Below, one piece after another: positions 1 through 64,000 of a DNA stretch of 64,000 nucleotides (position 1 is the stretch's first letter; each line of letters starts with the position of its first letter). Below the pieces are notes generated by a model. That model was not told the origin of the DNA and did no database searches. It saw only the letters and a list, made by a program, of their open reading frames with translations. The position numbers were made by a program, and so were the translations under genes. Source of the DNA: a virus (taxonomy: Duplodnaviria > Caudoviricetes); the IMG/VR virus record IMGVR_UViG_3300028591_000009, positions 42,603 through 106,602 of that record, one strand, 5' to 3'.

Positions 1-78
1 TCCAGCCTGACTAGTAAAATCATCTTTTGAAAAATTTTCATCTATTAATGGAATTATTAGTTTTACTTGTGTACTCAT
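1..78 (-). CDS. Hypothetical protein, N-terminal part only (MSTQVKLIIPLIDENF...), runs off the window edge
   Basis: ATG at 78 overlaps the upstream stop (ATGA); frame open to position 1. Confidence 0.6.
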   Translation of the reverse strand, partial: MSTQVKLIIPLIDENFSKDDFTSQAG

Positions 79-1091
79 AGGTTCAATGACTCTGAGCCAT
101 CGCCTTCATAATATTCTCTACTATGTTCCCACTTATTGTTAGTCTGATGCCAATATATATCTTGCATAGCTTTCAATATAGTATCTTTTCTAGAATATAC
201 ATCAAACTGATCAATCTTAAATACACGAATATCACCACTTCCTGTAGTATCTATACCGATAATATAGAACTCAAAAGACCATTTATTCCAGTCTTCTTTG
301 AGCTCATATCGCAAATACCATACGACAGCTTGATAATAATAACAAAGCTGTCTGAGATAGTCATATTGATTCATACTATCCTCAAAGTGCCATAACTTTT
401 GTGTAGTCTTTAAGTCATATATGATAGCTTTCTTATTCTTAAAATCAAGAGTAAGACCATCTAACAATGACTTACACGCAACACCAGCTGCCATTTTTAC
501 ATAGTATGTCCAGTTTATATGAAATTCGTGATGATTCTCAAACACTACATCATCTTTATAATCACGAAGTGTTCTCGAAGCTTCTATTATAGAGTAAGCA
601 AGTTTATGGGATTGTACATTCTGCTTAATTCTCTCAAGCATTCTGTACTCTGAAGGAGTTATCATAATACGACCATCGTTTTCTTTCAGGAAGTCTATAT
701 AATCCTTCAGCGTAGAGGCTATTTTCAGGCCTTCTGACAGCATTTTGTCTTCTGACTTTCCTGCTGTACTATATGCTTCTTTATAAGCGCTTAGAATGGC
801 TCTATTCGGCTCTATTTCTAAAGAAGATGCTAAAGCCTGACAGAACTTCTCTTGCTGTGCAGAGAAAGGTCTACTTTTGTTCCAGACTACATAGTCCTTT
901 TGAAACTCTTCAGGCTGTAACAGATACTCGTGAATCATAGTTCCACGCTCCAACACAGGGTTCTTTTCCTCTGGTGGAGGGTCTGTAAGCATCTTATGCA
1001 AAAAGGCTGGTCCCTTGTTTAGGAACCAGCCTATGTTCGAATTGGATATTCTAGTTAAATCCTCATAATAAGGAACTGATATGTCCATCAT
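75..1091 (-). CDS. PD-(D/E)XK exonuclease (DUF3799/RecE-ExoVIII-like)
   Basis: ISNS..., RGTMIHE, KSLLD...YDLKTT and RQLCYY motifs. Confidence 0.8.
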   Translation of the reverse strand: MMDISVPYYEDLTRISNSNIGWFLNKGPAFLHKMLTDPPPEEKNPVLERGTMIHEYLLQPEEFQKDYVVWNKSRPFSAQQEKFCQALASSLEIEPNRAILSAYKEAYSTAGKSEDKMLSEGLKIASTLKDYIDFLKENDGRIMITPSEYRMLERIKQNVQSHKLAYSIIEASRTLRDYKDDVVFENHHEFHINWTYYVKMAAGVACKSLLDGLTLDFKNKKAIIYDLKTTQKLWHFEDSMNQYDYLRQLCYYYQAVVWYLRYELKEDWNKWSFEFYIIGIDTTGSGDIRVFKIDQFDVYSRKDTILKAMQDIYWHQTNNKWEHSREYYEGDGSESLNL

Positions 1092-1870
1092 CGTTTAGAT
1101 ATGTTAAGGAATTCAATAATATCATCAAAGGAATCATCAGGATTATTCTTTATCTCTTCTCCAAATATAATAACATTATCATAAGATATAGTATCAACAT
1201 TGCTGCAAATATATTCTGCTGCTGCATCTGCTTTATCTTTATCCCCAATAATATCATTAATGATTCCTTTAACACTATCCTTTGTAAGACCTCCAAAACA
1301 CTTCTTATAACGTATACGAGAACACCTATCGTTCAAATACGTATTGATTTCCTTCTCATCATTACATGTTGCAATAACCATCTTTTTACAAGTAGGTTTT
1401 ACACCATCTAAAAATCCAAGGAGATAACGAGTATTCCAATACTTATCGATTTCGTCAAAGATAATACATACATCGGTTGTAAATTTCGCAAAAAACGGCT
1501 CAATGTCATCAGACGACATTTTACTGTCTACTACTATGATAGGCAGGCCAGACTCTTTAGCTATTTTCTTAGCCATAAGTGTCTTACCACATCCTTTCAT
1601 ACCACTAAGAAGTATGCCTGTTGTCATCTTCTCAGTTTTATTAAACGTATCGATAGCTTTGTTTATAAATTTAATATCTTTATCGTTCAAATAGTACTTC
1701 TTTGGAAATTCGAAATCTTTGTCTTCGACTAAATAATCCACATACAAATCACGATCGTGAATTAAAGTATATACCTTACCTGGTATAAGATCATAGTCTA
1801 CACCGAAAGGTTTTGGGATTATATGGCCGTTATCATTGACAAAAGAATTGTTTTTATTTTGTTTTTCCAT
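1088..1870 (-). CDS. AAA+ ATPase
   Basis: Walker A GMKGCGKT, Walker B IIFDEIDK, sensor-1 ATCN, DRCSRI arginine finger. Confidence 0.85.
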   Translation of the reverse strand: MEKQNKNNSFVNDNGHIIPKPFGVDYDLIPGKVYTLIHDRDLYVDYLVEDKDFEFPKKYYLNDKDIKFINKAIDTFNKTEKMTTGILLSGMKGCGKTLMAKKIAKESGLPIIVVDSKMSSDDIEPFFAKFTTDVCIIFDEIDKYWNTRYLLGFLDGVKPTCKKMVIATCNDEKEINTYLNDRCSRIRYKKCFGGLTKDSVKGIINDIIGDKDKADAAAEYICSNVDTISYDNVIIFGEEIKNNPDDSFDDIIEFLNISKR

Positions 1871-2252
1871 TTTTACTGACTTTAAGTTCTTGAATCATGG
1901 CGTCTACATCTTTATGATTTCTCACAAGATATAGCTTAGTTTTCGCGTGATGCTTATACAAGTAATACTTGAAAAGCTTCCAACGCAAAGGAAATGAATC
2001 TCCCATAAGACCTTTACATTCTACTATAAAACCTCGTCCTACGAAGTCTGGTAGATATGTAATAGGTCTTATTTTTTGACCCATCCACTCGAACTTTGGT
2101 AGCAGAGTAAAATGCTTTGGCTCATATTTTACAGGTATCCCTGCTTCCATAAAAGCTTCATACGTATAGAGTTCGAGCTTACTACGAAAATGTAGTCCAT
2201 ACGCATCGACCGCTGTCGCATTTTTAACCCTACCTTTAGACTTCGACATCAT
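1854..2252 (-). CDS. Small PD-(D/E)XK endonuclease (DUF1064 / endonuclease I-like, possible resolvase)
   Basis: FRSKLE...YLPDF...IVECKG motifs. Confidence 0.75.
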   Translation of the reverse strand: MMSKSKGRVKNATAVDAYGLHFRSKLELYTYEAFMEAGIPVKYEPKHFTLLPKFEWMGQKIRPITYLPDFVGRGFIVECKGLMGDSFPLRWKLFKYYLYKHHAKTKLYLVRNHKDVDAMIQELKVSKNGKTK

Positions 2253-2496
2253 AACAGATGTCCTTCACACCTCTATCGTCTAATCGAACTGCTGTAATGA
2301 TTTTACCATTCTTTCTTATAGCAACATAGGTATACTTGTCATTATCAAACTTTCTATCTATGGCTATCAGTTCGTATCCATCCGATAAACTCTTAATCAC
2401 ATAAGGCTGTGTAGCATTCTTATATGAAATGTATAGTGATACGATTGTGGTGATAAACGCACCCAAAAACGTACCAAGGATCAATGTCTCAACCAT
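2236..2496 (-). CDS. Small protein with N-terminal transmembrane helix
   Basis: Hydrophobic N-terminus; overlaps both neighbours in the operon. Confidence 0.6.
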   Translation of the reverse strand: MVETLILGTFLGAFITTIVSLYISYKNATQPYVIKSLSDGYELIAIDRKFDNDKYTYVAIRKNGKIITAVRLDDRGVKDICYDVEV

Positions 2497-3460
2497 ACTG
2501 TATTGTTTTTTGTAACCAATTCTTTACTTCTGTAAAGTCGTTTGACTTCACCGCGTCCGAAATATCTTTTGAGTTAAACTTCTTATGGACAAATATAGCA
2601 TCTATTTTATATTTCTTACTATATTCTCTAGCTTTCCTCATACCAGTTGCATCTCTGTCAAATAGTATGACAATACGCTTCCATTTATATCGTAAAGACT
2701 TCAATATATCATCAGGTATAAATGTAGTCTCACTCGAAGGTGATATAGCACTAAAACCCATCTCATACAAACACATAACATCTTTTAAAGACTTAGTGAT
2801 TATAAGGATATCCCCTCCCTCATAGGGCAGTTCAGCCAATCCCTGTACGTGCCGATTTGTCAGATTGGTACGCCATTTAGTATACTTTGAGGCTAAAGGT
2901 CTATAAATTTTAAATTTATCATAAACCTTATATGCATACATAGGACTGGTATCTTTGTAGGTTCCTCTGACGACTCTATTACAAAGATAGTATTTAATGC
3001 TAAATACATTGAATTTCTTCAACGTATCCAGAGATATATGGAATTGCTTCCAGTATTTTTTATCAACTTCTGTAAATGGTTGACGAACTATTCCGATGTC
3101 AGATTCTCCAGAAGGAGTATATGACCGTGTCACAGTTGCCACACTGCTGGTTGGATTGGATCGCTTAACGATTCTCAGCAGTTCTTTCTCTAGTTCCTCA
3201 CGTGTTTGAATATTCTTATAGAGTTTCATGAACTTCAGAGCATTTCCAGACACTCCTGTTCCATGATCTTTAAACAATAAAGCACCATCCTTAGTTGCGA
3301 ATATAGCGAACGATGGCATCTTATCGTCTCCTCTTAAAGGACTATTCATAAGTTTCCCTGGCTTAAAAGCACCAAGATAATAAGAATAGATAGTATAGTC
3401 ATCCACTTTATTCAACAAGTCTCTAAGACTCATTGTAATCGCTGTTTTTGTACTATACAT
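2489..3460 (-). CDS. DNA primase (TOPRIM, crAss-type)
   Basis: SPLR.D..PSF, FKDHGTG, IITKSLKDVM and FDRD motifs. Confidence 0.85.
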   Translation of the reverse strand: MYSTKTAITMSLRDLLNKVDDYTIYSYYLGAFKPGKLMNSPLRGDDKMPSFAIFATKDGALLFKDHGTGVSGNALKFMKLYKNIQTREELEKELLRIVKRSNPTSSVATVTRSYTPSGESDIGIVRQPFTEVDKKYWKQFHISLDTLKKFNVFSIKYYLCNRVVRGTYKDTSPMYAYKVYDKFKIYRPLASKYTKWRTNLTNRHVQGLAELPYEGGDILIITKSLKDVMCLYEMGFSAISPSSETTFIPDDILKSLRYKWKRIVILFDRDATGMRKAREYSKKYKIDAIFVHKKFNSKDISDAVKSNDFTEVKNWLQKTIQYG

Positions 3461-3481
3461 GGCTTATAAGCTCTTAGTATG

Positions 3482-3564
3482 TGGGAAATGAGGGATTCGA
3501 ACCCTCACGGTCAACTGACCAAGGGATTTTAAGTCCCTCGCGGCTACCTTTACGCCAAAATCCC
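3482..3564 (-). tRNA. tRNA-Leu(UAA); two U-U mismatches in acceptor stem
   Basis: Anticodon arm AGGGA-CTTAAAA-TCCCT, long variable arm, T arm GAGGG-TTCGAAT-CCCTC. Confidence 0.8.
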
Positions 3565-3568
3565 GACC

Positions 3569-3724
3569 TTATACAACTCTAAACTCATTCTTGAGTTTAT
3601 TTTTAAGTTGCCATTTGTACATTTTTTCAATTTCTTTCAATTGTGAATCATCTTCACAATAATCTACCCAAGGTGTCCATACGACACCTTCATGGGTCCA
3701 ATATTGATATCGTTTTTGTATCAT
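3569..3724 (-). CDS. Small hypothetical protein (MIQKRYQYW...)
   Basis: Internal ATG at 3724 of the listed ORF; start uncertain. Confidence 0.5.
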   Translation of the reverse strand: MIQKRYQYWTHEGVVWTPWVDYCEDDSQLKEIEKMYKWQLKNKLKNEFRVV

Positions 3725-3971
3725 AACTGAAGGGGCTGACAGATTTATTCCATCAGTCTTCCACCACTGACCGTTTATTCTAACATAATCGCCAGCAATA
3801 CACTTTCGTGGGCTGTCAACGTGCGAATATACGCGTATTAAATTAGAAAGGTTGGTCGTCAGCACCACTGACTGTCATAACCAGTAGAACGGGTCGTTTT
3901 TTCGTCTCCATTCCCTTAGTTTCAGCCAATCATCATAATGCATATAGTATGTAATACCATTTACATTAATC

Positions 3972-4562
3972 TCAAAAAGGCAGGTCGTCAGCACCTGTAG
4001 TCTCAGTAACCGGAGCAGTTGTTACACTGAGCGGATCTGCAGCAGGTTCTCTATCTGCTACAATGGGACGCTCCAAAAGATCGTTCTTCCAAAGCTTAAT
4101 CTGAGACTCTGTTACACTCATAGGTTCAATGAAAATACCATTCTTGGATACCTGTGTATAACCGTTCTTATCATAAGTTACCTTAAGACGAGCGGTACCA
4201 CTTTCTCCATCGTTAAGACACATCTTAGCCCAAGTAATCATCTCGATAAATGAAGAACCTTCAAAATCGTTATGACCACCTTTAATTGCATCTATTACCT
4301 GCAGAATACGACCGAACTGCTGATTATCACGACGCTGAAGATCTTCATCCGTCTTAATCCACATATTCTTCTCATTCTTCCACTCAGTCATAGTAGCGGT
4401 CTGACCATTTTCATTCTCAAAGATAATCTCCAAGAAATCACGACCGTTAGGTGTCTTATTAACGTTTACCTCTTTTAAGGTAATATTCTCATTAATGCCC
4501 ACAGGCATATATGAAGAGTTAAACTCCTCATTATTTGTTGTTGCTGTTTTTGTACTATACAT
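3972..4562 (-). CDS. ssb: Single-stranded DNA-binding protein
   Basis: Beta-rich core, flexible tail, acidic C-terminus DDLPF; next to annealase. Confidence 0.75.
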   Translation of the reverse strand: MYSTKTATTNNEEFNSSYMPVGINENITLKEVNVNKTPNGRDFLEIIFENENGQTATMTEWKNEKNMWIKTDEDLQRRDNQQFGRILQVIDAIKGGHNDFEGSSFIEMITWAKMCLNDGESGTARLKVTYDKNGYTQVSKNGIFIEPMSVTESQIKLWKNDLLERPIVADREPAADPLSVTTAPVTETTGADDLPF

Positions 4563-4579
4563 AATTTTTAAACTCTGAG

Positions 4580-5326
4580 TTATACTTCTGGTTTATAAAC
4601 ACGATCCCAATAGGTTGTTATAGTTCCATCTTCGTTACCTGTTGCTATAACAATATCTTTACCTGCGATGTGCCTAGCACGTGCTTCCATAATCGTTCCG
4701 TCTCCTCCAGACTTGAAGCTGATGTGAGTTTCATTATCTTTGCGATAGACGTACCCGACAGCGTCGGCCATACCACACACAATTTTCCCAAGTTTACCAA
4801 CGAGGTCGATTTCTTTTGCGTTAACTTCTTCTCCATCTTTATCGGTGATACTGTCTTTGACATGGCCTATTAGAATAAATTCGTCACAAAGGTCCTTGAA
4901 CATATCAATTACCTTCTTCACAGCGTCTCTTAGATATTTGTAACCTGCTCCACGAGCGAGCGTAGTGACATCCGTTCCTTTCCAGTTTTTTCCAAGTTCC
5001 GTTTGTCTATATAGAGTGCAAGCATAAGACATACAAATGTCTTCAAGACGTGTGGCATTGTCTATTGTAATGTGTTTATAGAAATTATGTCCCAACTCAT
5101 CATTCTTAGCTCGAACGGCTTGTGCAATCTCTCCAAGATCATTAATGGTACGTGCCTGAACAGCTAGCGCATCAATGAACTTAGATCCGCCTTCAAGGTC
5201 TATGATGAGATTATTCTCCAACTGAGCTACAGCACTGGTCTTACCTGCCTTAGGAAGGCCGTATAAAACCAAATACTGCGGATTAGTCGAAGTTGCAGGA
5301 ACTTTTTGAGTTGGTAATATTATCAT
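4580..5326 (-). CDS. Sak4-like / AAA_24 ssDNA-annealing ATPase
   Basis: YGLPKAGKT, IIDLEGG, ITIDNAT, LIGH and ADAVGY motifs. Confidence 0.8.
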   Translation of the reverse strand: MIILPTQKVPATSTNPQYLVLYGLPKAGKTSAVAQLENNLIIDLEGGSKFIDALAVQARTINDLGEIAQAVRAKNDELGHNFYKHITIDNATRLEDICMSYACTLYRQTELGKNWKGTDVTTLARGAGYKYLRDAVKKVIDMFKDLCDEFILIGHVKDSITDKDGEEVNAKEIDLVGKLGKIVCGMADAVGYVYRKDNETHISFKSGGDGTIMEARARHIAGKDIVIATGNEDGTITTYWDRVYKPEV

Positions 5327-5347
5327 ATTGACTTATAGTTCTAATGA

Positions 5348-5824
5348 TTAAAGAAGATTAATATTAATATTAGCTGCACCGTTGGTGTAGATATTAATAA
5401 TAGTCTTCTTGGTATTGGTACTCAATGACTTCAGGAAGTTGAAATCAGAGAAATCGGTATACTTATATGAATCGAAACCGATCTGGATCTCATCCTCGTA
5501 GAAAACAATGGGGGTACCATCACTCAGAGTATACATCTTACCGTAGATATACGGAATAGAGTAACTCTTCTTATACTTCTTATAATTAGCAAGAAAATCA
5601 ATAGCGTTGTCAAGCTTAGTATCATACTTCTTGCCCAGAAGAGCCTTGAAGAGGGCAGAGTCCTCATCATTCTTCTTACTGTTGTTAAACAGATAACTAT
5701 TCTTCTTAATTACATCAGCAATAACAAGATCGTCAAGAATCTTAGAATAGTTGGGTTTGCTACTAGTTGAAAAGGGAATACTATTGTTGTTGTTCTTCTT
5801 ACCAAAAGTGTATGTTGTAATCAT
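5348..5824 (-). CDS. Hypothetical protein
   Basis: 158 aa ORF in the operon, host-like codon bias. Confidence 0.7.
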   Translation of the reverse strand: MITTYTFGKKNNNNSIPFSTSSKPNYSKILDDLVIADVIKKNSYLFNNSKKNDEDSALFKALLGKKYDTKLDNAIDFLANYKKYKKSYSIPYIYGKMYTLSDGTPIVFYEDEIQIGFDSYKYTDFSDFNFLKSLSTNTKKTIINIYTNGAANININLL

Positions 5825-5865
5825 AATTCAGCCTATTTTTTAAGTTAATACTAGCCATCTGCGCA

Positions 5866-6789
5866 TTAACTTTCAACCAGATTGTTGTACATCAAATCGT
5901 TCTCGAATTCAAGAATACAAGGCTTTCCTGCATCTCTGTTTTTCAACATGTGCATGTACACCTTATTTTGTGTAGGTAAACGGTTTGGACCGTACTCTTG
6001 GATGTTCAATATCTCTGGTCTATGCATCACAAGGACATAATCGCTTGCTTGGAACATTGCATCAGATGACGATAAATCACTTCTCATTGGGTAATGACTC
6101 AATGGGTTGTTTATCCTCTCTGAAGACTCAATATTTCTATTCATCTGAGCGATCTGTATAACTGACGTCATCGGGAGCTTTTTAGCCTGGATGAATACTC
6201 TTTCGAGTTCAGATGTAGTTTCTATAACAGAACCTACTTGTTTTGTCAGCAACGTGTGATCGTATACAATAATAAAGTGTTTCTTAGAACCCTTTATATG
6301 TGACTCATAGAAAGATTTAATAGTTCGTTCTACCTCTGAAGGAGTAGTTGGATTATCTACAAAATAGATAGGATACTCTTTCAACTGGTTAGATACTGCA
6401 ACTACGCGTTTAAACGTCTCATCGTCCAGGTCCATTTCTGAACTATACAAGGTAGAAGTAGTTATTCGAAGTTTATTCGACAACGTTCTTCCAACTTGCC
6501 TAAATCCAACCATCTCTAATGAGAAGTTTAGAATGACTATGTCTTCAGTTGGATTCAAATCAATTATGTCGGTAGTTAGCTCATTAACAAATGAGCTCTT
6601 TCCACTTCCAGATATACCAGCTATGGTAATGACAGTATTAGGTTCAATACCTCCCATACACTGCTTATTAAACTTTCTCCACCTAGTTTTAAGAGATACA
6701 ATATTATGCTCTCTTCTTCCTCTAACGTAGTTGATAGCCTCTTGGGCCACAACACTCATCGGACGTACATTAGATAAGTTCTGTTCCAT
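5866..6789 (-). CDS. DnaB-like SF4 replicative helicase (C-terminal domain only)
   Basis: GISGSGKS, FSLEM, YDH, AQMNR, SDLSSS, QASD and KNRD motifs. Confidence 0.88.
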   Translation of the reverse strand: MEQNLSNVRPMSVVAQEAINYVRGRREHNIVSLKTRWRKFNKQCMGGIEPNTVITIAGISGSGKSSFVNELTTDIIDLNPTEDIVILNFSLEMVGFRQVGRTLSNKLRITTSTLYSSEMDLDDETFKRVVAVSNQLKEYPIYFVDNPTTPSEVERTIKSFYESHIKGSKKHFIIVYDHTLLTKQVGSVIETTSELERVFIQAKKLPMTSVIQIAQMNRNIESSERINNPLSHYPMRSDLSSSDAMFQASDYVLVMHRPEILNIQEYGPNRLPTQNKVYMHMLKNRDAGKPCILEFENDLMYNNLVES

Positions 6790-7336
6790 AAGAGTTTACT
6801 GATATTTTGGAATTATCGTTCATTTCATCTTCTACAGCTTCCCATTGGCTACGTGTCAACCAATTCCACATGGTCATCATATAGCTAAGAGAGCCTTCTC
6901 TCATACGCTTAGATACTTCATAGTCGAGACACTTAATAATATGCTCGGCCATTGCAGAACTCCTTCCGCACTTGGTATTAAAGAAATGTCGACACTTATT
7001 TACGTTCGCACGCAGATAAGATTTACTTCCATCCGCTCTCACAACATACACAGGATACATATCATAGAAAAGGTCGAAGTACTCTTTTTTAAGAGTAACT
7101 TGTTGTAACAACTTCTCTGATGGTTCATATGTAACTGAATCACCTCTCCCTATCGAGTTGACCAAATGTTGATCGAGTAAGTATTGTATTTCGTCGTCGC
7201 TGATTAGGCTGACAATCTTGCGGACGTCTTGATATTTAGGCTGATTCTTATCCAACACAATACTCAGAAACAATAATTGATTTGCGTTTAATTCTGGATT
7301 TTCATCCAAAATCTTTGTGTTTACTTCAATAATCAT
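6770..7336 (-). CDS. Putative replication initiator / helicase-loading protein
   Basis: wHTH-like N-terminus and FDLFYDMYP...NWL...WE C-terminal pattern; directly upstream of helicase. Confidence 0.45.
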   Translation of the reverse strand: MIIEVNTKILDENPELNANQLLFLSIVLDKNQPKYQDVRKIVSLISDDEIQYLLDQHLVNSIGRGDSVTYEPSEKLLQQVTLKKEYFDLFYDMYPVYVVRADGSKSYLRANVNKCRHFFNTKCGRSSAMAEHIIKCLDYEVSKRMREGSLSYMMTMWNWLTRSQWEAVEDEMNDNSKISVNSYGTELI

Positions 7337-7366
7337 ACTATCGACTCTTGGGTTCTAAGTGTATTA

Positions 7367-9238
7367 CTAAAATAATTCTAGTTGTTGTTCAGTAAAGTCA
7401 GCAATTATCTTTTTGGCTTCACTGGTATAGTAACGATAGTTAATTTTGCGATCTTCTATCGGTGTATCATCAAACTTATTCAGGATTGTTACTCCTGATT
7501 TTGTTAACATATTTGTTCGGTCTCTACCATCTTCAGGATTATCCTTATAAAGGTATTCACCGTTAGTGCTTGCATAAAATCTATTGATACGTTGTACAGG
7601 TTTATCACCATGCATAACTTTAAACTTCTTATCTACAGCTTGTGACATTAAGAAATCACGGATATCTTTATCCTTCTCAATAGTTTCTGTCACTGGAATG
7701 TTATGGACAAAGTAATTTATTACAGCTTTTGGAATGACTACTGGTGCTAGTCCCTTCCCAAGCTTTGTTTTTGTAATAAACATACCTTTTTCTTCTATCT
7801 CTCCGCCTTTCAAGACCCCAAAGTAGTCATTGATAGCGTATTGATAGAATGCTTCGTACTCATCTACTTCAAAACCAAGTTGTGTAATCTGTTCTACCTC
7901 TGAGATGGCTCTCTCTATACCCTCTTTAAGGCTGTTTTTAGCCCTGTAGACGACGCCATCAGTGTTGACCTGAATGATTTCACATCCAAGCTCCAAAAGC
8001 CTGTCTACAAGCATTAAAAGGATTAGCTGACCGTTTATTCTAATCTTAAAAACATTGAACGGATCATACATCCAACTTACCTCCTGTTGCATTTTACCAG
8101 TAGGAGAATTAAGCACGATCTTTAGAAACAGATTCTTAATCTTTTGACCAGTACGTTTTGCTTCTATTCGTTCATAATAAATACCTTCGAATATATCGCA
8201 AAATAGTTTTCCTAAGTGTCGAGGACCCAATTGATACTTAATTAATAAGCTTGGATACATACTAGTGACGTCGGCGTGTCCTATGTGCTCGTCATCTTTA
8301 GGGTGGAATATTTTCGGAGTATGTATAGAGTGAATACCTCCTACGCCTACTGAATACACCACATTTGAGAGAACAAACTTCTTCTCATAGCCTTTGCGCT
8401 CTTTAGAGTATACGATCTGTTTCTTCATATCCTCAAGAACGTCCTGTAACTTTGGATTTTTGTATTTTATAAACGGCAGAATAACATCCTTCAATGGAAT
8501 ATAATCCATAGGAGAACGCATTTCCTTTATAACATTTTTTGGAATACCTGACCGTTTAGAATATTCTTCTAACAGGAAGGTTTCTGCCATTTTAACACTG
8601 TCCATAGAAAGACAATCTATGCCGTGTTCTTTTTCGATAAACAACCTTAAATCGATTTGCTCTTTCAAGCGGCTTAATAACTCAGTAGTCGATTCAACAT
8701 CGTTTATATTGTATGCTATCATTTCGTCAATTTTATCTACAGGCAAGGGTTGATCGAAATCTCCCTCATACTCATAGACATTCTTATAGTGCATTGTAAC
8801 CTGCATGGTTTTCAAACCCACTCTAAGCTTTTGACTAAACTGCATTGTGAGTAAGTCCATAGACTCGAAGTAATGTGCATACTTCCATCGTTTGAGCTTC
8901 TCACGACTCCCATCTTCGTCTTCCACTATCGTAGTAGATAGATTAAACAAAGACTGACAAATCTTCCAATAAGGTAAACTTGCCAGTGTATGTGAATAAT
9001 CAATTATATAATTGATTATAACATCGTCATAATGATGGTTATTATAACCACAAAACATTCGCATGCTTTGTTTACCCTCAGATAAAAAGAAACCAACTAG
9101 ATCTTCTAGTTGATTCCTTCTTTCTGATATCTCAAATTTGTATAGTCGACTTGTCTCTGTATCTTTACAGCAACAGTGGAAACAATTAGGGAATATCTCT
9201 ACGTCGTATACGTAGACTATTCGATTTCGTATCCACAT
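7367..9238 (-). CDS. DNA polymerase family B with 3'-5' exonuclease domain
   Basis: ExoI YDVE, ExoII GYNNHHYD, ExoIII YNIND; polymerase motifs DVTSMYPS, KIVLNSPTGK, NTDG. Confidence 0.93.
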   Translation of the reverse strand: MWIRNRIVYVYDVEIFPNCFHCCCKDTETSRLYKFEISERRNQLEDLVGFFLSEGKQSMRMFCGYNNHHYDDVIINYIIDYSHTLASLPYWKICQSLFNLSTTIVEDEDGSREKLKRWKYAHYFESMDLLTMQFSQKLRVGLKTMQVTMHYKNVYEYEGDFDQPLPVDKIDEMIAYNINDVESTTELLSRLKEQIDLRLFIEKEHGIDCLSMDSVKMAETFLLEEYSKRSGIPKNVIKEMRSPMDYIPLKDVILPFIKYKNPKLQDVLEDMKKQIVYSKERKGYEKKFVLSNVVYSVGVGGIHSIHTPKIFHPKDDEHIGHADVTSMYPSLLIKYQLGPRHLGKLFCDIFEGIYYERIEAKRTGQKIKNLFLKIVLNSPTGKMQQEVSWMYDPFNVFKIRINGQLILLMLVDRLLELGCEIIQVNTDGVVYRAKNSLKEGIERAISEVEQITQLGFEVDEYEAFYQYAINDYFGVLKGGEIEEKGMFITKTKLGKGLAPVVIPKAVINYFVHNIPVTETIEKDKDIRDFLMSQAVDKKFKVMHGDKPVQRINRFYASTNGEYLYKDNPEDGRDRTNMLTKSGVTILNKFDDTPIEDRKINYRYYTSEAKKIIADFTEQQLELF

Positions 9239-9265
9239 GACTCATAGGTTCTTTAGTTAATACTA

Positions 9266-9346
9266 GGGACAGGTGCTGGATTCGAACCAACATTCTACAG
9301 CTGACCTATAGCATTACTGCAGTACTACCATTATACTAACCCATCC
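9266..9346 (-). ncRNA. tRNA-like RNA with enlarged (14-16 nt) anticodon loop
   Basis: Acceptor, D and T arms intact; CTGCAG/CTGTAG stem encloses TAATGCTATAGGTCAG. Confidence 0.65.
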
Positions 9347-9349
9347 TTG

Positions 9350-9448
9350 TGTACACCGAGGAATCGAACCTCTCTCCGTTTCGCGAGGACTCGCTTGGCG
9401 ATGTCCACGAAGAACCGTCCTAACGTCAATTAGACTTCGGTAGTGTAC
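9350..9448 (-). ncRNA. tRNA-like element (acceptor + T arm, non-canonical core)
   Basis: GTACACT/GGTGTAC stem + A; GAGG-TTCGATT-CCTC T arm. Confidence 0.5.
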
Positions 9449-9486
9449 TAACACAGTTACGTGCTAAGCAGAGGCTTTACTGTGCA

Positions 9487-10254
9487 TTATGCGGCCTTAC
9501 GCTCAGGAAGGATTATTCGTCCTTTCTTGCGCTTATGGTCTCTCAGATTTCCAGCAACAAACTTCTCACTCTTAGCGGAAGCCTCGTTTACTTTCTTCTG
9601 AGCGTGTTTGAGAAGTTTAGAATCCTTCTTGAGTTCATTGACTTTATGACCTTCGCCATTTATGTCTTTGATCTCAGCGATCTGCTTCTCCTCAAACTTA
9701 TGTTCACCAGTCTTATACCGACCAGTCAACGGTAACTTGTCAAACATTGAGACAACAAAGTCTCTGATGCGAGTCAAAGCCTCCTCACGTTCTTTCTCCC
9801 AAAGAGGAATATATTCGTCTTTGAAGAGATCGTCTGTAGGACAGGGCTTCGGATGTTTATGTTCCCACCTCTTCATCTTCTCGTCTTCATAAGCCTTCAT
9901 CTTTGCGGCTTTGCCGAGATTCTTCCAAAGCTTCTTCTCGTGGGCGTGTGCATCTGGGAACTCTGATGGATAATCCCACTTCTTAAGTTCTACGGTACCA
10001 TCTTTGTATCTTATCCACTTTTGTCCACGACATCTTTTACGAAGATTCTTTGGTTGAGGATATCCTTCTTTTGGATTTGTCCAACCACCTCCCTTAGTAC
10101 CTTTTACAGTACCCCAGGAATATTTAATATCAATGATATCTTCCTTCTTAGCCTCAGGTATTGTACAGTTTCTAACGGAATGCTGACGACTGTTGGCTGC
10201 AAGGTTCGCTACTTTTCTTCTACGAGCCTTAAGACGTATGCTGCTATGTGCCAT
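9487..10254 (-). CDS. Basic hypothetical protein ending ...ERKAA
   Basis: 255 aa Lys/Arg-rich ORF. Confidence 0.75.
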   Translation of the reverse strand: MAHSSIRLKARRRKVANLAANSRQHSVRNCTIPEAKKEDIIDIKYSWGTVKGTKGGGWTNPKEGYPQPKNLRKRCRGQKWIRYKDGTVELKKWDYPSEFPDAHAHEKKLWKNLGKAAKMKAYEDEKMKRWEHKHPKPCPTDDLFKDEYIPLWEKEREEALTRIRDFVVSMFDKLPLTGRYKTGEHKFEEKQIAEIKDINGEGHKVNELKKDSKLLKHAQKKVNEASAKSEKFVAGNLRDHKRKKGRIILPERKAA

Positions 10255-10283
10255 ATTAGTTTACTTATTAGGTTTACCATATG

Positions 10284-11159
10284 TTATGCAGCCTTTTTAA
10301 CGTTCGTAGAGGCCTTTTCTGAGCCTTTAGAGCTCTTTTTAGCGTTCAGCTGTACAGTTATAGCTTTCTGCTTAGCAATGCGCTCAGCAAGGCTTAAAAC
10401 AGCCTGCGTACTGTTGGCCTTTATCCACGCTCGCTTACCAATTTTAACTTTCGTCTTATTGGTTCCGGCGTTTGGACGGGGCGACGGCTTACGTCTTGCC
10501 AGGAGTTTTCCGTTCTTATTAAACTTCTCAGAACCGTGAGTTCTAATCGGTTTAATCTCTCTTGTAATCTTATCTTTAAGTCTACCTATTTGCATTCTAT
10601 GAATGGCACGAGTAGATCCACGACCTTTGAATGTCGCTGCTTTTGCAGCAGCTTTCTTCTCAGCCGTATTGTTAGTAGGCTTCTTTACCTTCTCTCTATC
10701 TTCCTTAGAGATTACAGACTCCATCTTCTTGGCGTAAGGATATATCTTAGCCTTAGGTGGAGCGATCTCGCGTATCTTCGCGAGTACATCCTGGTTACCG
10801 TCAATAGAGAAAAACGTATCTCCGTGATACTTATAATGAATATTAGCCTTTGCCAGGGCTTCCTTCACCATGGGACCATCGTCACGATTCAACATTATTA
10901 AAATGTTGTATTCCTTAGGAGCGTCGAGCTGTTCTATGAGTTTCTTTACGAGCTCTTCTGTTTTTTCGTCGTCGAACTTCATACGCTTACAACGGCGACG
11001 CAGAGCGTTAATACGGAAACTACGGTACTGTTCCTCACGAGCCTTCTTGCGGGCTTCCGTTTCTTTCATTAGAGTTACTTTACCTGTGGGAACTTTGGAT
11101 GTATTCTTGTTGGTAGCCTGACTCTTCTGAGCAGTTTCTACCTTTGTATTGTTATTCAT
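10284..11159 (-). CDS. Lys-rich hypothetical protein ending ...VKKAA
   Basis: 291 aa ORF. Confidence 0.75.
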   Translation of the reverse strand: MNNNTKVETAQKSQATNKNTSKVPTGKVTLMKETEARKKAREEQYRSFRINALRRRCKRMKFDDEKTEELVKKLIEQLDAPKEYNILIMLNRDDGPMVKEALAKANIHYKYHGDTFFSIDGNQDVLAKIREIAPPKAKIYPYAKKMESVISKEDREKVKKPTNNTAEKKAAAKAATFKGRGSTRAIHRMQIGRLKDKITREIKPIRTHGSEKFNKNGKLLARRKPSPRPNAGTNKTKVKIGKRAWIKANSTQAVLSLAERIAKQKAITVQLNAKKSSKGSEKASTNVKKAA

Positions 11160-11173
11160 ATTGATTATGCTAT

Positions 11174-11353
11174 TTATTTGTTAAAAACTTTGTTAATTAA
11201 ACGAGTAATAAAACTCTTTCTCTTGAAGATATATACTATACCCTCTTCACCAGAATTGAATACAGCCTTAAGGTTGTAATCTTTGCTGTGTTTGTTTAAA
11301 TCGGTGTTTGCCATAAAATGAGGCAGAACCACCTGCTTGTATTTTGGTTTCAT
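11174..11353 (-). CDS. Small hypothetical protein
   Basis: ATG at 11353 follows the recurrent CATTTATCAAAG leader. Confidence 0.55.
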   Translation of the reverse strand: MKPKYKQVVLPHFMANTDLNKHSKDYNLKAVFNSGEEGIVYIFKRKSFITRLINKVFNK

Positions 11354-11402
11354 CTTTGATAAATGAATTTTGTTAAACATGTTAATTATTGGGAAATATT
11401 GC

Positions 11403-11463
11403 GATCAGTGCGGGAACGATCCGCTCGTACGTTTCTTTACACGTACGCACCAGCATTCTGATC
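11403..11463 (-). ncRNA. Three-stem tRNA-like minimal element
   Basis: GATCAG/CTGATC closing stem, CGTACGT/ACGTACG hairpin, GCGG-ATCGTTC-CCGC T-like arm. Confidence 0.4.
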
Positions 11464-11473
11464 CATATGTATT

Positions 11474-12016
11474 TTACGCTGCCATATCAATCTTAAACAT
11501 ATCTGCTGTTGCAGCATCGAGATCGATAGAAGTCTTCGTATTAAAGTCCTCCATTGCAGTATCAAACTTGTTAGCCTTCAACTGGAGATCCTTAATCATA
11601 GAAGCAATCTTTGCAGATGTGAATACCTCATCCTTACCGATATTCTTCAGACCCTTCTGAGCCTTAGTCTTCTGGTCAAGAGTAGGAATCATCTTCAACT
11701 GACAAATAGCCTCCTTCATCTCGCAAGCCATAAAAATACTATAATTGTTCGTCTTCTTAAACGCCTCCTTGTCAAAAGTAGTAATACCCATATTCAAATA
11801 CATAAGCATACCCTTAATATAGACAAGTTTCTCGGCCATCTGTGTGATCTCATTATAGAGATTCTTCACATCATGGGAACGCAGACCAGCCTTAATCTCT
11901 TTCTTGGAGAGAAGGTTCTCTGCCTTAATATAATTCCAATACTTCTTCTTCTTAGAATTAATCTCATCGCGCATAGCGATTATCTTACTTGAATTCAACT
12001 TAATTGATTTCGTCAT
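11474..12016 (-). CDS. Helical hypothetical protein ending ...IDMAA
   Basis: ORF; ATG at 12016 preferred as start. Confidence 0.75.
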   Translation of the reverse strand: MTKSIKLNSSKIIAMRDEINSKKKKYWNYIKAENLLSKKEIKAGLRSHDVKNLYNEITQMAEKLVYIKGMLMYLNMGITTFDKEAFKKTNNYSIFMACEMKEAICQLKMIPTLDQKTKAQKGLKNIGKDEVFTSAKIASMIKDLQLKANKFDTAMEDFNTKTSIDLDAATADMFKIDMAA

Positions 12017-12122
12017 ACTATAAACATTTGATTTAGTTAAACTTCCGTGAATTATGTTGAATTCGAGATTACCTACGTGCCTTATATCCAATCGCTTGTG
12101 TATAAAGCTAAAACTAATCTCC

Positions 12123-12483
12123 GAGGAGAGGGTCCCTCGAGACCCTACTCCTCAAAACACCCTCAAGTGTATAAATGAGATTGTTTTTATTGTTGTTTTT
12201 ACACTTCTCAACTAAGATAAGAATTGTAATAATAAGTGTTTGTAAATCCTTGTCTGCTAATGCCTCGACATATACAGACTAAATCCCTCGAGATTATTCA
12301 TCGGACGTACTTACACTCATTCCTACTATCCCCGTTTCCAGGTTAAGAAATGCTTTACCAGTTGCGTCAGGAAAGTGAAATACGCGATGCTTGTCGGATA
12401 CGTTCACGTTCACGACAACGGGCTCTGCAACAGGTTTGACGACTACGCTTGAGCCTGACTTCCTCCGGTCTCCCTCGAGAGAC
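12123..12483 (-). repeat. Five hairpins with shared loop CCTC(G/A)A (UYGAGG in the minus-strand RNA)
   Basis: Loops at 12135, 12161, 12263, 12286 and 12473, each closed by a different complementary stem. Confidence 0.65.
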
Positions 12484-12881
12484 GCTCCACCGCCTTTATT
12501 GTTGCATACATGCTCGTGTATCTCGAATAAACGAGAAACAACCCAATCATATTCATTTTCGCGTTGTGCTTTCTTAGCAATTTCAACACCAAGTCCTTCT
12601 TCAATGGCAACTGCATTGTCACCTACAGAAAGACTCACAAGGGCATCCCATACGGCTAATGCCCAACTCTCGAACGGCAGTTTTACCTGACATCCGATTA
12701 GTCGATTCCAGAAATCAAAGCTTGTTTCACCAAGAACTACAGTTCCATCGTCACAAACTCTGAAGATTGCGTATGATTTACCCTCTCCGCCGACAGCTTT
12801 TACTTTTTCTGCGACGGTCTCATTTTTCATCAACTGGACCATCAAACCGATAGACCAGTCTGTGAGGGATTTAACCTTCAT
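12294..12881 (-). CDS. Hypothetical protein
   Basis: 195 aa ORF coupled to the upstream gene. Confidence 0.75.
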   Translation of the reverse strand: MKVKSLTDWSIGLMVQLMKNETVAEKVKAVGGEGKSYAIFRVCDDGTVVLGETSFDFWNRLIGCQVKLPFESWALAVWDALVSLSVGDNAVAIEEGLGVEIAKKAQRENEYDWVVSRLFEIHEHVCNNKGGGASLEGDRRKSGSSVVVKPVAEPVVVNVNVSDKHRVFHFPDATGKAFLNLETGIVGMSVSTSDE

Positions 12882-12882
12882 A

Positions 12883-13557
12883 TTACTCGTTAGATGTATG
12901 AACGTTAATCACACTCGTAGCGCCACCATTAAGGATGTCCTTAATCTTGACATTATCCATCTTGGAGTCGTTCCACTCCTTAGAAATCTCATCTGCTTTC
13001 TTATCGTTCTCGACGATAGCGCCCTGGATGTTCTGCTTCATCTTGTTCAGAGCTGACATCAGCATGTCAATGTTCTTGAGTTCAGCGCGGTTAGCGTCGT
13101 TCAGAACCTTGGCAACCTTCTTAGCGTCCAGGAAGAAGTTCTCACCCTCAGCGTGAATAGCAGCCTCGATTGCATCTTCGATGGGCTTCTCGGTTACAAC
13201 TGGATTAACACCGTTGTTGAGCGGGAAGAACAAATCACGAGTGCCATCGGGGCGAGCATTGATAGAGATACCTACCTGCTTAGCCTCACCGATACCTACT
13301 GTATCGAAGCAAGCACCAATGATATCCTTGGTACGGAGCGTGTACTTGCGAGGAGAACGATTGGTAATCAACAGAGCAACACCAGGAGTGTTTGCCTGCT
13401 TCTTGTCGTTCTCAAAGCCTTCCTTGCCGCCGGCCCAGATTTCCTTCATTTCAACTTCAGTGTAAGCTTTGCCTAGCAAAGCACCAATAAGACTAGCAGC
13501 CTGACGAGTGCTAGGGATGACGTTTGAAATATTAACGTCGATAGTTTTTTCTGCCAT
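12883..13557 (-). CDS. Hypothetical protein with C-terminal coiled coil
   Basis: ATG at 13557 (MAEKTID) after an A-rich leader; strong codon bias. Confidence 0.75.
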   Translation of the reverse strand: MAEKTIDVNISNVIPSTRQAASLIGALLGKAYTEVEMKEIWAGGKEGFENDKKQANTPGVALLITNRSPRKYTLRTKDIIGACFDTVGIGEAKQVGISINARPDGTRDLFFPLNNGVNPVVTEKPIEDAIEAAIHAEGENFFLDAKKVAKVLNDANRAELKNIDMLMSALNKMKQNIQGAIVENDKKADEISKEWNDSKMDNVKIKDILNGGATSVINVHTSNE

Positions 13558-13624
13558 TTTTCTTTCCTTTTTGATATCGTGGTTGATCCACCAACGAAAG
13601 ATTAATAATTCCTGCTTCAAGGTG

Positions 13625-15745
13625 CAGGTTTACCTTGTTTTATATAAGTTTTACATCCGGCTCGGTGGCTCTACTAGATGTTGACGTTAGACGGTTATTG
13701 TGATTTCAGTTGCTGTGCTTACGGGAAGCACGCTTCTATTAGAGACTAGTTACACTTCTATATTCCTTAAAATGAAGCTCAACTCATGTAACGGGAATCC
13801 AACGGTAGGATTATCTAAGCCCATCATCTCAATAGGTTCGAAAACTTTGAACGCTGAATATGTGTATCAAACACTAACCCTATTTGTCGGTATGTTTATA
13901 TTTTCGTAAACATTTATTAAATTTATATTAAATCCAATATTCACTTTTTTCGAGTCCGTTGGCAAAATTTTGGAATTATCCAACTAATGTTCATAGGACT
14001 CACCACAAAAATTTTGCATAGTTTCTCTGTTAGTATATTTCCCAAGTACCTTAAGAGTTAACTACACTACGATTGTCATTTAACCACAGATTTTCTCTCC
14101 TGTTGCATGATTTAAGGCTCATACTACTATTACCTTTCCTTGTTATTTCAACGTGCTTGTGTTTACCTACGTAAGGATTACGTTTCTTTATCGAACAATC
14201 TAAGAGCTCCATAACTCTTTTCAAGTACTACGATTTAAAATTCTTCCTAGCGATTCTACGGTACTAAATATTTCTTCTCTTGGATGTGTTTACTCACCCT
14301 CATTATTTATAGTGCACGAATACTGGAGGAATTCCACCTCATACATCGCTTCTTGTCACCCACTTAATGTTCCGCTTCATCGAGTCCTAGTTTCACAAAC
14401 TATCCCAAATGCAACTGGTTGTACGGTTTGCTACTTCTATTTCCTTTACCCCTCCGAGACAGGGAGGTGATTTCACTTCGCGATAAGCTGCCCATCGATT
14501 AAATGTATATGACTTCATGGTCTCTACCGAACACATAGATTTGCTGTCTATGCTCTGATAGGATTCATCTTGTCTATTTGCTTCTCAGGAACGGTTGGCA
14601 CTCGATTTCTGGCGTGAAAGCACTCACAAACATTACAAACGGAGTCTTTCGTTGATATACAACATTAATTTCTCCCAGCCAGGGGACATCAATTTTTGTT
14701 AAACATGTTAATTATCTCTTTTGTTTTCTACTACGTATTATCTTCGTTAGAATCTTCTCCCGATAAAGTATAACGGTATATTGTATACAGTTCGTCATCT
14801 AACTATCATCTTACTTTCGAAGGAAGCGATCTCTCTCTATACTGGAATGTATAGGCTTCGAATCGACCACCTAGATAAGAAATTTTTGGCTATCTAGTAA
14901 CCATCTAAAACGCATTTCCTCATCCTTCAAACATAATACTCGCTTACCAGTACTTGTTATCAATTGAAATAGAGTTTCTCCGCGCTCTTCATCCGCGTAC
15001 CATAGGCTCCAGAACCATATGGATTAAGTGGCGCATCCACTTGTAGTCATTTCCTCTTATATCCCGCACAAACGACTAAAGCCTGGCGGTCATCTTCATC
15101 ATATTTTCCTCTGTACCCCATCCCTGGCACCCCTTCAACGGAGTTGTGCACGAATCGAACGGCAAGGATTTCTCCAAGGACCGTAGTTACGGTACGGCGC
15201 AGACAGTCACACCTTCTGCTAGGCGAATATACTCAGATATTTTTCATCCCTTCATACACGTTGTGGAGACGTGGAACACTAGACTACAGCTTAAAGTTGA
15301 TACATCATTGAGTGTTTTGGCTTCAAACTCAATGTTGCGACTCCTGTTTCGTTATGCTATCCTTATGTATCATCAGATAGTATGTCGAATACGGTTCAGT
15401 TTTGCCCATCATTCGGGACTTATGCGTCTTCCTTACTAATACCCCACACTTCAAAGAGTCTGGCAAGAGCATAAAGGACTCTGCTGGTATATATTAGTGT
15501 TAGGGTCTGATACATACGCTCACCCTACTTACTATAAGCGATTCGATTATGTAGTACGCATAAAACTTATAGCATTTCATCCTACCTTTTGGATTTCTCA
15601 CCATTTGAGATGGCTAACATATTCTCGGATCAAGTTGTACTATTCGCATTCTAAGGTTGATGAGACCTACTCCGTAGACGAATGCTGACGTGTGCCCATC
15701 GGGCGGGGAATGTATGAATCCTCATACATCCCCCATGCACCGGAG
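13625..15745 (-). ncRNA. Candidate very large non-coding RNA / ORF-free structured tract
   Basis: No minus-strand ORF of 60 aa or more over 2.1 kb between co-oriented genes; several hairpins; strand inferred from flanking genes. Confidence 0.45.
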
Positions 15746-15748
15746 TGA

Positions 15749-16231
15749 CTAACGCTTGTAGACTACCTCACCGTCGACTGTGAGGCAAATGGACGCTTTA
15801 GGAGGTCCAACAGTGTCTGGGGTGTACTCCTCGCGAACCCCACGTACTTTGTTGTTAACAATACTATCAGGAATTATAGCTGGTGTGCTCAACCCCTGAC
15901 GTTTTATTGTGGCACGAGCAGATGTACGCTTCTTCTTGTACACTAGGTTCTTTACTCTCGGAGCTTGAGATGTGTCCTTAACAACCACTATTTCTAGTGG
16001 GACATACTCTTTCTCCGTTTTGTTCTGTCTCTCAACTATAGGTTGAGTGATAGATGGCAACGGCAATGCTCGATAATCGGGCAGCGTTGCAGCGTTCAAT
16101 GTCTGATGCTTGCGCATAGACATCTCATTGTTCTCTACCTCCGCTAATGACCACCCTGCTAGGGCAAACAATAGCGAACAAATAATTGTTGTAACTAGTT
16201 TCATACCTTTGATAGATTTCGAAACTATCAC
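15749..16231 (-). CDS. Membrane-anchored or secreted hypothetical protein (TAG stop)
   Basis: N-terminal hydrophobic segment. Confidence 0.65.
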   Translation of the reverse strand: MIVSKSIKGMKLVTTIICSLLFALAGWSLAEVENNEMSMRKHQTLNAATLPDYRALPLPSITQPIVERQNKTEKEYVPLEIVVVKDTSQAPRVKNLVYKKKRTSARATIKRQGLSTPAIIPDSIVNNKVRGVREEYTPDTVGPPKASICLTVDGEVVYKR

Positions 16232-16236
16232 ATCAC

Positions 16237-17628
16237 TTAACCCTTCTTCTCCTCAGGAACAGGAACTTCAACGAGATTGCTCTCCTTGTAGTTGATAGAC
16301 TGAGACAGAGGATCGGTGAACATGTTGACAATAATGCCAGCACGCTGCTGAACATTCTTCAGCAATGCCTCATTAGTCTCATCATCAAGCTCCTTACCCT
16401 TGAACTCAGGATAGTAAGTGTCAATGATATTACCAACCAGACGGTGAGCAAGTTTGTACTCCTCAGAGTCAGTCTTGTCAGACTTGTAGTTGTCAATCAA
16501 AGCGTCTACTACCTCGAATGAAGGATTGGTAGTTTCTGTGATAATCAGGTTCAACTCCTCGATGGCGGTCTCGTTTGCACGAATAGCAGTTTCAGTTGCT
16601 ACCTTTGCAGCGCCCTTCTCGTTCTCAAGATGCTTCTTCTGCTCCTTGATAACTTCGTTGCACTCAGCTATTCTACTGTTACATGACCACAGTAAGAGAA
16701 TGCGAACGATGTCAGCCACGTACTGATCGTCAATGGTATTGTCCTTCTCAGGAACGGCACTGCGACGATAGAGGCAGAACGACGAAATGGGACTTCCAGT
16801 CTCAGCGGAACGCTTGCGAAGAAAGTAAGCAGTGCCAGTCAATGCAAATGGGCAAGGACCAACAATCTCTGCTATCTCATCCAGCAACTTCTGGCGAGAC
16901 TTATCCTTAACTTCGTTAACGGCAGCCGTCTTGTCCTCAGTAGCATTGGCCTGGATGGTCAAATAGCCACGATAGAACTTGATGGTACGTTGTACACGTG
17001 CGTCTGGGCGATCAATACCGTCAGAGATAGGCTTTACGAGCATGGCTGTGAGAGATGCCTTTAACTGCTCAGGAGTCTTTATCTCCGCAGGATTGCTAAC
17101 TGCCTTGGCGACAGATTCCATTTCCTTCTTTTTGCTTTTGATGGTCTTTTCAGACACGTCCTTCTTGTCAATTGTAACAACACGTGTCTCAGCTGGAAGA
17201 AGGCCAACAACACCTGCCTGTTTGAGCTGTTCCTCTGTAGGAGCAGGAAGCATCTTGAACTCAGGAAGCTTAATTCCGCGCTCAATTGCCATACCCATCA
17301 AGGCGTTGTAGTTGTTCTCGTTAGCTGTGATGATAAGACCAGCAACACTGTTGCCAGATGCTATCTCAGTAATAGCGACATCGAGGATTGATACTTGTGC
17401 AAGCATGGTGAGACCATCGATAGTGCACTGAGAAGGCTTCTCGGTATTGGTCATCAAGAATGCACGTTCGTTTTGTAGTGCGCCAATATAAGCGACTTTA
17501 TCGCTCTGGCTCATACCCTTTGTGTTAGGGTTATTGTTTACAGGAAACTTCACTGTAGTATTATTTTCAGGAGCTCCCTGTGCTTCTGCTGCTGCTGCAG
17601 CTGCAGAAGTCTTGTTGTTTTTTGCCAT
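16237..17628 (-). CDS. Hypothetical protein, 463 aa
   Basis: Long ORF with TTATCAAAATG leader. Confidence 0.8.
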   Translation of the reverse strand: MAKNNKTSAAAAAAEAQGAPENNTTVKFPVNNNPNTKGMSQSDKVAYIGALQNERAFLMTNTEKPSQCTIDGLTMLAQVSILDVAITEIASGNSVAGLIITANENNYNALMGMAIERGIKLPEFKMLPAPTEEQLKQAGVVGLLPAETRVVTIDKKDVSEKTIKSKKKEMESVAKAVSNPAEIKTPEQLKASLTAMLVKPISDGIDRPDARVQRTIKFYRGYLTIQANATEDKTAAVNEVKDKSRQKLLDEIAEIVGPCPFALTGTAYFLRKRSAETGSPISSFCLYRRSAVPEKDNTIDDQYVADIVRILLLWSCNSRIAECNEVIKEQKKHLENEKGAAKVATETAIRANETAIEELNLIITETTNPSFEVVDALIDNYKSDKTDSEEYKLAHRLVGNIIDTYYPEFKGKELDDETNEALLKNVQQRAGIIVNMFTDPLSQSINYKESNLVEVPVPEEKKG

Positions 17629-17711
17629 TTTGATAACGGTTTTTTAAATTAATTACTTGTGGTTGGTTAGTCCACTTAACTATAACCATAGGAACTGATT
17701 GTAGTAGACTT

Positions 17712-18125
17712 TCAAGAATCGTCTACAATTTCTACACTGTTTGGCGGGTTTGGCAAAGCGTGTAGGTATAGTCTATGAGTCACCCCACAGACATCACTTA
17801 AAGTCTGGTTAGGCTCAACCATATCAGGCGTATAATCCTGACTCACAAGGCTTGAAGTTACCTTCACTGGTGTTGTATAGTCTACATACTCAGGAATACA
17901 TACGAATGTTCCCTGTGTAGCCAACAACCCTTGTGTGGGGTACGCCTGGTTGAGCATGACCTGACTTTGTTCCTTCTTTTCGATTGCCTTATGAGCAATC
18001 GTTCCTACTGTGAAAGCTAATGTATAGCTTACAAATAGGGCCCAGAATACTTTGTTGCTATTGTTGTATCTTGCGATACCCAATATAAACAGTGTTCCGA
18101 GAATGAACAATAAAGCTACTGTCAT
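17712..18125 (-). CDS. Two-TM membrane protein coupled to the sigma gene (anti-sigma candidate)
   Basis: Two N-terminal hydrophobic helices; ATGA overlap with sigma stop. Confidence 0.55.
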   Translation of the reverse strand: MTVALLFILGTLFILGIARYNNSNKVFWALFVSYTLAFTVGTIAHKAIEKKEQSQVMLNQAYPTQGLLATQGTFVCIPEYVDYTTPVKVTSSLVSQDYTPDMVEPNQTLSDVCGVTHRLYLHALPNPPNSVEIVDDS

Positions 18126-18685
18126 GATTGTAATTTTAAACGTTGTCTTAACTTACGTCTAGTCCTGGAGAGCGTGGATTTTATAGTTCCTACTGGTACT
18201 CTAGGATTAAACGTCTTACTAATCTCTTCTACGGTTAAATTATCTACATAAAATCTTTCAAAGATCTTACGAGTGACCTCTGGAAGTTTCTCAAACTCAC
18301 GAAGTAGTTCCTTATACGTCAGATGATTGACTAAGTCATCTTCAGCACAAGCCTGAATATTGGAGTTTAGTCGGTCCTCCTTTATATCAGCTACTTGTTT
18401 GTTCTTTATACTACGCAAATAATCAATTGCAGTTCGATTAGTCAATATTCGCAGCCAACCCCCAAAGGAGTCGTATGCTACAAATTTCGAGAGTTTATCA
18501 TGCACTTTAAGAAAGACAATATTTGCCACTTCTTTAGACTCGTCCATATCTTTTAGATACTGGAACAAAAGACTCTCTACAAAGCCTTTATACTTGTAGT
18601 AAAGTGCATTAAAAGCAAGCTCATCGCCTGCTTGCGCTTTTTTGATTAAGTCAACTTCAGTTGGGGTGATTCTAGGATTCTTCAT
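18122..18685 (-). CDS. ECF-type (sigma-70 group 4) RNA polymerase sigma factor
   Basis: LIKKAQAGDELAFNALY, region 2 SFGGWLRILTNRTAIDYLR, region 4 LTVEEIS...VPVGTIKSTLSRTRRKLR. Confidence 0.9.
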   Translation of the reverse strand: MKNPRITPTEVDLIKKAQAGDELAFNALYYKYKGFVESLLFQYLKDMDESKEVANIVFLKVHDKLSKFVAYDSFGGWLRILTNRTAIDYLRSIKNKQVADIKEDRLNSNIQACAEDDLVNHLTYKELLREFEKLPEVTRKIFERFYVDNLTVEEISKTFNPRVPVGTIKSTLSRTRRKLRQRLKLQS

Positions 18686-18787
18686 AATCAAAAACAATTT
18701 ACTCGGTTTATTAAGGTGTCACTCCTGTACGCGGAACCGAAACGCTTAGTGGGCAGTGGGAATACCAATCCCGTTAGGTTTTCTGCC

Positions 18788-19222
18788 CTAGAATGGTAAA
18801 TCTTCTGTGTTTATCTCAGAAAGTTCGCCATTGATTGTAGTTACAAAGTTGCGATGTATCTTGCTACTCAATTTAGCAGACAATCTTCCATCATATACCA
18901 GTTTGTTAAGTAAACCTGTTGCTATTCGCATTCGAACACCTATCGTTCGATAATCAGCTAGCCCTAATAATAGGACTATCTTTTTGTTTACCCACACCAA
19001 TATACTATGGAGATCATCATTGCGCCAAATCTCGTACAGAATTTCATCATCAACTTCGTCGTCACATAACGAAAACACCTTGGTATTTTCTACTATACCC
19101 TTTACGCCTTGATTGTATGCGATACGTAAATGATCGTAAATAACACTAGGTTTTTGATTCTCGTCATCTACTCCTATCGGAGTCAAATATTTGGAAAATA
19201 TACTACACATACTCTTTTTCAA
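18788..19222 (-). CDS. Hypothetical protein ending EDLPF (TAG stop)
   Basis: 144 aa ORF. Confidence 0.7.
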   Translation of the reverse strand: MKKSMCSIFSKYLTPIGVDDENQKPSVIYDHLRIAYNQGVKGIVENTKVFSLCDDEVDDEILYEIWRNDDLHSILVWVNKKIVLLLGLADYRTIGVRMRIATGLLNKLVYDGRLSAKLSSKIHRNFVTTINGELSEINTEDLPF

Positions 19223-19760
19223 AACTCTTTATTAAGAAGTCAACTAATCTATCTACAAATGCATATTTAGCTTGTTTTTCTTCTTCTGAAGCGTCTCTTG
19301 AAGGCATGAGTTCGCTAAGATGAGTATTAATAATCTCAATACGTATATCAAGATCAGTTCTACCTATCTTTTTAGAGTTATCATACGTATTTTGTACATA
19401 CGCGTGATTAGTTCTGAACCAGTTTACCCATGAAGTAACCCTTTTCCAATATATTTTCGTACTTGGATCTTTTGGGTCATTTGTATCAGTAAGCTCGTCC
19501 CAATCAATACTTCTCTCAAATATAAAGTTTTTAGGTTTACCTTTAACAATTCCAAGTATAGCTCGTACGATCTCCTTCTTATTTTCAGGAGCTTTTTGTA
19601 TAAGTCTGCTTTCATTATCAACTTTATCGCCTATAATCTTTACGAAATGAGTATAAGTATGTTCAACCCATGCATTTTTAGATTTTGTAAACTTCAATGC
19701 AAGGTCTACAACTTTGGGACAGCGGTCCCGTAACATTTCACGATATCCTAGTTTTTTCAT
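19203..19760 (-). CDS. Hypothetical protein (TAG stop)
   Basis: 185 aa ORF. Confidence 0.7.
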   Translation of the reverse strand: MKKLGYREMLRDRCPKVVDLALKFTKSKNAWVEHTYTHFVKIIGDKVDNESRLIQKAPENKKEIVRAILGIVKGKPKNFIFERSIDWDELTDTNDPKDPSTKIYWKRVTSWVNWFRTNHAYVQNTYDNSKKIGRTDLDIRIEIINTHLSELMPSRDASEEEKQAKYAFVDRLVDFLIKSFEKEYV

Positions 19761-19762
19761 AG

Positions 19763-19836
19763 TGATTCCTGAACGATTCGAACGTTCGACCGACAGATTA
19801 GAAATCTGTTGCTCTATCCAACTGAGCTAAGGAACC
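19763..19836 (-). tRNA. tRNA-Arg(UCU)
   Basis: Full cloverleaf; anticodon arm ACAGA-TTTCTAA-TCTGT. Confidence 0.93.
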
Positions 19837-19900
19837 TTTTGAGGCGTTTGTTTTTATAGTGGTGTCAAGCGAGCCTCTGTAAGCATGTCCACAACATTGG

Positions 19901-19946
19901 AATGAGTGCAGGCTTCGAACCTGCCATAGTTCCGTTATTACTCATT
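19901..19946 (-). ncRNA. Mini tRNA-like element (acceptor + T arm only)
   Basis: AATGAGT/ACTCATT stem stacked on GCAGG-TTCGAAG-CCTGC with a 15 nt linker. Confidence 0.6.
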
Positions 19947-20262
19947 CACCGTTCACAGGCACTTAGGTAGCCTGTACACCGACTTCACGCTGCCTCCTGG
20001 AGACCCGTGTAGTCTGCAATGTTATAATTGCCAGTTAATTTTTATATCGAAGCGCTTAACGTCTTACTTTCCGCTGCCGTCAAAACCATTCAAGCCCAGA
20101 TTAAAAGCTCCCGCCTCTATCCTCTGTACACCTTCTTCAGTGCCAGCGAGTACACAATTCAGGGAGCTTGGAGTGTTAATCAATAATACACGTGGACCTG
20201 GGCGGAATCGAACCGCCGTCCGAACAGCATATCCTAGGACACGCTAAGATTTCACTTGTGAA
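19947..20262 (-). ncRNA. ssrA: Circularly permuted (two-piece) tmRNA
   Basis: T arm + CAGGTCC-A (ends 20193) lies upstream of GGGCTTGAATGGTTTTGAC (starts 20097); G3-U70 pair; P2 pairings; tag frame 20032-19985 = GNYNIADYTGLQEAA*; outer ends approximate. Confidence 0.88.
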
Positions 20263-20736
20263 CCTCACAATGATCAGTTGTAAGATTCGATTTAAGGCTA
20301 TTTACAGCCTCTCTGACGCATTTTCTATACTCTTGTGGGTAGCTAATCCTCTGGAGTATATTAAACGCTTAGAATGGCTTTTTCATAAACCTTTATTTGT
20401 AGTACATTGCCCTGACTGACTCTCTGGTTCTTGCAGAATATACTCGCATTCTTGATATACAACGCGGTAGCTGCTTCCCTTAATGAAGGTTGACCGCTCA
20501 CAGTAGCACCGGTTCATGACTCATACGTCGTAATTGTTGATCTAATGGCAGCATATTATTACACCGTGCTGACGGTGTTGATTTTCGCACGTGACTCAAA
20601 GGTTCTTGTGTATGTGTCAATTCACATAAAGCAGACTACTTCATCCATACCAGGCGCAATGCCATTTTTACATTTTTCGACTGCTTATACACCACTGATT
20701 CTAGGATTCTGGGTGAGTGAAAATCATATAATGGGA

Positions 20737-21231
20737 TTAATCCCACCAGTAGGCGTAACGACCCTCATAGCTGGCGCGCAGCTCTTCGAGATCCTTACGT
20801 AACTGCTTGTTGCTCTCAGAGATCTTCTTCTCAATCTCCTCGTTCAACTTACGCTTCTCTTCCTTGTACTCGGTAGGAGTCAGGACTGGCTCTTTGCACT
20901 TGTTCTTTGTGGGAACCAGGCGACCGTTGACAATCTCTGTCTCAAAGCCGATTACACGCTCGAGCAGCTTCTTCGTTCCGTCCAACTTCTCCTTGGTGAT
21001 GTCGTCTTCACGGCGACGTGCACGGAGTTCCGCACGGGTCTTGACGTTCTGATAGGTGGCCAGACCAATTGCATCCTTGATCTCGCGCTTCTTCTTGTCT
21101 GCCTCCTCCTTCTTCATGTCGGCGACAGCAGCCTCTACCAGAGACTCCTCATCCACGTGGTTGTTTACTTTGAAATCCTGAGGCTCTGCTGCATTTTCAG
21201 CTGCCTTCTTGTTTTCTTTCTTTTCTGCCAT
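20737..21231 (-). CDS. Charged coiled-coil hypothetical protein
   Basis: 164 aa ORF with CATTTATCAAAAATG leader. Confidence 0.75.
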   Translation of the reverse strand: MAEKKENKKAAENAAEPQDFKVNNHVDEESLVEAAVADMKKEEADKKKREIKDAIGLATYQNVKTRAELRARRREDDITKEKLDGTKKLLERVIGFETEIVNGRLVPTKNKCKEPVLTPTEYKEEKRKLNEEIEKKISESNKQLRKDLEELRASYEGRYAYWWD

Positions 21232-21264
21232 TTTTGATAAATGTTTAATTGTTTAACTTAAAGT

Positions 21265-21396
21265 TTATTTATATTCCTCATAAGTTGAGGCTTTATGCTT
21301 TACTGTACGTGTGTACGGCACTGCATTCTTGTGTTTTGGACTCTCTGACTTAAAACGTATTGTTTTGCCATTAAATCCGTACTTACCATGACACAT
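21265..21396 (-). CDS. Small basic protein, 43 aa (MCHGKYGFNG...)
   Basis: Fills the gap; ATG one nt after the upstream stop. Confidence 0.5.
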   Translation of the reverse strand: MCHGKYGFNGKTIRFKSESPKHKNAVPYTRTVKHKASTYEEYK

Positions 21397-21397
21397 A

Positions 21398-21991
21398 TCA
21401 CATAATGTTTATGATACTTCTCACATCTTTTTCTACCTTACTCCAGTTACCACCAGAATTAGCGTTCAATATATCTATTGCGCTTTTAACTGCTTCGGTT
21501 TCTTTTGTAATGATACCGTCTCGGATTTGTTTTATTACTTCAATCAAATCCCACAGTCTACCTGCGTAGCTGTTCATAAAATATACTGCTTGTGATACAG
21601 CATAACTAGATGGTCCGTGTGTTATACGACCACCGCCGTCACAAATAATGCGAGTTATGTCATCTATATCAATGTCAATAGGCACTGATATTTTACCTTC
21701 TTCAAGCATAGCCAGGGCCTGAGCAAAGGTAATATTCAAGATACTTTCAAGACGATGAGCAGCTTGTGTGCGCTTAACGTCATCTATTGAAGAGATGGAT
21801 ATTATATTCATCTTTTTCTCTTGTTTACTATCTCTGTCCAATATAGCTCTACTAATACTATCAGAGTCGAAATGCTTAATCTCTGTTACACCATCACACC
21901 AGGATGTTGTTAACAGACCATTAGCAAGTGCTTCTACGTTACCTTTTGTAGGTTTTGTTCCTTCGTAGAATACAATAAGCGCGTTCACCAT
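21398..21991 (-). CDS. Hypothetical protein with possible ribosomal L7/L12 C-terminal-like domain
   Basis: KRTQAAHRLESILNITFAQALAMLEEG...IICDGGGRI resembles the L7/L12 CTD pattern; weak. Confidence 0.55.
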   Translation of the reverse strand: MVNALIVFYEGTKPTKGNVEALANGLLTTSWCDGVTEIKHFDSDSISRAILDRDSKQEKKMNIISISSIDDVKRTQAAHRLESILNITFAQALAMLEEGKISVPIDIDIDDITRIICDGGGRITHGPSSYAVSQAVYFMNSYAGRLWDLIEVIKQIRDGIITKETEAVKSAIDILNANSGGNWSKVEKDVRSIINIM

Positions 21992-21992
21992 A

Positions 21993-22526
21993 TCACTCTA
22001 TCTTTTCTTCTGTTGTTACACGGATCTTAACAGGCTTTCCGTTTACAGTATCTGTGCGGTAGCGATATGATGTAGAAATAATATTATCACGTTTATCGCC
22101 TAGATCTGTAGCAGAGGTATCGACAGGTTGTGCAGGATTATCGGAGCCCTTAACGTTTGGTAGATTATTATATACGTCTTGGTTGTCTAGATATTCGAGC
22201 ACTAGCTCACGTTTGCTTACACTCCCGTTCTTTGATATACATACACCAGCAACATTTTGTATAATCTGTTCTGGTAGCTGTACAAAAATGTCGTCAAGCT
22301 GTTTGTCATCAACGTAGAAATCTCTGAATGAGAGGAGTTCATCTGTGCTATTAAACACAGGATTGGTGTAATCTGCTATTTTAGCAGACGCAATACTGTC
22401 CATGAGCATTTCAATGCCTGAACCATCTACAGATTGTTTGGTTACATGGTCGTATATCTGTAGTCCTACGACCGAAACCACAGCGCCTAGAAGTGCTGCA
22501 GCGAATAATTTTAAGAATGTTTTCAT
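21993..22526 (-). CDS. Membrane-anchored or secreted hypothetical protein
   Basis: N-terminal signal/TM segment; CATTTATCAAAG leader. Confidence 0.7.
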   Translation of the reverse strand: MKTFLKLFAAALLGAVVSVVGLQIYDHVTKQSVDGSGIEMLMDSIASAKIADYTNPVFNSTDELLSFRDFYVDDKQLDDIFVQLPEQIIQNVAGVCISKNGSVSKRELVLEYLDNQDVYNNLPNVKGSDNPAQPVDTSATDLGDKRDNIISTSYRYRTDTVNGKPVKIRVTTEEKIE

Positions 22527-22637
22527 CTTTGATAAATGAATTTAGAAAATAATATTATTTGCTATGCCCAGTTTTTAAGGAACTTGGAAAAAACCTTGAC
22601 ACTTTTTGTTAGTTTCTTAATTTTAAATACATACAAA

Positions 22638-22665
22638 AGGAGGATTCTCCCCTAAGAACCCTCCT
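22638..22665 (-). terminator. Putative intrinsic terminator
   Basis: AGGAGGATTCT/AGAACCCTCCT hairpin followed by T run on the minus strand. Confidence 0.45.
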
Positions 22666-22708
22666 GTATAATGAATCTCTTATGAAAATAGTTAAAGCCG
22701 CAGGTCGC

Positions 22709-22963
22709 CTAAGATTTAAAGTCTTGTTTGACATGTGCCCGTGCGATATGCACGGACGGTTTAACTGTTTTGACGTAAGGATATTCATGCGTCTCTACCT
22801 TATTTTCAGGGGGTGGCAGATACGCAATTCTGCTATCAGCATCTTTTTGTTCAGCAAACGGATATTGAATATTTTCTATTATATAATAATCTCCAACTTC
22901 CATTATTGTTTCTGGACATTGAGCTGCTAATATAGCAACAAGATGTAAAGCATTTATAAACAT
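22709..22963 (-). CDS. Small hypothetical protein
   Basis: 84 aa ORF with A-rich leader. Confidence 0.55.
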   Translation of the reverse strand: MFINALHLVAILAAQCPETIMEVGDYYIIENIQYPFAEQKDADSRIAYLPPPENKVETHEYPYVKTVKPSVHIARAHVKQDFKS

Positions 22964-23085
22964 ATTGTATGTATTTTATAGTGAAGATTGTAGTATACGG
23001 GGAAAAGATATATGCTCTTTAACTCGGGTAAAGTAAAAATGGTACACCCTACAACACCACCGTGTTGATTATACTACAATCTTAG

Positions 23086-23157
23086 TAGTCTATAGCAGAG
23101 TCGAACTGCTCTTTACAGAATGAAAATCTGTCGTCCTAACCGATAGACGAATAGACC
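23086..23157 (-). tRNA. tRNA-Glu(UUC)
   Basis: Cloverleaf; anticodon arm ACAGA-TTTTCAT-TCTGT. Confidence 0.92.
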
Positions 23158-23235
23158 AGGTGCCCCTCCGCTGAGGGGCTAAATTAAAATCATCATGACT
23201 AAAAGTAATTAAAACGGATTTTGCCTTCACAGGTG

Positions 23236-23309
23236 TGGACCAGCCTGGGCTTGAACCAGGGACCCTCAGATTATGAGTCTGATGCTCTAACCAACTGAGC
23301 TACAAGTCC
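23236..23309 (-). tRNA. tRNA with CAU anticodon (elongator Met or lysidine-Ile2)
   Basis: Cloverleaf; TCAGA-CTCATAA-TCTGA; paired 1:72 and no GGG/CCC anticodon stem, so not initiator. Confidence 0.9.
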
Positions 23310-23861
23310 GTTGTGCTGTTTTCATGGCCACCAGAGGGGAGAGCAAATACCTATAAAGCCAATCTTCGCGCACAGCACTAAGCGTATTATTTAAAACGTC
23401 CTACACGTACTACTCTCTGAAAGCGTGATTTCGTACCCCTCCAAACCACCTCGGACGTATATTGTTCCCACAGTTGCACTTACGGCATACGTTTAAAGCA
23501 TCCTTACTACGGGAGAGGTGCGACCTCTTGCGTTAGTTACTACGTGTGTCGATCTTTCCGACATATTTACCACGAGATTTCTATTACGACTGTGGGGTTG
23601 CTAAAATTATACAAGTTCCCTAGGAATTTCCATGGAGTCTGATTCACTCGTATAATTTTTACAACATGCATGCACCCTCTCCCCATTGACACATCTGTTG
23701 TGCACTACATCCTTCTCTCTTCAGACTTAAACTGTCATTATTGGTGGAATGTGCTGTCAGGCCTTGAGGTTTCCTGATATCTGGTGGGTTCTATGCATGT
23801 TAAATTGAATCTACTATTCTCACGAACCGTAGATTCTAATTGCAAATTAATTATGAACAAA

Positions 23862-24059
23862 TCAAGTGTTGATTCGTTTTAATATTACTTGATACATTGC
23901 GCAGTCGTATCTTTTTTCTTTTATAGCACTATCGATTACACTTGGGCATAGACTATAATCGTTCAAATCACATCCTCGACAACCACATTCTCTTTTACGA
24001 GCTTTGTATACAGTATTATTTACTGTAATCAGTTGTCCAGGTTTGATAAACTTAGTCAT
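23862..24059 (-). CDS. Small Cys-rich protein (KPGQL...CxxC family)
   Basis: Paralog-like similarity to 26092..26316. Confidence 0.65.
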   Translation of the reverse strand: MTKFIKPGQLITVNNTVYKARKRECGCRGCDLNDYSLCPSVIDSAIKEKRYDCAMYQVILKRINT

Positions 24060-24478
24060 TAGAAATCGCTAGATTCTATTATTTCTCCAAGTTGTAATCG
24101 TACTTGTGGTTTTTTGTTCCAATAGACAGTGCTAACACCATCTATTCTAACAATAACTGTTCTTGTGCTATACTTTACCGAACGTATTTGCACTACTTCT
24201 GCGCTTTGCATTTTTAATGTATTCCACTTCTGTGAAATATCGTGTATTATTGCTTTCTGTACTTTCTCCTTGATTCGTGTAACGATATCATCAGATAGTA
24301 CAAAATTCAATACTTTAGGCTCGTACACATTTGCTCTTGCAAGCACCGATGTACTTTTTCCGTTGATCATATGAGCAACTACTATTTTAGAGTTGTATTT
24401 AAACTCTTCTATCCTTAAATAAGGACCTACTGGTGTTCCATCGCTGATTTTACGACGAATAATTTGACCTTTTTTCAT
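24059..24478 (-). CDS. Hypothetical protein
   Basis: 139 aa ORF, translationally coupled. Confidence 0.65.
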   Translation of the reverse strand: MKKGQIIRRKISDGTPVGPYLRIEEFKYNSKIVVAHMINGKSTSVLARANVYEPKVLNFVLSDDIVTRIKEKVQKAIIHDISQKWNTLKMQSAEVVQIRSVKYSTRTVIVRIDGVSTVYWNKKPQVRLQLGEIIESSDF

Positions 24479-24573
24479 CCTCTACATCTATACGTTAAGT
24501 ATAAAAATGCAGCGATCATTAATAAGCCAATCCAAAAGCCAGGATCAACTTTGTTGTTTTTGTTTAGTACCAT
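24475..24573 (-). CDS. 32 aa single-TM peptide (MVLNKNNKVDPGFWIGLLMIAAFLYLTYRCRG)
   Basis: Stop overlaps the next ATG (ATGA); hydrophobic core. Confidence 0.5.
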   Translation of the reverse strand: MVLNKNNKVDPGFWIGLLMIAAFLYLTYRCRG

Positions 24574-24925
24574 TGATTGCTACAATTTTTGGTTTTTTAC
24601 TTTTCTGAGACTTGTGGCTCAGAATCCACTTTATCGCAATATTAATAGCTTTGCGTTTAGCTTCCCACACGTTTGGCATCCAATTTGTTTTACCGATATA
24701 TTGACGTGCATTCCATCCCCATTTTGGATTACATATCTTTACTGAGAATCCATATACTACTTTACCTTCGTCTTTTCCCGATGGAGATACAAATGGTTCT
24801 GCTGTATTATAAATCTCAATACGATATTTAACTCTAAGAGCATGAATTACATCATCAATAACCTTGTCGAATATATTAATTCTCCACAAATCGAATATTT
24901 TATAGTCTTTTACCCTATGTTCCAT
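24545..24925 (-). CDS. Hypothetical protein
   Basis: 126 aa ORF. Confidence 0.65.
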   Translation of the reverse strand: MEHRVKDYKIFDLWRINIFDKVIDDVIHALRVKYRIEIYNTAEPFVSPSGKDEGKVVYGFSVKICNPKWGWNARQYIGKTNWMPNVWEAKRKAINIAIKWILSHKSQKSKKPKIVAINGTKQKQQS

Positions 24926-24928
24926 AGA

Positions 24929-25171
24929 TTATTGCGTAATGATAAAATTGCCTTGTATGCTGATTCCAAGATTCTTAGCATTTTCCCTGATAGAGTGTAC
25001 CAATACTTTAGCAGCATTGGGAGTTACGTCTTTACATAACAGCATAGAGCTGTCCCCATCCTTATAGAATACTCTTCTAATAGGATTTATGGGAACAGAC
25101 TCTCTGTTTTTCTTCTTAGGCGGATGCAGTTGGTTCTGGGTTCTTACGTTCATACGCAGTAATATCCACAA
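24929..25171 (-). CDS. Small hypothetical protein (start uncertain)
   Basis: Fills the gap between co-oriented ORFs. Confidence 0.45.
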   Translation of the reverse strand: MWILLRMNVRTQNQLHPPKKKNRESVPINPIRRVFYKDGDSSMLLCKDVTPNAAKVLVHSIRENAKNLGISIQGNFIITQ

Positions 25172-25568
25172 TTATATTTACGTGCTCTCCCAGGACAGCT
25201 TTTACTTCTTTTTCGAATTTAGCTATCATGGCATCTATAATCGCATGCTTTTCAGCATACAGTAGTGCTTCATTAATATCATCAGGAAGCTCGTCAATAA
25301 GGTCACAAATGATTACAGATGCTTCTAACAAATCTTCTTTCGCTTTACGCATCTCCAATTCTGACACACTGTCTTTCAACAGTCGACCTACTTTTATCTG
25401 GAAATCAGATGTAGGGTCAAGAATCATTACATCTACGTGTAAATCACGTGCTGCCTCAACGACGCGTTTCTTATTCACGTCTATTTTGAGAGCTTTAATC
25501 TGTTTGGAATCCAGTATTGTACCAATTTCAAGCTGAATACCTGCTTCTGTTGCTTTTGTAAATAACAT
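25116..25568 (-). CDS. Hypothetical protein
   Basis: ATG at 25568 after the CATTTATCAAAG leader. Confidence 0.7.
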   Translation of the reverse strand: MLFTKATEAGIQLEIGTILDSKQIKALKIDVNKKRVVEAARDLHVDVMILDPTSDFQIKVGRLLKDSVSELEMRKAKEDLLEASVIICDLIDELPDDINEALLYAEKHAIIDAMIAKFEKEVKAVLGEHVNIIVDITAYERKNPEPTASA

Positions 25569-25616
25569 CTTTGATAAATGTTTAAAGTTAACTATTAGAT
25601 TCACTTAACCCAGAAT

Positions 25617-25925
25617 CTACTTGGGCTTATTTGCTTCGTTTAACATTTCTGTTATCTTAGGCAAATATTGACGGTATTTTTTACCAGTCTTTTTACTTGT
25701 TCGCCAAATAAACGCTTTACCGTTTTTTGAGAGATAAACTGGATACACTGTGCCATCTGATGCCTGGTACTCATATCCTGTTGGAGTTCCTTGATTCTCT
25801 GAAGAATCCTTCTGTACAATGAAAGTTTTACCTTTCAATGTTACATTTTTCTGTGCAAATGCGTTTGATACGCAACATCCTAGCATTAGCACAATGGTTG
25901 CTAGGAATAGAAAGATTTTATTCAT
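25617..25925 (-). CDS. Small exported protein with signal peptide (TAG stop)
   Basis: MNKIFLFLATIVLMLGCCVSNAFA-Q, a Bacteroidota-style signal peptide. Confidence 0.7.
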   Translation of the reverse strand: MNKIFLFLATIVLMLGCCVSNAFAQKNVTLKGKTFIVQKDSSENQGTPTGYEYQASDGTVYPVYLSKNGKAFIWRTSKKTGKKYRQYLPKITEMLNEANKPK

Positions 25926-26092
25926 TTTTCTGGAATTGATAATTCACGCCAAATAATAGCACAGCAATTCGCAAAGAATGGTAATGACCAAGGATGAAAT
26001 TGTACATTTTTATTGCACAACATGAGAATACCACAAAGAGCATTCATAGCCAGCCATATAATTACGGCATTTTCCTTAATAACCTTTTTCAT
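25922..26092 (-). CDS. 56 aa membrane peptide (MKKVIKENAVIIWLAMNALCG...)
   Basis: Coupled at both ends; hydrophobic. Confidence 0.5.
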   Translation of the reverse strand: MKKVIKENAVIIWLAMNALCGILMLCNKNVQFHPWSLPFFANCCAIIWRELSIPEK

Positions 26093-26316
26093 TATTTTAC
26101 GAGTTTAAAGTAACAATCTTGTAACATTGGCCTATCTTTTGAATAGTATTCCTTAAAACAGAATCTTTCGCATATTGTATGGTAGACTGAAAGATTCCAA
26201 AATGCACATTTATTGCACGGAGGCCAACCTTTAATATTGCCTTTTACAACACGATAAATATGATTACCTATTGTAACTAATTGTCCAGGTTTAAGCGGCT
26301 TTTTGTTTTTGTCCAT
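26092..26316 (-). CDS. Small Cys-rich protein (KPGQL...CxxC family)
   Basis: ATG at 26316; similar to 23862..24059. Confidence 0.65.
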   Translation of the reverse strand: MDKNKKPLKPGQLVTIGNHIYRVVKGNIKGWPPCNKCAFWNLSVYHTICERFCFKEYYSKDRPMLQDCYFKLVK

Positions 26317-26692
26317 TCTTCTTGGCGTTTCTGAAATCCTTATGGCATTTGTCTGAGCACCATACAGCCTCTTTGTGATTAGACGTGAAAGTCTTACCAC
26401 AATGGCGGCATTTACACTGGAACTTTGGCACAAAATATGCTCTTCCATCCAATTTCATCTGAGAGAAAGCAAGACGTTCGAAATGACGATAACTCTTAGT
26501 CTTGATAATGCTAACACCAGCTTCTTTGATTACTATTTTAGCATCTTCGAAGCTTTTGTTCAGTACAACAATGAACGAGTGTGCAGGTTTATTCTTCTGA
26601 GCAGGATAAGTTGCTACAACATGTTCAATCTGGAAGTCTTTGAGTGCATTAGATGCTCTCGATACTTCGTTAACAATAATTTTCTTTGCCAT
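26291..26692 (-). CDS. Zn-finger protein ending ...QKAA
   Basis: CRHCGKTF...WCSDKC motif. Confidence 0.75.
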   Translation of the reverse strand: MAKKIIVNEVSRASNALKDFQIEHVVATYPAQKNKPAHSFIVVLNKSFEDAKIVIKEAGVSIIKTKSYRHFERLAFSQMKLDGRAYFVPKFQCKCRHCGKTFTSNHKEAVWCSDKCHKDFRNAKKNGQKQKAA

Positions 26693-26880
26693 CTTTGATA
26701 AATGTATTTAGTTAATAATGTGAATATTTTTTAAACAAAAACCTGTAATCTGACTCACGACAATACAAGCAGGGAGGCTAACACGCTTCGGCTCGTGTAT
26801 TTACTCACTTGTATTCGATTTACCAGATAGTACTTTACGATCTAAGGGTTTTGATAACCTCTTTGTAGTACAGGTTGGAG

Positions 26881-27105
26881 CTATCTTACAATAACTAGTC
26901 CAGTGGGTTTAAGCATAGCTGCTTGTACTTCTGTTATTGGAAACAAGCGACCCCAGCATCTAGTATAATACTTGGGTTTTATTCTTTGTAATACAACTCC
27001 TTCTACTCTTTCGTGATGCTCACTGATATATTTTTCGTGAGCTCTAGCCACATAACCGCCGCGCGAAGAGCCACACGCAGCTAGGCTAAATCGTTGTCTT
27101 GCCAT
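26881..27105 (-). CDS. Small hypothetical protein (TAG stop)
   Basis: ATG at 27105 preferred as start. Confidence 0.5.
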   Translation of the reverse strand: MARQRFSLAACGSSRGGYVARAHEKYISEHHERVEGVVLQRIKPKYYTRCWGRLFPITEVQAAMLKPTGLVIVR

Positions 27106-27284
27106 AATATATTGTGTTAAAATGAATGTGCAAGTAAAAAGGGCGGCTAATAGAATGTGGCTAATCATTTTATTTCATATATGGCAAATCGTGCCGCCCT
27201 TACGCATTTTATAAGGTTGCGCTTCCTTCTGCTGAACGCAGTTGTGGTTGATAACCCAATTTCGACTAAAATGTGTTAATATAA

Positions 27285-27324
27285 AAAGGATGGGTCAGCC
27301 TTTCGGCTGAACTCTCCCACCCTT
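27285..27324 (-). terminator. Putative intrinsic terminator
   Basis: TCAGCC-GAAA-GGCTGA hairpin with an extended stem, then TTTT on the minus strand. Confidence 0.5.
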
Positions 27325-28336
27325 TGTTAACACAGTGTTGCGCTTAACTACTAATGGTGGCGGATAAACCGTACAGAACACCATATTCGTTCACTGAGGC
27401 TACTTGCATTTAAACTCTCAAAATGCTTTCACTAATTCCAAACATGCACACGCATCTCTGCTTATGTGCACATCCCATATCACTGACGCAACTCAATGAC
27501 TGCAGGCCCACCGTGACTTGTGGGAGGAAATACGCTTGATTTCGTATGTTGCATCAAAATGCCAAGTGTAACAACATTTATATACGACCACACTTGAGAG
27601 GAGTGTGATTACCTAATACTGCTGACTACTGTCGCATCCTTTTTAGGCATACCGTCCAAACACAGCCCCATATTCAGGGTAAGGGATTCCGATTTCCCCT
27701 CGGAATAACAAGGTTCAAGCTATCACAGGACATATCTGTGTTCACTCTAGAGTTAGGTTTATCGCATAGTCTCGCTTTTGGGGTCACTCATATTCCCTCA
27801 CATTGTAGTCAATGAACCAGACGGCAGGCATCAAGCAGTACACACTGATAATGTCCAGTGTTGACCTGACTGTTTTTAGCCTGAACTGCAGCCTTAGCTG
27901 CGAATCCGTCAATTTGCTCAGTAAACTCTTTTCCCCCGCAAGCGGTCAAACTCACAGGGTACTTTTACTTTTTGTAGTACATTGTGAATTGATTTTGAAA
28001 CAAGAATAACGATATTTCACATTATCCATGTTTAATTTGCACGCATTTTATGGTCTCGTGCTGACAATGAAAAGAAATTTACATATTACCCACTCATGCC
28101 TTACTTATGAGTTGTCGTGTACATCAGGGCGCTACTGCGGCTTGGTACGTGACGTGGGATTTAATATATTAACACATTATCACCAATATTGGGAGGGAAT
28201 GTGAGTAAGTTCAATAGTATACGGATTAGATTCAAACGAAAAGTTGTATGGATATGTGCTATGTTTTCCCTATAAGGTTAGTGAGGAATGTGAGCGCATA
28301 CTCACGTCGTTAGACTATGAATGGCGTGCAAGGTAA

Positions 28337-28379
28337 TAAAAGCGCTCCCAAAGCCCGCATAAGCGGGCAAAGGGAGTGC
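28337..28379 (-). terminator. Intrinsic terminator after 28401..29132
   Basis: GCACTCCC-TTT-GCCCGC-TTAT-GCGGGC-TTT-GGGAGCGC followed by TTTTATT. Confidence 0.7.
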
Positions 28380-28400
28380 GTTGTTGTAAGACTGCTAATC

Positions 28401-29132
28401 TTATCCAAGCGGGTCGGCAACTTGCTGTTGTCCTGCTGCACCTTGCTGAGCACCTGGTGCTACGCTGGCAGCATTGAACGGATTTTGCTGTGCTGCACCT
28501 GCTTGAGGCTGTGGAGCTGCTTGAGGCTGAGCATTTGATTCAGGACCTGAAATGGTCTGATACTCTCTTGGAGCCAAGATGTAGAACATCTTCAAGACTT
28601 GGTCTCTGCGCTCTTGTGCTGACCAACCCTGCCAATATTCTTTCTTGGGCTTGCCAGTAGCCTCGTCTAACACGTATTTTCTCTTTGGACGCGTGTTTGC
28701 GACACCATTGATGTACACAGTCTCAGTGAGAATTGTGCCAGTTGCTGGGTCGTATGCGTCTTCCGTTGGCAATGAATAAATACAATGCAAGTTCAACGAG
28801 TCGTAAGGAATAGGCTTGTTTGTAGCCTTATCTACGACAGGATTGTCTGTTAGTTTGCCGTCAGCTCCTTCTGCACGACGGAAATACACTGCACCTAATT
28901 TCACAGTGCGGTCTTCAATGACCGCATCATTTGAGTTGAAATAGTCGGTGATGCATTTGTCAAGCGGAAGTTCATTCTGGATGCACTCACGTGCAGCGGC
29001 AATGAATCCTGGGTTGAACATCGGAAGAGAGAAACCGTTATCAGTATTGCGCTCTGATACAGCTGTTGTTGCGAGGTAAACTGAACCGTTAGAACCCTCG
29101 GCAATCTTACAATTTACTAATTTGTACTTCAT
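28401..29132 (-). CDS. Early hypothetical protein with Q/A/P-rich disordered tail
   Basis: ATG at 29132 (MKYKLVNC); bounded by a promoter-like element and a terminator. Confidence 0.75.
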   Translation of the reverse strand: MKYKLVNCKIAEGSNGSVYLATTAVSERNTDNGFSLPMFNPGFIAAARECIQNELPLDKCITDYFNSNDAVIEDRTVKLGAVYFRRAEGADGKLTDNPVVDKATNKPIPYDSLNLHCIYSLPTEDAYDPATGTILTETVYINGVANTRPKRKYVLDEATGKPKKEYWQGWSAQERRDQVLKMFYILAPREYQTISGPESNAQPQAAPQPQAGAAQQNPFNAASVAPGAQQGAAGQQQVADPLG

Positions 29133-29161
29133 AATCGTATAGTTATTTGGTGAAACATTAG

Positions 29162-29169
29162 CAAATGTA
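29162..29169 (-). promoter_or_regulatory. Bacteroidota housekeeping-sigma -7 element TACATTTG
   Basis: Matches TAnnTTTG about 30 nt upstream of ATG 29132; TCTG 20 nt further upstream as a weak -33. Confidence 0.5.
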
Positions 29170-29203
29170 AGCGAAAAAGAAAGCTGGTGCAGAGCACCAA
29201 GTA

Positions 29204-29392
29204 TTATCCTGCAAGAGCCGTGGAAGCTGAGAATATTCCACCACATCCTGCAACATAGTACTTGATGCTCTTGTTGTCTTCTGAGGATTCCATAAGGCGA
29301 GCAAAATCAATTGCATCACCTTCGTTATCAAACTCACGAACAACTCTGGCGCTGAAAGCGCCAATCTTTTGTAAAACAGCAAACTTTTTCAT
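29204..29392 (-). CDS. Small early protein (MKKFAVLQKIG...)
   Basis: ATG at 29392 after an AT-rich leader. Confidence 0.55.
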   Translation of the reverse strand: MKKFAVLQKIGAFSARVVREFDNEGDAIDFARLMESSEDNKSIKYYVAGCGGIFSASTALAG

Positions 29393-29907
29393 ATCTTGAA
29401 TGTAATTAATAAAACATCCAACACGTTGCTTTTGGCTATATATTAATAGCTGCAGCAAGAAGCATAACTTGTGTGGTGCTGCGATAAGGAGAGGATGGTT
29501 AGTCCTCCCTGGTTGTCTGCCCTTTTTGGGGGGCGTTAGCCCTGCTGGGTAAAACAACAGCGTCACACCTTTGGAAGGTGTAACAAACACTGTTTTCATC
29601 CTGCGTATTGCCGCAAGGCAATAACGCAAGAAGAAATAGTGTGGCGGAAGATGCGCAAGCTCACGTGCCAAGCGAGTTGCAAAGCGGGCGCTATGTGACT
29701 TTACCCTTACAATTGGGCAGTCGTTCACAAACACGGTCACCAAAACACCGCTTTTTGTTTGGTGGCGATAGGCAAAGGAGGATTAGTGATTGGCAGGGGG
29801 TGGTTTTCATTTCGGCGTTAGCCCGGGAGTGCAACGTGGAGTCTTTCTCCTCTCCGCACTCACACAAAAAATTTTAAAAATTTTGCAAAAAAAATAAAGG
29901 AGGCCGA

Positions 29908-30114
29908 TTACTCAGTCTCCTTCTTTTCTTCTGATCCAGTCAACCATGCAGCTATAGTTTTGTGGTCGTTTAATTCGTTACATATTTCTAATGCCTGTTC
30001 AGCTGTCAACCCTAATTCAGTTATATTTTTGCTTATTACAGGTCTAATTTTCTTTCCACCAAAAGAATCATTTATTTTTTCTGCTTTTAATGGACAAAAA
30101 TGTATTTCAATCAT
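29908..30114 (-). CDS. Small hypothetical protein
   Basis: 68 aa ORF. Confidence 0.6.
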   Translation of the reverse strand: MIEIHFCPLKAEKINDSFGGKKIRPVISKNITELGLTAEQALEICNELNDHKTIAAWLTGSEEKKETE

Positions 30115-30197
30115 AATTATAATTATCTAGTCCACAATGTGATTTTGGTTCTTCTTCTAAGACCTCCATCTCTACAGGTTCAATGTCACTCATAATA

Positions 30198-30596
30198 TTA
30201 CTTTTTTAGTTGCATTTCTGTTACATTTGCTACGATATCTGCCTCTAATCCTTTTCTCAGAGATTCTAAACGGTTTGATACTTCATCAGCACCTTCTTTA
30301 CAAGACATTAGCTTTCTAGTCATTTTTACACTACCGATGATAGAAGGAATGAATGAAATCAACTTATTTCTAAACGCAATACATACAGCACTGATTCCAG
30401 AAAGGATTGAAATTACAGTATTTACATCGTACTGATCGTATGCTATATAACCAAGGAGTCCAGCAATCGCGTATTTTATAACTTTTGCTATATTTTCAAA
30501 TACTCCAGTATGTCCTATATTATACATATATTTAAACGAGTCAAATAGTTCCTGGGACATATTGCGGAACATCTCGTATTTTTCCATCGAATTCAT
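30198..30596 (-). CDS. Two-TM membrane protein, holin candidate
   Basis: Two hydrophobic helices; immediately downstream of the amidase. Confidence 0.5.
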   Translation of the reverse strand: MNSMEKYEMFRNMSQELFDSFKYMYNIGHTGVFENIAKVIKYAIAGLLGYIAYDQYDVNTVISILSGISAVCIAFRNKLISFIPSIIGSVKMTRKLMSCKEGADEVSNRLESLRKGLEADIVANVTEMQLKK

Positions 30597-30603
30597 AATG
30601 ATA

Positions 30604-31218
30604 TTATTTCTTAAATATTGACTTAAATACGCTTATAATAGTATTCCACAAACTCTGTTTCTCTACCGTATTTTGTGGTTTAACAAGAGGTTCTGTAGGT
30701 ATTTCTGCTACTCCAATTGCTGGATGTAGGGCTGATTTATCTACTTCTATGTCATTTACTACTTCTTTTACGCTTACTTCCTTCTTCTCTCCTAAGAGTG
30801 TTGGAAGCTCTGCTTTTACGTCAAAACATGGGCACATTTTGTGCCAATTTATGGGATTTGGACCCCAAATATCACGGTGTCCGAGAATTTCTGCGTCTGG
30901 GTAGCGCGAGTGTAGGTCTTTTAATACGGAAGAAAGTGCCCTTTTTTGTGCTTCAGTACGGTTGTCTACAGGTCTTCCTTGCCTATCAACCCCTCCAATA
31001 TAGCAGACATTGATTGCGGTACTGTTGTAACCAGCAACTCCGTTTGAAGGCTTGTCTTCTGGCTGTAATTTAACTATTTCTCCATCTGGTCTAATGATAT
31101 AATGATAACCAGGGGCTTTCCACCGGTTTACGTTCTTCCAATATTTCTGTATTTCTGCTACAGTTTGGGTCTGTGGGCCTGCTGTGCAGTGTACAAATAT
31201 ACGTTTAATCTGTCTCAT
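30604..31218 (-). CDS. N-acetylmuramoyl-L-alanine amidase (Amidase_2, T7 lysozyme-like endolysin)
   Basis: IFVHCTA, GYHYII, CYIGG, GHRD and KMCPCFDV Zn-amidase motifs. Confidence 0.92.
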   Translation of the reverse strand: MRQIKRIFVHCTAGPQTQTVAEIQKYWKNVNRWKAPGYHYIIRPDGEIVKLQPEDKPSNGVAGYNSTAINVCYIGGVDRQGRPVDNRTEAQKRALSSVLKDLHSRYPDAEILGHRDIWGPNPINWHKMCPCFDVKAELPTLLGEKKEVSVKEVVNDIEVDKSALHPAIGVAEIPTEPLVKPQNTVEKQSLWNTIISVFKSIFKK

Positions 31219-31408
31219 TTTCTTTAAAGAATTCTATTAATGCTGTACGCTTATTTCTATCTTTTATGGGCCCAAATATCCATTCCCAATCGTCATTAGA
31301 TATTTCTTTACGTGTTATTATCTCCTGTTTATCATCTTCTGTGAGGTCAAATTCATCATTATCAGCAGATATTATACACGTGTATATGTATGATTGCAAA
31401 TCGTTCAT
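31205..31408 (-). CDS. Small hypothetical protein
   Basis: Coupled ORF. Confidence 0.6.
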   Translation of the reverse strand: MNDLQSYIYTCIISADNDEFDLTEDDKQEIITRKEISNDDWEWIFGPIKDRNKRTALIEFFKENETD

Positions 31409-31617
31409 AGTTTTACTAACCTATATCTCCCAGTTTCGTCTTTATAAAACTCACGTTCTCCGCATATATTCTCTATTTCCCTGTTATGGAATCTATTTGC
31501 TTCCCACATAGCTTCTAATGGGTTATCTGTAAGCATTGAATTAGGCATATTTGGCTTACTATAATCTACAACCTTATATTTGCCTATTATGTGTTCAAAG
31601 TGACTCGCTCTTTTCAT
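31405..31617 (-). CDS. Small hypothetical protein
   Basis: Coupled ORF. Confidence 0.55.
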   Translation of the reverse strand: MKRASHFEHIIGKYKVVDYSKPNMPNSMLTDNPLEAMWEANRFHNREIENICGEREFYKDETGRYRLVKL

Positions 31618-31978
31618 CTTTTACTTCCTCAAAATCTACGTATTCATCCATTTTTGTTTCCTTAGCTTCTTCAGCTTCAACTTCAGCTTTTAGGTCTTCC
31701 ATAGCCTTCTGTATCTGCTCCTGAGTAGTATGTTCTACCTTAGGCATAAGCTCTGGGTGTAGGATATACTGATTAAAGATATAAGACTGTAAATTCTTGA
31801 TGTAAGTATTATAAATACTTAATTTTGGGTTATTTGGCTCTTTTTCTGATAGTTCATTCAGCTTTTTCTGGTATTGTTCTATACGTTTTTGAGCCTCATC
31901 GATAGTAAGATCAGAAGTATCGTCTATAGATCTCAATAACTCTCCATCGATATCGTATATGTTACTATTAGTCGTCAT
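31595..31978 (-). CDS. Hypothetical protein
   Basis: 127 aa ORF. Confidence 0.7.
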   Translation of the reverse strand: MTTNSNIYDIDGELLRSIDDTSDLTIDEAQKRIEQYQKKLNELSEKEPNNPKLSIYNTYIKNLQSYIFNQYILHPELMPKVEHTTQEQIQKAMEDLKAEVEAEEAKETKMDEYVDFEEVKDEKSESL

Positions 31979-32013
31979 AAAGGTGATTTTTAAGTCTATT
32001 ACTTGTATCTCTC

Positions 32014-32514
32014 TTAATTATTTCGTAAGCTTCTAACCAGGCCTGGTCTTCCAAGCATTTTTTCAGCGTGGTATACGTACTTTGTGCATTCTGTTTCTTC
32101 GTATTCTCCATCTTCGTTGATCGTCATATGAGTGAATAGTTGTTGTTTTTTCCAATTATTGTAGATATTGAATGCCTGTTTCTTTTCGTGTTTGCCGGAG
32201 TATTGATGTATACAGTTTAACATTCTGTGTGCATCTACACATCCGCAAGCTCTTATACAGCATATATCGTCAATAAAAGATTCAACACCTTCATCTCCGT
32301 ACTTGTCTTTGATGATGTTATATTCAGCTCTTGCTTGTTGGAAGTATTTGTTCTATTCATCATAATCTGGTTCTAAACCTAGGATAAACGCACTGTTTAT
32401 GGGGATTCCGTGAATATAGAAATACTTACAATTGTCAGTTACTGGCTATGATATATCTTTTAAGCTTAAGAAATCTGAGTAAAATAATATGGCATTCAGT
32501 TCTATATGATTCAT
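32014..32514 (-). CDS. Hypothetical protein, 166 aa under code 15 (2 in-frame TAG)
   Basis: ATG at 32514 overlaps the upstream stop; frame interrupted only by TAG. Confidence 0.75.
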
Positions 32515-32927
32515 ACTTTAGTCCAAGTTCTATAAATACATTCCGTTACCCATCCCAATAAGTAAGCGAATAATTCATTACTATCGTCCTTGAATACTTC
32601 TTCTCCAATCTTGGAGTATATTCTCATACAAACATGTAAAGCCTCATGAGCACAAGTATTTATTAGATCTACATTCTTGTCTATACCCTTTACGTTTGTA
32701 TCATTACAATATTTGACTAGTATTATAGCTCTATTAGTCTTTCTATCATAACCAGGCTGAGTAAAAGCTAAAGCATCATCATCTTCAAAATCTTGTTCTT
32801 GAATAGTCATATAACGCTTATTTATCTGTGCTATGGTAGTATACTTATTTGCTACAACTATATCAACGTTGTATACAGTTGGGTATATATCTATTATACT
32901 CTTCTTCTTAGTCTTACTATTCTTCAT
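32511..32927 (-). CDS. Small HExxH protein (putative zincin-like metallopeptidase)
   Basis: CAHEALH...NELFAYL motif. Confidence 0.65.
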   Translation of the reverse strand: MKNSKTKKKSIIDIYPTVYNVDIVVANKYTTIAQINKRYMTIQEQDFEDDDALAFTQPGYDRKTNRAIILVKYCNDTNVKGIDKNVDLINTCAHEALHVCMRIYSKIGEEVFKDDSNELFAYLLGWVTECIYRTWTKV

Positions 32928-32984
32928 GTATATATAATTATATATAATATATATTAGGGGGTTCTTAGGGGGAATTTTGGCTTA

Positions 32985-33066
32985 TTAACGTAAAAATGGC
33001 AAAAACAGTTGCATTTTGAAAAATTTTATACGTTTTTGCAACCATATTTCGCCAAAGTTACGTTAT
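32985..33066. promoter_or_regulatory. Divergent pair of ECF-like promoters TGCAAC-N16/17-ACGTTA
   Basis: Plus copy 33037-33065 and minus copy 33013-32986, located at the strand switch. Confidence 0.65.
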
Positions 33067-33095
33067 GCCGTCGAAATTTGAGAAAAACAAATAAT

Positions 33096-33512
33096 ATGAG
33101 CAAAGTATTAAGAGTAATTGATCCATTTTTCGTAATGGAGATTGGAGATACATTTGAACTCTCTGAAGACGGTAAAGAGTATGTTTCTCATCACAGCGAG
33201 GAGTTTCATACTGCAAAAGAAGATAGTGAAGTTAATTCTACTTACGATTCAGTATTCAAGATTTCTCTGAAGTGGGCACAGCAGCTCATTGAGGATGGAT
33301 ACCTTGAGGAAGTAGAGGAAACTCCAAAGAACGCTACTCCTTTTGTGAACGTATTCGACGAGATTGATAGATTGATTGACAAGTACCAGAAAGAGGCTAA
33401 TGAGCTCAGCAATAGCAAAGAGTTGATTCCAGAATGCCTGAAGGTTGAGAAGACAACAGTACTTACAAACCTTCTGAGTGTACTTAATTATCTTAAATCA
33501 TTGAGAAAATAA
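33096..33512 (+). CDS. Hypothetical protein
   Basis: ATG at 33096 (MSKVLRVID). Confidence 0.75.
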   Translation: MSKVLRVIDPFFVMEIGDTFELSEDGKEYVSHHSEEFHTAKEDSEVNSTYDSVFKISLKWAQQLIEDGYLEEVEETPKNATPFVNVFDEIDRLIDKYQKEANELSNSKELIPECLKVEKTTVLTNLLSVLNYLKSLRK

Positions 33513-33928
33513 TGGACGAGAATACAAACATTATAGACCAATCGCAGCTTGCAGAAGATGTTGCTAGTAAGATTAAATACAGTTTCTTCGATCATTTTCT
33601 GATTAAGCCGCTGGATCCGGTCAAGGTTAAGAAAGAGTTTAGTAAACCTGTCACTAACGGTGTTCCTACCAAGGACGCTGACGGTATTGAAGCACAAGAC
33701 TTCGATAAAGTAGAGACAGAGGTTAAAGAAGTTGATTCTGATTATTTGAAGGGCGTAGTCATTAAGCTTCCTTTGTATTATGAAAATGAAAATGCACAGG
33801 ATGGTACTTACAAGAACATCAAGCCTGGCGATATTGTAGTATTCAGAGCTACAGCAGGTCTTGGTTTTGATCTGATAAAGAACAGTCGACTTATTAGACT
33901 CTACGATATACTTGGTATAGAAAAGTGA
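33512..33928 (+). CDS. GroES/Cpn10-like co-chaperonin
   Basis: DHFLIKP...GVVIK...IKPGDIVVF...IRLYDILGI pattern with a long mobile-loop region. Confidence 0.65.
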   Translation: MDENTNIIDQSQLAEDVASKIKYSFFDHFLIKPLDPVKVKKEFSKPVTNGVPTKDADGIEAQDFDKVETEVKEVDSDYLKGVVIKLPLYYENENAQDGTYKNIKPGDIVVFRATAGLGFDLIKNSRLIRLYDILGIEK

Positions 33929-34140
33929 TCGACATAGAGAATGTTATAAAAGAAGTTTCAAAGAGAACTGGTGAAGACGTAGATACAGTAGCAATGGTAT
34001 GTAAGCATGTATTTAATCAACTGGTAAAGATAATGAAGGACGATGAAGACACTAGAGACATACTATTAAACCACTTCATGAAGTTCAAATTGAAACGTAG
34101 ATATAAAGAAAACAAATCTAAAAGTTATACAGTCGTATGA
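33925..34140 (+). CDS. HU/IHF-like small DNA-binding protein
   Basis: VIKEVSKRTG...VFNQL...ILLNHFMKFKLKRR pattern. Confidence 0.55.
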   Translation: MIDIENVIKEVSKRTGEDVDTVAMVCKHVFNQLVKIMKDDEDTRDILLNHFMKFKLKRRYKENKSKSYTVV

Positions 34141-34496
34141 AGACGTTATTTATTAGAGAAGGGATGAATATGACAGTAGATCCCGAAACAAACGAGATCA
34201 GTAGTGTTTCATCAGCTCGCGAAGCTATTCAACGTATTTACGTTGCTCCAGAGCCAATGCACGTTATTTATCAGTCAGGTCAGCGTAGAGAAGAGGCTGA
34301 TGTTGAGAAGAATGATGTTATTGTTACATTCTATACTGATGAGTTCGATAAGCGAATGATTGTAGTAAAGAGTGAGGAGTGGACTAAGAATATCGAAGGA
34401 TACGAGAAGCGCATGGAAGAAGCAAAAACTAAGTGCGAAGATTGTTGTGGCACTCAAGAAGCGTGTACTAAATGTCCTAAATCGTTTGCTGCGTAA
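34137..34496 (+). CDS. Hypothetical protein with Cys-rich tail ending ...SFAA
   Basis: 119 aa ORF. Confidence 0.7.
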   Translation: MKTLFIREGMNMTVDPETNEISSVSSAREAIQRIYVAPEPMHVIYQSGQRREEADVEKNDVIVTFYTDEFDKRMIVVKSEEWTKNIEGYEKRMEEAKTKCEDCCGTQEACTKCPKSFAA

Positions 34497-34517
34497 TCAG
34501 AATAAAATATAAGTATT

Positions 34518-34865
34518 ATGAAGACTGAAAAGAAAACAAAGAGTGTAAAGAAGAGTACTAGTAAGAAGCCTGAGTATTTTGTAGATCTTACTGATGTAAA
34601 GACTCCTAATGATGTATACGTAGAGTTTGCTCTTGCTAAACAGAAGGCAGGTAAGCCACTTACAGATGACGAGTTGGAGACAATCATCGGATACGCAATC
34701 TACAGAACACTGAACACCGTAAGAAAGTTTGTTTCAGAGTTGCCTTATAAGGAGGTAAATATTGAGGGCGATGAGAAAATCATTCTGGACGCTAAGGGCA
34801 ATATTAGAGTAAAGAAGCCTAATATCTTCCGTAGATTCTGGAATTGGATTACTAGAAAGGGATAA
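34518..34865 (+). CDS. Hypothetical protein with C-terminal amphipathic helix
   Basis: Ends KKPNIFRRFWNWITRKG. Confidence 0.7.
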   Translation: MKTEKKTKSVKKSTSKKPEYFVDLTDVKTPNDVYVEFALAKQKAGKPLTDDELETIIGYAIYRTLNTVRKFVSELPYKEVNIEGDEKIILDAKGNIRVKKPNIFRRFWNWITRKG

Positions 34866-34959
34866 TATCCCACATACAGCCGATACGTGGGAGGCTGAGA
34901 TTCAGGTGGCCACCTGGACCCACGTGAAATTTCCATAATAAAGTTAAAATTAGTTGGTA

Positions 34960-35011
34960 TCCTATCGCATAGAGCCTTATCAAGAGCGGGGAGCGTTACC
35001 TCGGGTAGGAA
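34960..35011 (+). ncRNA. Mini tRNA-like element
   Basis: TCCTATC/GGTAGGA stem + CGGGG-AGCGTTA-CCTCG arm. Confidence 0.45.
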
Positions 35012-35062
35012 CTACATTGAAATTTTTTCATAATAATATCTTAAGGGTGGCGTTAAGCCCCA

Positions 35063-35127
35063 GGTGGTTTTGGAACGGCTGGAACAATGATACAGGATGC
35101 CGAGGGGTTCGATTCCCCTACCAACCA
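35063..35127 (+). ncRNA. tRNA-like element lacking canonical D and anticodon arms
   Basis: AGGGG-TTCGATT-CCCCT T arm, GGTGGT/ACCAACC stem; abuts the suppressor tRNA. Confidence 0.5.
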
Positions 35128-35128
35128 C

Positions 35129-35203
35129 TGTCCTATGGTGTAGTGGTAGCACAGGAGGCTCTAACCCTCCAGGTCCGGGTTCGATTCGATGGTAGGACGA
35201 CCA
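35129..35203 (+). tRNA. Amber suppressor tRNA-Gln(CUA) with encoded CCA
   Basis: TGTCCTATGGTGTAGTGGTAGCAC tRNA-Gln-type body; GGAGG-CTCTAAC-CCTCC with anticodon CTA at 35161-35163. Confidence 0.9.
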
Positions 35204-35219
35204 ATAAACAAAATAATAC

Positions 35220-35771
35220 ATGCAGATGAATATTAAATTTAAAAGACTTACAGAAAATGCAATCGCACCTGTTAAGGCACATGCCGCAGATGCAGGATTT
35301 GATTTGACGTGTTCATCTATCACAACTGAGATTAACGAACGCGGTCAGTTGATTATAGTATATCACACTGGTTTGGCATTCGAAATCCCCGAAGGATATT
35401 TTGGAGCACTGGTACCAAGGTCTTCAATTGCTAACAAGACACTTACTCTTACTAACTGTATTGGCGTAATTGATGCTGGTTATCGTGGTGAGGTAATGGC
35501 TAAGATGAAGGCTACTACTGATGTAATTCCTGCAGTATATAAAGAAGGTGAACGATTCGCTCAGTTGCTTATCTTGCCTGTACCAGAAGTGCAGTTTGAG
35601 GAGTCAACAGAGCTTTCTGAGAGCGACCGTGGAGAGAACGGTTATGGCTCTACAGACCAAACAAGCGCAGCAACGGGATCTCAGAGTCTTCCGGAAAGTG
35701 AAGGCAAGCCTATAAACTCTGAGACCGCAACAGAGCCAGCGGCTGGGGAGAACGCCCCTGAGCAGGCGTAA
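35220..35771 (+). CDS. dut: dUTPase (trimeric)
   Basis: AGFDL, PRSS, GVIDAGYRGE, RFAQL and RGENGYGST motifs. Confidence 0.95.
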   Translation: MQMNIKFKRLTENAIAPVKAHAADAGFDLTCSSITTEINERGQLIIVYHTGLAFEIPEGYFGALVPRSSIANKTLTLTNCIGVIDAGYRGEVMAKMKATTDVIPAVYKEGERFAQLLILPVPEVQFEESTELSESDRGENGYGSTDQTSAATGSQSLPESEGKPINSETATEPAAGENAPEQA

Positions 35772-35887
35772 TAATAACGTTATAAAAGCCTGGGTAACTT
35801 AGTACATAAGATGGCGAAGTTACAACGGAGAGGGAGCCTCAATAGGGCCCCCTCGAACCGTATATATAAACTACTAAATAGTGCTCT

Positions 35888-37747
35888 ATGGAACAACTTA
35901 ATTATAGATTTTTAAATTATAAAAAATACAAGACCTTTGCTAAGGATTTAGCTGACGAGAAAATCCGCGAAGATGCGATTGTATTCGTACAAGACAAACC
36001 TTGTATATGGGCACGTGGAAAAGAGTATGTTTGTGACGGACCGAATACAGCTGATATTCAAAGTGGAACGTTTACTTTTAAAAACGGTAAAGATGAGGTA
36101 ATATTTTCTGCATCGTAGGAAGATGGAGTTATAACTCTTACGGATGGGAATGGTAATAGTATCGCTTAGGAATACGTATTGAAGGATTGGTACGACGGAC
36201 TTAAAATCAATCTTCGTACTAAGTTTGGCAGCGTTGATAAAAAGATTGAAGATGCTGAAGAGAATATAAGAGATCTTGGTACAGATAAACAAGATAAACT
36301 TATCCCTGGCGAAAACATATCTATTACTAACAACAAAAACGGTAAGCCAATCATTAGTGCAATTATTGATACTAGTCTATATATAATGGTATCATCATTG
36401 GACGATGTAGCTTATCCCAATCCAAATAAAATATATCTGCTTGAAACAACAGACCAAAACGGAGATACTATACACGAATAGTACAAATGGTCTAAGGAAG
36501 ATCAAGAATGGATCCGCATAGGTACTGCTACTCCTGAAGTAGATATGAGTAAATATCTAGAACAGGAATATGAATACCTAGAGCAGAATTATCAACCTAA
36601 GGGTGAATATGCAGGTAAACAGTGGGTTTTAGAAACATTTGTAAAACAATCAAGTGTATATACTCCTACAGACGGTAGTGCAATCGGTGGAGGATCTGAC
36701 GACGAAGGGTCTTCTGGTGTTGTAATACCTTCTGGAAATAGCAATATAACGGTAGATAAGACTTTAAGTACTTTATCAGCAAACCCTGTAGAAAATAGAA
36801 CTATAACAATAGCGTTATAGGGCAAAGTAGACAATAACACTCTACAGCAATACGCGAAGAAGTCAGAATTGTCTGGTAAAGTAGATGCTACTGAATTAGA
36901 AAATTATGTAACAAACATACAACATATACAAGACTTAGCTACAAAGCAGAATGTTTTGACAGCTGGTAGTGGTATATCTATAGAAGATGATACAATTAGT
37001 GTTGATGTAGATACTAATCCTATACTTATTGTATCAGAATTACCAAGCAACCCAAATCCAGATAAGATCTACCTACTTGAGACAGTTCAAGATGGTGAGA
37101 CTGTTTATATTGAACACAGATATATAAACAACGAATGGGTTGAGTTTGGCAGAAAAGAAATCACTATAGATCTTGCTCCTTATGCTACTAAGTCAGAAGT
37201 TAGTTCTACACTGAACAACTATCTAACTAAAGCAGAAGCTTCATAGAACTATCAGACTATCATAGATGATTATTCTACTAAAGATGAGCTTGAAGAAGTT
37301 GATCAAAAGTTTGATGACTATGCTACAAGCGACGATCTTTCTGAAGCATTACAATATGTAGCTAACGAATATCAAAAAAGAGGTAATTATGTATATGCAG
37401 GACAAGTTTCTGCTGCGTTAAATGCTTTATAGCAGGTAATAGACCAGAAGTATGTATTAAAGAAAGATGTATATAGACCAAACGAATCAGGTTGGTCTTC
37501 TTCAAATCCTACAGCTATTGATGTATAGGGTACTGAAGGAAATGCATCAGATTCTGGATACAGTTCTAACATGGTTACTCTTACTACCGAACAATATCAA
37601 CAGTTGGTAGACAAAGGTCTTGTAAACGAATCAACATATTATTTCACTTACGAAGGTGAAGTAGAAACAGATTGGACATTTGGAGGAACATTTCCAGTTA
37701 TCCTTGGAGGTAGCGGTATAGGTGAGTTCCCAATAACATTAACATAA
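35888..37747 (+). CDS. Tail/fibre-associated structural protein, 619 aa under code 15
   Basis: Four listed fragments share one frame joined by 7 TAG; duplicated KQ..L..G..ISI...PNP.KIYLLET module. Confidence 0.75.
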
Positions 37748-37752
37748 TAACT

Positions 37753-38757
37753 ATGAATTTAAATCATAATACAAACAAACAAACAGGCGATCAGCTTACA
37801 GCAGCAGAATGGAATAATCTTGCTGCTGATGTAAATGAATTGGGAGCTGGTGGTGCAGGAAATAACGACACACATGTCTATTTTGATAGCACAAACAAAC
37901 ACAACCTTAACCTTGTTACTACGGACTCCGATCAATACATCGACGAGAATAATAAGGTAAAGGGCGGCAAGATTAACATCGAACCGTATAGCGATCTTCA
38001 AATCAAACCTGGTGACGACATTACATTGTATTCTCATCACAGAGAAGATCCAGAAGAACTGGCTGTAAAGGTTCTTAATGGTGCAGAGGTTTCTGCTACA
38101 GATCAGGCTGAGATCGATGAATACCCTGTAGATCTTCAATTAAACGCATCAAACGTAATTCTTACAACCAAAGACAAGGCTATTACTATTGCCGAAAAGA
38201 ATAAGGCTCGTGCAGCCGAAGGAAAAGACAATACTGCAGATAAAGCCAACATTATGAATGTAGAAGTTAAGACTGGTACAAAAGCTAAGAAGGCTACTGC
38301 ATCTAATGGTCAATACGGTTATTTGAAGGTTCGCGCAAACGCTATCGATCTTCGTTGTGAAGACCACGGTGGCATTGCTATTCAACCTAAAGGTTATGAT
38401 AGTGATGGCAATATGAACAAGATTAAGTTCGAACATGGCGGTGGCGACGGCCTCGAGTTTGGTACATTCAACACCGAAAAGAGTTCATTGTTCACAGACG
38501 AATATCGTTTCAACAAGAACGGCGAGATTTATCTTGCTACTCGTCAGACCGAAGCTTCTGGTAAGACAGATGATACCGGTATCTTTGACAACACTCCTAG
38601 CGGCAAGACAGCTACAAACGCACTGAAGTATGTAAAGCAAGCCGACGATTTCTATGATGTTATTGACAGCAACGATCCACATTGCACATGGGGTGATATC
38701 GTAACATATATTTCTTGGGCTAAAGCAAACAACCAGGGACCCTGGGCAAATCTTTAA
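37753..38757 (+). CDS. Putative tail/structural protein
   Basis: 334 aa, beta-rich, KQTGDQLTAAEWN N-terminus; no TAG. Confidence 0.7.
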   Translation: MNLNHNTNKQTGDQLTAAEWNNLAADVNELGAGGAGNNDTHVYFDSTNKHNLNLVTTDSDQYIDENNKVKGGKINIEPYSDLQIKPGDDITLYSHHREDPEELAVKVLNGAEVSATDQAEIDEYPVDLQLNASNVILTTKDKAITIAEKNKARAAEGKDNTADKANIMNVEVKTGTKAKKATASNGQYGYLKVRANAIDLRCEDHGGIAIQPKGYDSDGNMNKIKFEHGGGDGLEFGTFNTEKSSLFTDEYRFNKNGEIYLATRQTEASGKTDDTGIFDNTPSGKTATNALKYVKQADDFYDVIDSNDPHCTWGDIVTYISWAKANNQGPWANL

Positions 38758-38763
38758 TAACTT

Positions 38764-38961
38764 ATGATACACGTAAACAATCATAATATAGTTGGTGTTT
38801 ATAGTGGTAATAGGGATATTGTAAAAGTATACAGCGGACTACGCTTAGTCTGGAGTAAGATAATAGACGTTATAACAGAAACATTAAGTTGTTACGCCAA
38901 TGGGTATTGGATAGATGAAAACCCTTGGACTGACGAAACACCTTGGTTTAAAGAACAATAA
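38764..38961 (+). CDS. Small tail-associated protein
   Basis: IVKVYSGLRLVW...GYWIDENPWTD pattern. Confidence 0.6.
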   Translation: MIHVNNHNIVGVYSGNRDIVKVYSGLRLVWSKIIDVITETLSCYANGYWIDENPWTDETPWFKEQ

Positions 38962-38963
38962 AT

Positions 38964-41900
38964 ATGGATTTATATACAGAAAAAATCAATGAATTTACCG
39001 ATTGGGTTTCGGGAGAGAACAGTCTAACTAACGGTAATGATACAAATAATCTTCCGGTATCCGGCGCAAGAATCAGAGAACTTCTTCAAGATCATTTGAA
39101 AGAACCAATATATCTATGGAGAGACACTACTGAGAATTTATACAGGATTTTCAGTAGTGCCGATGCATGGAGAATTTGGGATTCTGATAGAACAAGATAT
39201 GCTGATCTAGAACTTGCAAGCTTCGTAGCTCCTTCGGAATATGGCATAGAGGTAACGTTTCCAGAAAACGGTACTATACTATACGCTCGTGAAGGTGTTC
39301 ATGATGAGAATACTGTCGTATCTTATAGTTGGAATGTTGTTGATGGTAAAGGCAACGAACTTGACGAAAACATGTATGTAACATACAGTATAGTAGAGAA
39401 CGGTGCTTATGTACCTACAACAAAAACTCCATCTGAAAAAAATGTAAGAGAAGATTTATATGATTATCTTTCTACTGGTTTGAATACAGTAGAGATTTCG
39501 TTTAAAGGCGCAGATAGTGGAGCTGAAACAAAGAAGACAATTACAGTTCACGTACTTAAACTAAATGTTAGTACAGACTTTAATTATACAACAGTTAGAG
39601 AAAATTTAAAACCTCTTAACTTTTCATTGTATGCAGACAGAAACGTATAGGGTCCTTTGAGTTTTAAAACTCGCAGATACTATTACGGTTCTGGTAAATT
39701 CAACGAAGCTGCACAAGAATAGTATGAAAATACATTTAATATTAGAACTGCGGACGAAAACAACTTGACTCCTAGTGCAGAATATCAAGAATCTGGTTCT
39801 GAAGATGCTACGCGATTAAAAGCTGGTTTACATGCGGTATAGGTTATTGGTAGAATGATCCTAAATAATAATCAGTTTAATAGCAATCTTTTATACTATT
39901 TGTTTGGCGTAGGTTTTCAACCAGGCAGCGAGACAATGTATCATGGTATAGCGGCAGAGTGTAACTTTAACGGCAAAATAGATTTTATTGGTCCTACAGA
40001 GTTTATGCTCGAGGCCACGCAATATGAATAGTTTACTCTAAATTGGGGTTATATTAGTTATATTGGTGGAATGAATAACAGCATTTCGTGGTATATGCGA
40101 GACGTGAACAATGAGGATCCTGAGGATGTAAATGAAACATTCATTACAACTGTAGAATGTTCGTCAAACGTAGCTGCTAGTCCTCTTAAATACATGCCCG
40201 TAGAATATACCGATTCTGGAAGAAGTACATTTCTTGTAGCAAAAATTTCTGGAACGGATATAATTGAACTTCCGATATATATCAAAGAAAGCGAACTTGG
40301 TATTAGTGAAACTGGAGGTGCCGATTTAAAACTCAAACTTTCTGCATACGGAAGACTCAACGAAAATACAAACGTTTCTACATGGGAATATAATACATAT
40401 TCTACAACGTTTACCAATGTAAAATGGAATCCTGCAAGCGGATGGTATGATAATAGTTTACGATTATCTGGAATCGATTCTACAGCAGTAATCAATTACA
40501 ACCCGTTTGGAGATATAGATGCTACAAACAAAGGTGTTACTGTAGAGGTTGAGTTTGAATCTGAATATGTTTCTTCTACAGACGAGGAGCTTATTAGACT
40601 AGGTAGTTCGTTAAATAGCGAACCGCACATTAGTATATTTGCTAACAAAGCTTAGTTGTTTATACAAGGATCTCCTATTATTACTACTAACTATAAAGCT
40701 AACGAACGCGTAAAACTTGCGTTTATTGTTGAGCCTAGAAATAATGTAAGCGAAGAGATTAAGAACGTAATCTTTATTGTAAACAATGGTATATGCGAAA
40801 GAGCAGCTGGTTGGAAAGATTATGAACCTGCGGTATTTTCCGCAAATACTGGAAATATTACTATAGGAGGGTGTAATTCTGGAATACGTGTATATAATAT
40901 AAGATGTTATACCAAAGCTATTACGATTTTAAACGCTTATAATAATTTTGTATACGATAGTGATGACAAGGCGTCTATTGTAGGACGAAATAATATTTAC
41001 GCTAACAACGAAATAAATCTTAAGAAATGTCAAGATAAAATCGATGTAATTATTTTAAAAGGTCCTTTGAATAAAGTATTAAGCCGCAATACTACAAAAG
41101 ATGGTTCTAACAGCGAATGTGATATACAACGCATATGTGCTAAAGATCGCTCCAAAAACTTTACTGTAACTCACGGACGTATTCGTAAACATGGTCAGTC
41201 TACGTTGAACTATCCTCTTACTTCTTATAAGTTGTGGACATGGTCTTCTGTAGATGAAGTAAGACCTAGCTTAATAATTGATGCTTCTGAAGATATCCCG
41301 TTCTCTAAGAATAGATACCAGATGAAGAACGATGCAATACCTTCAAACAAGTTTGTATTGCAAGCCAACTATGCAGACTCATCTGGTACACACAATGGTG
41401 GTTTCTTAAGACTTATTTAGGATATCTGGTATAATAGCCAGATTGATGGAGAATATAAGCTTAGGACATAGCCGTAGTTGTTTAGCTCAAATCAGACAAT
41501 CTCTGTATAGACCGGAGATGAGATGACTACTGCTGAATCTAATCTCTTTAGAGGTATGAATGCGCAGGGTAAATAGTGGGGAGATTACTTTGGACTTACT
41601 CCGTTCCCGTATGTATTAAGAACGGCGCCAGATTCATTCCCATGTTTAGTATTCTACCAAAACGACGATGCTGGAGATACAGCCGCACACTTCTTAGGAC
41701 AATATGTATTTATGGATGATAAGAAGTCTGATTATACATATGGACAGAGAAGTATATACAAGGTAGACAACGTGCAGTCTGGTACCAACAATGCCAACGA
41801 CCCGTTCTGTGTTAAGAGAGATCCTAAGACGGGAGAATCTATTTGGGATGAAAAGAAGGGTACTAAGATTTGGGACAACGATAAGGTTCTTCGTATTGAA

Positions 41901-44900
41901 TGTCTTTCTGTAAACAGCACGCTTGCAGACTTCCGTGGTACTACTGCTGATAATAGTGGTCGTCAATTCGATAATGTTATACTTGGTTCAAATGAAGATA
42001 ATACAAGTATTGGTTGGGAAGAAGACTTTGAATTGGTATACCCAGAGAAAGAGGAAATTACCACATCTAAACAATTTGACGCCAATAAGTTTGTAGCTAC
42101 TGTACAACCATTTACGGAATGGTTGCGTTGGATCATTGGTACTTATCATAACCAAGCGCAGTTTGAAGCTACTGCAGCACAACACCTAGACCTTTATAAG
42201 ATGGCTGCTTATTACATCTTTGTATTGAGATTTGGTCTTGTGGACTCATTGGAACGTAATGCTCAGATTAAGACGTACGATGGTAAACACTTCCATTATG
42301 AGCCTTGGGATATGGATATCGCATTAGGTAACCGAAACACTGGCGGTATTGCATTTAATCCTCCTATCGACCGTAATACGATGATGGATGCTACTACAGG
42401 AGCTATTTCTGGTAGATCTGTTATTGATACAAACAATGACGATGTTCCCGATACTACAGTATCTAACTGGCTGTTCGATGCTCTTGAAGCATGGCCATAT
42501 TGGATGAATACTATTGTTCCGAAGGTAGCTGATGCTATGTATAAGCAGGGTCTTACGTATACAAACGTAATTAACATGCTTGATGGACAGTATCAGGATG
42601 CCTGGTGCGAAACAATCTATAATGAGACTGGTAACTTCAAATATGTTGTAAACCGTCAAAACGTAGATAGCAATGGCAATATTCTATCTGGATATGATGA
42701 TAGCTGGTTGTCATGGTTACAAGGAGCTCGTACAACTCACCGTCACTGGTGGTTGAAGACCTCTATGGACTACTACGATGCTAAGTGGGGTGTAGGCGAA
42801 TTTATGGAGAAGAACATGTACATCGGTTGTGAAATGCACAATGTACAAGGATCTATAAACATTGTTCCTACTTCTTCTACATATTTCATGTTTGAACGTG
42901 AAGCAACTAAGTTTGGTCCATTTGCGGCAACTGTAGACGATCCTTTAGAGTTTGATGTATCTTCTATTAACTCTGGTGCGAAGGTTCCGTTTAAAATGTA
43001 CGGCGCCAACTTTATCAAAGAGATTGATATTAGCGACGTAGCAAGCGGCCTTCAAGTATTTTCTATTGCCAACGCATTCTCATCTGAAGTAGGACCTGTG
43101 ATAACCAAAGTAAATATTGGAGTTAAGGTTACTTAGCAAGATGCAAATACATATACAGGCCAAGAAAATAATAAAGAAATTTAGATTGCTGCCGGTAGTT
43201 CATTGAATGCTATAGAAGAATTAAATATTCGTGGACAACGTAGTTCAGGTCTACTCGGTACTGGTCGTATACAAGGTCTTGATTTTATAGCTAACACAAA
43301 GACTATTAAGAAGATCTATGCTATGGGTGCCGGTATGAATACACTCAATAGCTGTATAGGTACAGACTTTGATACTCTTGAACTTCCAGATACCATTTCT
43401 TCTATTACATTTAATAGTACTACTTGGGATCCAAATAAATTATCGTTCTGGCATACTACATCTGGTGGTTATGTAACTAGAACTTACACTGATTATAAAG
43501 TAGACGAACAAGGCGAGGTAGTTTATGAGAACGGTGAACCTGTAATGGAGGAGTACACTGTACAGGAAATGAATCCTGCTACATATACAAAGTATGATCT
43601 CGACGATGCTCAAATAGGAGTATCTATTCCTAGAGGATTGTTAGCGGTTCGTATGACAGGTACTACTGGTAAAAATGCTTGTGCTAGACAGTTTGTTGTA
43701 GACTGGATCGCTTCTATTATCAAATGGGGTACCGAAGATTGGGATAACCAAGAAAACGGTGCAGATGAATACGCATCCCTCGATGAATATTTAACACATC
43801 TATTCAATGAGAGAACTCTTTCTGTAGAGAATATATATTGGAACAATTCAGCAATTCCTGGTTTGAGTTATGAACAACTTACTTGGATTGCTAAATTTAA
43901 TAATATAGATTATTCTCAACAATATACAACTCATCCAAACATAACTAATTTTTCTAGAGGTTATGTAGTACTTACAGATACTAATGCTCTTACTGGTATT
44001 CAAACATCTTATTTGTCTACATGGTTTGGTGAAGGTGTATTTGTATTAAACAGTAGTGGTCTTGTAATCGATCAATAGTTAGAATATACAACCATATCTG
44101 TAGGTCCTGCCGCATATGTAGAAAATAACGAAATATATATAAAAGAAGGTACATCTGCAAGAATACAGGCGACGAAGTTTAATCTTAGACCATCATTATC
44201 TTCTACAGAATTTTAGCTTTCTGCTCCAGATTCACAGCTATCTGCATCATCTTATAGAGGAACTAGTATTGTTTCTAATAGGATAGGCGTAGGAGATGAA
44301 GTTATTTATTATCTAAAAGCCGATCCATATGTTACTGGATAGGATTATGATGTTAGACTTGCAAGTGGTTCTGGTAGTGTTATTATCCATGTAAAAGCTT
44401 TAGATTATCCAGAACAAATATTCTTAAGCATACAAGGTAATAAAAAGTTAGATGATAGTGGTTCGAATACAGATTTCTACAAATATGATAAAGGCTTTGA
44501 TACATTTGTATTAGGAAACTAGGCTGGTCCATTCTTAGTTGGTGTACAATTTAAAGAAGGCGATAGATGGGTGAATACTCCATCTAACGATACAATTAAA
44601 CCTTCGTATGCTAAATTTAAAGTATATAAAAATGATGTACTTTGTTCTAGATTTGAGTACGGAATAAATTATACAGACTTTATACAAGCAGGACTAACGA
44701 CAACTACTTTTGTAGATCAAGCAGACACATCTCTATCTTACATTACTGGATATAAACCTACATCAGACATATACAAATATTTTATCCCACTGAATGTAGA
44801 AAGAACTGTTCAGCAAGAACCGTTAAAATATAGAGTTGATTGTGAGATTAAACTTGGTGGTATGATTACTACGCTTAGCGCCAACATTATACTAATTAAG

Positions 44901-45911
44901 GATTTTGTTGTTGCGCCAGAAGGAAATCCATTGTGGGGTCTTATAAATAACTCGTATGTTCAACAAAAAGGATCTAATTACACACGAGGCGGATTCTATA
45001 GAAGTATTACTGATTTTATTGTAGGCGATATAAGTGTTGACGGATAGTATAATTTAAATGGTACTTGGACAACAGTAGGATCTAGTATACAAAACACAAT
45101 ATCAAGCGGAAGTGGTACTGCTACTAGTATGTTTAAGTACTTACCTGGTATACACGGTATTAAACTTGATGGATCTACAATGGCTTCTACTGCAGAAGGT
45201 ATAACCAATATCGATTTGTCTAACGTTCAAGATCTTGTTACGTTCTCTATATAGGATTGTACAAATCTTACTGGTACTATAGATCTATCTTCATTTGCTA
45301 ACCTTGAAGAAGTTGATGCTAGCGGAACTACAGTTAATGTATTGATTCCTACACGATCAAAAATAACTAAATATGAATTAGGAGCTCCAACATCAATCAG
45401 CATTATTAATCCTACTGTATTATAGCCTAGTGGAGTTAAAGTAGATTCATGGGGTAATATTAATTCATTGGTATTAAAAAATATACCTGGCAATAATACT
45501 TATGCAATGTTTGAGCAAATTATGCAAACATACATGTTTGGAGGAGGTCTTATTTGGGGTAAACGCATAAACATTGAAGGGGAAACAGGAGCTGACGCTT
45601 TTGTAGATGATACTAACGAGTGGTGTGTGTCGACATATATTGATATACAAGGTATTTCTTCAATATCAGTAAATGCACCTCATTATACAGGTATACTATA
45701 TTTAGATTCACATTATAAAAAAATTGAGAGAGAAAGATTCTTTGGTAGCGATGATAGTAATGTAGAAACCACAATTACACCTCCGCAAGGAACATATTAT
45801 ATGATATGGGGAATTTTATCTAATACAAGCACGCCATCCGTATACTCCAAGAATGTATGTTTTAAAAATGCTAATACAGGACGCACTTTGTTTGAATATA
45901 AGCCCTCTTAA
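38964..45911 (+). CDS. Giant 2315 aa protein (code 15): LamG-like, CotH-kinase-like and LRR-like regions
   Basis: One frame broken only by ~19 TAG; GQSTLNYP, LQANYADSS..HN, GQYVFMDDK, GLVDSLERN and PWDMDIALG motifs. Confidence 0.8.
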
Positions 45912-45939
45912 TTTATACAATAAAGATATTTAATTAGTC

Positions 45940-46839
45940 ATGACATCGTTAAGAATTGAATAGGGATCTGCTGTAGAAAACGTTTCAGAATCTCTTATAA
46001 AGAAATTGTATGATATAGCTGTTGAAGTACCGCTGCCTGGTGCAGGAGAAGAAGATGCCGCATATCTTTCTGGTCACATAGCAGTAGAGTATACTTATAA
46101 GTCATATGTTGATTATTTGGCAGGTACTATTGGAGAAGGTTCTTCTGGAGTTGTAACTACAATTAGACAAAACGCAGGTGGAAGATTTGGAGATTTAAGA
46201 ATAGATGTAACACGTGGATATTGGATTTTGTTTGAAGATGAAGCTGTAGAAAATGTATTAAAAACAATGTTGCATAAGTCTGGATTAGTTAGTAGTGATT
46301 TAGATACAATTACCTCATTAACTAGAAGCAGCGGATTTAAAAATAATACTTCCATCACTTCTTTAAACGATCTTTAGTATTTAACTTATTGTACTGTTAT
46401 AGATGAAGAAACGTTTTGGGGCGCAAGTAACTGTGTTACTATGAAACTTCCTCCTATGGTAAGAAGGATTGAAGATTTAAGAAATATGTCAAAAGTTGAA
46501 GGATTAAGAATTCCATCTACATGCACCGGAAATACAGATGGCAATTTGTTTATTAGAATGTTTGACAGCTTGAATCTTTTGGTTGTGGATGGCACTATAG
46601 ACGAACTTAACATGGATGAAGAAAGTGGAAGGTTTGCTGCTCCTACTAATATAGTAATAAACGGCCTTGTAAATAAAATTGTAGTACAAGGAAAAAATTA
46701 TACTACGTGGGGAGGAACAATTTGGGTAGATGATGTTGCTACATATAAAGCTAAAAGCGGTTTTTCTTCATACAAGAGTAATTTGAGTCCTATATCTAGT
46801 ATGCCAGCTGCATTATAGAATGCTGTTGCACAATTATAA
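45940..46839 (+). CDS. BspA/LRR_5-like protein, 299 aa (code 15)
   Basis: FKNNTSITSLNDLQYL...IDEETF...MKLPP.VRRI; 3 in-frame TAG. Confidence 0.65.
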
Positions 46840-46873
46840 TCAATAACACAACCTCAAGTGTCTAAAATGAGGA

Positions 46874-46915
46874 TGCGTAGAATGGTTAATCTTGGTTCGA
46901 TTCCAAGCTGCGCAC
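46874..46915 (+). ncRNA. Mini tRNA-like element (acceptor + T arm only)
   Basis: TGCGTAG-AATGGTTAAT-CTTGG-TTCGATT-CCAAG-CTGCGCA. Confidence 0.6.
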
Positions 46916-46978
46916 AACGCATTAAGCGTTTTACTAATTAACTAACTTTTATTCACTAATTAAACTAAAATTAAAACT

Positions 46979-47872
46979 ATGGAAAGTTCTAAGATTATGA
47001 TGTTCCCTGAGATGGGAAGTAATAGTATTGATCCAAACCTGCTGATGGCTTTGAATAACAACGGTGGTTTTGGTGGTAATAACTGGATTTGGATTTTGTT
47101 CCTTTGGCTGATTTGGGGCTGGGGAGGCAATGGTAACTGGGGCGGAAACGGTTCTAATGGTTTCCTGTCTAACCAGATTGCTAATGACTCAGGTCGTGAG
47201 TTGCTGATGAACGCTATCCAAGGTAACGGTAACGCTATTCGTGATATAGCTACTATGTTGAACACTGAAGTTCAGACTGTTCAAAATGGTATATTCACGC
47301 TGAACAACGCTATTACTTCTGTAGGTACTCAGGTGGGCATGAGTGGTTTGCAAATCTAGAACGCTATCCAGAGTGGTAATGCATCAATTGCAAGTCAGAT
47401 ATGTCAGTGCTGCTGCGAGAACCGTTTGGCTATCGCTAATCAGACTAACACCTTGCAGTCACAGATGGCTGCTGCTCAAGCTGCCGATCAACTCGCAGTT
47501 TGTCAGTAGACCAACACGCTTAGCACATAGGCTGAGCGCAATACTCGTGACATTGTTGATGCTATTCAGAATCAGTCTGTTATGATCAACGATAAGTTCT
47601 GTGATCTCGAGAAGAGAGAGCTGCAGGACAAGATCAACTCATTGACTGCTGATAACGCTCTGTTACGTTCAAATGCAAACAACTCTGCACAGACCGCATT
47701 TATTAACGAGAAGTTCAATATTGTAAATGCTGAACTCGCTGCTATTAAGGCATCGCAGCCTAATACAATCCCTGTTCAGTGGCCAAATGTTGTAGCTGTA
47801 AATACTACTCCTTACGGAGGTCCGTTTGTTGGTTATAACAACGGTTGGGGTTCTAATAGCTTCTGGAATTGA
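46979..47872 (+). CDS. Gly-rich TM + coiled-coil protein with QCCCE motif, 297 aa (code 15)
   Basis: Frame joined across 3 TAG; architecture typical of Bacteroidota phages. Confidence 0.75.
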
Positions 47873-47888
47873 TTGAAAGGAGGTACTT

Positions 47889-48248
47889 ATGTTTGGTACT
47901 ACTAATTATCCATTCAATTTCTCTAATAGAAGAGGAATTCCTATGTTGGAGACTACATCTGTTACAGTGACAGATACTAATGTAGTACTTAATCTTCCGA
48001 ATAGAGCGTTCAGATGGTTAAACGATAAAGGCGTAATCCTCCTTCGTTTGAATCAGCCTATTCCAGAAGGTACTACTGCAACACTACCGGTGTTATTCTC
48101 CTCAAATGATTTTACACAACCGCTGACGAATATTGGTGGCACTGCAATTACTGTTGCTTAGATAACTGGCACAGGAGTATACCTTATATATTATGATAAG
48201 GATGCTAATTTAATGCAGATGATGACCACTGCTATTCCTGCAGCATAA
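47889..48248 (+). CDS. Hypothetical protein, 119 aa (code 15)
   Basis: One TAG at 48159; TAA at 48246. Confidence 0.7.
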
Positions 48249-48274
48249 TTACTAATATTTAACTTTATTGAATT

Positions 48275-48577
48275 ATGATAGTTATTGAAATGCGCGAAGC
48301 TGCACAAGAGAAAGCTCTCGAACTCGTAGATGAATTGCACGAGTTGGGTCATGAAAAGAAAATGATCTTATGTGAGCTTGAAGATACATTATATGATTGT
48401 TTTGAAAGCTCAGACAAAGAGCATAAAGAAGAGGAGTCCGAAGAAGGAACAGACCTCGGCTTTAAGCGTCACTACGCTATGCGTAACTTTAACGATGAAG
48501 ATAAAGATACAGAAAAGTATCATAGTTATCGTGGAAGAATGCGTATGCGTAGAAACAGAATGGGTAGATATGTATAA
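48275..48577 (+). CDS. Hypothetical protein with Arg-rich tail
   Basis: 100 aa ORF. Confidence 0.7.
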   Translation: MIVIEMREAAQEKALELVDELHELGHEKKMILCELEDTLYDCFESSDKEHKEEESEEGTDLGFKRHYAMRNFNDEDKDTEKYHSYRGRMRMRRNRMGRYV

Positions 48578-48631
48578 TTTGTACACCTGGGGGTTACGGC
48601 CCCCGGGTATGTACAATAAATTATTAACAAT

Positions 48632-49123
48632 ATGTTTTCAGGATTAAGACAGGGTACAGCTCTTTATGTATTAGATAAGAGCAAAGAACCTAAAGTTATT
48701 ACGGGCTATGTGGAACGTGTAAGTGTACCACACCCTATGTATCCTAACTACAACCCATCTGTGAGCTTTGGAGCAAACCTTCAAACAGTTGTAGATGTAA
48801 CGGTTAAGTTGGGCGATGAAAGAAAAGAATTTGTTGGAGTACCGAGTACTGCTACAGTTCATTCTTATGGAGATTATATACTCAGTGAGTCTAAGGATAG
48901 CATGATTTAGGAAGTTACAACAATGCTAGAAAACAGTAAAAGTATAGTAGCTAATGTTGAACAACATAAATCAAACATATCAGCTTGTGAGAAGATACTT
49001 AAGGAGCTGAATCCAGTATACGCTAAAGAACAAGAAAGAGATGAGGCTATTGACAACATCTCTGGACGTATGGATCGTATAGAGGATATACTTGCTAGAC
49101 TTGAGAACAAGTTGGGTATGTAA
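48632..49123 (+). CDS. Hypothetical protein, 163 aa (code 15)
   Basis: Two fragments joined by TAG at 48908. Confidence 0.72.
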
Positions 49124-49124
49124 T

Positions 49125-49520
49125 ATGATCGCACAATATATACAGTTAGGAAATAAAGGCTGGAATGTGTTAGTATATTACGGTGTACACGAAGAAGACT
49201 TTATAGAAGTACAAGACGCCCTTAAACAACTAGGGTGTTCACACAGAGATGTACGTAGATCTTTAAAAGTATTAACTAAAGAGAATACTGGATTTACTTT
49301 TAGTAACTCTGAATACAAGATGAGTATAATCTGTATAGGTCCTTCGTCAGATATAAGTCAATTTGTAAACACAGCAATACATGAAGCTAAACACGTTCAG
49401 TCTCACATATGTTCATACTATGATATCCCAGAGAACAGCGAGGATGCCGCATATCTAATTGGGTATCTAGTACAGAGAATGTATAAAATGTTCTCTAAGA
49501 TTATAAAATAGTATGTTTGA
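49125..49520 (+). CDS. Small HExxH protein (ends 49511 if TAG is read as stop)
   Basis: IHEAKH...SEDAAYL motif, similar to 32511..32927. Confidence 0.65.
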
Positions 49521-50031
49521 TATAAAAGGTGATAAAATTTCTCTCAATACTGAGGATTTGGCTATACCTCCTTTTAAGGAGCATTATAATAAAGCAAAAG
49601 ACAAGTCCTCAGCATTGAAGGAGATAGAATATGTAATATGGCTACACAAATGGAATACTCCATATGAAGCATACCCGTTAGAGACACGGGCATAGACAGT
49701 AGCCAAAGATATATTTGGAGACGAAAAATATATACCCACTGAAGATGTGAAGGAGCTAGCTAAGCGGTTCTTAGAGTTTCAAGAAACACCAGGAACTAGG
49801 CTACTATCAGCTTCACAAACTGCAGCAGAAGGACTTATTGCTGCTTTGAATGATTATTCACAAGGTAGCATGGATATTGATACAGCCATTAAGGTTACGC
49901 GTATATTAAAGGATGTAGGCAACATTGTTAAGTCATTAGATATAGCAATGAAACAAGCTAAGGCAGAACAAGTAGATGCAGGTAGAGTTAAAGGTGGTGG
50001 TATAATTGGAAGATACGAAATACCTAGGTAA
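49513..50031 (+). CDS. Hypothetical protein, 172 aa (code 15); terminase small subunit candidate
   Basis: Joined by TAG at 49693; helical; near terL. Function is inferred only. Confidence 0.55.
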
Positions 50032-50046
50032 TTAAATATTTAAAAC

Positions 50047-52842
50047 ATGATAAATACTATATTTTATTTTACAGACTCACTTCCTTATGAGACCTATCAA
50101 ACAAAGATTGATAAGGATAGTGATGATGGTATAGCTTCTAAAACCATTGTGTTTGCCAAACAGCAAGGTAAGATATACAACAATGGTTTTTCATATGGTA
50201 TCACTCAATCTGAAATACAACAACTTATAAATGCTAGTGTTGCTACAAGTCAAGGTAAACTTGAAAACGATGACGCTGTAATAAGAGAGGCTCTTACAAC
50301 TTTGTCTGGTGATTTAAGTGGTGCTAAAGGAAGAATTAGTACTGCAGAACAAGCAATAACGACACTGCAAAACACTCTATCTACAACACAAGGTAATCTT
50401 TCAAACTATGTTACTTTAGATACTGATCAAGAATTGACAGGAGAAAAGTTGTTTAGAGGAGCAAACTAGTTTACATTTAACAATTTGTCTAAAGACGGAG
50501 TTCTTGTACAAAGTGGAACAAATAGTGTAAATGTAAAATAGTCTAGAATAACATCCCAGCAGATTACTACTCCAAAGATTGTTGTAACTGGGCAGCCATC
50601 AGATAATGTACTTCTTGCAGGTGGTTCTTCTTTAAGTCTTTCAGAACAAGGTTACGCTAGTGGAAGTGCTGTTCAAGATGGATTTGAGGATGTTTATGAG
50701 TAGCTCGACGATAAGCTTTCTTTATCTACTGGTGGTACTGTAGATGGCGATATTACAGCGGATAGTTTTATAAAGACTGGTTCATCTAATAACTACGTAT
50801 TACTAGGTGGTGGTGGTCATAAACTACTTAGCGAAATTACTCCAGCTAGTCCTGGTACTACAGTGGTACACGAAGATTATGATGATACAGAACTTAGAGG
50901 TCTTATCGCAAATCTAGATAATGCTATAGATAGTGTAAGTGCAACTGCAGATGATACAGCGGGAGACCTTTCAGATTTACTTACGAATTTAGACAACAGT
51001 ATTAAAACAAAAGTAGAAAGCTTGCTTGACGATGCTGCGTGGGTTCAAAACAATTTTCCAGCAGGTACAACAGGAAGCGCTTCTAATTTTGGGCAATCTG
51101 ATGTAGAATCTTATTTGCAAACTATTGGCGTTTGGGAATAGAATGAAGCTCACACTGCGTCTACCACAAAATGGTCTGAACTAAGCCAATCTGTAGATGG
51201 AATTGCATCTAGAGTTACTTAGCTAGAAGGGGCTACTGCTACTGGTGGAAATGTAAACTACTCATTACTTTCTTCTAGTTTGTACGCATACATTCACGAT
51301 CATTATGCAGATTCCGGTGTAGAATCAACGTGGGGTAAATTCGGACAGCTTACTACTGGGGATATCTAGATGATACAGTGGATGTCTTCTGGTATGAATG
51401 CCCAAGCTAGTGATTCTACTTCTGTGGCTAATCTGTTTGCAGCTGCTAAGGATTATCAGACAAATTAGTCTGCGATAGCCGATGCTAAAGCTCTTGTAAC
51501 TAGAGACGGTAATGATAATCTTACTGCTACTTCTTACATGACCGCTATGGTAGATCAGGCTATTGGTGGCATTAGATCAGATGTTGGTGGTAACTATGCG
51601 AGCACTACTGTATTTAATAAGATTGATGATGACGAAGACATTTTATCAGCACTTGTGACCAAAGTAACTGGGGATGGTTCGTCGGTATCGAGTAGTGCGG
51701 ATATATTGGCGAAGGTAAATAATATGAGTGCCGGTGTTGTCACAACTGCTACGCTAGATAATGCTACAGCTAGTCTTATTACAAATAATGCATCTAGTGG
51801 ATTAAAAACAGCAGTAATGGGTAAAATAGACACTGCCATAAATACTGCAAAACTAGATCTTGTTGCCGCAAATGATTATAATGCCGCATCTATTGTCGCT
51901 ATGGTAAATGCATCTAACGATTCTAGCATTAAACTTAGCGCAGATAAAATTACTCTTGACGGTCAAACAGTAGCAAGCAGCATTAGAGCTAATGACATTA
52001 CACTTACTGGTCAAGTACAGGCAGATAATTTTTAGGCCGGAAGTGGGTCTGGCGTTAATATTAAAACTACAGGAAGTACAATTTCATTCTGTGACGGAGC
52101 TACAGAAAAAGCTAGATTTGTACTTGAAGGAAGCGGATTGTAGTTATATATAATGGATGAAAATGGAAACTGGAGAAAGATTAATTGGTCAAATTGGACT
52201 GATGTAAATGCTACATCGTATACTCCAGTAACGGTATATAAGATTGTAAATGGCTCGTTTGATCAAAGCGTTGTTTATTTTTAGAACGGAACTTGGTATA
52301 CAGCTCCAAACACATCGTCTGGAACTCCAAGCGGTACTTTTTATATAAAAGTAAACCCTGCTTATTTAGAATCAGATTCTAGCGTATATTTTGATTACAG
52401 CACTCCTGTAATATACGCTCCGGTTCCATTAACAGTTTACGTAGACGGTTCAATTGATTCTACCGAAACGATTGCAATGCCTATATATGAATATGATATA
52501 GATGTTTATATAGAAGTTACGTTGAGTAATAGCGGTGTTGTAGAGACAAATAATAAAATTTATACGACTTCTAATTTCCCAGAACACGCATCTATCGAAA
52601 GAGACGGATATGGTGCAATACACAGTTCTCGCGTATATTATGGATCTACATTAAAATATATAATTCCTTCAAACGTAAGTACTAGCTCTATAGGATGGAA
52701 ATATATAAATAATGATATGAAAACTGTAAATGGTACAACGGTTACAGTAACTGATAGCAGTCTTGTTGAAGCTGAATCTAATATAAATGGTGCAAATGTA
52801 GTTCAAACATAGAAGTATACATTTGAAGATTACGACGCATAA
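50047..52842 (+). CDS. Tail fibre-like protein, 931 aa (code 15)
   Basis: Single frame with TAG-only interruptions; coiled coil plus SIKLSADKITLDG fibre motif. Confidence 0.72.
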
Positions 52843-52871
52843 TACTGAACCGTCTCTATAATATATAACAT

Positions 52872-54929
52872 ATGGTAGACTTTAATAAGAAAATATACAA
52901 TTCTAATAAATTCAGATAGAGTGCTCTGTTCTTCTAGGAACATGGAGCCTATACACTTGCACCCAGAGGAACTACAGATTATAATACGTTCTGGGATAGG
53001 GAGACTGATAGATGTCTCAACGGCTATGTTGCTGAGGATGGAGATTCTATTACAGGCTACCATTATTTTTACTTAAATTATTGTCCTATTATGAAACTTG
53101 AGGAAGTTGAATATACAGACAGATACGGAAATAAACGTAAACGTAGAGAGCGTATATTCGGCTTCCCAAGATTCTGGGACAGTGATTATTATTACTTCAA
53201 TGCAATAGAAGAAGCTGAAAATGAAGGAAAGCATATGGCGGTTCTTAAGTGTAGACAAAGAGGCTACTCGTTCAAAGGCGCCAGTATGCTAGTCAGAAAC
53301 TACGAGCTCATCCCAGGAAGTAAAAACTTCGCTGTCGCAAGTGAACAAAAATTCCTTGTTGGAGATGGTATTCTCACCAAAGCTTGGCAAATCATGGACT
53401 TTATTGACAAGAACACGGATTGGTCGAAGCAACGTCTCACAAGTACGAGAATGGAGAGAGTCTCCGGATTCAAAGTAAAAGACGAACTCGGAAAAGAAAC
53501 CGAACAAGGTTACCTGTCCGCTATTACAGGTATTACACTAAAAAACGATCCAGAACGTCTTCGTGGTACTCGTGGTAAACTAGTACTATTCGAAGAGGGA
53601 GGTAAATTCCCTAATCTGGAAACAGCATGGCGAGTTGAACAGCCTGCTGTAGAAACGGACGATGGGCATGCATTTGGTCTACTTATAGCATTCGGTACTG
53701 GTGGTACTGAAGGTGGTGCTTTTGATGGACTAAAGAATATGTTCTATCATCCGGATGCTTTTAATATACTAGGCTTCCCAAATATATGGGATGATGGCGC
53801 TGAGAATACTAAATGTGGATTCTTTGCTCCAGCATATTGGAACATGGAGGGTGATGACGAAAACGGTAACCCTAAATTCATGGATAAAGATGGTAACAGT
53901 TTAGTAGATAAAGCAATAGAAGAATTAATCAATCAAAGAAACAAAGTAAAGGACGGAGGAGCTACACAGCAATCTATAGATAGATTTATCTCTGAACGCC
54001 CTATTAAACCACAAGAAGCTTGCCTTGAATTAGGTAAGAATATATTTCCTAGAAAGCTATTAATGGATTAGCTAACCAGGATACGTACCAACACGAAGCT
54101 CAAGAATATGAAACATATAGTTGACTTAAGTTGGGATGGAAACGGCATGGTTAAGGCTACAGAGAAAAAATCAGGAGATATTACGGTATACCCATTAAAG
54201 AACGATGACAAACCAGAAGGATCAGTAGTCATATGGGAATACCCAGTCTCAGATCCCCCATTTGGATTATACATTGGCGGTTGCGACCCGTATGATCATG
54301 ACGAGTCCTTCACTAACTCATTAGGATCGACGTTCATATTTAAACGCGTTAGAGCAGGAGAAGCTTGGAATGATGTGATCGTTGCAGAGTATACAGGACG
54401 ACCTGCCACAGCAGAAGAGTATTATGAGAATGTACGTAAGTTACTTACATTTTATAATGCTAGGCTTCTGTTTGAGAATGAGAGAAAAGGTATATACCCA
54501 TACTTTACTAATAAACATTGCGATTATTTATTGGCAGATTAGCCAGATAAAATTATTACGGAAGTCTTTAAAGACAGTAGAGTACAGCGCCGAAAAGGCT
54601 GTCACATGACAAAACAAATTAGGGCGTACGGAGAAGGATTAATCCTCGAATGGTTACTAGAAGAATATGAGCCAGGACACCCTAATGTAGAAAGAGTATA
54701 CAGCGAACCTTTAATACAAGAGCTAATAGAGAATGACGGTATTAAAAACGTTGACCGTCTGATAGCTATGTGTATGGTTATGATATACAGAGAAGAACTA
54801 TACCAAGTAAAGGCTGCCGCTGCAAAAGAATAGAATAAACAGGTTGAACTCTTCGAGCTACCATTGTTCAGTTAGAGATACTATGAAGATGAGTAGCCAC
54901 AAGACGATACGCCTATATTTAGTTTCTAA
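52872..54929 (+). CDS. terL: Terminase large subunit, 685 aa (code 15, 7 TAG)
   Basis: ITGYHYFYLNY, Walker A LKCRQRGYS, LFEEGG, FGTGG; nuclease GGCDPY...NVDRL. Confidence 0.93.
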
Positions 54930-54930
54930 T

Positions 54931-57552
54931 ATGGATAAATTAAAAATAGTAAAAGGAAACACTTTCGAAACTGTAATAGAAATAAAAGCCTACAAATACA
55001 ACGGAGAGGAAATACCTGACTTTAGTTTATATGGTTGTACAGATATTGTAGTAAGTAGCCGCATCAATGGTGAAATTAGAAAAGTAGAATCATATTAGAT
55101 ATTAGATGCTCACAACATTCAGATTCGTTGGGAAGGCAAACAACTGAAAGTAGGAGGATATCAGTTAGAAGTTACTGGTAAGATAGGAAACGACGCTTGG
55201 AGATTTTATAGCAAGACTCCTATATTCTATATAGTTAACACCAACGAAGAAGCTAGTATTCCCGCCAACTCTATTATACGTGAAGATTGTTATTACGTAG
55301 ACAAACAAAAACTTTATATCGTATGTCCAAAAGGAGACAAGGGTGATAAAGGTGAGCGCGGAAACACTGGAGCTAGAGGTCTTTAGGGTCCACAAGGTCC
55401 TAAAGGAGATACAGGTGCTCAAGGTCCATAGGGACCAAAAGGAGATACTGGAGAAACTGGTCCACAAGGTCCTCAAGGTATTTAGGGTCCACAAGGTGAA
55501 CAAGGCCCAGCCGGTCCTAAAGGAGAACGTGGAGAGCGAGGTCCAAAAGGTGAAACTGGTGCAACAGGCCCTTAGGGCCCAGCAGGACCACAAGGCGCTG
55601 CATTTACTTATGCAGACTTTACACCGGACCAACTTGCAGCTTTAAAGGGAGAACCTGGAACAAATGGACAAGATGGTCGTGATGGTACGAATGGTACAAA
55701 CGGAGTAGACGGACACGATGGCGTTTCTCCTACAATACAGATTAGTTCTATAACAGGAGGACATACGATCACCATTACAGATGTAAATGGTACAGATTCG
55801 TTTAACGTAATGGATGGCGTAAACGGTACTAATGGTACGAACGGTTAGGATGGCCGCGATGGAACAAACGGAACTAATGGCGCAGATGGTGTAACTCCTC
55901 ACATTGATCCTACATCTAAACACTGGATGATTGGTAGTACAGATACTGGTGTTGTTGCTGAAGGACAAAACGGTACTAACGGAACCAATGGTACAAATGG
56001 AACGAACGGTACTGATGGTATTACTCCACATATAGATTCTACAACTGGAAACTGGTTTATAGGATCTACAGATACTGGAGTTCATGCGCAAGGTCCTGCA
56101 GGTCAGGACGGCAGTGTTGCAAATCAATTATAGGCAGACTGGAATTAGACAAACAGCTCATCTGCAGATTATATTAAAAATAAACCGACAATACCGACAG
56201 CTTAGGTTCAATCGGACTGGAATGAATCCGATAATACATCTAAAGCTTATATAGCAAATAAGCCGAGCTTATTCTCTGGATCATACAACGATTTGTCAAA
56301 CAAACCTACTATTCCAGATGCCTAGATTCAATCAGATTGGAATCAATCAGATAGTACAGCCAAAGATTTTATAAAGAACAAGCCTACAATACCTACAGCT
56401 CAAGAAGTTCCCACAAAGCTTAGTGATTTGTAGAACGATAAAAACTTTTTAGAAAGTCCTAAATACGACTATGTTGAAATAGGAGGAATAAAATGGGCTA
56501 CAATGAATATAGGAGCAAGCTCAGAAACAGATACAGGTTTATATTTCCAATGGGGTGATACAGATGGGTATTCTTCTAGTCAGGTTGGAAGCGGAAGCAA
56601 ACAAAAATCTTTTAAATGGGCTGACTATAAATACGGAAACGGTACTAATTCACCAGGAGCTAGTGGAATGTCTAAGTACAATTCTAAAGATGGAAAAAAA
56701 ACATTGGAAGATGCCGACGACGCTTCTAAAACAATTTTAAAAGGAAGTTGGAGACTTCCCACCCAAGGAGAATTTTAGACGTTGATAAGCTCGACAACTA
56801 GATCTTGGAAATCTAATTATAATAGTACTGGGGTCAAAGGAATGTTGTTGACATCTAAGGCGGATTCTAATATTAAACTATTTTTTCCAGTAGGAGGATT
56901 TGCATACGATAACGGTATAAATTCATCAAATAGCGACGGCTTTTATTTATCTAGCACACTTGCTTCTAGCAAAAACGAAGAAATTTCTTTATAGGTTAAT
57001 AGTGGAAACTTTTTTACAGATGGATTTCTGCGTTGTAGAGGACATCTTATTAGAGCCGTTCTTGATGAAAATTCTTCTAATTTATTATCTAAAGTAGCTT
57101 AGACAGGATCTTATAACGATTTAACTAATACGCCTACCGTTCCATCTAAAACAAGCGATCTTACAAACGATAGTGGTTTTATAGACGGTATGGTTATATT
57201 ATCGTATGGTAATTCTACTTGGAACGATTTCATTAATGCGTATACTAGTAATAAAATAGTATATTGTAGAGCAAGTAGTAATAGCAATCCTGCAACAGGT
57301 AGTCAAACAAGACTTGCGTTTATGGCGTATGTAAATGACGCAGATAATCCAACTGAAGTAGAGTTTCAATATTACAGAAGTGTATCATCACATTCGGCGT
57401 CTTAGCAAGGAGATTAGGTGTTTGTGTATAAGTTAGCAAGTAATGGTACATGGACAGTTACGACAAGAGAAGCTTCTGTAAAGATTGTCGCTGGAACAGG
57501 TTTAACAACTTCTTATAGTAACGGAACACTTACTATATCGTTAGCCTCATAA
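54931..57552 (+). CDS. Collagen-repeat tail fibre with Fib_succ_major-like domain, 873 aa (code 15)
   Basis: GXY repeats ~55330-55600, GTN repeats, QxDWN repeats, KWATMNIGA...GLYFQWG...WRLPT. Confidence 0.82.
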
Positions 57553-57565
57553 ATAAGTTAACACA

Positions 57566-60052
57566 ATGGTTAGAGTAGAAGATAATTTATATAACTCGAG
57601 TTTCCCTCAGCAGAAGCTACCTCTAAAAAAGAAAGATGAGAAGTGGTAGCACGACTGTGTAAATTATATTATAGGCGAGGGTAACGTTGTGTCCGGAGGA
57701 ATGGACAGAACGCGTTTCGGAGAGATGCAGACCTATTATAACCTTTATAATTCTATATTTGATGAAAAAGACTTCAAGCGTATCACGAATCCGTTTAAAG
57801 TCGACGACGGATTCCCAGCTACCCCACAAGATTTCAATATAATTAGGCCTAAGGTAGACCTCCTTATAGGTGAAGAGACAAAGAGGCCGATGAACTTCAG
57901 GGTAGTTAGAACATCGCAAGAAGCAGCTTCAGAGTTGATGGACAAAGAGAAGGAATTGCTTATGCAATATATTATGGCAGCGATTACCTCTAAGATGAGT
58001 CCTGAAGAAGCACAACAGTTCTAGCAATAGTTATAGAGTGGAGAAGTTATGCCACCAGAAGCTATTGCTAAGTACATGTCAAAAGATTATAAAGACGTTG
58101 TAGAAAATACAGCATATCATACATTGGTTTATCTAAGAGAAAAGCTTAACTTAGATAATGAATTTATTAAGGGCTGGAAAGATGCTCTTATCGGCGGCGT
58201 TGAAGTATACTATGTTGGTGTATAGAACGACGAGCCGTACCTAGAAAGAGTAAATCCAATATTCTTTAGCTTTGAGCAGTCACCAGATTTAGAGTTTATA
58301 GAAGACGCTTCTTGGTGCTGCAGAAAGATGAGGCTGTCAGTAGCTGAGATATATGACAGATATTATGACAAGCTTGAAGAGAAGGATCTAAATAAGCTTA
58401 ACGAAATGCTTACAGGTAGACCTTCTAACGATATGGGTGACAAGGATATAGTAGACAACTTTTCTGGTATTCAGATGCGTATATATGATAATCCTATATA
58501 CGATCAGAAGAGCAGACACCAAATAAACGTATGGCATTGCTGTTGGAAATCATTTAAGAAGATTTTCTATGTTACTTATATGGATGAGTCTGGCACACCT
58601 CAAACAGAGATTGTAGACGAAACATATAAGAAGACAGGAATGGAGTTGGATGTAACTCCAGACTGGATAGTTGAAGTGTGGGAAGGATATAGAGCGGGCT
58701 CTGATTTATACTTTGGTATACAACCATTAGAATATCAGCATGTATCTATAGACAATCCTAACTCACAGAAACTTCCTTACTGTGGTTGTGTTTATAGTAA
58801 TACTAATAGTAGACCACGATCACTCGTAAGTATCCTTAAGCCTCTGCAATATATGTACATTGTACTTTGGTATCGCCTTGAGCTAGCTATTGCTAGAGAT
58901 AAGGGTAAGGTTGTAAACATGGATATTACACAGATACCTAAGTCTATGAACATTACCCCAGAAAGATGGATGCACTATCTATCTTCTGTAGGTGTAAACT
59001 TCATTAATCCTTACGAGGAGGGCTGGAATGTTCCTGGACGTGAAGGTGGCAAGCCAGCTACATTTAACCAGATAACCGCACTAGACCTTACGATGTCTAA
59101 TGTTATTGCTGAATATATACAGCTGATGGATAAGATAGAACAGCTAGCAGGTACAATATCTGGTATTACAGAGCAGCGTCAAGGTGCTATATCACAACAT
59201 GAACTTGTAGGCAACGTTGAACGCAGCGTAATCCAATCTTCGCATATCACAGAACCATTGTTCTGGGCTCACAATCAGTGTAAGCGTCATGCACTTAATA
59301 TGCTACTGAATACAGCTAAGGGTGCTTGGGAACAGACCGGAAAGAAGAAGCTCAGTTATATCTTCGACAATGGTGAAAGAGCTTATGTGGATATTTCAGA
59401 TAAGTTCTATTATGAAGATATGGATGTGTTTGTAAGTGACACTTCTAAAGACATGGAGAACATTTAGAAGTTGCAGCAGCTTATTTAGCCGGCTATGCAG
59501 AATGGAGCCAGTCTCTTAGAGGCCGCTGAGGTACTTACAAATGATAACTTTAACATTATCAAACAAAAGCTTCAAGAAATGCAAGAACGTCAAGAACAGA
59601 TGCAGAAGCAAGCACAGGAAGCTGAACAGCAGCAAGCTATTCAACTCCAGCAAATGCAGAATGAACAGCGTGAACAAGAGCTTATGCTTGAAGAAGCTAA
59701 GATGGATCTTGAACGTTATAAGATTGATGCTGATAACCAAACTAAGATAGCTGTAGCTGAGATCTCTACTTATCGTGGTACTGAAGAGAAGGATATCAAT
59801 GCTAATGGTGTACCTGATCCTGAGGAGATGTATAAGGTAGCTATGGAGCAGCAAAAGATTCGCTCTGGAGAGTATGTCAAAGATCGTGAGATTAAGTATA
59901 AGAAAGATATCGAAGATAAGAAGATAGAACTCGAAAGAGAAAAGATGAAACACGAATCTGAGCTTCAGAAACAGAAGGATGATGCTGCTCTTGAACGCGA
60001 AAGAGTTAAAGCTCGTGCAGCTATTCGTAATAAAGTATCCGGAGAAAAGTAA
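57566..60052 (+). CDS. Portal protein, 828 aa (code 15)
   Basis: FPQQKLP, NIIRPKVDLLIGEE, WEGYR, ISGITEQRQG and LVGNVERS motifs; Q-rich coiled-coil tail; follows terL. Confidence 0.88.
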
Positions 60053-60054
60053 TT

Positions 60055-62505
60055 ATGCCTAAAATACTAAGACCTAGATCAAAGCCTCGTAGAAAAGGAG
60101 AAAAATCTTCAGAGGTTGAATATAGCAGAGTGAAGGCATTGCGTAAAATACAACAGCAAGAACGAGAGGCATCTGAAAAACGAGCCTCTCAAGCTGAAGT
60201 ATTTTTGTAGCCTGTCAAAAATACAACATCTGCATTAGAAGAATCAGTTAAACAAGTTCCGTTTACTGGTGAAGAATATCAACAGGCCGCCGAGTCTCAG
60301 AGACAAGATAAGGTTTAGAAGTGGCATGATATAGAAACCGGTATGGAAGCTGCTTTGACAGCACAGCTTGGAACAGATTTGGCCGGTCCGTTACTACGTT
60401 ATGGATGGAACGCATTAAAGAATAAAGCAATTAGCCCTGCCGCCAGGACAATGATGAATCCTGAAAACTTTGTGTTTGAAGGTCCAAAAATAAAACCAGT
60501 ATAGCTAAACGTCGTTGACGAGACAATTGCTGAAGAGCCTGCTGTTAAGCTTGTATAGACACTGCTTAAAAAACCTCGTTTAGCGTTGCCAGAAGGTTAG
60601 AATTTACCTCCAGAGGCAACATATACAGGTAAGGCTCCATCTAGAACTTTAGATTTAAAAACGTTGCAATAGAGAAATGAAGCTAGACATGTGTTAAACG
60701 ACATAGCTGAAGATCCCAATGATTATACGTTCAAAGAAATAAATCAAGCTTTAGAAACAGCGTTTAAAGACGAAGGAACAGTTCCCATAAAGATAGATTC
60801 TTCTGGAAAAGTAATACATCTCGGCAACAATACACAAGAAGAATTAAAAAAAGTAAATGCAATTCTTGAACGTTATGGATATGAAAAAATTCCAGAAGGA
60901 ATGGACGATGTTGCTACTAGATAGGCAGTGTTGGATAGGGCTGCAGAACATAGGACTTTTGTACGCGGTGTATATCTAAAACCTAGAGGTTCTAATGCTG
61001 ACAAGGCGATGACAAAGCAAGCGGCAAGAATGTTTGGTGTTCCGGAAGATTAGGTTACTGCCGAAATGAAACTTCAGGCTGCAGCAACACATACGGTAGC
61101 AGGAAGAGCGGAAAACGGGAGGCAGGGCCTTCATGAGGCATTAGAAAATTATAATTTACTGCGAAGAAACGGGCAGTATGATGCCGTATACACATCTTCA
61201 AGAGATTAGGTTGCCGCTGGATATTCTAATCCAGGATATGGTGGTGGATCGCAAGGAAAGTCTTATTATGTGCAATTACCTGTGAATGATACACCAAACA
61301 CATCTCTTACGCAATTGTGGGAAAATAATGAATTTCCGATAATGGATGACATGACTGGACTATTAACAGATTGGAGAACTAAAAAATTGCCATATATGTT
61401 AAAGACAGGAAAGCCGCTTTCTGTTGATGTAGAAAGAGAATTCGTCGATCCCGATTGGGTTCGTGCTACAATGCAAGCAGGAGATATTGCTAAACGGAAT
61501 GTACGACTGCCAATGAAATATAGCGATACAAAACCAACAGAATAGTTTATTGAGGGTGTATATACTAAAGACGGACATTATGGCTCTAAGGATCCAAAAC
61601 TTGTAGAGTCAGATATTACGTATACAATTTAGTAGATGATGAAATATGGCGTAAAGCCAATAAATCCAATAAGAAGTTATAAACTTGGGCCGCGTAGATT
61701 TGAAATTGGAGACGTAGAAGTTATGGATCCAGATTATGCAGATCCTGTCATCGAACAAATGACACTGAAATATCCATGGGCTTTATAGAATTTACGTAGC
61801 AGATTAACTCTTATAGATCTTGTAAAAAAACAATTATCATCGAAAGAACCACTTCCTCTTGGAATACAACAAGATTGGAGAGACCTATCGTAGTTAAGAA
61901 AGTTTGGAGCAATTACTGATAAACAATACTAGGCTATTAAAAAAGCCTATCATTTTGGAGGAGATCCTTTAAAATATATCGATTTCAAAAAGGCTACACA
62001 AGCTGCAAAAAATTAGTATTTTAAAGATATTAAAATATCTCGATCTAGAGACGCTTGGCATAGAAAACTAGAGGTTGCTAGTGACGAAAAACGATATTAG
62101 TACGATTTAGAAACAATCGATCGTTAGGTTGGAAATGATTTATCAAATTTGATGTTTAAAAATCCGCATGAGATTATGTCTAGTATGCAAAAGGAAATGT
62201 AGGCTGCTGGCGTTAAACCAAATTACAGTTTAAAATCTAAAGATGGATATAGAGTGTTTACCACAGAGGGCATTAGAAATCCAGATCCAAATGATGTAAG
62301 CGGAACGCACTATGTTGTGCTCGGACCAAAAGATACAAAGCTTCTTAATGTAAAAGGTGAATATAAACCGAACAGCAGTAGAAGACATCATGGACACAGC
62401 GGCGATCGTATTGAAGGCGTGTCTCGTAACCTAGGTGCAGTTTTATCGCCGTTATTTCTTGGAGGAGCTACTGCTTATAATTATTATAAAAATGACGTAC
62501 AGTGA
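60055..62505 (+). CDS. 816 aa protein (code 15, ~19 TAG) with possible ADP-ribosyltransferase-like motifs
   Basis: One frame from ATG 60055 to TGA 62503; TFVRG, AVYTSS..VAAGYS, HYVVLG. Confidence 0.65.
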
Positions 62506-62677
62506 AGAACAAGAGCTCTTAGAGCTTACTAGATAGAATAATATGCTTCTAAGAGCTATACTTCGCTTTGTATAGCATGATGAAGCTAATGATATGATGA
62601 CTAACATCGTAGCTAATATAATTGGTAATAGAATAGATCCTTAGAATTATACGCAGAATGAACTGCGAAACAAATAA
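62492..62677 (+). CDS. Small protein, 61 aa (code 15, 3 TAG)
   Basis: MTYSEEQELLELTRQNNMLLRAIL...; missed by the standard-code track. Confidence 0.55.
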
Positions 62678-62704
62678 ATATAATAAGAATTAACATATTG
62701 CAAT

Positions 62705-63871
62705 ATGGCAAAAAAGAAAAACACTATTCCGAGTGAATTCGAAAGCTTGCTTGGTAATATTGGTTATTCAAATCCTGAAGAGGGAGGTGGTATAACTATT
62801 ATTGAAGATGAGCCTTTTGTACCACTCGTAGATGAAGATGATGATAAAAACGTGCCGCCAGTGAAAGATCCTGAGGACGGCAAAACAGCGGATCCGACTG
62901 ACGATCCAAATGCGCATACTGACACTACACCAGAGCCAGATCCTGCGCAAGTTAATAATCCAGAACCACCAGCTGAACCCCCTGTAGAGGAACCTGTAGA
63001 TAATAACCAGGATCCTACAGAAGCAGATTTGATTGAAGCACAGCAAGTAGGTTTGCTCTTCGATGCGATCGGTGATAAGCTTGGTTGGAATATGGATGAG
63101 ATTGATGAAAAAGATAGACCTCTGAATACAGAGGCTTTGGCAGATTATTTTGCTGATGTAGTAAGACAGAACTCTGTTCCTGAGTACGCAGATGAGCGTA
63201 TACAGGCGCTAGATGAGTATGTGAAGCAGGGTGGTAAGTTTGAAGACTTTTACGCTAAGCAGCAAGAAGCTTTGACTATCGATAACATCGATCTCGAAGA
63301 CGAGAATAATCAAAAAGCAGTAGTACGCGAATTCATGAAGTATAGCGGTTATACTGACGAGCAGATTAATAAGAAGATCTCTAGGTATGAAGATAGTGAC
63401 GTACTTTATGATGAAGCGGAGGATGCACTTGACAGATTGAAGGATATTAGATAGAAAGAGGTTGAAGAAGCTACAAGACGTCAAGAAGAGCTTGCTAAAG
63501 AGCAAGAGAAACAGTCTAGGGAATTCTTTAACAACGTTAGCAAAGGTATCAATGAACTGACAAACATCAGAGGTATCAACGTTCCAAAAGAGGATCGCAA
63601 AGCCTTATTTGATTATATTTTCAAAGTAGATCAGAATGGTGTTTCACAGTATCAGAAGGACTTTAACAAGAATCTATCAAAGAACCTGATTGAGTCTGCA
63701 TACTTTACCATGAAAGCTGACAGTCTAATTTCAACTGCCAAGAGAGATGGTGAGTCGTCCGCTACTGAAAAACTTAGGAATTTATTGCGGCATACAGCTA
63801 AGAATCATAGCACATATAATGCCGATGACAAACAGAAGTCAGTAACAGACCTTTTAAATGGTATGTTCTGA
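62705..63871 (+). CDS. Capsid scaffold-like protein, 388 aa (code 15)
   Basis: Acidic Pro-rich N-terminus, coiled coil, one TAG at 63452; directly upstream of the capsid gene. Confidence 0.7.
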
Positions 63872-63896
63872 TAAAGAATAAAGAATTTAAACATAT

Positions 63897-64000
63897 ATGA
63901 ATAATACTTTACTTAATAATCTCCAGCTGTATCGTGGACGTCGTTTCAGCGACCTGGTAGATGAGAACATGATTTCTAACGCTCTGCTGACCAAGCCTCA
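63897..64000 (+). CDS. Major capsid protein, N-terminus (truncated by window)
   Basis: MNNTLLNNLQLYRGRRFSDLVDENMISNALLTKP; gene order terL-portal-scaffold-MCP. Confidence 0.7.
   Translation, partial: MNNTLLNNLQLYRGRRFSDLVDENMISNALLTKP

Follow-up and report, generated by a model that had tools for sequence, protein, structure and literature searches.

Genome setting of the tRNA-like elements

The window analysed in this study (64,000 nucleotides) is the right 64 kb of the 106.6-kb genome of a crAss-like, Suoliviridae-like gut phage. Genes run on the minus strand up to ~32.9 kb and on the plus strand beyond. TAG is read as an amino acid in the late genes of this phage, and late ORFs were joined when it was translated as glutamine. 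The left part of the window carries a permuted two-piece tmRNA (19985..20243, minus strand; Rfam RF04321, 64.5 bits; tmRNA* by ARAGORN) with the tag GNYNIADYTGLQEAA and the acceptor GGGCTTG/CAGGTCC, which includes the G3:U70 pair. A suppressor tRNA with anticodon CTA (35129..35203, plus strand; called by ARAGORN; Rfam tRNA, 34.4 bits) heads the TAG-recoded late genes and is followed by a dUTPase gene. Searches for a phage-encoded CCA-adding enzyme, SmpB, an RNase Z-type metallo-beta-lactamase and RtcB found none, so any processing must use host enzymes.

Seven tRNA-like elements (El1 to El7) were found at, or within 1-2 nt of, the places where a first-pass annotation had reported intergenic elements with an acceptor-like stem stacked on a T arm. 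All seven are intergenic and lie on the coding strand, as had been proposed, 10-64 nt from the flanking ORFs; the 10-40 nt that separate them from flanking genes offer little space for their own promoters. The acceptor stem and T arm comprise 7+5 bp in El1, El5 and El7 and 8+5 bp in El4, and are near-complete in El2, El3 and El6. The T loop is canonical in El1, El2, El4, El6 and El7, which carry the motif GGTTCRANYCC, and non-canonical in El3 and El5, where the motif is present in the homologues but not in the copies in the window. Related phages carry a homologue of each element at the corresponding position, and in these the acceptor and T stems have changed in a compensating manner; central parts can be wholly different among relatives in the same slot. 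All seven are without a usable anticodon loop of 7 nt, and ARAGORN with default settings called a tRNA at none of them. The earlier statement that D and anticodon arms had been lost or rebuilt goes too far in the case of El1, where a D arm and an anticodon stem are retained.

Elements upstream of PolB

El1 (9266..9346, minus strand) is an 80-nt aberrant tRNA-like element. Its acceptor, D and T arms are accompanied by an anticodon stem, which is closed by a 14-nt loop. It matches the Rfam tRNA model with 42 bits, with a 16-nt insertion in place of 9 nt, and was called by ARAGORN only with the intron option. El1 stops 27 nt short of the PolB start codon. In relatives the same slot holds tRNA-like elements of 80-125 nt with unrelated central parts.

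El2 (9350..9448, minus strand; fold z = -2.7) stands 3 nt upstream of El1 and is a 99-nt cloverleaf-like element. It consists of a 6-7-bp acceptor, two non-anticodon arms with loops of 4 and 3 nt, neither being a 7-nt anticodon loop, and a T arm of sequence GGTTCGATTCC. Comparison with the homologues in G012 and G001 revealed compensating changes in the acceptor (GTACAC, ACACAC and GCACAC) and in the T stem (GAGG/CCTC versus GTGG/CCAC). In a Bohxovirus, two true tRNA-Ser genes occupy the slot upstream of PolB; among relatives down to 67% PolB identity, no canonical tRNA was found in it.

El3, El4 and the tmRNA

El3 (11403..11463, minus strand; z = -2.95) is a 61-nt element, separated by 10 nt from the gene before it and by 22 nt from the gene after it. 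It is built from a 6-bp acceptor-like stem, a loop that contains TGG, a variable hairpin and a T-like arm of 4 bp whose loop reads ATCGTTC; at the same place in G008 the loop is TTCGATG. Across six homologues 99% of cells are paired, and 8 of 17 pairs have changed on both sides.

El4 (19900..19947, minus strand; z = -4.0) is a 48-nt minihelix with an 8-bp acceptor, a 15-nt loop containing GG and the T arm GCAGG-TTCGAAG-CCTGC. In its nine homologues 71/72 acceptor cells and 44/45 T-stem cells are paired (115/117 together). These counts, and those for El5, were taken from a hand parse, as MAFFT alignments had misplaced stems. A match to the Y RNA-like family YrlA (RF02553) spanning El4 and tRNA-Arg together (19784-19948) was rejected at 23 bits (E = 2) against a gathering threshold of 69 bits.

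El4 directly follows the coding piece of the permuted tmRNA. In all 15 relatives with a permuted tmRNA this place is taken by a minihelix, a degenerate tRNA, tRNA-Gln or tRNA-Met, starting in each case 1-7 nt after the same hairpin. Minihelices and real tRNAs are interchangeable here, and El4 probably sets the 3' end of that piece.

El5 and El6, next to the suppressor tRNA

El5 (34960..35011, plus strand) is a 52-nt minihelix with the 7-bp acceptor TCCTATC/GGTAGGA, the T stem CGGGG/CCTCG and the non-canonical loop AGCGTTA; its counterpart in G001 has the canonical loop TTCGAAT. Its fold energy is no better than that of shuffled sequences (z = -0.3). Its homologues covary: in six genomes all acceptor cells (42/42) and all T-stem cells (30/30; 72/72 together) are paired, with several pair types. 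El5 is preceded by a conserved sequence, of which a motif search found one weak second copy and which could be a promoter.

El6 (35063..35128, plus strand; z = -0.65) is a 66-nt degenerate tRNA-like element with the layout GGTGGTT...AGGGG-TTCGATT-CCCCT-ACCAACC-A, ending 1-2 nt ahead of the amber-suppressor tRNA. Its sequence is conserved in five relatives. The acceptor has 1-2 mismatches, which are retained in the homologues, and those in G001, G007, G008 and G012 contain a variable insert of 17-50 nt.

El7 and the 41-nt type family

El7 (46874..46915, plus strand; z = -3.2) is a 41-nt minihelix plus a discriminator C, located in a 139-nt gap between two late genes. It is composed of a 7-bp acceptor and a 5-bp T stem (TGCGTAG-AATGGTTAAT-CTTGG-TTCGATT-CCAAG-CTGCGCA-C), and the stems covary in syntenic homologues. 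Elements of this type occur on diverse viral contigs, in no fewer than 57 distinct sequences. In an alignment of 65 El7-type sequences, paired cells made up 98.2% (57.9% in shuffles), cells altered on both sides numbered 281 (78 in shuffles), and the covariation score was 0.764 (0.136 in shuffles), with slid controls at or below 0.13. The first pair is mostly U-A and not the G-C typical of RNase P substrates. Against the Rfam tRNA model (RF00005) the homologues score 23.7 bits, below the 29-bit threshold. Promoter and terminator scans around El7 gave nothing above chance.

The El7 locus of relatives holds aberrant tRNAs. The possibility that these are intron-bearing tRNAs was rejected, because the intron mode of ARAGORN gave inconsistent 'introns' and anticodons.

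A structural class of tRNA mimics

A covariance model built from six El7-type sequences (R1) recovered the El7 homologues, missed El4 and found only the T arms of the others. A single sequence family for all seven elements was therefore rejected, and they are treated as a structural class. The claim that stem sequences differ while pairing is kept was borne out, with compensating changes and 98-100% pairing across lineages, which argues that the structure of the elements is under selection. From these comparisons we interpret the seven as tRNA-derived 'top-half' mimics that keep the coaxial acceptor-stem/T-arm helix, and in which the usually retained, GG-containing D-loop remnant can form a tRNA elbow. 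A working anticodon arm is missing from all of them, and codon reading is impossible.

The motif GGTTCRANYCC occurs in 85 copies in ten related genomes, compared with 3.9 in shuffles. Fifty-one of the 85 lie outside any tRNA call, and these are on the sense strand in 48 cases, antisense in 2 and ambiguous in 1; the checks against antisense and shuffled DNA came out in favour of real elements. The assignment to the Crassvirales also proved correct, and relatives of this crAss-like phage carry homologues. Mimics and real tRNAs have in common a 3' trailer N-C-(A/T)-A, the C at +2 being found in 34/44 mimics and 23/24 tRNAs against a background of 19%.

Comparison with known tRNA-like RNAs

The elements resemble canonical phage tRNAs (RF00005) in the acceptor stem, the T arm, the intergenic position on the coding strand and the trailer, and differ from them in lacking a 7-nt anticodon loop and in having central parts deleted or replaced. 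El1 passes the 29-bit gathering threshold for tRNA; a cmscan of the whole window with E up to 10 gave no Rfam match, tRNA included, at El2-El7 and none to mascRNA-menRNA. The tRNA-like domain of tmRNA likewise combines an acceptor and a T arm with a stemless, GG-containing D-loop analogue, and the AATGGTT of El7 resembles the AATGGTTTTGAC of the phage tmRNA. In contrast to tmRNA, the elements have no G3:U70 alanine pair and no reading frame, and they close on themselves instead of joining two distant strands.

The eukaryotic mascRNA and MEN-beta RNAs and the viral tRNA-like RNAs of MHV68 are non-decoding modules of longer transcripts that keep a cloverleaf-like shape, recruit RNase P and RNase Z to form the ends of an adjacent RNA and are CCA-tailed. 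The phage elements resemble them as non-decoding, tRNA-like modules that would act within a transcript. Phage T4 species 1 and 2 RNAs are small, stable RNAs of 120-140 nt encoded inside a tRNA cluster and co-transcribed with the phage tRNAs; as described, their size and position in the cluster set them apart from the elements found here. A literature search returned no description of such elements in phages, and no Rfam family for them was found; among the candidate RNAs that one survey reports from viral contigs are some termed 'tRNA-like' without further detail (PMC10690425).

A close likeness is to the t-elements of plant mitochondria, with which the phage elements have in common a non-canonical fold, an acceptor-like stem, a GGTTCRANYCC T arm and a location next to gene ends. 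Plant mitochondrial t-elements were reportedly treated by Hanic-Joyce in 1990. Their T arm carries the same motif, and they guide RNase P and RNase Z to the ends of mRNAs, where these enzymes cut; they are interchangeable with true tRNAs as cleavage signals, and the released element receives a non-encoded C or CCA (Forner et al. 2007, PMC1920247). The t-elements are organellar, few per genome and have mapped RNA ends, whereas the phage elements number 5 or more per genome, are as short as 41 nt and are known from sequence. The likeness is an analogy and not shared descent.

Possible functions

By this analogy, the elements may be tRNA-derived signals at which host RNase P and the enzymes of 3' tRNA processing make their cuts; this is the favoured reading, and we assign it about an even chance. 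Since they lie near genes with little room for separate promoters, the elements would be transcribed together with their neighbours within phage polycistronic RNAs. Host RNase P would cut at the 5' edge, both the cleavage and the enzyme being predicted, and host RNase Z or exonucleases, followed by the CCA-adding enzyme, are the presumed agents at the 3' edge. Bacterial RNase P does cleave artificial hairpins that consist of no more than an acceptor and a T stem-loop. The cuts would split the transcript into defined units: that at El4 would generate the 3' end of the tmRNA coding piece, those at El5 and El6 would free the amber-suppressor tRNA, and those at El1, El2, El3 and El7 would leave short defined leaders for PolB and the other downstream genes. 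The first-pass proposal of mRNA punctuation by host RNase P thus gains comparative support from the interchange with tRNAs, stem covariation, spacing and the 3' trailer, and cleavage itself is still a prediction.

Several observations, among them the mostly U-A first pair of the El7-type family, count against processing. That the elements occupy the same positions as tRNAs would also be expected if they merely descend from tRNA genes. El3 and El5 have no canonical T loop, and El5 and El6 are not thermodynamically distinctive. If the sequence ahead of El5 is a promoter, El5 would stand at the very start of the transcript, with little for a processing signal to separate. Should the processing reading be right, the 'tRNA punctuation' logic of mitochondria and of a few eukaryotic RNAs would also order expression in abundant gut phages, and the release of the two-piece tmRNA and the amber-suppressor tRNA from operon transcripts would be explained. 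It would also define an uncatalogued RNA family, with about five copies per genome here and present in many viral contigs, that gene callers miss or mislabel as odd tRNAs. Practical benefits would be improved annotation of phages, small natural processing modules for Bacteroidales constructs with several genes or guide RNAs, and natural substrates of minimal size on which RNase P, RNase Z and the CCA-adding enzyme could be studied.

Conservation of C74 may point to a role for the released mini-RNA itself, beyond the cut. The elements could be genes for stable, CCA-tailed mini-RNAs acting in trans as decoys or competitors, with mRNA cutting as a by-product of their release; we regard this as possible but on the unlikely side. 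For the anticodon-less decoys of the first-pass annotation, the comparisons spoke neither for nor against. Targets might be defence toxins directed at acceptor ends, SmpB, EF-Tu, modification enzymes or the CCA-adding enzyme. A trailer like that of real tRNAs suggests that the matured 3' end matters, and the elbow-forming loops AATGGTTAAT and TTCGATT are kept while stems vary. The resemblance of the El7 5' loop to the D-loop analogue of the tmRNA points the same way, as do the 3-6 copies on some contigs (L184, L187). The acceptors, however, are highly diverse, and G3:U70 occurs in 0/64 members of the El7-type family (El7 has C3-G70 and El4 an A-U pair), so no single synthetase or sequence-specific partner is indicated. 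No partner protein is encoded nearby, and after the tmRNA the place of the element can be taken by true tRNAs. The anticodon loop is where most known defences against tRNAs cut, and the elements have none. A doubtful proposal is that they form a novel class of small phage RNAs, 'top-half tRNAs' that are released and CCA-tailed and act in trans on host or defence proteins that bind the acceptor and T arm, for instance by titrating acceptor-end-modifying toxins, SmpB or EF-Tu; if true, the minimal tRNA half of minihelix-world origin models would be a working molecule in present-day viruses.

In El1, El2 and the forms of 87-134 nt in relatives, which are the longer ones, the tRNA frame could instead be a scaffold that stabilises and releases a small regulatory RNA insert, as in tmRNA. 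Conserved internal sequence speaks for this: the El2 motifs TTCTTCGTG...GAAACGGAGAG are kept across G000, G001 and G012, the aberrant tRNAs at the El7 locus have a common covarying hairpin GGCRC...GYGTT, and other subfamilies have the common insert end ggtgcagttaat. The inserts upstream of PolB are nevertheless unrelated between close relatives and the 41-50-nt forms are without any insert, and we consider the scaffold reading improbable.

Real tRNAs in the same slots of some relatives, the acceptor mismatches of El6 and the loss of the canonical T loop in El3 and El5 would fit functionless, decaying pseudogenes where tRNA genes once stood. Such decay is at odds with compensating double changes and 98-100% pairing in both stems over many lineages, with the spread of the 41-nt form over varied viral contigs, with the PolB slot, free of canonical tRNAs over the range given above, and with the 48 to 2 strand bias. 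The pseudogene reading is disfavoured and has very little probability.

It is hardly credible that the elements act as transcription terminators or at the level of DNA, as origin hairpins or as sites of recombination or attachment: they do lie at module borders and tRNA genes are common integration targets, but no T run follows them and no terminator-like site was found near El7, the phage has direct terminal repeats at its ends and no integrase was seen, both acceptor strands are present and not just a 3' tRNA fragment, and ~24 G-U wobble cells on the sense strand of the El7-type alignment would be A-C mismatches on the opposite strand.

Genome and coding context

The record comprises 106,602 bp with direct terminal repeats, bases 42603-106602 of which form the window, and its DNA polymerase region matches the crAss-like phages cr131_1 (71%) and Bohxovirus of the Suoliviridae. 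Genes run on the minus strand to approximately 32.9 kb and on the plus strand beyond. Translation with TAG as glutamine fuses plus-strand fragments into long genes (e.g. 38964-45911, a single ORF of 2315 aa with 19 in-frame TAGs, and 50047-52842); the late genes at 33000-64000 (+) can be read only if TAG is a sense codon, and the minus-strand genes follow the standard code. ARAGORN called a suppressor tRNA with anticodon CTA at 35129-35203 (+). A different amber-suppressor tRNA (CTA) precedes the dUTPase gene in the relatives G003, G005, G008 and G013; it has an abnormal D arm, lacks a canonical T arm and is uncalled by ARAGORN. Other tRNAs found using ARAGORN and Rfam were tRNA-Leu, tRNA-Arg, tRNA-Glu and tRNA-Met; tRNA-Leu(TAA) at 3481-3564 (-) has two mismatched acceptor-stem pairs in the Rfam alignment. 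A permuted two-piece tmRNA (RF04321, 64.5 bits) with tag GNYNIADYTGLQEAA and G3:U70 in its acceptor was located at 19985-20243 (-).

Anatomy and conservation of the tRNA-like elements

The first-pass annotation had described seven tRNA-like elements (El1-El7) which keep an acceptor-like stem and a T arm, with the D and anticodon arms absent or altered. All seven were confirmed, with a wider scope than claimed; each occupies an inter-ORF gap on the coding strand, with neighbours 10-64 nt away, and has homologues in the same slot of relatives with compensating changes. Rfam searches of the window at E values up to 10 returned no family at El2-El7. A weak match to YrlA (23 bits, below the threshold of 69) was rejected.

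El7 (46874-46915, +) and El4 (19900-19947, -) are clean minihelices, an acceptor stem stacked on a T arm, with fold z-scores of -3.2 and -4.0 relative to shuffles; the single GG-containing 5' loop of each resembles a D loop without its stem. The El7 slot lies upstream of the homologous gene phrog_16490, where the 41-nt form recurs in relatives with varied T stems (CTTGG/CCAAG, GTAGG/CCTAC, GTGGG/CCCGC, GTTGG/CCGAC, CTCGG/CCGAG) and acceptors (TGCGTAG, TGCATAG, TACACAG, TGCGTCG). In some relatives this form is accompanied or replaced by an aberrant tRNA of 87-108 nt whose acceptor, D and T arms are normal and whose centre is non-canonical. Close to the El7 locus of one relative is a group I intron (L027:2182-2423, +; Rfam 64.7 bits). 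Among nine homologues of El4, 71/72 acceptor cells and 44/45 T-stem cells are paired, using several pair types.

Upstream of the DNA polymerase gene (PolB), El1 (9267-9345, -) scored 42 bits with the Rfam tRNA model, above threshold, and was uncalled by default ARAGORN; its anticodon loop is 14 nt. The neighbouring El2 (9350-9448, -) forms a 99-nt cloverleaf-like fold (z = -2.7) with T arm GGTTCGATTCC and without a 7-nt anticodon loop, and its homologues covary in the acceptor and T stem. Elements in this slot are 80-125 nt long with centres unrelated among genomes, and all stop just ahead of a common leader, ...CTAGTATTAACTAAAGAACC...GAGTC-ATG. The leader CTAGTATTAACTAAAGAACCTATGAGTC between El1 and the PolB start codon (9239-9265, -) is conserved in all relatives.

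El3 (11403-11463, -; z = -2.95) combines a 6-bp acceptor-like stem with a variable hairpin and an arm of 4 bp whose loop is ATCGTTC. Pairing extends to 99% of cells in its six homologues, both-side changes occur in 8 of 17 pairs, and slid controls fall to 15-42% pairing. For El5 (34960-35011, +; loop AGCGTTA) and El6 (35063-35128, +; one or two acceptor mismatches), energy alone is not distinctive (z = -0.3 and -0.65). All cells are nevertheless paired in six homologues of El5 (42/42 and 30/30), whose family has the loop TTCGAAT in G001, ATCGTTC in three genomes and AGCGTTA in two. Compared with the usual T loop, the El3 and El5 loops have A instead of T at position 1 and T instead of A at position 5, a swap recurring in these two unrelated families. 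Directly before El5, at 34870-34957 (+), several relatives share a conserved hairpin, GATACGTGGGAGGCTGAGATTCAGGTGGCCACCTGGACCCACGTG, followed by a conserved motif, AAAGTTAAAATTAGTTGG; together these may represent a terminator-promoter pair or some other RNA element. The El6 sequence is kept in five genomes before the suppressor tRNA, with an insert of 17-50 nt.

A wider family and a motif census

Viral contigs were scanned with a pattern derived from the El7 loops (AATGGTTWAY, then NNNGG-TTCGAYTCC), and at least 114 stretches matched, with at least 57 distinct sequences among the matches listed. In the acceptor register most listed sequences form 6-7 of 7 pairs, with a one-base shift in the others; almost every one falls between genes, none was called by ARAGORN, and a small number of contigs have 3-6 copies. 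In the unrelated viral contigs L184 (27 kb) and L187 (33.6 kb), three to six El7-type minihelices are arrayed over a few kilobases. In the alignment of this family (A3, n = 65), 98.2% of cells form standard pairs against 57.9% when shuffled, 281 cells against 78 are changed on both sides, and the covariation score is 0.764 against 0.136 (slid controls, at most 0.13); the pattern fixes the loops and the alignment is model-fitted, and this signal sits in the unfixed stems.

Ten genomes (1.03 Mb, including nine complete relatives brought together for the analysis) contain 85 copies of the T-arm motif GGTTCRANYCC, 24 of them in ARAGORN-called tRNAs, 10 inside tmRNA spans and 51 without a call. Equal abundance on the antisense strand or in shuffled DNA, the control named in the first-pass annotation, was not found: 48 uncalled copies share the local coding strand, 2 oppose it and 1 is ambiguous, and shuffled genomes gave 3.9 copies. 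Uncalled elements with an acceptor stem span 33-148 nt.

Relation to known tRNA-like signals

In plant mitochondria, t-elements with a non-canonical tRNA-like fold at mRNA ends are signals for RNase P and RNase Z; they serve alongside true tRNAs, and the freed element is C/CCA-tailed (PMC1920247). These are the closest known kind and share the T-arm motif of the phage elements. The likeness is taken to be one of function rather than of shared descent. Further analogues are mascRNA, the MHV68 tRNA-like RNAs, T4 species 1 and 2 RNAs, and artificial acceptor/T hairpin substrates of RNase P. A viral-contig survey names 'tRNA or tRNA-like' candidate RNAs, without the present anatomy or reading (PMC10690425). 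Literature searches found no description of such elements in phages.

Proposed processing of phage transcripts and alternative roles

The best supported reading, to which we give an even chance, is that host RNase P and 3' tRNA-processing enzymes cut phage transcripts at the elements. Of 18 complete relatives, 15 also carry the permuted tmRNA (L082-L096), and in each of these the tag stop codon is followed by the same hairpin and then, within 1-7 nt, by a tRNA-type element: a minihelix, a longer degenerate tRNA, tRNA-Gln (G008) or tRNA-Met (G006, G007). A need for any RNase P substrate here, by which the coding piece would acquire its 3' end, would explain the interchange. The PolB slot of a Bohxovirus holds two genuine tRNA-Ser genes (anticodons TGA and GCT). 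Real tRNAs and their uncalled mimics in the ten genomes have in common a 3' trailer N-C-(A/T)-A, with C at +2 in 23/24 tRNAs and 34/44 mimics against 19% genomic C, which suggests that both undergo the same 3' maturation. The phage tRNA genes lack an encoded CCA; A-C-(A/T)-A follows, and C74 is nearly invariant. Tight spacing allows scarcely any space for promoters dedicated to the elements, and mRNAs would have to be cut if the elements are substrates; searches of the phage for a CCA-adding enzyme, an RNase Z-type enzyme, RtcB and SmpB found none, so host enzymes would act. Against this reading, however, U-A predominates at the first pair in the El7-type family, the T loops of El3 and El5 are non-canonical, and positional equivalence with tRNAs would also follow from mere descent from tRNA genes.

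A role as trans-acting mini-RNAs is possible but unlikely; conserved C74 fits a released RNA as well as a cut. That the long forms are tRNA-framed small RNAs is doubtful. Neutral relics are improbable. DNA-level roles are very hard to credit; A3 contains approximately 24 cells with G-U pairs on the sense strand, which argue for RNA structure on that strand.

Follow-up and report, generated by a model that had tools for sequence, protein, structure and literature searches.

The tract at 13611-15748 on the minus strand is a conserved, covarying non-coding RNA locus that lies at one fixed spot in the genomes of the Suoliviridae, a family of crAss-like phages. We propose, with a probability of roughly 0.6, that it encodes a very large structured non-coding RNA restricted to this family. 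Coordinates refer to the window, the whole 64,000-nucleotide stretch analysed, which comes from a complete 106.6-kb genome of a crAss-like gut phage that carries the tract in a single copy. The locus, about 2.14 kb, was delimited by the span of nhmmer matches, the 5′ junction, and the lack of both ORFs and a period-3 signal; it begins with the first base past the stop codon of the upstream gene and ends with the final conserved hairpin ahead of the next gene's leader. A preliminary description of this DNA, which is confirmed in part, had offered one very large RNA or an array of RNAs, and that inference is supported by compensatory changes at 133 of 226 consensus pairs and by G-U states about three times as frequent as A-C.

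In the ORF list the gene-free gap spans 13558-15748 (minus strand), about 2.19 kb. The gap had been placed at 13625-15745; its existence stands, but its downstream limit moves, because the downstream gene starts at ATG 13557 (MAEKTIDV...) and not at TTG 13620. As had been claimed, no minus-strand ORF of 60 aa or more occurs between the upstream stop codon and the next gene, the longest being 57, 47 and 47 aa. The tract stays closed when TAG is read as Q (code 15), and likewise with TGA as W or TAA as Q. Together with a period-3 power ratio of 2.0 for the tract alignment, against 93 for the adjacent gene, this four-code scan shows no sign of protein-coding potential. A protein gene hidden by recoding, introns or decay deserves hardly any weight as an explanation. 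The phage does encode a suppressor tRNA with anticodon CTA, and both TAG recoding and group I introns are known in the delta group (PMC7886860), which would make such a gene conceivable; against it, the longest sense frame has a median of only 72 codons in 29 relatives, no conserved ORF was found across the tract alignment, and conservation is lacking for the antisense ORFs of the cr7_1 and Bohxovirus annotations. Decay, which the preliminary description had left open, is thereby effectively excluded. Neither Intron_gpI nor Intron_gpII matches the window's tract at E values up to 10, and in every relative the ORFs on either side are complete genes of their own, with no intron-type exons. The tract is not an AT-rich spacer over most of its length (G+C 0.36-0.46), although that characterization fails for its 3′ quarter at about 14090-13880 (0.33-0.36). 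Searches found no meaningful tandem or direct repeats or iterons, in line with the initial reading.

Homologues were gathered with a DNA pattern taken from a conserved RNA block, which gave 68 full-length examples of 2.0-2.3 kb in IMG/VR; a search with the 463-aa neighbouring protein alone found no related locus. For comparison we used 29 representatives less than 93% identical to each other. Profile matches by nhmmer cover 13565-15709, and both conserved blocks and covariation, whose absence from relatives would have spoken against a structured RNA, are present. The surrounding order is fixed: ECF sigma factor, small ORF, a protein of about 470 aa, a protein of about 150 aa, the tract, and two proteins of about 200 aa. 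All five Suoliviridae subfamilies have a gap of 1.9-2.5 kb at the syntenic place (cr56_1, cr1_1, cr4_1, cr118_1 and cr6_1), and nhmmer matches are colinear in four of them at this sigma-linked position; in Uncouvirinae (cr118_1) the 1.9-kb gap has a marginal block match (E 0.017) for which we do not claim homology. Tract length in Oafivirinae-type phages is 2.0-2.3 kb. The order of blocks is strictly colinear across homologues, and a gene or mobile element never lies between modules. Conservation reaches 90% or more in 318 alignment columns, 140 of them invariant, and the conserved blocks include CAAAAGGUAGGAUGAAAU and GAGUGCCAACCGU. The flanking proteins are mostly 20-37% identical to those of the window, reaching 66% in the nearest relatives; the tract sequence is far better conserved than its neighbours.

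These neighbours all lie on the minus strand. Downstream is a conserved 224-aa gene (12883-13557), delimited by the alignment and modelled with a pLDDT of 78. Upstream, the ORF list has a 160-aa gene with a hydrophobic N-terminus and a TAG stop (15749-16231), followed by a conserved helical module protein of 463 aa (16237-17628; 20-37% identity to most relatives and 66% to the nearest). The syntenic module is marked by a phage ECF-type sigma factor (18122-18697; Pfam Sigma70_r2, Sigma70_r4 and Sigma70_ECF), with tblastn matches in 35 phage records, which were Suoliviridae in every record whose taxonomy was checked. The flanking proteins matched no Pfam or PHROG family, the 160-aa protein included, and had no usable atlas neighbour. 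AlphaFold models of the 224-aa and 463-aa proteins (pLDDT 77-78) found no fold relative with Foldseek, which matched only a long helix, and VIA-align found none for the 224-aa model; these family and fold searches gave no hint of an RNA-binding partner. A pattern scan of bacterial genome contigs returned 73 matches, about the chance expectation, among them only five true homologues. All five come from phage-like contigs that had been placed in MAGs of Segatella copri, Bacteroidaceae or Lachnospiraceae, a binning that gives no reliable host call, and the scan showed no bacterial chromosomal copy.

The case for an RNA rests on compensatory change. Over the whole locus the 226 consensus pairs are paired in 89.9% of cells, compared with 37-43% in slid controls, and double-change cells number 933 against 155-186. 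Twenty-six helices are well supported by compensatory changes, and 22 antiparallel stacks rise above the best parallel-diagonal control; compensatory pairing thus exceeds the controls. The signal is also strand-specific. With a helix selection that was strand-symmetric, G-U states are tolerated (160) and A-C states are not (52), and G-U is the majority state at several pairs, which assigns the RNA to the minus strand, the strand that also encodes the flanking genes. The sense strand also folds 40 kcal/mol better than the antisense strand. The same bias bears on the proposal that the tract is a DNA-level element, for example a hairpin-bearing site of replication initiation, packaging or recombination. 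In favour of such an element, the tract is large and non-coding and belongs to the replication/early arm, where PolB lies 4 kb farther downstream, but a preference for G-U over A-C is unexpected for duplex DNA, the tract holds no iterons or repeats, the cumulative GC-skew minimum lies at 32-34 kb of the window, and the direct terminal repeats at the genome ends are elsewhere. Neither a skew switch nor iterons nor an A+T-rich element by repeats marks the tract as an origin. We therefore consider a DNA-level element, which the preliminary description had kept in play as an origin, distinctly improbable.

Single-sequence folding is less telling. The window sequence alone has a minimum free energy of -275.5 kcal/mol, compared with -268.5 ± 6.2 for shuffles (z = -1.13), so that the term hairpin-rich does not exceed chance for one sequence. 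The individual pairings that had been listed are present at about the places given, and comparison with relatives sorts them. In relatives, compensatory changes preserve CTATAC/GTATAG (14852-14839) and likewise the T-loop-like hairpin (15164-15148). The long hairpin 15734-15705 is kept in the window's own clade with differing sequences; ACTCCG/CGGAGT (15746-15741/15674-15669), by which it is enclosed, is not conserved among relatives. CATTGAGT/ACTCAATG is situated in a variable insert, and at CTAGATA/TATCTAG the helix that covaries is the neighbouring one at 14903-14887.

From 5′ to 3′, the locus opens with a three-way junction (15650-15748) that, among the 29 representatives compared, is confined to the window's clade. 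It comprises a conserved TCACTCCG, the long hairpin 15734-15705 and a small hairpin; its outer stem GCAUUC/GAAUGC encloses the conserved hairpin 15669-15653 with loop UCuCAUUA, a conserved block in which helix 15669-15663/15658-15653 has four pairs with double changes. Next come the family-wide blocks GAGAAUAUGUuA and CAAAAGGUAGgAUGAAAU (15574-15626), detected by nhmmer in Loutivirinae and Boorivirinae as well, which flank a hairpin with the covariants CCAU/AUGG, CGCU/AGCG, CCCU/AGGG and CUCUG/CAGAG. At 15431-15500 lies a lineage-specific replacement module: among the same 29 representatives, most of the family has here a hairpin whose loop, GAGAACCGUCUGG, is conserved, and in the window and a few relatives a longer stem-loop takes its place. 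The best-supported domain (15015-15296) contains nine helices, including a three-way junction around the T-loop-like hairpin. Of its 39 RNAalifold pairs, 29 show compensatory changes; 93.9% of cells are paired, compared with 73% in shuffles and 38-45% in slid controls, and the covariation score is 0.612 against about 0.1 in controls, with none of 500 shuffles attaining the observed score. The T-loop-like hairpin itself (15148-15164) has a 5-bp stem in which all five pairs changed on both sides, and the loop UUCGAUU.

Further toward the 3′ end, the hairpin CUAUAC/GUAUAG (14839-14852) has double changes at all four of its pairs. The central conserved region (14533-14641) consists of hairpin 14641-14625, the block GAGUGCCAACCGuU (14603-14590) and hairpin 14553-14533; its block and hairpin recur in Loutivirinae and Boorivirinae. 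At 14304-14363 the near-invariant blocks GUGGGUGAcAA and AaUAUUCGuGCACUAUAAAcA, also present in cr4_1, surround a small hairpin, and the predicted helix that encloses them is invariant, so that no covariation can be read from it. The A+T-rich, poorly conserved linker (13880-14090; G+C 0.33-0.36) has no consensus pairs in alignment columns 1560-1735. Beyond it, the 3′ domain (13732-13874) holds hairpin 13874-13862 with loop UUGAU, nested helices at 13845-13732 and the hairpin AAUCC-UACCGUU-GGAUU, and one of its blocks is found in Bearivirinae cr6_1 (E 8e-6). A conserved hairpin with covariation support, followed by an A/T-rich run, closes the locus at 13611-13628 and is a candidate 3′ end or terminator of the RNA; a terminator-like score was found at this alignment position in only four of the 29 representatives. 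Directly before ATG 13557, the element at 13558-13601, a conserved block with a covarying nine-pair helix (six pairs double-changed) and the leader ACGAUaUCAAAAAGGA, is an expression signal of the downstream gene and not part of the RNA.

Whether these modules belong to one molecule is a separate matter. The covariation-supported helices are all local, with spans of at most 101 nt; a search for a long-range covarying helix found none, and long-range antiparallel stacks are no commoner than in the parallel control, which makes a single global fold hypothetical. RNAalifold also proposed long-range helices, such as the 9-bp GAAUAUGUU/AACAUGUUU spanning 958 columns, which were set aside for zero or negative covariation. 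The main rival to a giant RNA is accordingly an array of independent smaller structured RNAs or modules, such as processed sRNAs or clusters of protein-binding hairpins, in one intergenic tract, a minority possibility that we take seriously. The absence of long-range excess would fit such an array, as would the exchange of one module in the window's lineage while the rest was kept, the occurrence of small Rfam RNAs in crAss-like early regions (RAGATH-9 and RAGATH-20, both above threshold in cr56_1) and the linker at 14090-13880, which could separate two transcripts. If it does, a 5′ RNA of about 1.65 kb would end there and a 3′ domain of about 0.27 kb would follow. An array does not readily account for length and block order being strictly colinear in all homologues with no insertions between modules, for the hairpins being linked by nearly invariant unpaired stretches, as is typical of one tertiary fold, or for the lack of an internal promoter- or terminator-like site at any fixed alignment position other than the 3′ end. 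Against the giant-RNA reading we count the z score of -1.13, the locality of the helices, the A+T-rich linker, the weak 3′ terminator signal, the lack of a promoter and the replacement of the family-wide loop.

A sigma-70 promoter scan of the tract stayed below shuffle expectation, with no promoter recognised, and the terminator-like sites within it are all weak. The tract might then be a very long, structured, cis-acting intercistronic leader through which antitermination or processing, for instance, would set when the downstream early genes are expressed, how stable their mRNA is or how well it is translated. This reading draws on the strand shared with both neighbours, the missing promoter, and the covarying hairpin and leader motif before the downstream ATG, yet we judge it improbable: conservation peaks in blocks 1-2 kb away from the downstream start, body and leader are divided by the conserved hairpin 13628-13611, and no leader of about this 2-kb size is known to us from bacteria or phages.

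We instead favor a trans-acting giant RNA or RNP scaffold, probably made in early or middle infection. The gene-sense strand folds into at least 26 helices kept by compensatory substitutions, arranged as local multi-helix domains with near-invariant single-stranded joiners. The RNA would be co-transcribed with, or within, the leftward early/middle operon, starting right past the upstream stop codon and ending at hairpin 13628-13611, and would act in the infected cell as an RNA or RNA-protein scaffold. Its invariant joiners and loops may serve as tertiary contacts or binding sites, for which the T-loop, a recurring (A)ACCGU(U) motif and a GUGCAC-containing block are candidates. More tentatively, the whole 2.1 kb could be one RNA forming a defined three-dimensional machine, whether a ribozyme, an RNA-protein particle or a self-assembling cage. 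The RNA may also be tied to phage take-over of translation, because the tmRNA, tRNAs and ECF sigma factor lie in the same early arm and the genome also encodes a TAG suppressor tRNA.

Among known RNAs, the proposed RNA, to which a scaffold role is assigned by analogy, is comparable to GOLLD and ROOL, the large "ornate" RNAs of phages and prophages that form RNA-only multimeric assemblies by cryo-EM (PMC12286853). Like these, the tract is phage-encoded, non-coding and very large, with tRNA genes nearby and many covarying helices joined by highly conserved unpaired blocks. It differs in matching neither Rfam model, in its hosts (crAss-like phages of gut Bacteroidota) and in its size of about 2.1 kb, well over twice theirs as one transcript; multimers or a single global fold are, for the tract RNA, hypothetical. 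OLE, a ribonucleoprotein RNA of about 600 nt from Bacillota (PMC12054373), is likewise large, highly conserved and multi-helical, and its dedicated protein partners recall the conserved genes beside the tract; OLE, however, is chromosomal, its Rfam model does not match, and no homologues of its partners were seen among the flanking proteins. Ribosomal RNAs, RNase P RNA and group II introns share with the tract a comparable scale, invariant single-stranded blocks between covarying helices and the T-loop-type hairpin as a common module, but the tract has no match to their Rfam models, intron-encoded protein, flanking exons or supported long-range helices.

The Rfam comparison was broad. With 4227 families, cmscan returned no tract match at gathering score; the GOLLD, ROOL, OLE, HEARO and raiA models were unmatched in the window's tract (E up to 10) and in 12 relatives (E up to 1); and Rfam and ARAGORN placed no rRNA, RNase P, tmRNA or tRNA within 13558-15748. 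The original failure to recognise group I or II intron, RNase P or rRNA signatures is thus borne out. One match resembling RAGATH-18, at 14370-14459, scored 23.6 bits (threshold 44.9; E 0.27); since five close relatives lack it, it was attributed to chance. An sR7-like match also fell below threshold. Related crAss-like phages do have RAGATH motif RNAs in this early arm; these are 70-170 nt long and lie outside the giant RNA. We found no published description of the 2.1-kb Suoliviridae RNA, and we know of no cultured model for this family.

The Suoliviridae, or "delta" crAss-like phages, were the largest crAss-like genome group in a human gut survey (Yutin et al.; PMC7886860). They spend about 2% of a tightly packed genome on an element conserved above the surrounding proteins. 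Few large RNAs of intricate fold are known from bacteria and phages, and among them several proved to be ribozymes, the cores of RNPs or, unexpectedly, assemblies of RNA alone (PMC12286853). With a 2-kb example, the size range of such RNAs would widen several-fold and structural biology would gain a new target; the element also points to a step of crAss-like infection not yet recognised. If the giant-RNA reading is true, this RNA would exceed in size every structured non-ribosomal RNA known from viruses, and its source would be a phage family that ranks among the commonest in the human gut. As to the wider setting, tRNAs and a permuted tmRNA lie 4-8 kb upstream of the tract (Rfam, ARAGORN); on the downstream side, at a distance of 1.3 kb, cr4_1 and Dulem virus 42 carry a tRNA.

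We propose that the ORF-free tract is a minus-strand element conserved at the RNA level, a reading to which, based on sequence comparison, we would assign a probability of about 0.9. The tract lies between an upstream gene for a 160-aa protein (15749-16231, minus strand) and a downstream gene for a 224-aa protein (12883-13557, minus strand). Because the downstream gene starts at ATG 13557 and not at TTG 13620, the gap is placed at 13558-15748. The TTG was rejected as a spurious start: relatives keep a hairpin-plus-leader motif that ends just before ATG 13557. No minus-strand ORF of at least 60 aa was found between the upstream stop codon and the next gene, as the preliminary description had stated, and the longest one on the two strands together has 97 aa and lies on the plus strand. 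Tandem repeats are likewise absent, as are direct repeats. The claim that the tract is not AT-rich holds over most of its length (G+C 0.36-0.46) but not in its 3′ quarter (0.33-0.36).

Conservation of the tract extends well beyond the window. By blastn, eight phage records match the tract along its full length, in scattered blocks of 75-81% identity. All eight have a gap of 2.0-2.2 kb in the corresponding place, which carries either no annotation or a spurious one. The genes are arranged as ECF sigma factor, small ORF, ~470-aa protein, ~150-aa protein, gap, ~200-aa protein and ~190-aa protein. The nearest named relatives of the window belong to Suoliviridae, subfamily Oafivirinae (cr130_1, cr131_1, cr272_1, cr273_1, cr7_1, cr124_1 and a Bohxovirus); Dulem virus 42, an unclassified relative, also matches the tract. 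A search with an 18-nt pattern, taken from a single conserved block, gathered 92 IMG/VR loci, among which a profile search recovered 68 full-length homologues of 2.0-2.3 kb. These were reduced to 29 representatives including the window (<93% mutual identity; 52-81% identical to the window). In their alignment of 2055 columns, conservation reaches 90% or more in 318 and is complete in 140, in contrast to the weakly conserved flanking proteins. Specifically, the 463-aa protein (16237-17628, minus strand) is 22-33% identical to its RefSeq relatives by tblastn, and with IMG/VR homologues both it and the 224-aa protein mostly share 20-37% identity, reaching 57-66% in the nearest relatives only. Pfam and PHROG searches of the neighbours returned no family except the ECF sigma factor and PolB, and modeled structures of the 463-aa and 224-aa proteins (pLDDT 77-78) shared nothing with solved folds beyond a long helix.

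With the sigma factor gene as marker, syntenic gaps were also located in the other four Suoliviridae subfamilies: 2152 bp in cr56_1 and 2147 bp in cr4_1 (Loutivirinae), 2481 bp in cr1_1 (Boorivirinae), 2080 bp in cr6_1 (Bearivirinae) and 1920 bp in cr118_1 (Uncouvirinae). Colinear nhmmer matches to the core blocks (E 1e-19 to 1e-3) confirm homology of the gaps in cr56_1, cr4_1, cr1_1 and cr6_1. The cr118_1 gap holds one marginal match only, to the GAGAACCGUCUGG block (E 0.017).

A hidden protein gene is a minor alternative for the tract. Because the phage carries a suppressor tRNA, the tract was re-read under recoded translation (TAG=Q, TGA=W, TAA=Q), and no ORF opens. Column entropy in the RNA alignment lacks a period-3 signal (power at 1/3 2.0x median, compared with 93x median for the neighboring gene in an alignment of the same loci), and the longest sense frame has a median of 72 codons over the 29 representatives; all three results argue against a gene. 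Both cr7_1 and the Bohxovirus have annotated antisense ORFs, which lack a counterpart in the window.

The pairings listed in the preliminary description are all present, but its term "hairpin-rich" could not be demonstrated from one sequence (fold against shuffles, z = -1.13 sense and +0.48 antisense). Single-sequence folding is no better than shuffles, and the case for an RNA rests on comparison with relatives. All alignment columns were scanned against each other with an RNAalifold-type score, with parallel-diagonal stacks as control, and 22 antiparallel stacks exceed the best parallel one. Helices selected by a strand-symmetric criterion hold 160 G-U against 52 A-C pairs, which identifies the folded strand as the minus strand of the window, which also encodes the flanking genes. 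In the segment 15015-15296, RNAalifold gives 39 pairs, of which 29 show compensatory changes; paired cells reach 93.9% (73% in shuffles, 38-45% in slid controls), double-change cells number 218 (63 and 25-48, respectively), and the covariation score of 0.612, against ~0.1, was reached by none of 500 shuffles. Segment by segment, the whole RNA has 226 pairs, with 89.9% paired cells (37-43% slid) and 933 double-change cells (155-186 slid), and 26 helices with at least two compensatory pairs are spread from 15669 to 13565. Conserved blocks and covariation, whose lack in relatives had been named as speaking against an RNA, are both present, with the covarying helices local only.

Every supported helix spans at most 101 nt. 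Beyond 120 nt, antiparallel stacks are no commoner or stronger than the parallel control, and the long-range helices of RNAalifold lack covariation. Alignment columns 1560-1735 (window ~14090-13880) have a high A+T content, little conservation and no consensus structure, so that the locus could consist of two RNAs, of 1.65 kb and 0.27 kb, or of a string of modules. We consider the main rival, an array of smaller RNAs, rather unlikely. We somewhat favor a single or nearly single giant RNA, which would act in trans in early or middle infection as a scaffold with a tertiary fold or as the core of an RNP, by analogy with the ornate phage RNAs.

Several individual elements can be recognized on the minus strand. 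A 5′ three-way junction, confined to the window's clade, begins directly after the upstream stop codon, and a second three-way junction surrounds a T-loop-type hairpin at 15164-15148, made of a stem and the loop UUCGAUU. The CUAUAC/GUAUAG hairpin of the preliminary description lies at 14852-14839. At 15500-15431, a longer, unrelated stem-loop replaces the family-wide hairpin with loop GAGAACCGUCUGG in the window, L052, L051, L056 and L025, a replacement that points to modular evolution; L018, L077 and L012, which are closer relatives, retain the canonical module. The most over-represented 5-mers of the family, ACCGU, CCGUU and AACCG (~4 per RNA, 1.5 expected), occur at eight sites in the window (13565-15709), several inside conserved blocks, and perhaps represent a recurring motif for contacts or binding. 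For the 3′ end, the best candidate is a conserved hairpin (13628-13611) that precedes an A/T-rich run. Directly before the downstream ATG, 13558-13601 holds a covarying 9-bp hairpin and then ACGAUAUCAAAAAGGA, kept in nearly all relatives; an exact-motif search at 0 mismatches returned this copy only. A cis-acting leader is a minor alternative for the tract.

A scan with Rfam 15 (4227 models) gave no match in the tract at gathering thresholds, in agreement with the earlier failure to recognize intron, RNase P or rRNA signatures. Because Rfam gives no match, membership in GOLLD, ROOL, OLE, HEARO, the intron families, RNase P and rRNA was rejected. Relaxed searches (E ≤10 in the window, ≤1 in 12 relatives) gave only two sub-threshold matches, treated as chance. 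A full-text literature search found no published description of this RNA; Yutin et al., 2021 (PMC7886860) report some crAss-like genomes with regions lacking recognizable proteins, and no more.

The source, a virus record of 106.6 kb, is complete, has direct terminal repeats and holds one copy of the tract. A replication origin at the tract is a minor alternative, against which stands the cumulative GC-skew minimum at 32-34 kb, where the leftward early arm and rightward late arm diverge; 32000-34000 is the more likely place. A suppressor tRNA with anticodon CTA (35129-35203, plus strand; labeled tRNA-Pyl by ARAGORN) fits the recoding of TAG in late genes of this phage group. In the early-arm genes around the RNA, TAG is still the stop codon. 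The early arm also carries a permuted tmRNA (19894-20284, minus strand; Rfam tmRNA_permuted, 64.5 bits; ARAGORN tag peptide GNYNIADYTGLQEAA) and minus-strand tRNA-Arg, tRNA-Glu and tRNA-Met (tRNAs at 19762-19836, 23085-23157 and 23235-23309); the relatives L075 and L077 have the same tmRNA upstream of their homologues of the tract. In a bacterial genome collection, true homologues are solely phage-like contigs binned into MAGs. These whole phage-sized contigs are L106 and L167 (Segatella copri), L162 (Bacteroidaceae), and L143 and L161 (Lachnospiraceae bins); their presence in MAGs of different families is binning noise or, with Segatella/Prevotella twice, a weak hint of the host, and does not reflect copies in a bacterial chromosome. 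RAGATH-9 (120.7 bits, L101:1-144) and RAGATH-20 (101.8 bits, L101:791-888) score above Rfam thresholds in cr56_1, in the early region a few kb upstream of the sigma factor gene, which identifies both as crAss-like early-arm RNAs.

Follow-up and report, generated by a model that had tools for sequence, protein, structure and literature searches.

Comparison of the minus strand of the window, a 64,000-nucleotide stretch of a rumen phage genome, with related genomes indicated that the locus is a genuine permuted tmRNA (ssrA) and a family trait of the Oafivirinae. It was considered probable that this rumen crAss-like phage maintains the gene under selection and that the RNA follows the proposed two-piece pathway, charging and tagging included. 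The existence of the gene had been catalogued before, and the new part is its architecture, namely the lack of pseudoknot 1 (PK1), a tRNA-like element that marks the end, and no match to any of the three permuted lineages known so far. The initial annotation had called the gene phage-encoded, and this is borne out by the source, a 106,602-bp virus entry of IMG/VR that has terminal repeats and an estimated completeness of 100%, as well as by the relatives, which belong to the Crassvirales.

A permuted tmRNA was called by ARAGORN at 19894-20284 on the minus strand, with GNYNIADYTGLQEAA as its tag, and the Rfam model RF04321 (tmRNA_permuted) matched at 64.5 bits, where its gathering score is 47. 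Because RF04321 also exceeded its threshold, at 53.5 bits, on the non-permuted arrangement of another locus (L017, the 3' half of a tRNA followed by the 5' half of a tmRNA), the assignment was made to rest on covariation and not on the model score. The inverted order of the tmRNA ends had already been described from the sequence; both programs agreed on it, and it recurs in more than 20 genomes that were assembled independently from samples of pig, macaque, human, lemur, and ruminant origin. All coordinates given in the initial annotation were correct when compared with the minus-strand sequence.

Read along the minus strand, the core of the acceptor piece (20193..20254) is supported by ARAGORN, RF04321, and covariation. 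It consists of the 3' strands of P2c (AGCGT, 20245-20241) and P2b (GTC, 20240-20238), a conserved internal loop, the 3' strand of P2a (GCTGTT, 20228-20223), the T arm (GGCGG/TTCGATT/CCGCC, 20217-20201), CAGGTCC as the 3' strand of the acceptor stem (20200-20194), and A73 as the discriminator (20193). Of the CCA end, only C74 is present in the DNA. A spacer of 95 nt (20192-20098), presumably excised, follows; it is closed by the pair AAGCTCCC/GGGAGCTT and has a hairpin and then a U-run just before G1. The coding piece (19948..20097), as supported by ARAGORN, covariation, and folding, begins with G1 at 20097, the first position of the acceptor 5' strand GGGCTTG (20097-20091), which is followed by a D-loop analogue and by the 5' strands of P2a (GGCAGC, 20078-20073) and P2b (GAC, 20063-20061). 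Thereafter come a GTTAA bulge, the 5' strand of P2c (GCGCT, 20055-20051), an A/U-rich single strand of 18 nt, and the tag ORF (20032-19985), which runs from the resume codon GGC at 20032 through the frame GNYNIADYTGLQEAA to TGA at 19987-19985. Helix H5 (20012-19983) was found by folding and carries the stop codon at its 3' edge, and the piece is completed by a post-tag hairpin (19979-19951) with the conserved loop CUACCUAAGUG.

The covariation of these elements was evaluated in a MAFFT alignment of 15 genomes, using 30 pairs from the acceptor stem, T stem, P2a, P2b, P2c, and post-tag hairpin and 500 shuffles. The structure was 88.8% paired, compared with 71.9% in the shuffles, and 20 of the 30 pairs had changed on both sides. 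The covariation score was 0.50 against 0.19 in the shuffles, and none of the 500 shuffles reached it, so that the agreement lies far outside what chance would give. As a control, the partner was slid by 1-3 columns, which lowered the pairing to 35-49%. In 17/17 IMG/VR relatives, the sequences on the two sides of the spacer pair as a perfect 7-bp acceptor stem and 5/5 T-stem pairs are present, with compensatory changes. The stem occurred in seven sequence variants, which differed at positions 4-7, while G3-U70, A73, and C74 were invariant in these 17 relatives; G3-U70 and A73 are predicted to be alanine identity elements. The acceptor stem with these determinants and P2a (GGCAGC/GCTGTT) had both been proposed in the initial annotation, which had named conservation of the two pairings among crAss relatives as a check. 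Both were found to covary, and in total the acceptor stem, T stem, and P2 covaried across approximately 21 related crAss-like genomes (Suoliviridae, Oafivirinae). The spacer, at 17-201 nt in the relatives, was not conserved in sequence.

In the case of the remainder of P2, the register had to be corrected. The second P2 helix of the initial annotation, ACGTTAAG/CTTAGCGT (ACGUUAAG/CUUAGCGU), was only 59% paired across the relatives and showed no compensatory change. The supported register consists of GAC/GUC, a 5-nt (R)UUAA bulge, and GCGCU/AGCGU. Compensatory variants of P2b (GAC/GUC, CAC/GUG, UAC/GUA, and GUC/GAC) and of P2c (GCGCU/AGCGU, GCACU/AGUGU, GCGUA/UACGC, and GUGCUA/UAGCAU) were observed, and two relatives (L015 and L028) had a small GNRA hairpin in place of the bulge. 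One relative (L029) had a non-canonical T loop, AGGCATA, and at least this member of the family may be decaying.

The tag frame, resume context, H5, and stop codon were kept in 22/22 sequences. The 22 tags share the pattern G/D/Q-N-x-N-(x)-x-x-D-Y-T and end in GL(Q/K)(E/Q)AA, (H/N)VA, or KLAA. The variable columns fell on codon positions 1, 2, and 3 in the ratio 4/3/8, the D-Y-T codons had undergone synonymous changes only, and the stop codon was TGA in 13 sequences, TAA in 9, and TAG in none. The resume context and tag frame read from the single genome are hence conserved, with changes mostly at third positions, and this pattern indicates that the tag is under coding-type selection. The tag of the window ends in EAA, not LAA, and the value of this end as a degron is uncertain.

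Only 18 nt separate P2c from the resume GGC, compared with approximately 50 nt, including PK1, in host Bacteroidales. PK1 was absent between P2 and the resume codon, as the initial annotation had argued from the lack of room, and no recognizable pseudoknot (PK1 to PK4) was present in the phage tmRNA. From the alignment, the place usually held by PK1 is occupied by the inter-piece helix P2c. PK1 is needed for tagging by wild-type E. coli tmRNA, a stable hairpin can substitute for it in E. coli, and pseudoknots are fewer in two-piece tmRNAs (PMC3968760). In view of this substitution, PK1 is typical of tmRNA and not strictly defining. Pairings that might form a pseudoknot in another way were considered. 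The CUGAUCA loop of an upstream hairpin could pair with the UGAU before the resume codon (PK1 in trans) or with a downstream AAUC (similar to PK4), but in both cases the partner varied without compensation (L007, L008, and L025), and the two pairings were rejected. Between the post-tag loop CUACCUAAGUG and either the AUUAGCUAC loop of a second upstream hairpin or the P2 internal loop, 3-5 bp could form at most; the register shifted, and the loops are near-invariant.

Conservation extends beyond the two pieces on both sides. Directly 5' of the P2c strand lies a hairpin with the near-invariant loop CUGAUCA and a covarying stem (20260..20288, fold z = -3.5), which probably extends the acceptor piece in the 5' direction. 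Upstream of it, within the conserved non-coding leader of the tmRNA, a long covarying hairpin with the conserved loop AUUAGCUAC was found at 20307..20378. Conserved, covarying hairpins take up at least 130 nt directly upstream of the tmRNA, and beyond these two a conserved non-coding leader of approximately 360 nt continues. In this distal leader (20379..20736), comparison of the relatives revealed additional hairpins that covary, and the direct-repeat motif GARYC-N3-GARYCA occurs in three exact copies (20417-20430, 20592-20605, and 20696-20709). The gap between the upstream gene and the tmRNA was approximately 430 nt in all relatives.

On the 3' side, the coding piece is followed by a tRNA-like minihelix (19899..19947, fold z = -3.2), a putative signal for RNase P and RNase Z. 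It consists of an acceptor-like stem of 7-8 bp and a T arm (GCAGG/TTCGAAG/CCTGC) with neither a D arm nor an anticodon arm, and its linker is 15 nt long in the window and 14-51 nt in the relatives. A strict scan identified the minihelix, with covarying stems, in 14/17 family members, and in the phage cr7_1 it had been called as a D-armless tRNA-Cys(aca). It may recruit RNase P (and RNase Z) and thereby set the 3' end of the coding piece. By recruiting RNase P, a tRNA-like element that immediately follows a functional RNA, as mascRNA does on MALAT1, could define the 3' end of that RNA; the likeness is by analogy only, as the phage element is a top-half minihelix and a putative cleavage signal. 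L009, a related gene with the permuted order from a different phage contig, has a terminator instead of the minihelix, and its acceptor piece starts right after a tRNA-Met. The next gene in the window, tRNA-Arg(TCT) at 19762..19836, has the same direction and probably belongs to the same processed transcript. Another top-half tRNA-like element was confirmed in the same genome at 46874-46914. The description of the tmRNA as minimised is accordingly accurate for the PK1 region and the coding piece, and it does not hold for the locus with its conserved upstream hairpins and its 3' tRNA-like minihelix.

The tmRNA sits among tRNA genes in the minus-strand early/middle block, which uses the standard code, and is followed downstream by the tRNA-Arg and an ECF-type sigma gene. 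The plus-strand late genes from approximately 35.9 kb are open only with TAG read as a residue, at 7-19 in-frame TAGs per gene, and a suppressor tRNA with the anticodon CUA lies at the switch to these genes (35129..35203, plus strand). The TAG code switch invoked in the initial annotation was thereby recovered by the ORF test, which also showed the late genes of cr273_1 to be TAG-recoded. Homologues of the suppressor tRNA were found by BLAST in 2/5 relatives; because cr273_1 is recoded and had no BLAST match, absence by BLAST is uninformative. No smpB (PF01668) was present in the complete 106,602-bp genome, which extends to the whole genome an absence first noted for the window.

Public runs that contain this stretch came from sheep, goat, and bovine gut samples. 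Assembled rumen metatranscriptome contigs covered the whole tmRNA region, and ends, strand, and CCA cannot be read from contigs. For X18, the contig depth bins were 50-200 over 19574-20743 and 5-20 over the flanking genes, which is not a measure of expression. Contig joints with unknown letters between them were found at 20098>20192 (X18), 20037>20192 (X2 and X3), and 19836>19976 (X2), and they fit strain variants with other spacers.

A BLAST search of phage records recovered the same gene in cr273_1, cr272_1, cr131_1, cr130_1, cr7_1, and cr124_1, all Suoliviridae/Oafivirinae. RefSeq labels it 'transfer-messenger RNA, SsrA' in these six crAss-like phages, and Dulem virus 42 carries it without annotation. 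Pattern scans of IMG/VR added approximately 14 crAss-like contigs of 95-106 kb. Some relatives combine the permutation with a group I intron in the T loop, and these were missed by ARAGORN and RF04321 alike. In the case of one such intron (L026), no homologue of its core was found in 401 sampled Bacteroidales genomes, and its antisense ORF matched no Pfam family. Two-piece tmRNAs in phages were known already from a 2022 study, whose Table S1 lists as 'Permuted' CrAssphage cr273_1, cr272_1, cr131_1, cr130_1, and cr124_1, as well as cr125_1, cr115_1, cr114_1, cr10_1, and cr50_1 (PMC9004378). RefSeq viruses were included in the scan behind the 2025 tmRNA database of 97,179 sequences, which also counts 'permuted' genes in Bacteroidota assemblies (PMC11915505). 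In view of the RefSeq labels and of Table S1, the novelty implied in the initial annotation was overstated. In the literature searched, no discussion of the structure, lineage, or function of crAss tmRNA was found.

Regarding function, the following pathway is proposed on the basis of homology. The region would be transcribed as a tRNA-type precursor, in which the cuts by RNase P would fall at G1 (20097) and, near 19948, on the 5' side of the minihelix, while the 3' end after A73/C74 (20193/20192) would be trimmed and the CCA completed. The acceptor piece and the coding piece of approximately 150 nt would be held together by the 7-bp acceptor stem, P2a, P2b, and P2c. Host AlaRS would charge the RNA via G3-U70 and A73, and host SmpB and EF-Tu would bring it to ribosomes stalled on truncated mRNAs. 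Translation would resume at GGC and add (A)GNYNIADYTGLQEAA, and the tagged products would end in ...DYTGLQEAA / ...AGNYNIADYTGLQEAA. We infer the use of host SmpB because the complete genome has no smpB, and the Bacteroidales-like T arm, the tag that starts with G, and the resume context would fit the use of both host SmpB and host AlaRS. The most likely reason for the gene would be that ribosomes stay available despite the non-stop complexes that arise from host shut-off, nuclease attack, or TAG read-through.

Other readings of the locus were weighed against this pathway. The spacer might never be excised, with the locus producing either a single unprocessed RNA or two separate transcripts by means of a terminator in the spacer and a promoter before G1. 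Many spacers do end in a stable hairpin followed by a U-rich stretch before G1 (the window, L007, L008, and L029), and the hairpin and U-run of the window genome could act as a terminator. However, the spacers of 17-20 nt in L018, L023, L030, and L031 are too short to hold a terminator and a promoter, and an uncut RNA would be without the free 3' CCA that aminoacylation requires, which makes this reading improbable. It was judged slightly more improbable still that the RNA is a decoy, which would sequester host SmpB, AlaRS, or EF-Tu through its tRNA-like domain and thereby inhibit host trans-translation, with the tag left unused. The tmRNA of mycobacteriophage DS6A consists of the tRNA-like domain only, such molecules inhibit E. 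coli tmRNA (PMC4131195; PMC11915505), and the absence of PK1 from the crAss tmRNA would agree with a decoy. Against it, the tag frame and the elements around it persist in every sequence compared, with an excess of third-position and synonymous changes, and compensatory changes have preserved P2 and its distance from the resume codon.

An artefact, whether a mis-assembly, a one-piece tmRNA that ends at the downstream T arm, or a chance match, was regarded as next to impossible. A second T arm does lie 3' of the tag, and RF04321 can respond where the 3' half of a tRNA precedes the 5' half of a tmRNA, as in L017. The independent assemblies nevertheless agree on the order, and GGGNNNN covaries with the upstream NNNNUCC. 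The one-piece reading was rejected since the downstream element has a 3' strand that pairs with adjacent sequence and not with GGGCUUG.

Two-piece tmRNAs, the textbook case of permutation in an RNA gene, are described from three bacterial lineages. Possible sources of the permutation in the phage gene were considered. The models of the alphaproteobacterial (RF01849) and cyanobacterial (RF01851) forms gave no match to the window at E values up to 10, and beta_tmRNA (RF01850) gave a partial match in the tRNA-like domain only, at 32 bits, where the gathering score is 84. When bacterial genomes were scanned for the T-arm pattern of the family, the matches fell mostly in Bacteroidota, and the tmRNAs called by ARAGORN in those bacterial loci were one-piece in all but one; the statement that Bacteroidota tmRNA is one-piece holds for the genes sampled. 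Among the one-piece tags, 83/104 start with G. The 5' domain and the resume context of the phage gene are near those of Prevotella and Bacteroides, the resume context being AAAAAUUAACUGGC as compared with AAAAAUUAAUUGGC in Prevotella. In 151 sampled Bacteroidales genomes, RF04321 exceeded its threshold once, on a 109-kb contig that is probably a phage because it has endolysin-like and ParB-like genes. An nhmmer search of the bacterial loci with the 5' profile of the family returned weak matches outside the tRNA-like domain (E 0.05-1), which lend no independent support to a host origin.

A tree was calculated from the tRNA-like domain and P2 (113 columns). The crAss clade, with L009, was recovered at 99/98 and, with support of 94/88, stood beside further phage tmRNAs, among them L013 and L019 of the beta type, while the backbone was a Bacteroidota-rich bush without resolution. 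This grouping favors descent from a permuted lineage that was already there, such as the beta-type of large phages, with later adaptation to Bacteroidota hosts, as do the partial beta_tmRNA match, the sole lineage-specific match in Rfam, and the motif AAGUAAAC in the P2 5' strand, which the window shares with L013 and L019. The node at 94/88 is, however, under the starred support level, is based on 113 columns, and joins the longest branches, and long-branch attraction is possible. Moreover, the control phage genes L013 and L019 scored 132 and 114 bits with beta_tmRNA and approximately 120 bits with RF04321, as compared with the partial 32 bits and the 64.5 bits of the window. The beta-type phage tags begin with A (ANDS.FALAA), whereas the crAss tags begin with G or GN as in Bacteroidota; the resume context is close to that of Prevotella; and the 3' end is marked by a terminator in L013 and L019 and by the tRNA-like minihelix in the window. 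Descent from such a lineage was given a minor share of our confidence, and an independent permutation derived from Bacteroidota, as proposed in the initial annotation, is somewhat favored. The Bacteroidota-like tag and resume context and the lack of alpha and cyano matches speak for the latter, while the tree cannot separate the clade from the beta-type phage tmRNAs.

A broader proposal was held only tentatively. It states that the Oafivirinae and a few other Bacteroidota phage contigs (such as L009 and G030:C48) form a fourth independent two-piece lineage that arose from a Bacteroidota-type gene, in which PK1 may have been replaced by an intermolecular helix, the 3' end would be marked by a minihelix instead of a terminator, and a T-loop group I intron is optional. 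The latter would create a 'permuted plus intron' form of the gene, for which present tmRNA classifications have no class. The gene would be kept alongside TAG-to-Gln recoding since non-stop ribosomes would flood the cell when host TAG stops are read through. If true, a further two-piece lineage would be an independent natural experiment on the dispensable parts of tmRNA in the most abundant phage order of gut and rumen, with PK1 and PK2 to PK4 gone and P2 and H5 kept. It would also provide a new route to tmRNA ends, via tRNA-like cleavage signals, and it offers a testable link between stop-codon recoding by phages and ribosome rescue. In practice, annotation pipelines call these genes just "tmRNA", and those with an intron escape ARAGORN and RF04321.

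Compared with known systems, the beta-type two-piece tmRNAs (RF01850; L013 and L019) share the permuted order of acceptor piece, spacer, and coding piece and have fewer pseudoknots, while their tag starts with A and their 3' end is a terminator, unlike the G-start tag and the minihelix of the window. The alpha and cyano two-piece forms (RF01849 and RF01851) and the alpha-like ssrA of the marine phage Melnitz are also permuted (PMC9004378, PMC3968760), but the window has no glutamine riboswitch, and host phylum and habitat differ. The one-piece tmRNAs of mycobacteriophages and the DS6A RNA are likewise supplied by the phage and reliant on host SmpB (PMC4131195); these forms in phages of Actinobacteria are standard one-piece or truncated, whereas the crAss gene is permuted with a conserved tag. 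With the one-piece genes of Bacteroidales (RF00023; Prevotella, Segatella, and Bacteroides), the phage gene shares the 5' sequence GGG(C/G)YUGA.UGG.UUUGAC, the T arm GGACGAGGGUUCGA.UCCCUC, the GGC resume codon with an A-rich UUAA(C/U)U, a tag that starts with G, and a P2b-like GCRYG/AGCRU helix. The host genes are 395-400 nt long and unpermuted, with PK1 to PK4 and the tag GENNYALAA, in contrast to the permuted phage gene. The closest counterparts are the tmRNAs of cr273_1, cr272_1, cr131_1, cr130_1, cr7_1, and cr124_1, which belong to the same family, with the permuted order and related tags (GN.N..DYT...), and occupy the same position, after the non-coding gap of approximately 430 nt and before tRNAs and an ECF-sigma-like gene. 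The window phage differs from these relatives in its rumen origin, and its gene is approximately 80% identical to theirs over only part of its length.

The permuted tmRNA is preceded by a conserved non-coding leader, in which a direct repeat, GARYC-N3-GARYCA, was identified. Six exact copies of this motif are present in the window, against 0.27 expected, and all lie on the minus strand. Three are located within the leader (20379-20736, minus strand), upstream of the tmRNA, while the remaining exact matches are at 9238-9251, 18667-18680 and 24961-24974 (minus strand); one of the six copies sits at the PolB start. The half-sites vary in concert among genomes, with GAGCC, GAAUC, GCAUC (contig L028) and GUAUC (contig L029) being observed. 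Since both half-sites change together between genomes, their sequences suggest a co-evolving, phage-encoded binding factor for the repeat. On the other side of the gene, 3' of the tmRNA, a tRNA top-half mimic (19899-19947, minus strand) was kept in nearly all relatives, and a second such mimic was found at 46874-46914 (plus strand). In both, a linker of 10-15 nt joins an acceptor-like stem to a T arm, and there is no anticodon arm.

The late genes at 35888-63871 (plus strand), each of which contains 7-19 in-frame TAGs, were open only when TAG was decoded as an amino acid, and a tRNA with anticodon CUA (35129-35203), labeled Pyl by ARAGORN, was located at the code switch. The same TAG recoding was found in cr273_1 (L159), a RefSeq crAss-like phage with the same permuted tmRNA family.

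Related permuted tmRNAs were also found on other contigs. One of them, with the tag GNKIESKIAA (L160, G030:C48:20201-20567; L168), occurs in a Bacteroidales genome assembly and has a terminator as well as a TAnnTTTG promoter motif of the Bacteroides type. The 109-kb contig bearing it also contains endolysin-like and ParB-like genes and probably represents a phage or phage-plasmid that was binned together with its host. A 16-kb viral contig carries a member of the clade of the window gene (L009:3923-4427, minus strand; tag GENNANDCKVIKMIPYGQEEMRKAA), the acceptor piece of which starts directly after a tRNA-Met. At the end of its coding piece, a terminator takes the place of the minihelix. In five relatives (L018, L022, L023, cr130_1 [L153] and cr7_1 [L154]), the presumed resume-codon position was CAG or GAC rather than GGC, although the remainder of the tag was still in frame. 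The copy at L029:1623-1914 (minus strand) has AGGCATA rather than a TTCGA-type sequence as the T loop of its acceptor piece and may be decaying.

Other structured RNAs were detected in the compared contigs. RAGATH-1 hammerhead ribozymes were matched in two related crAss-like contigs (L025:3605-3681, 72.6 bits; L011:617-686, 66.9 bits). In a large phage with a beta-type permuted tmRNA, a GOLLD RNA match (L019:10890-11350, 211.5 bits) adjoined tRNA arrays; a weaker match was present at L005:1330-1751.

The Rfam permuted model, RF04321, scored 53.5 bits at L017:4370-4528, over its gathering score of 47, on the 5' half of a standard one-piece phage tmRNA and upstream sequence; this match illustrates that permuted calls can be false. 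Both RF04321 and ARAGORN failed to call the permuted tmRNAs of three related crAss-like contigs (L026:5290-6140, identical in L032:2284-3180; L027:2930-3745), in which the T loop is interrupted after its first nucleotide, the split point being placed by the -1U/omega-G rule. The inserts are group I introns of approximately 840 nt (RF00028, 80-84 bits), each containing an antisense ORF of approximately 210 aa with no Pfam match. No homologue of the L026 intron core was found among 401 sampled Bacteroidales genomes. Compared with the gene forms in the 2025 tmRNA database paper (PMC11915505), which do not include one that is both permuted and intron-bearing, these genes combine the two.
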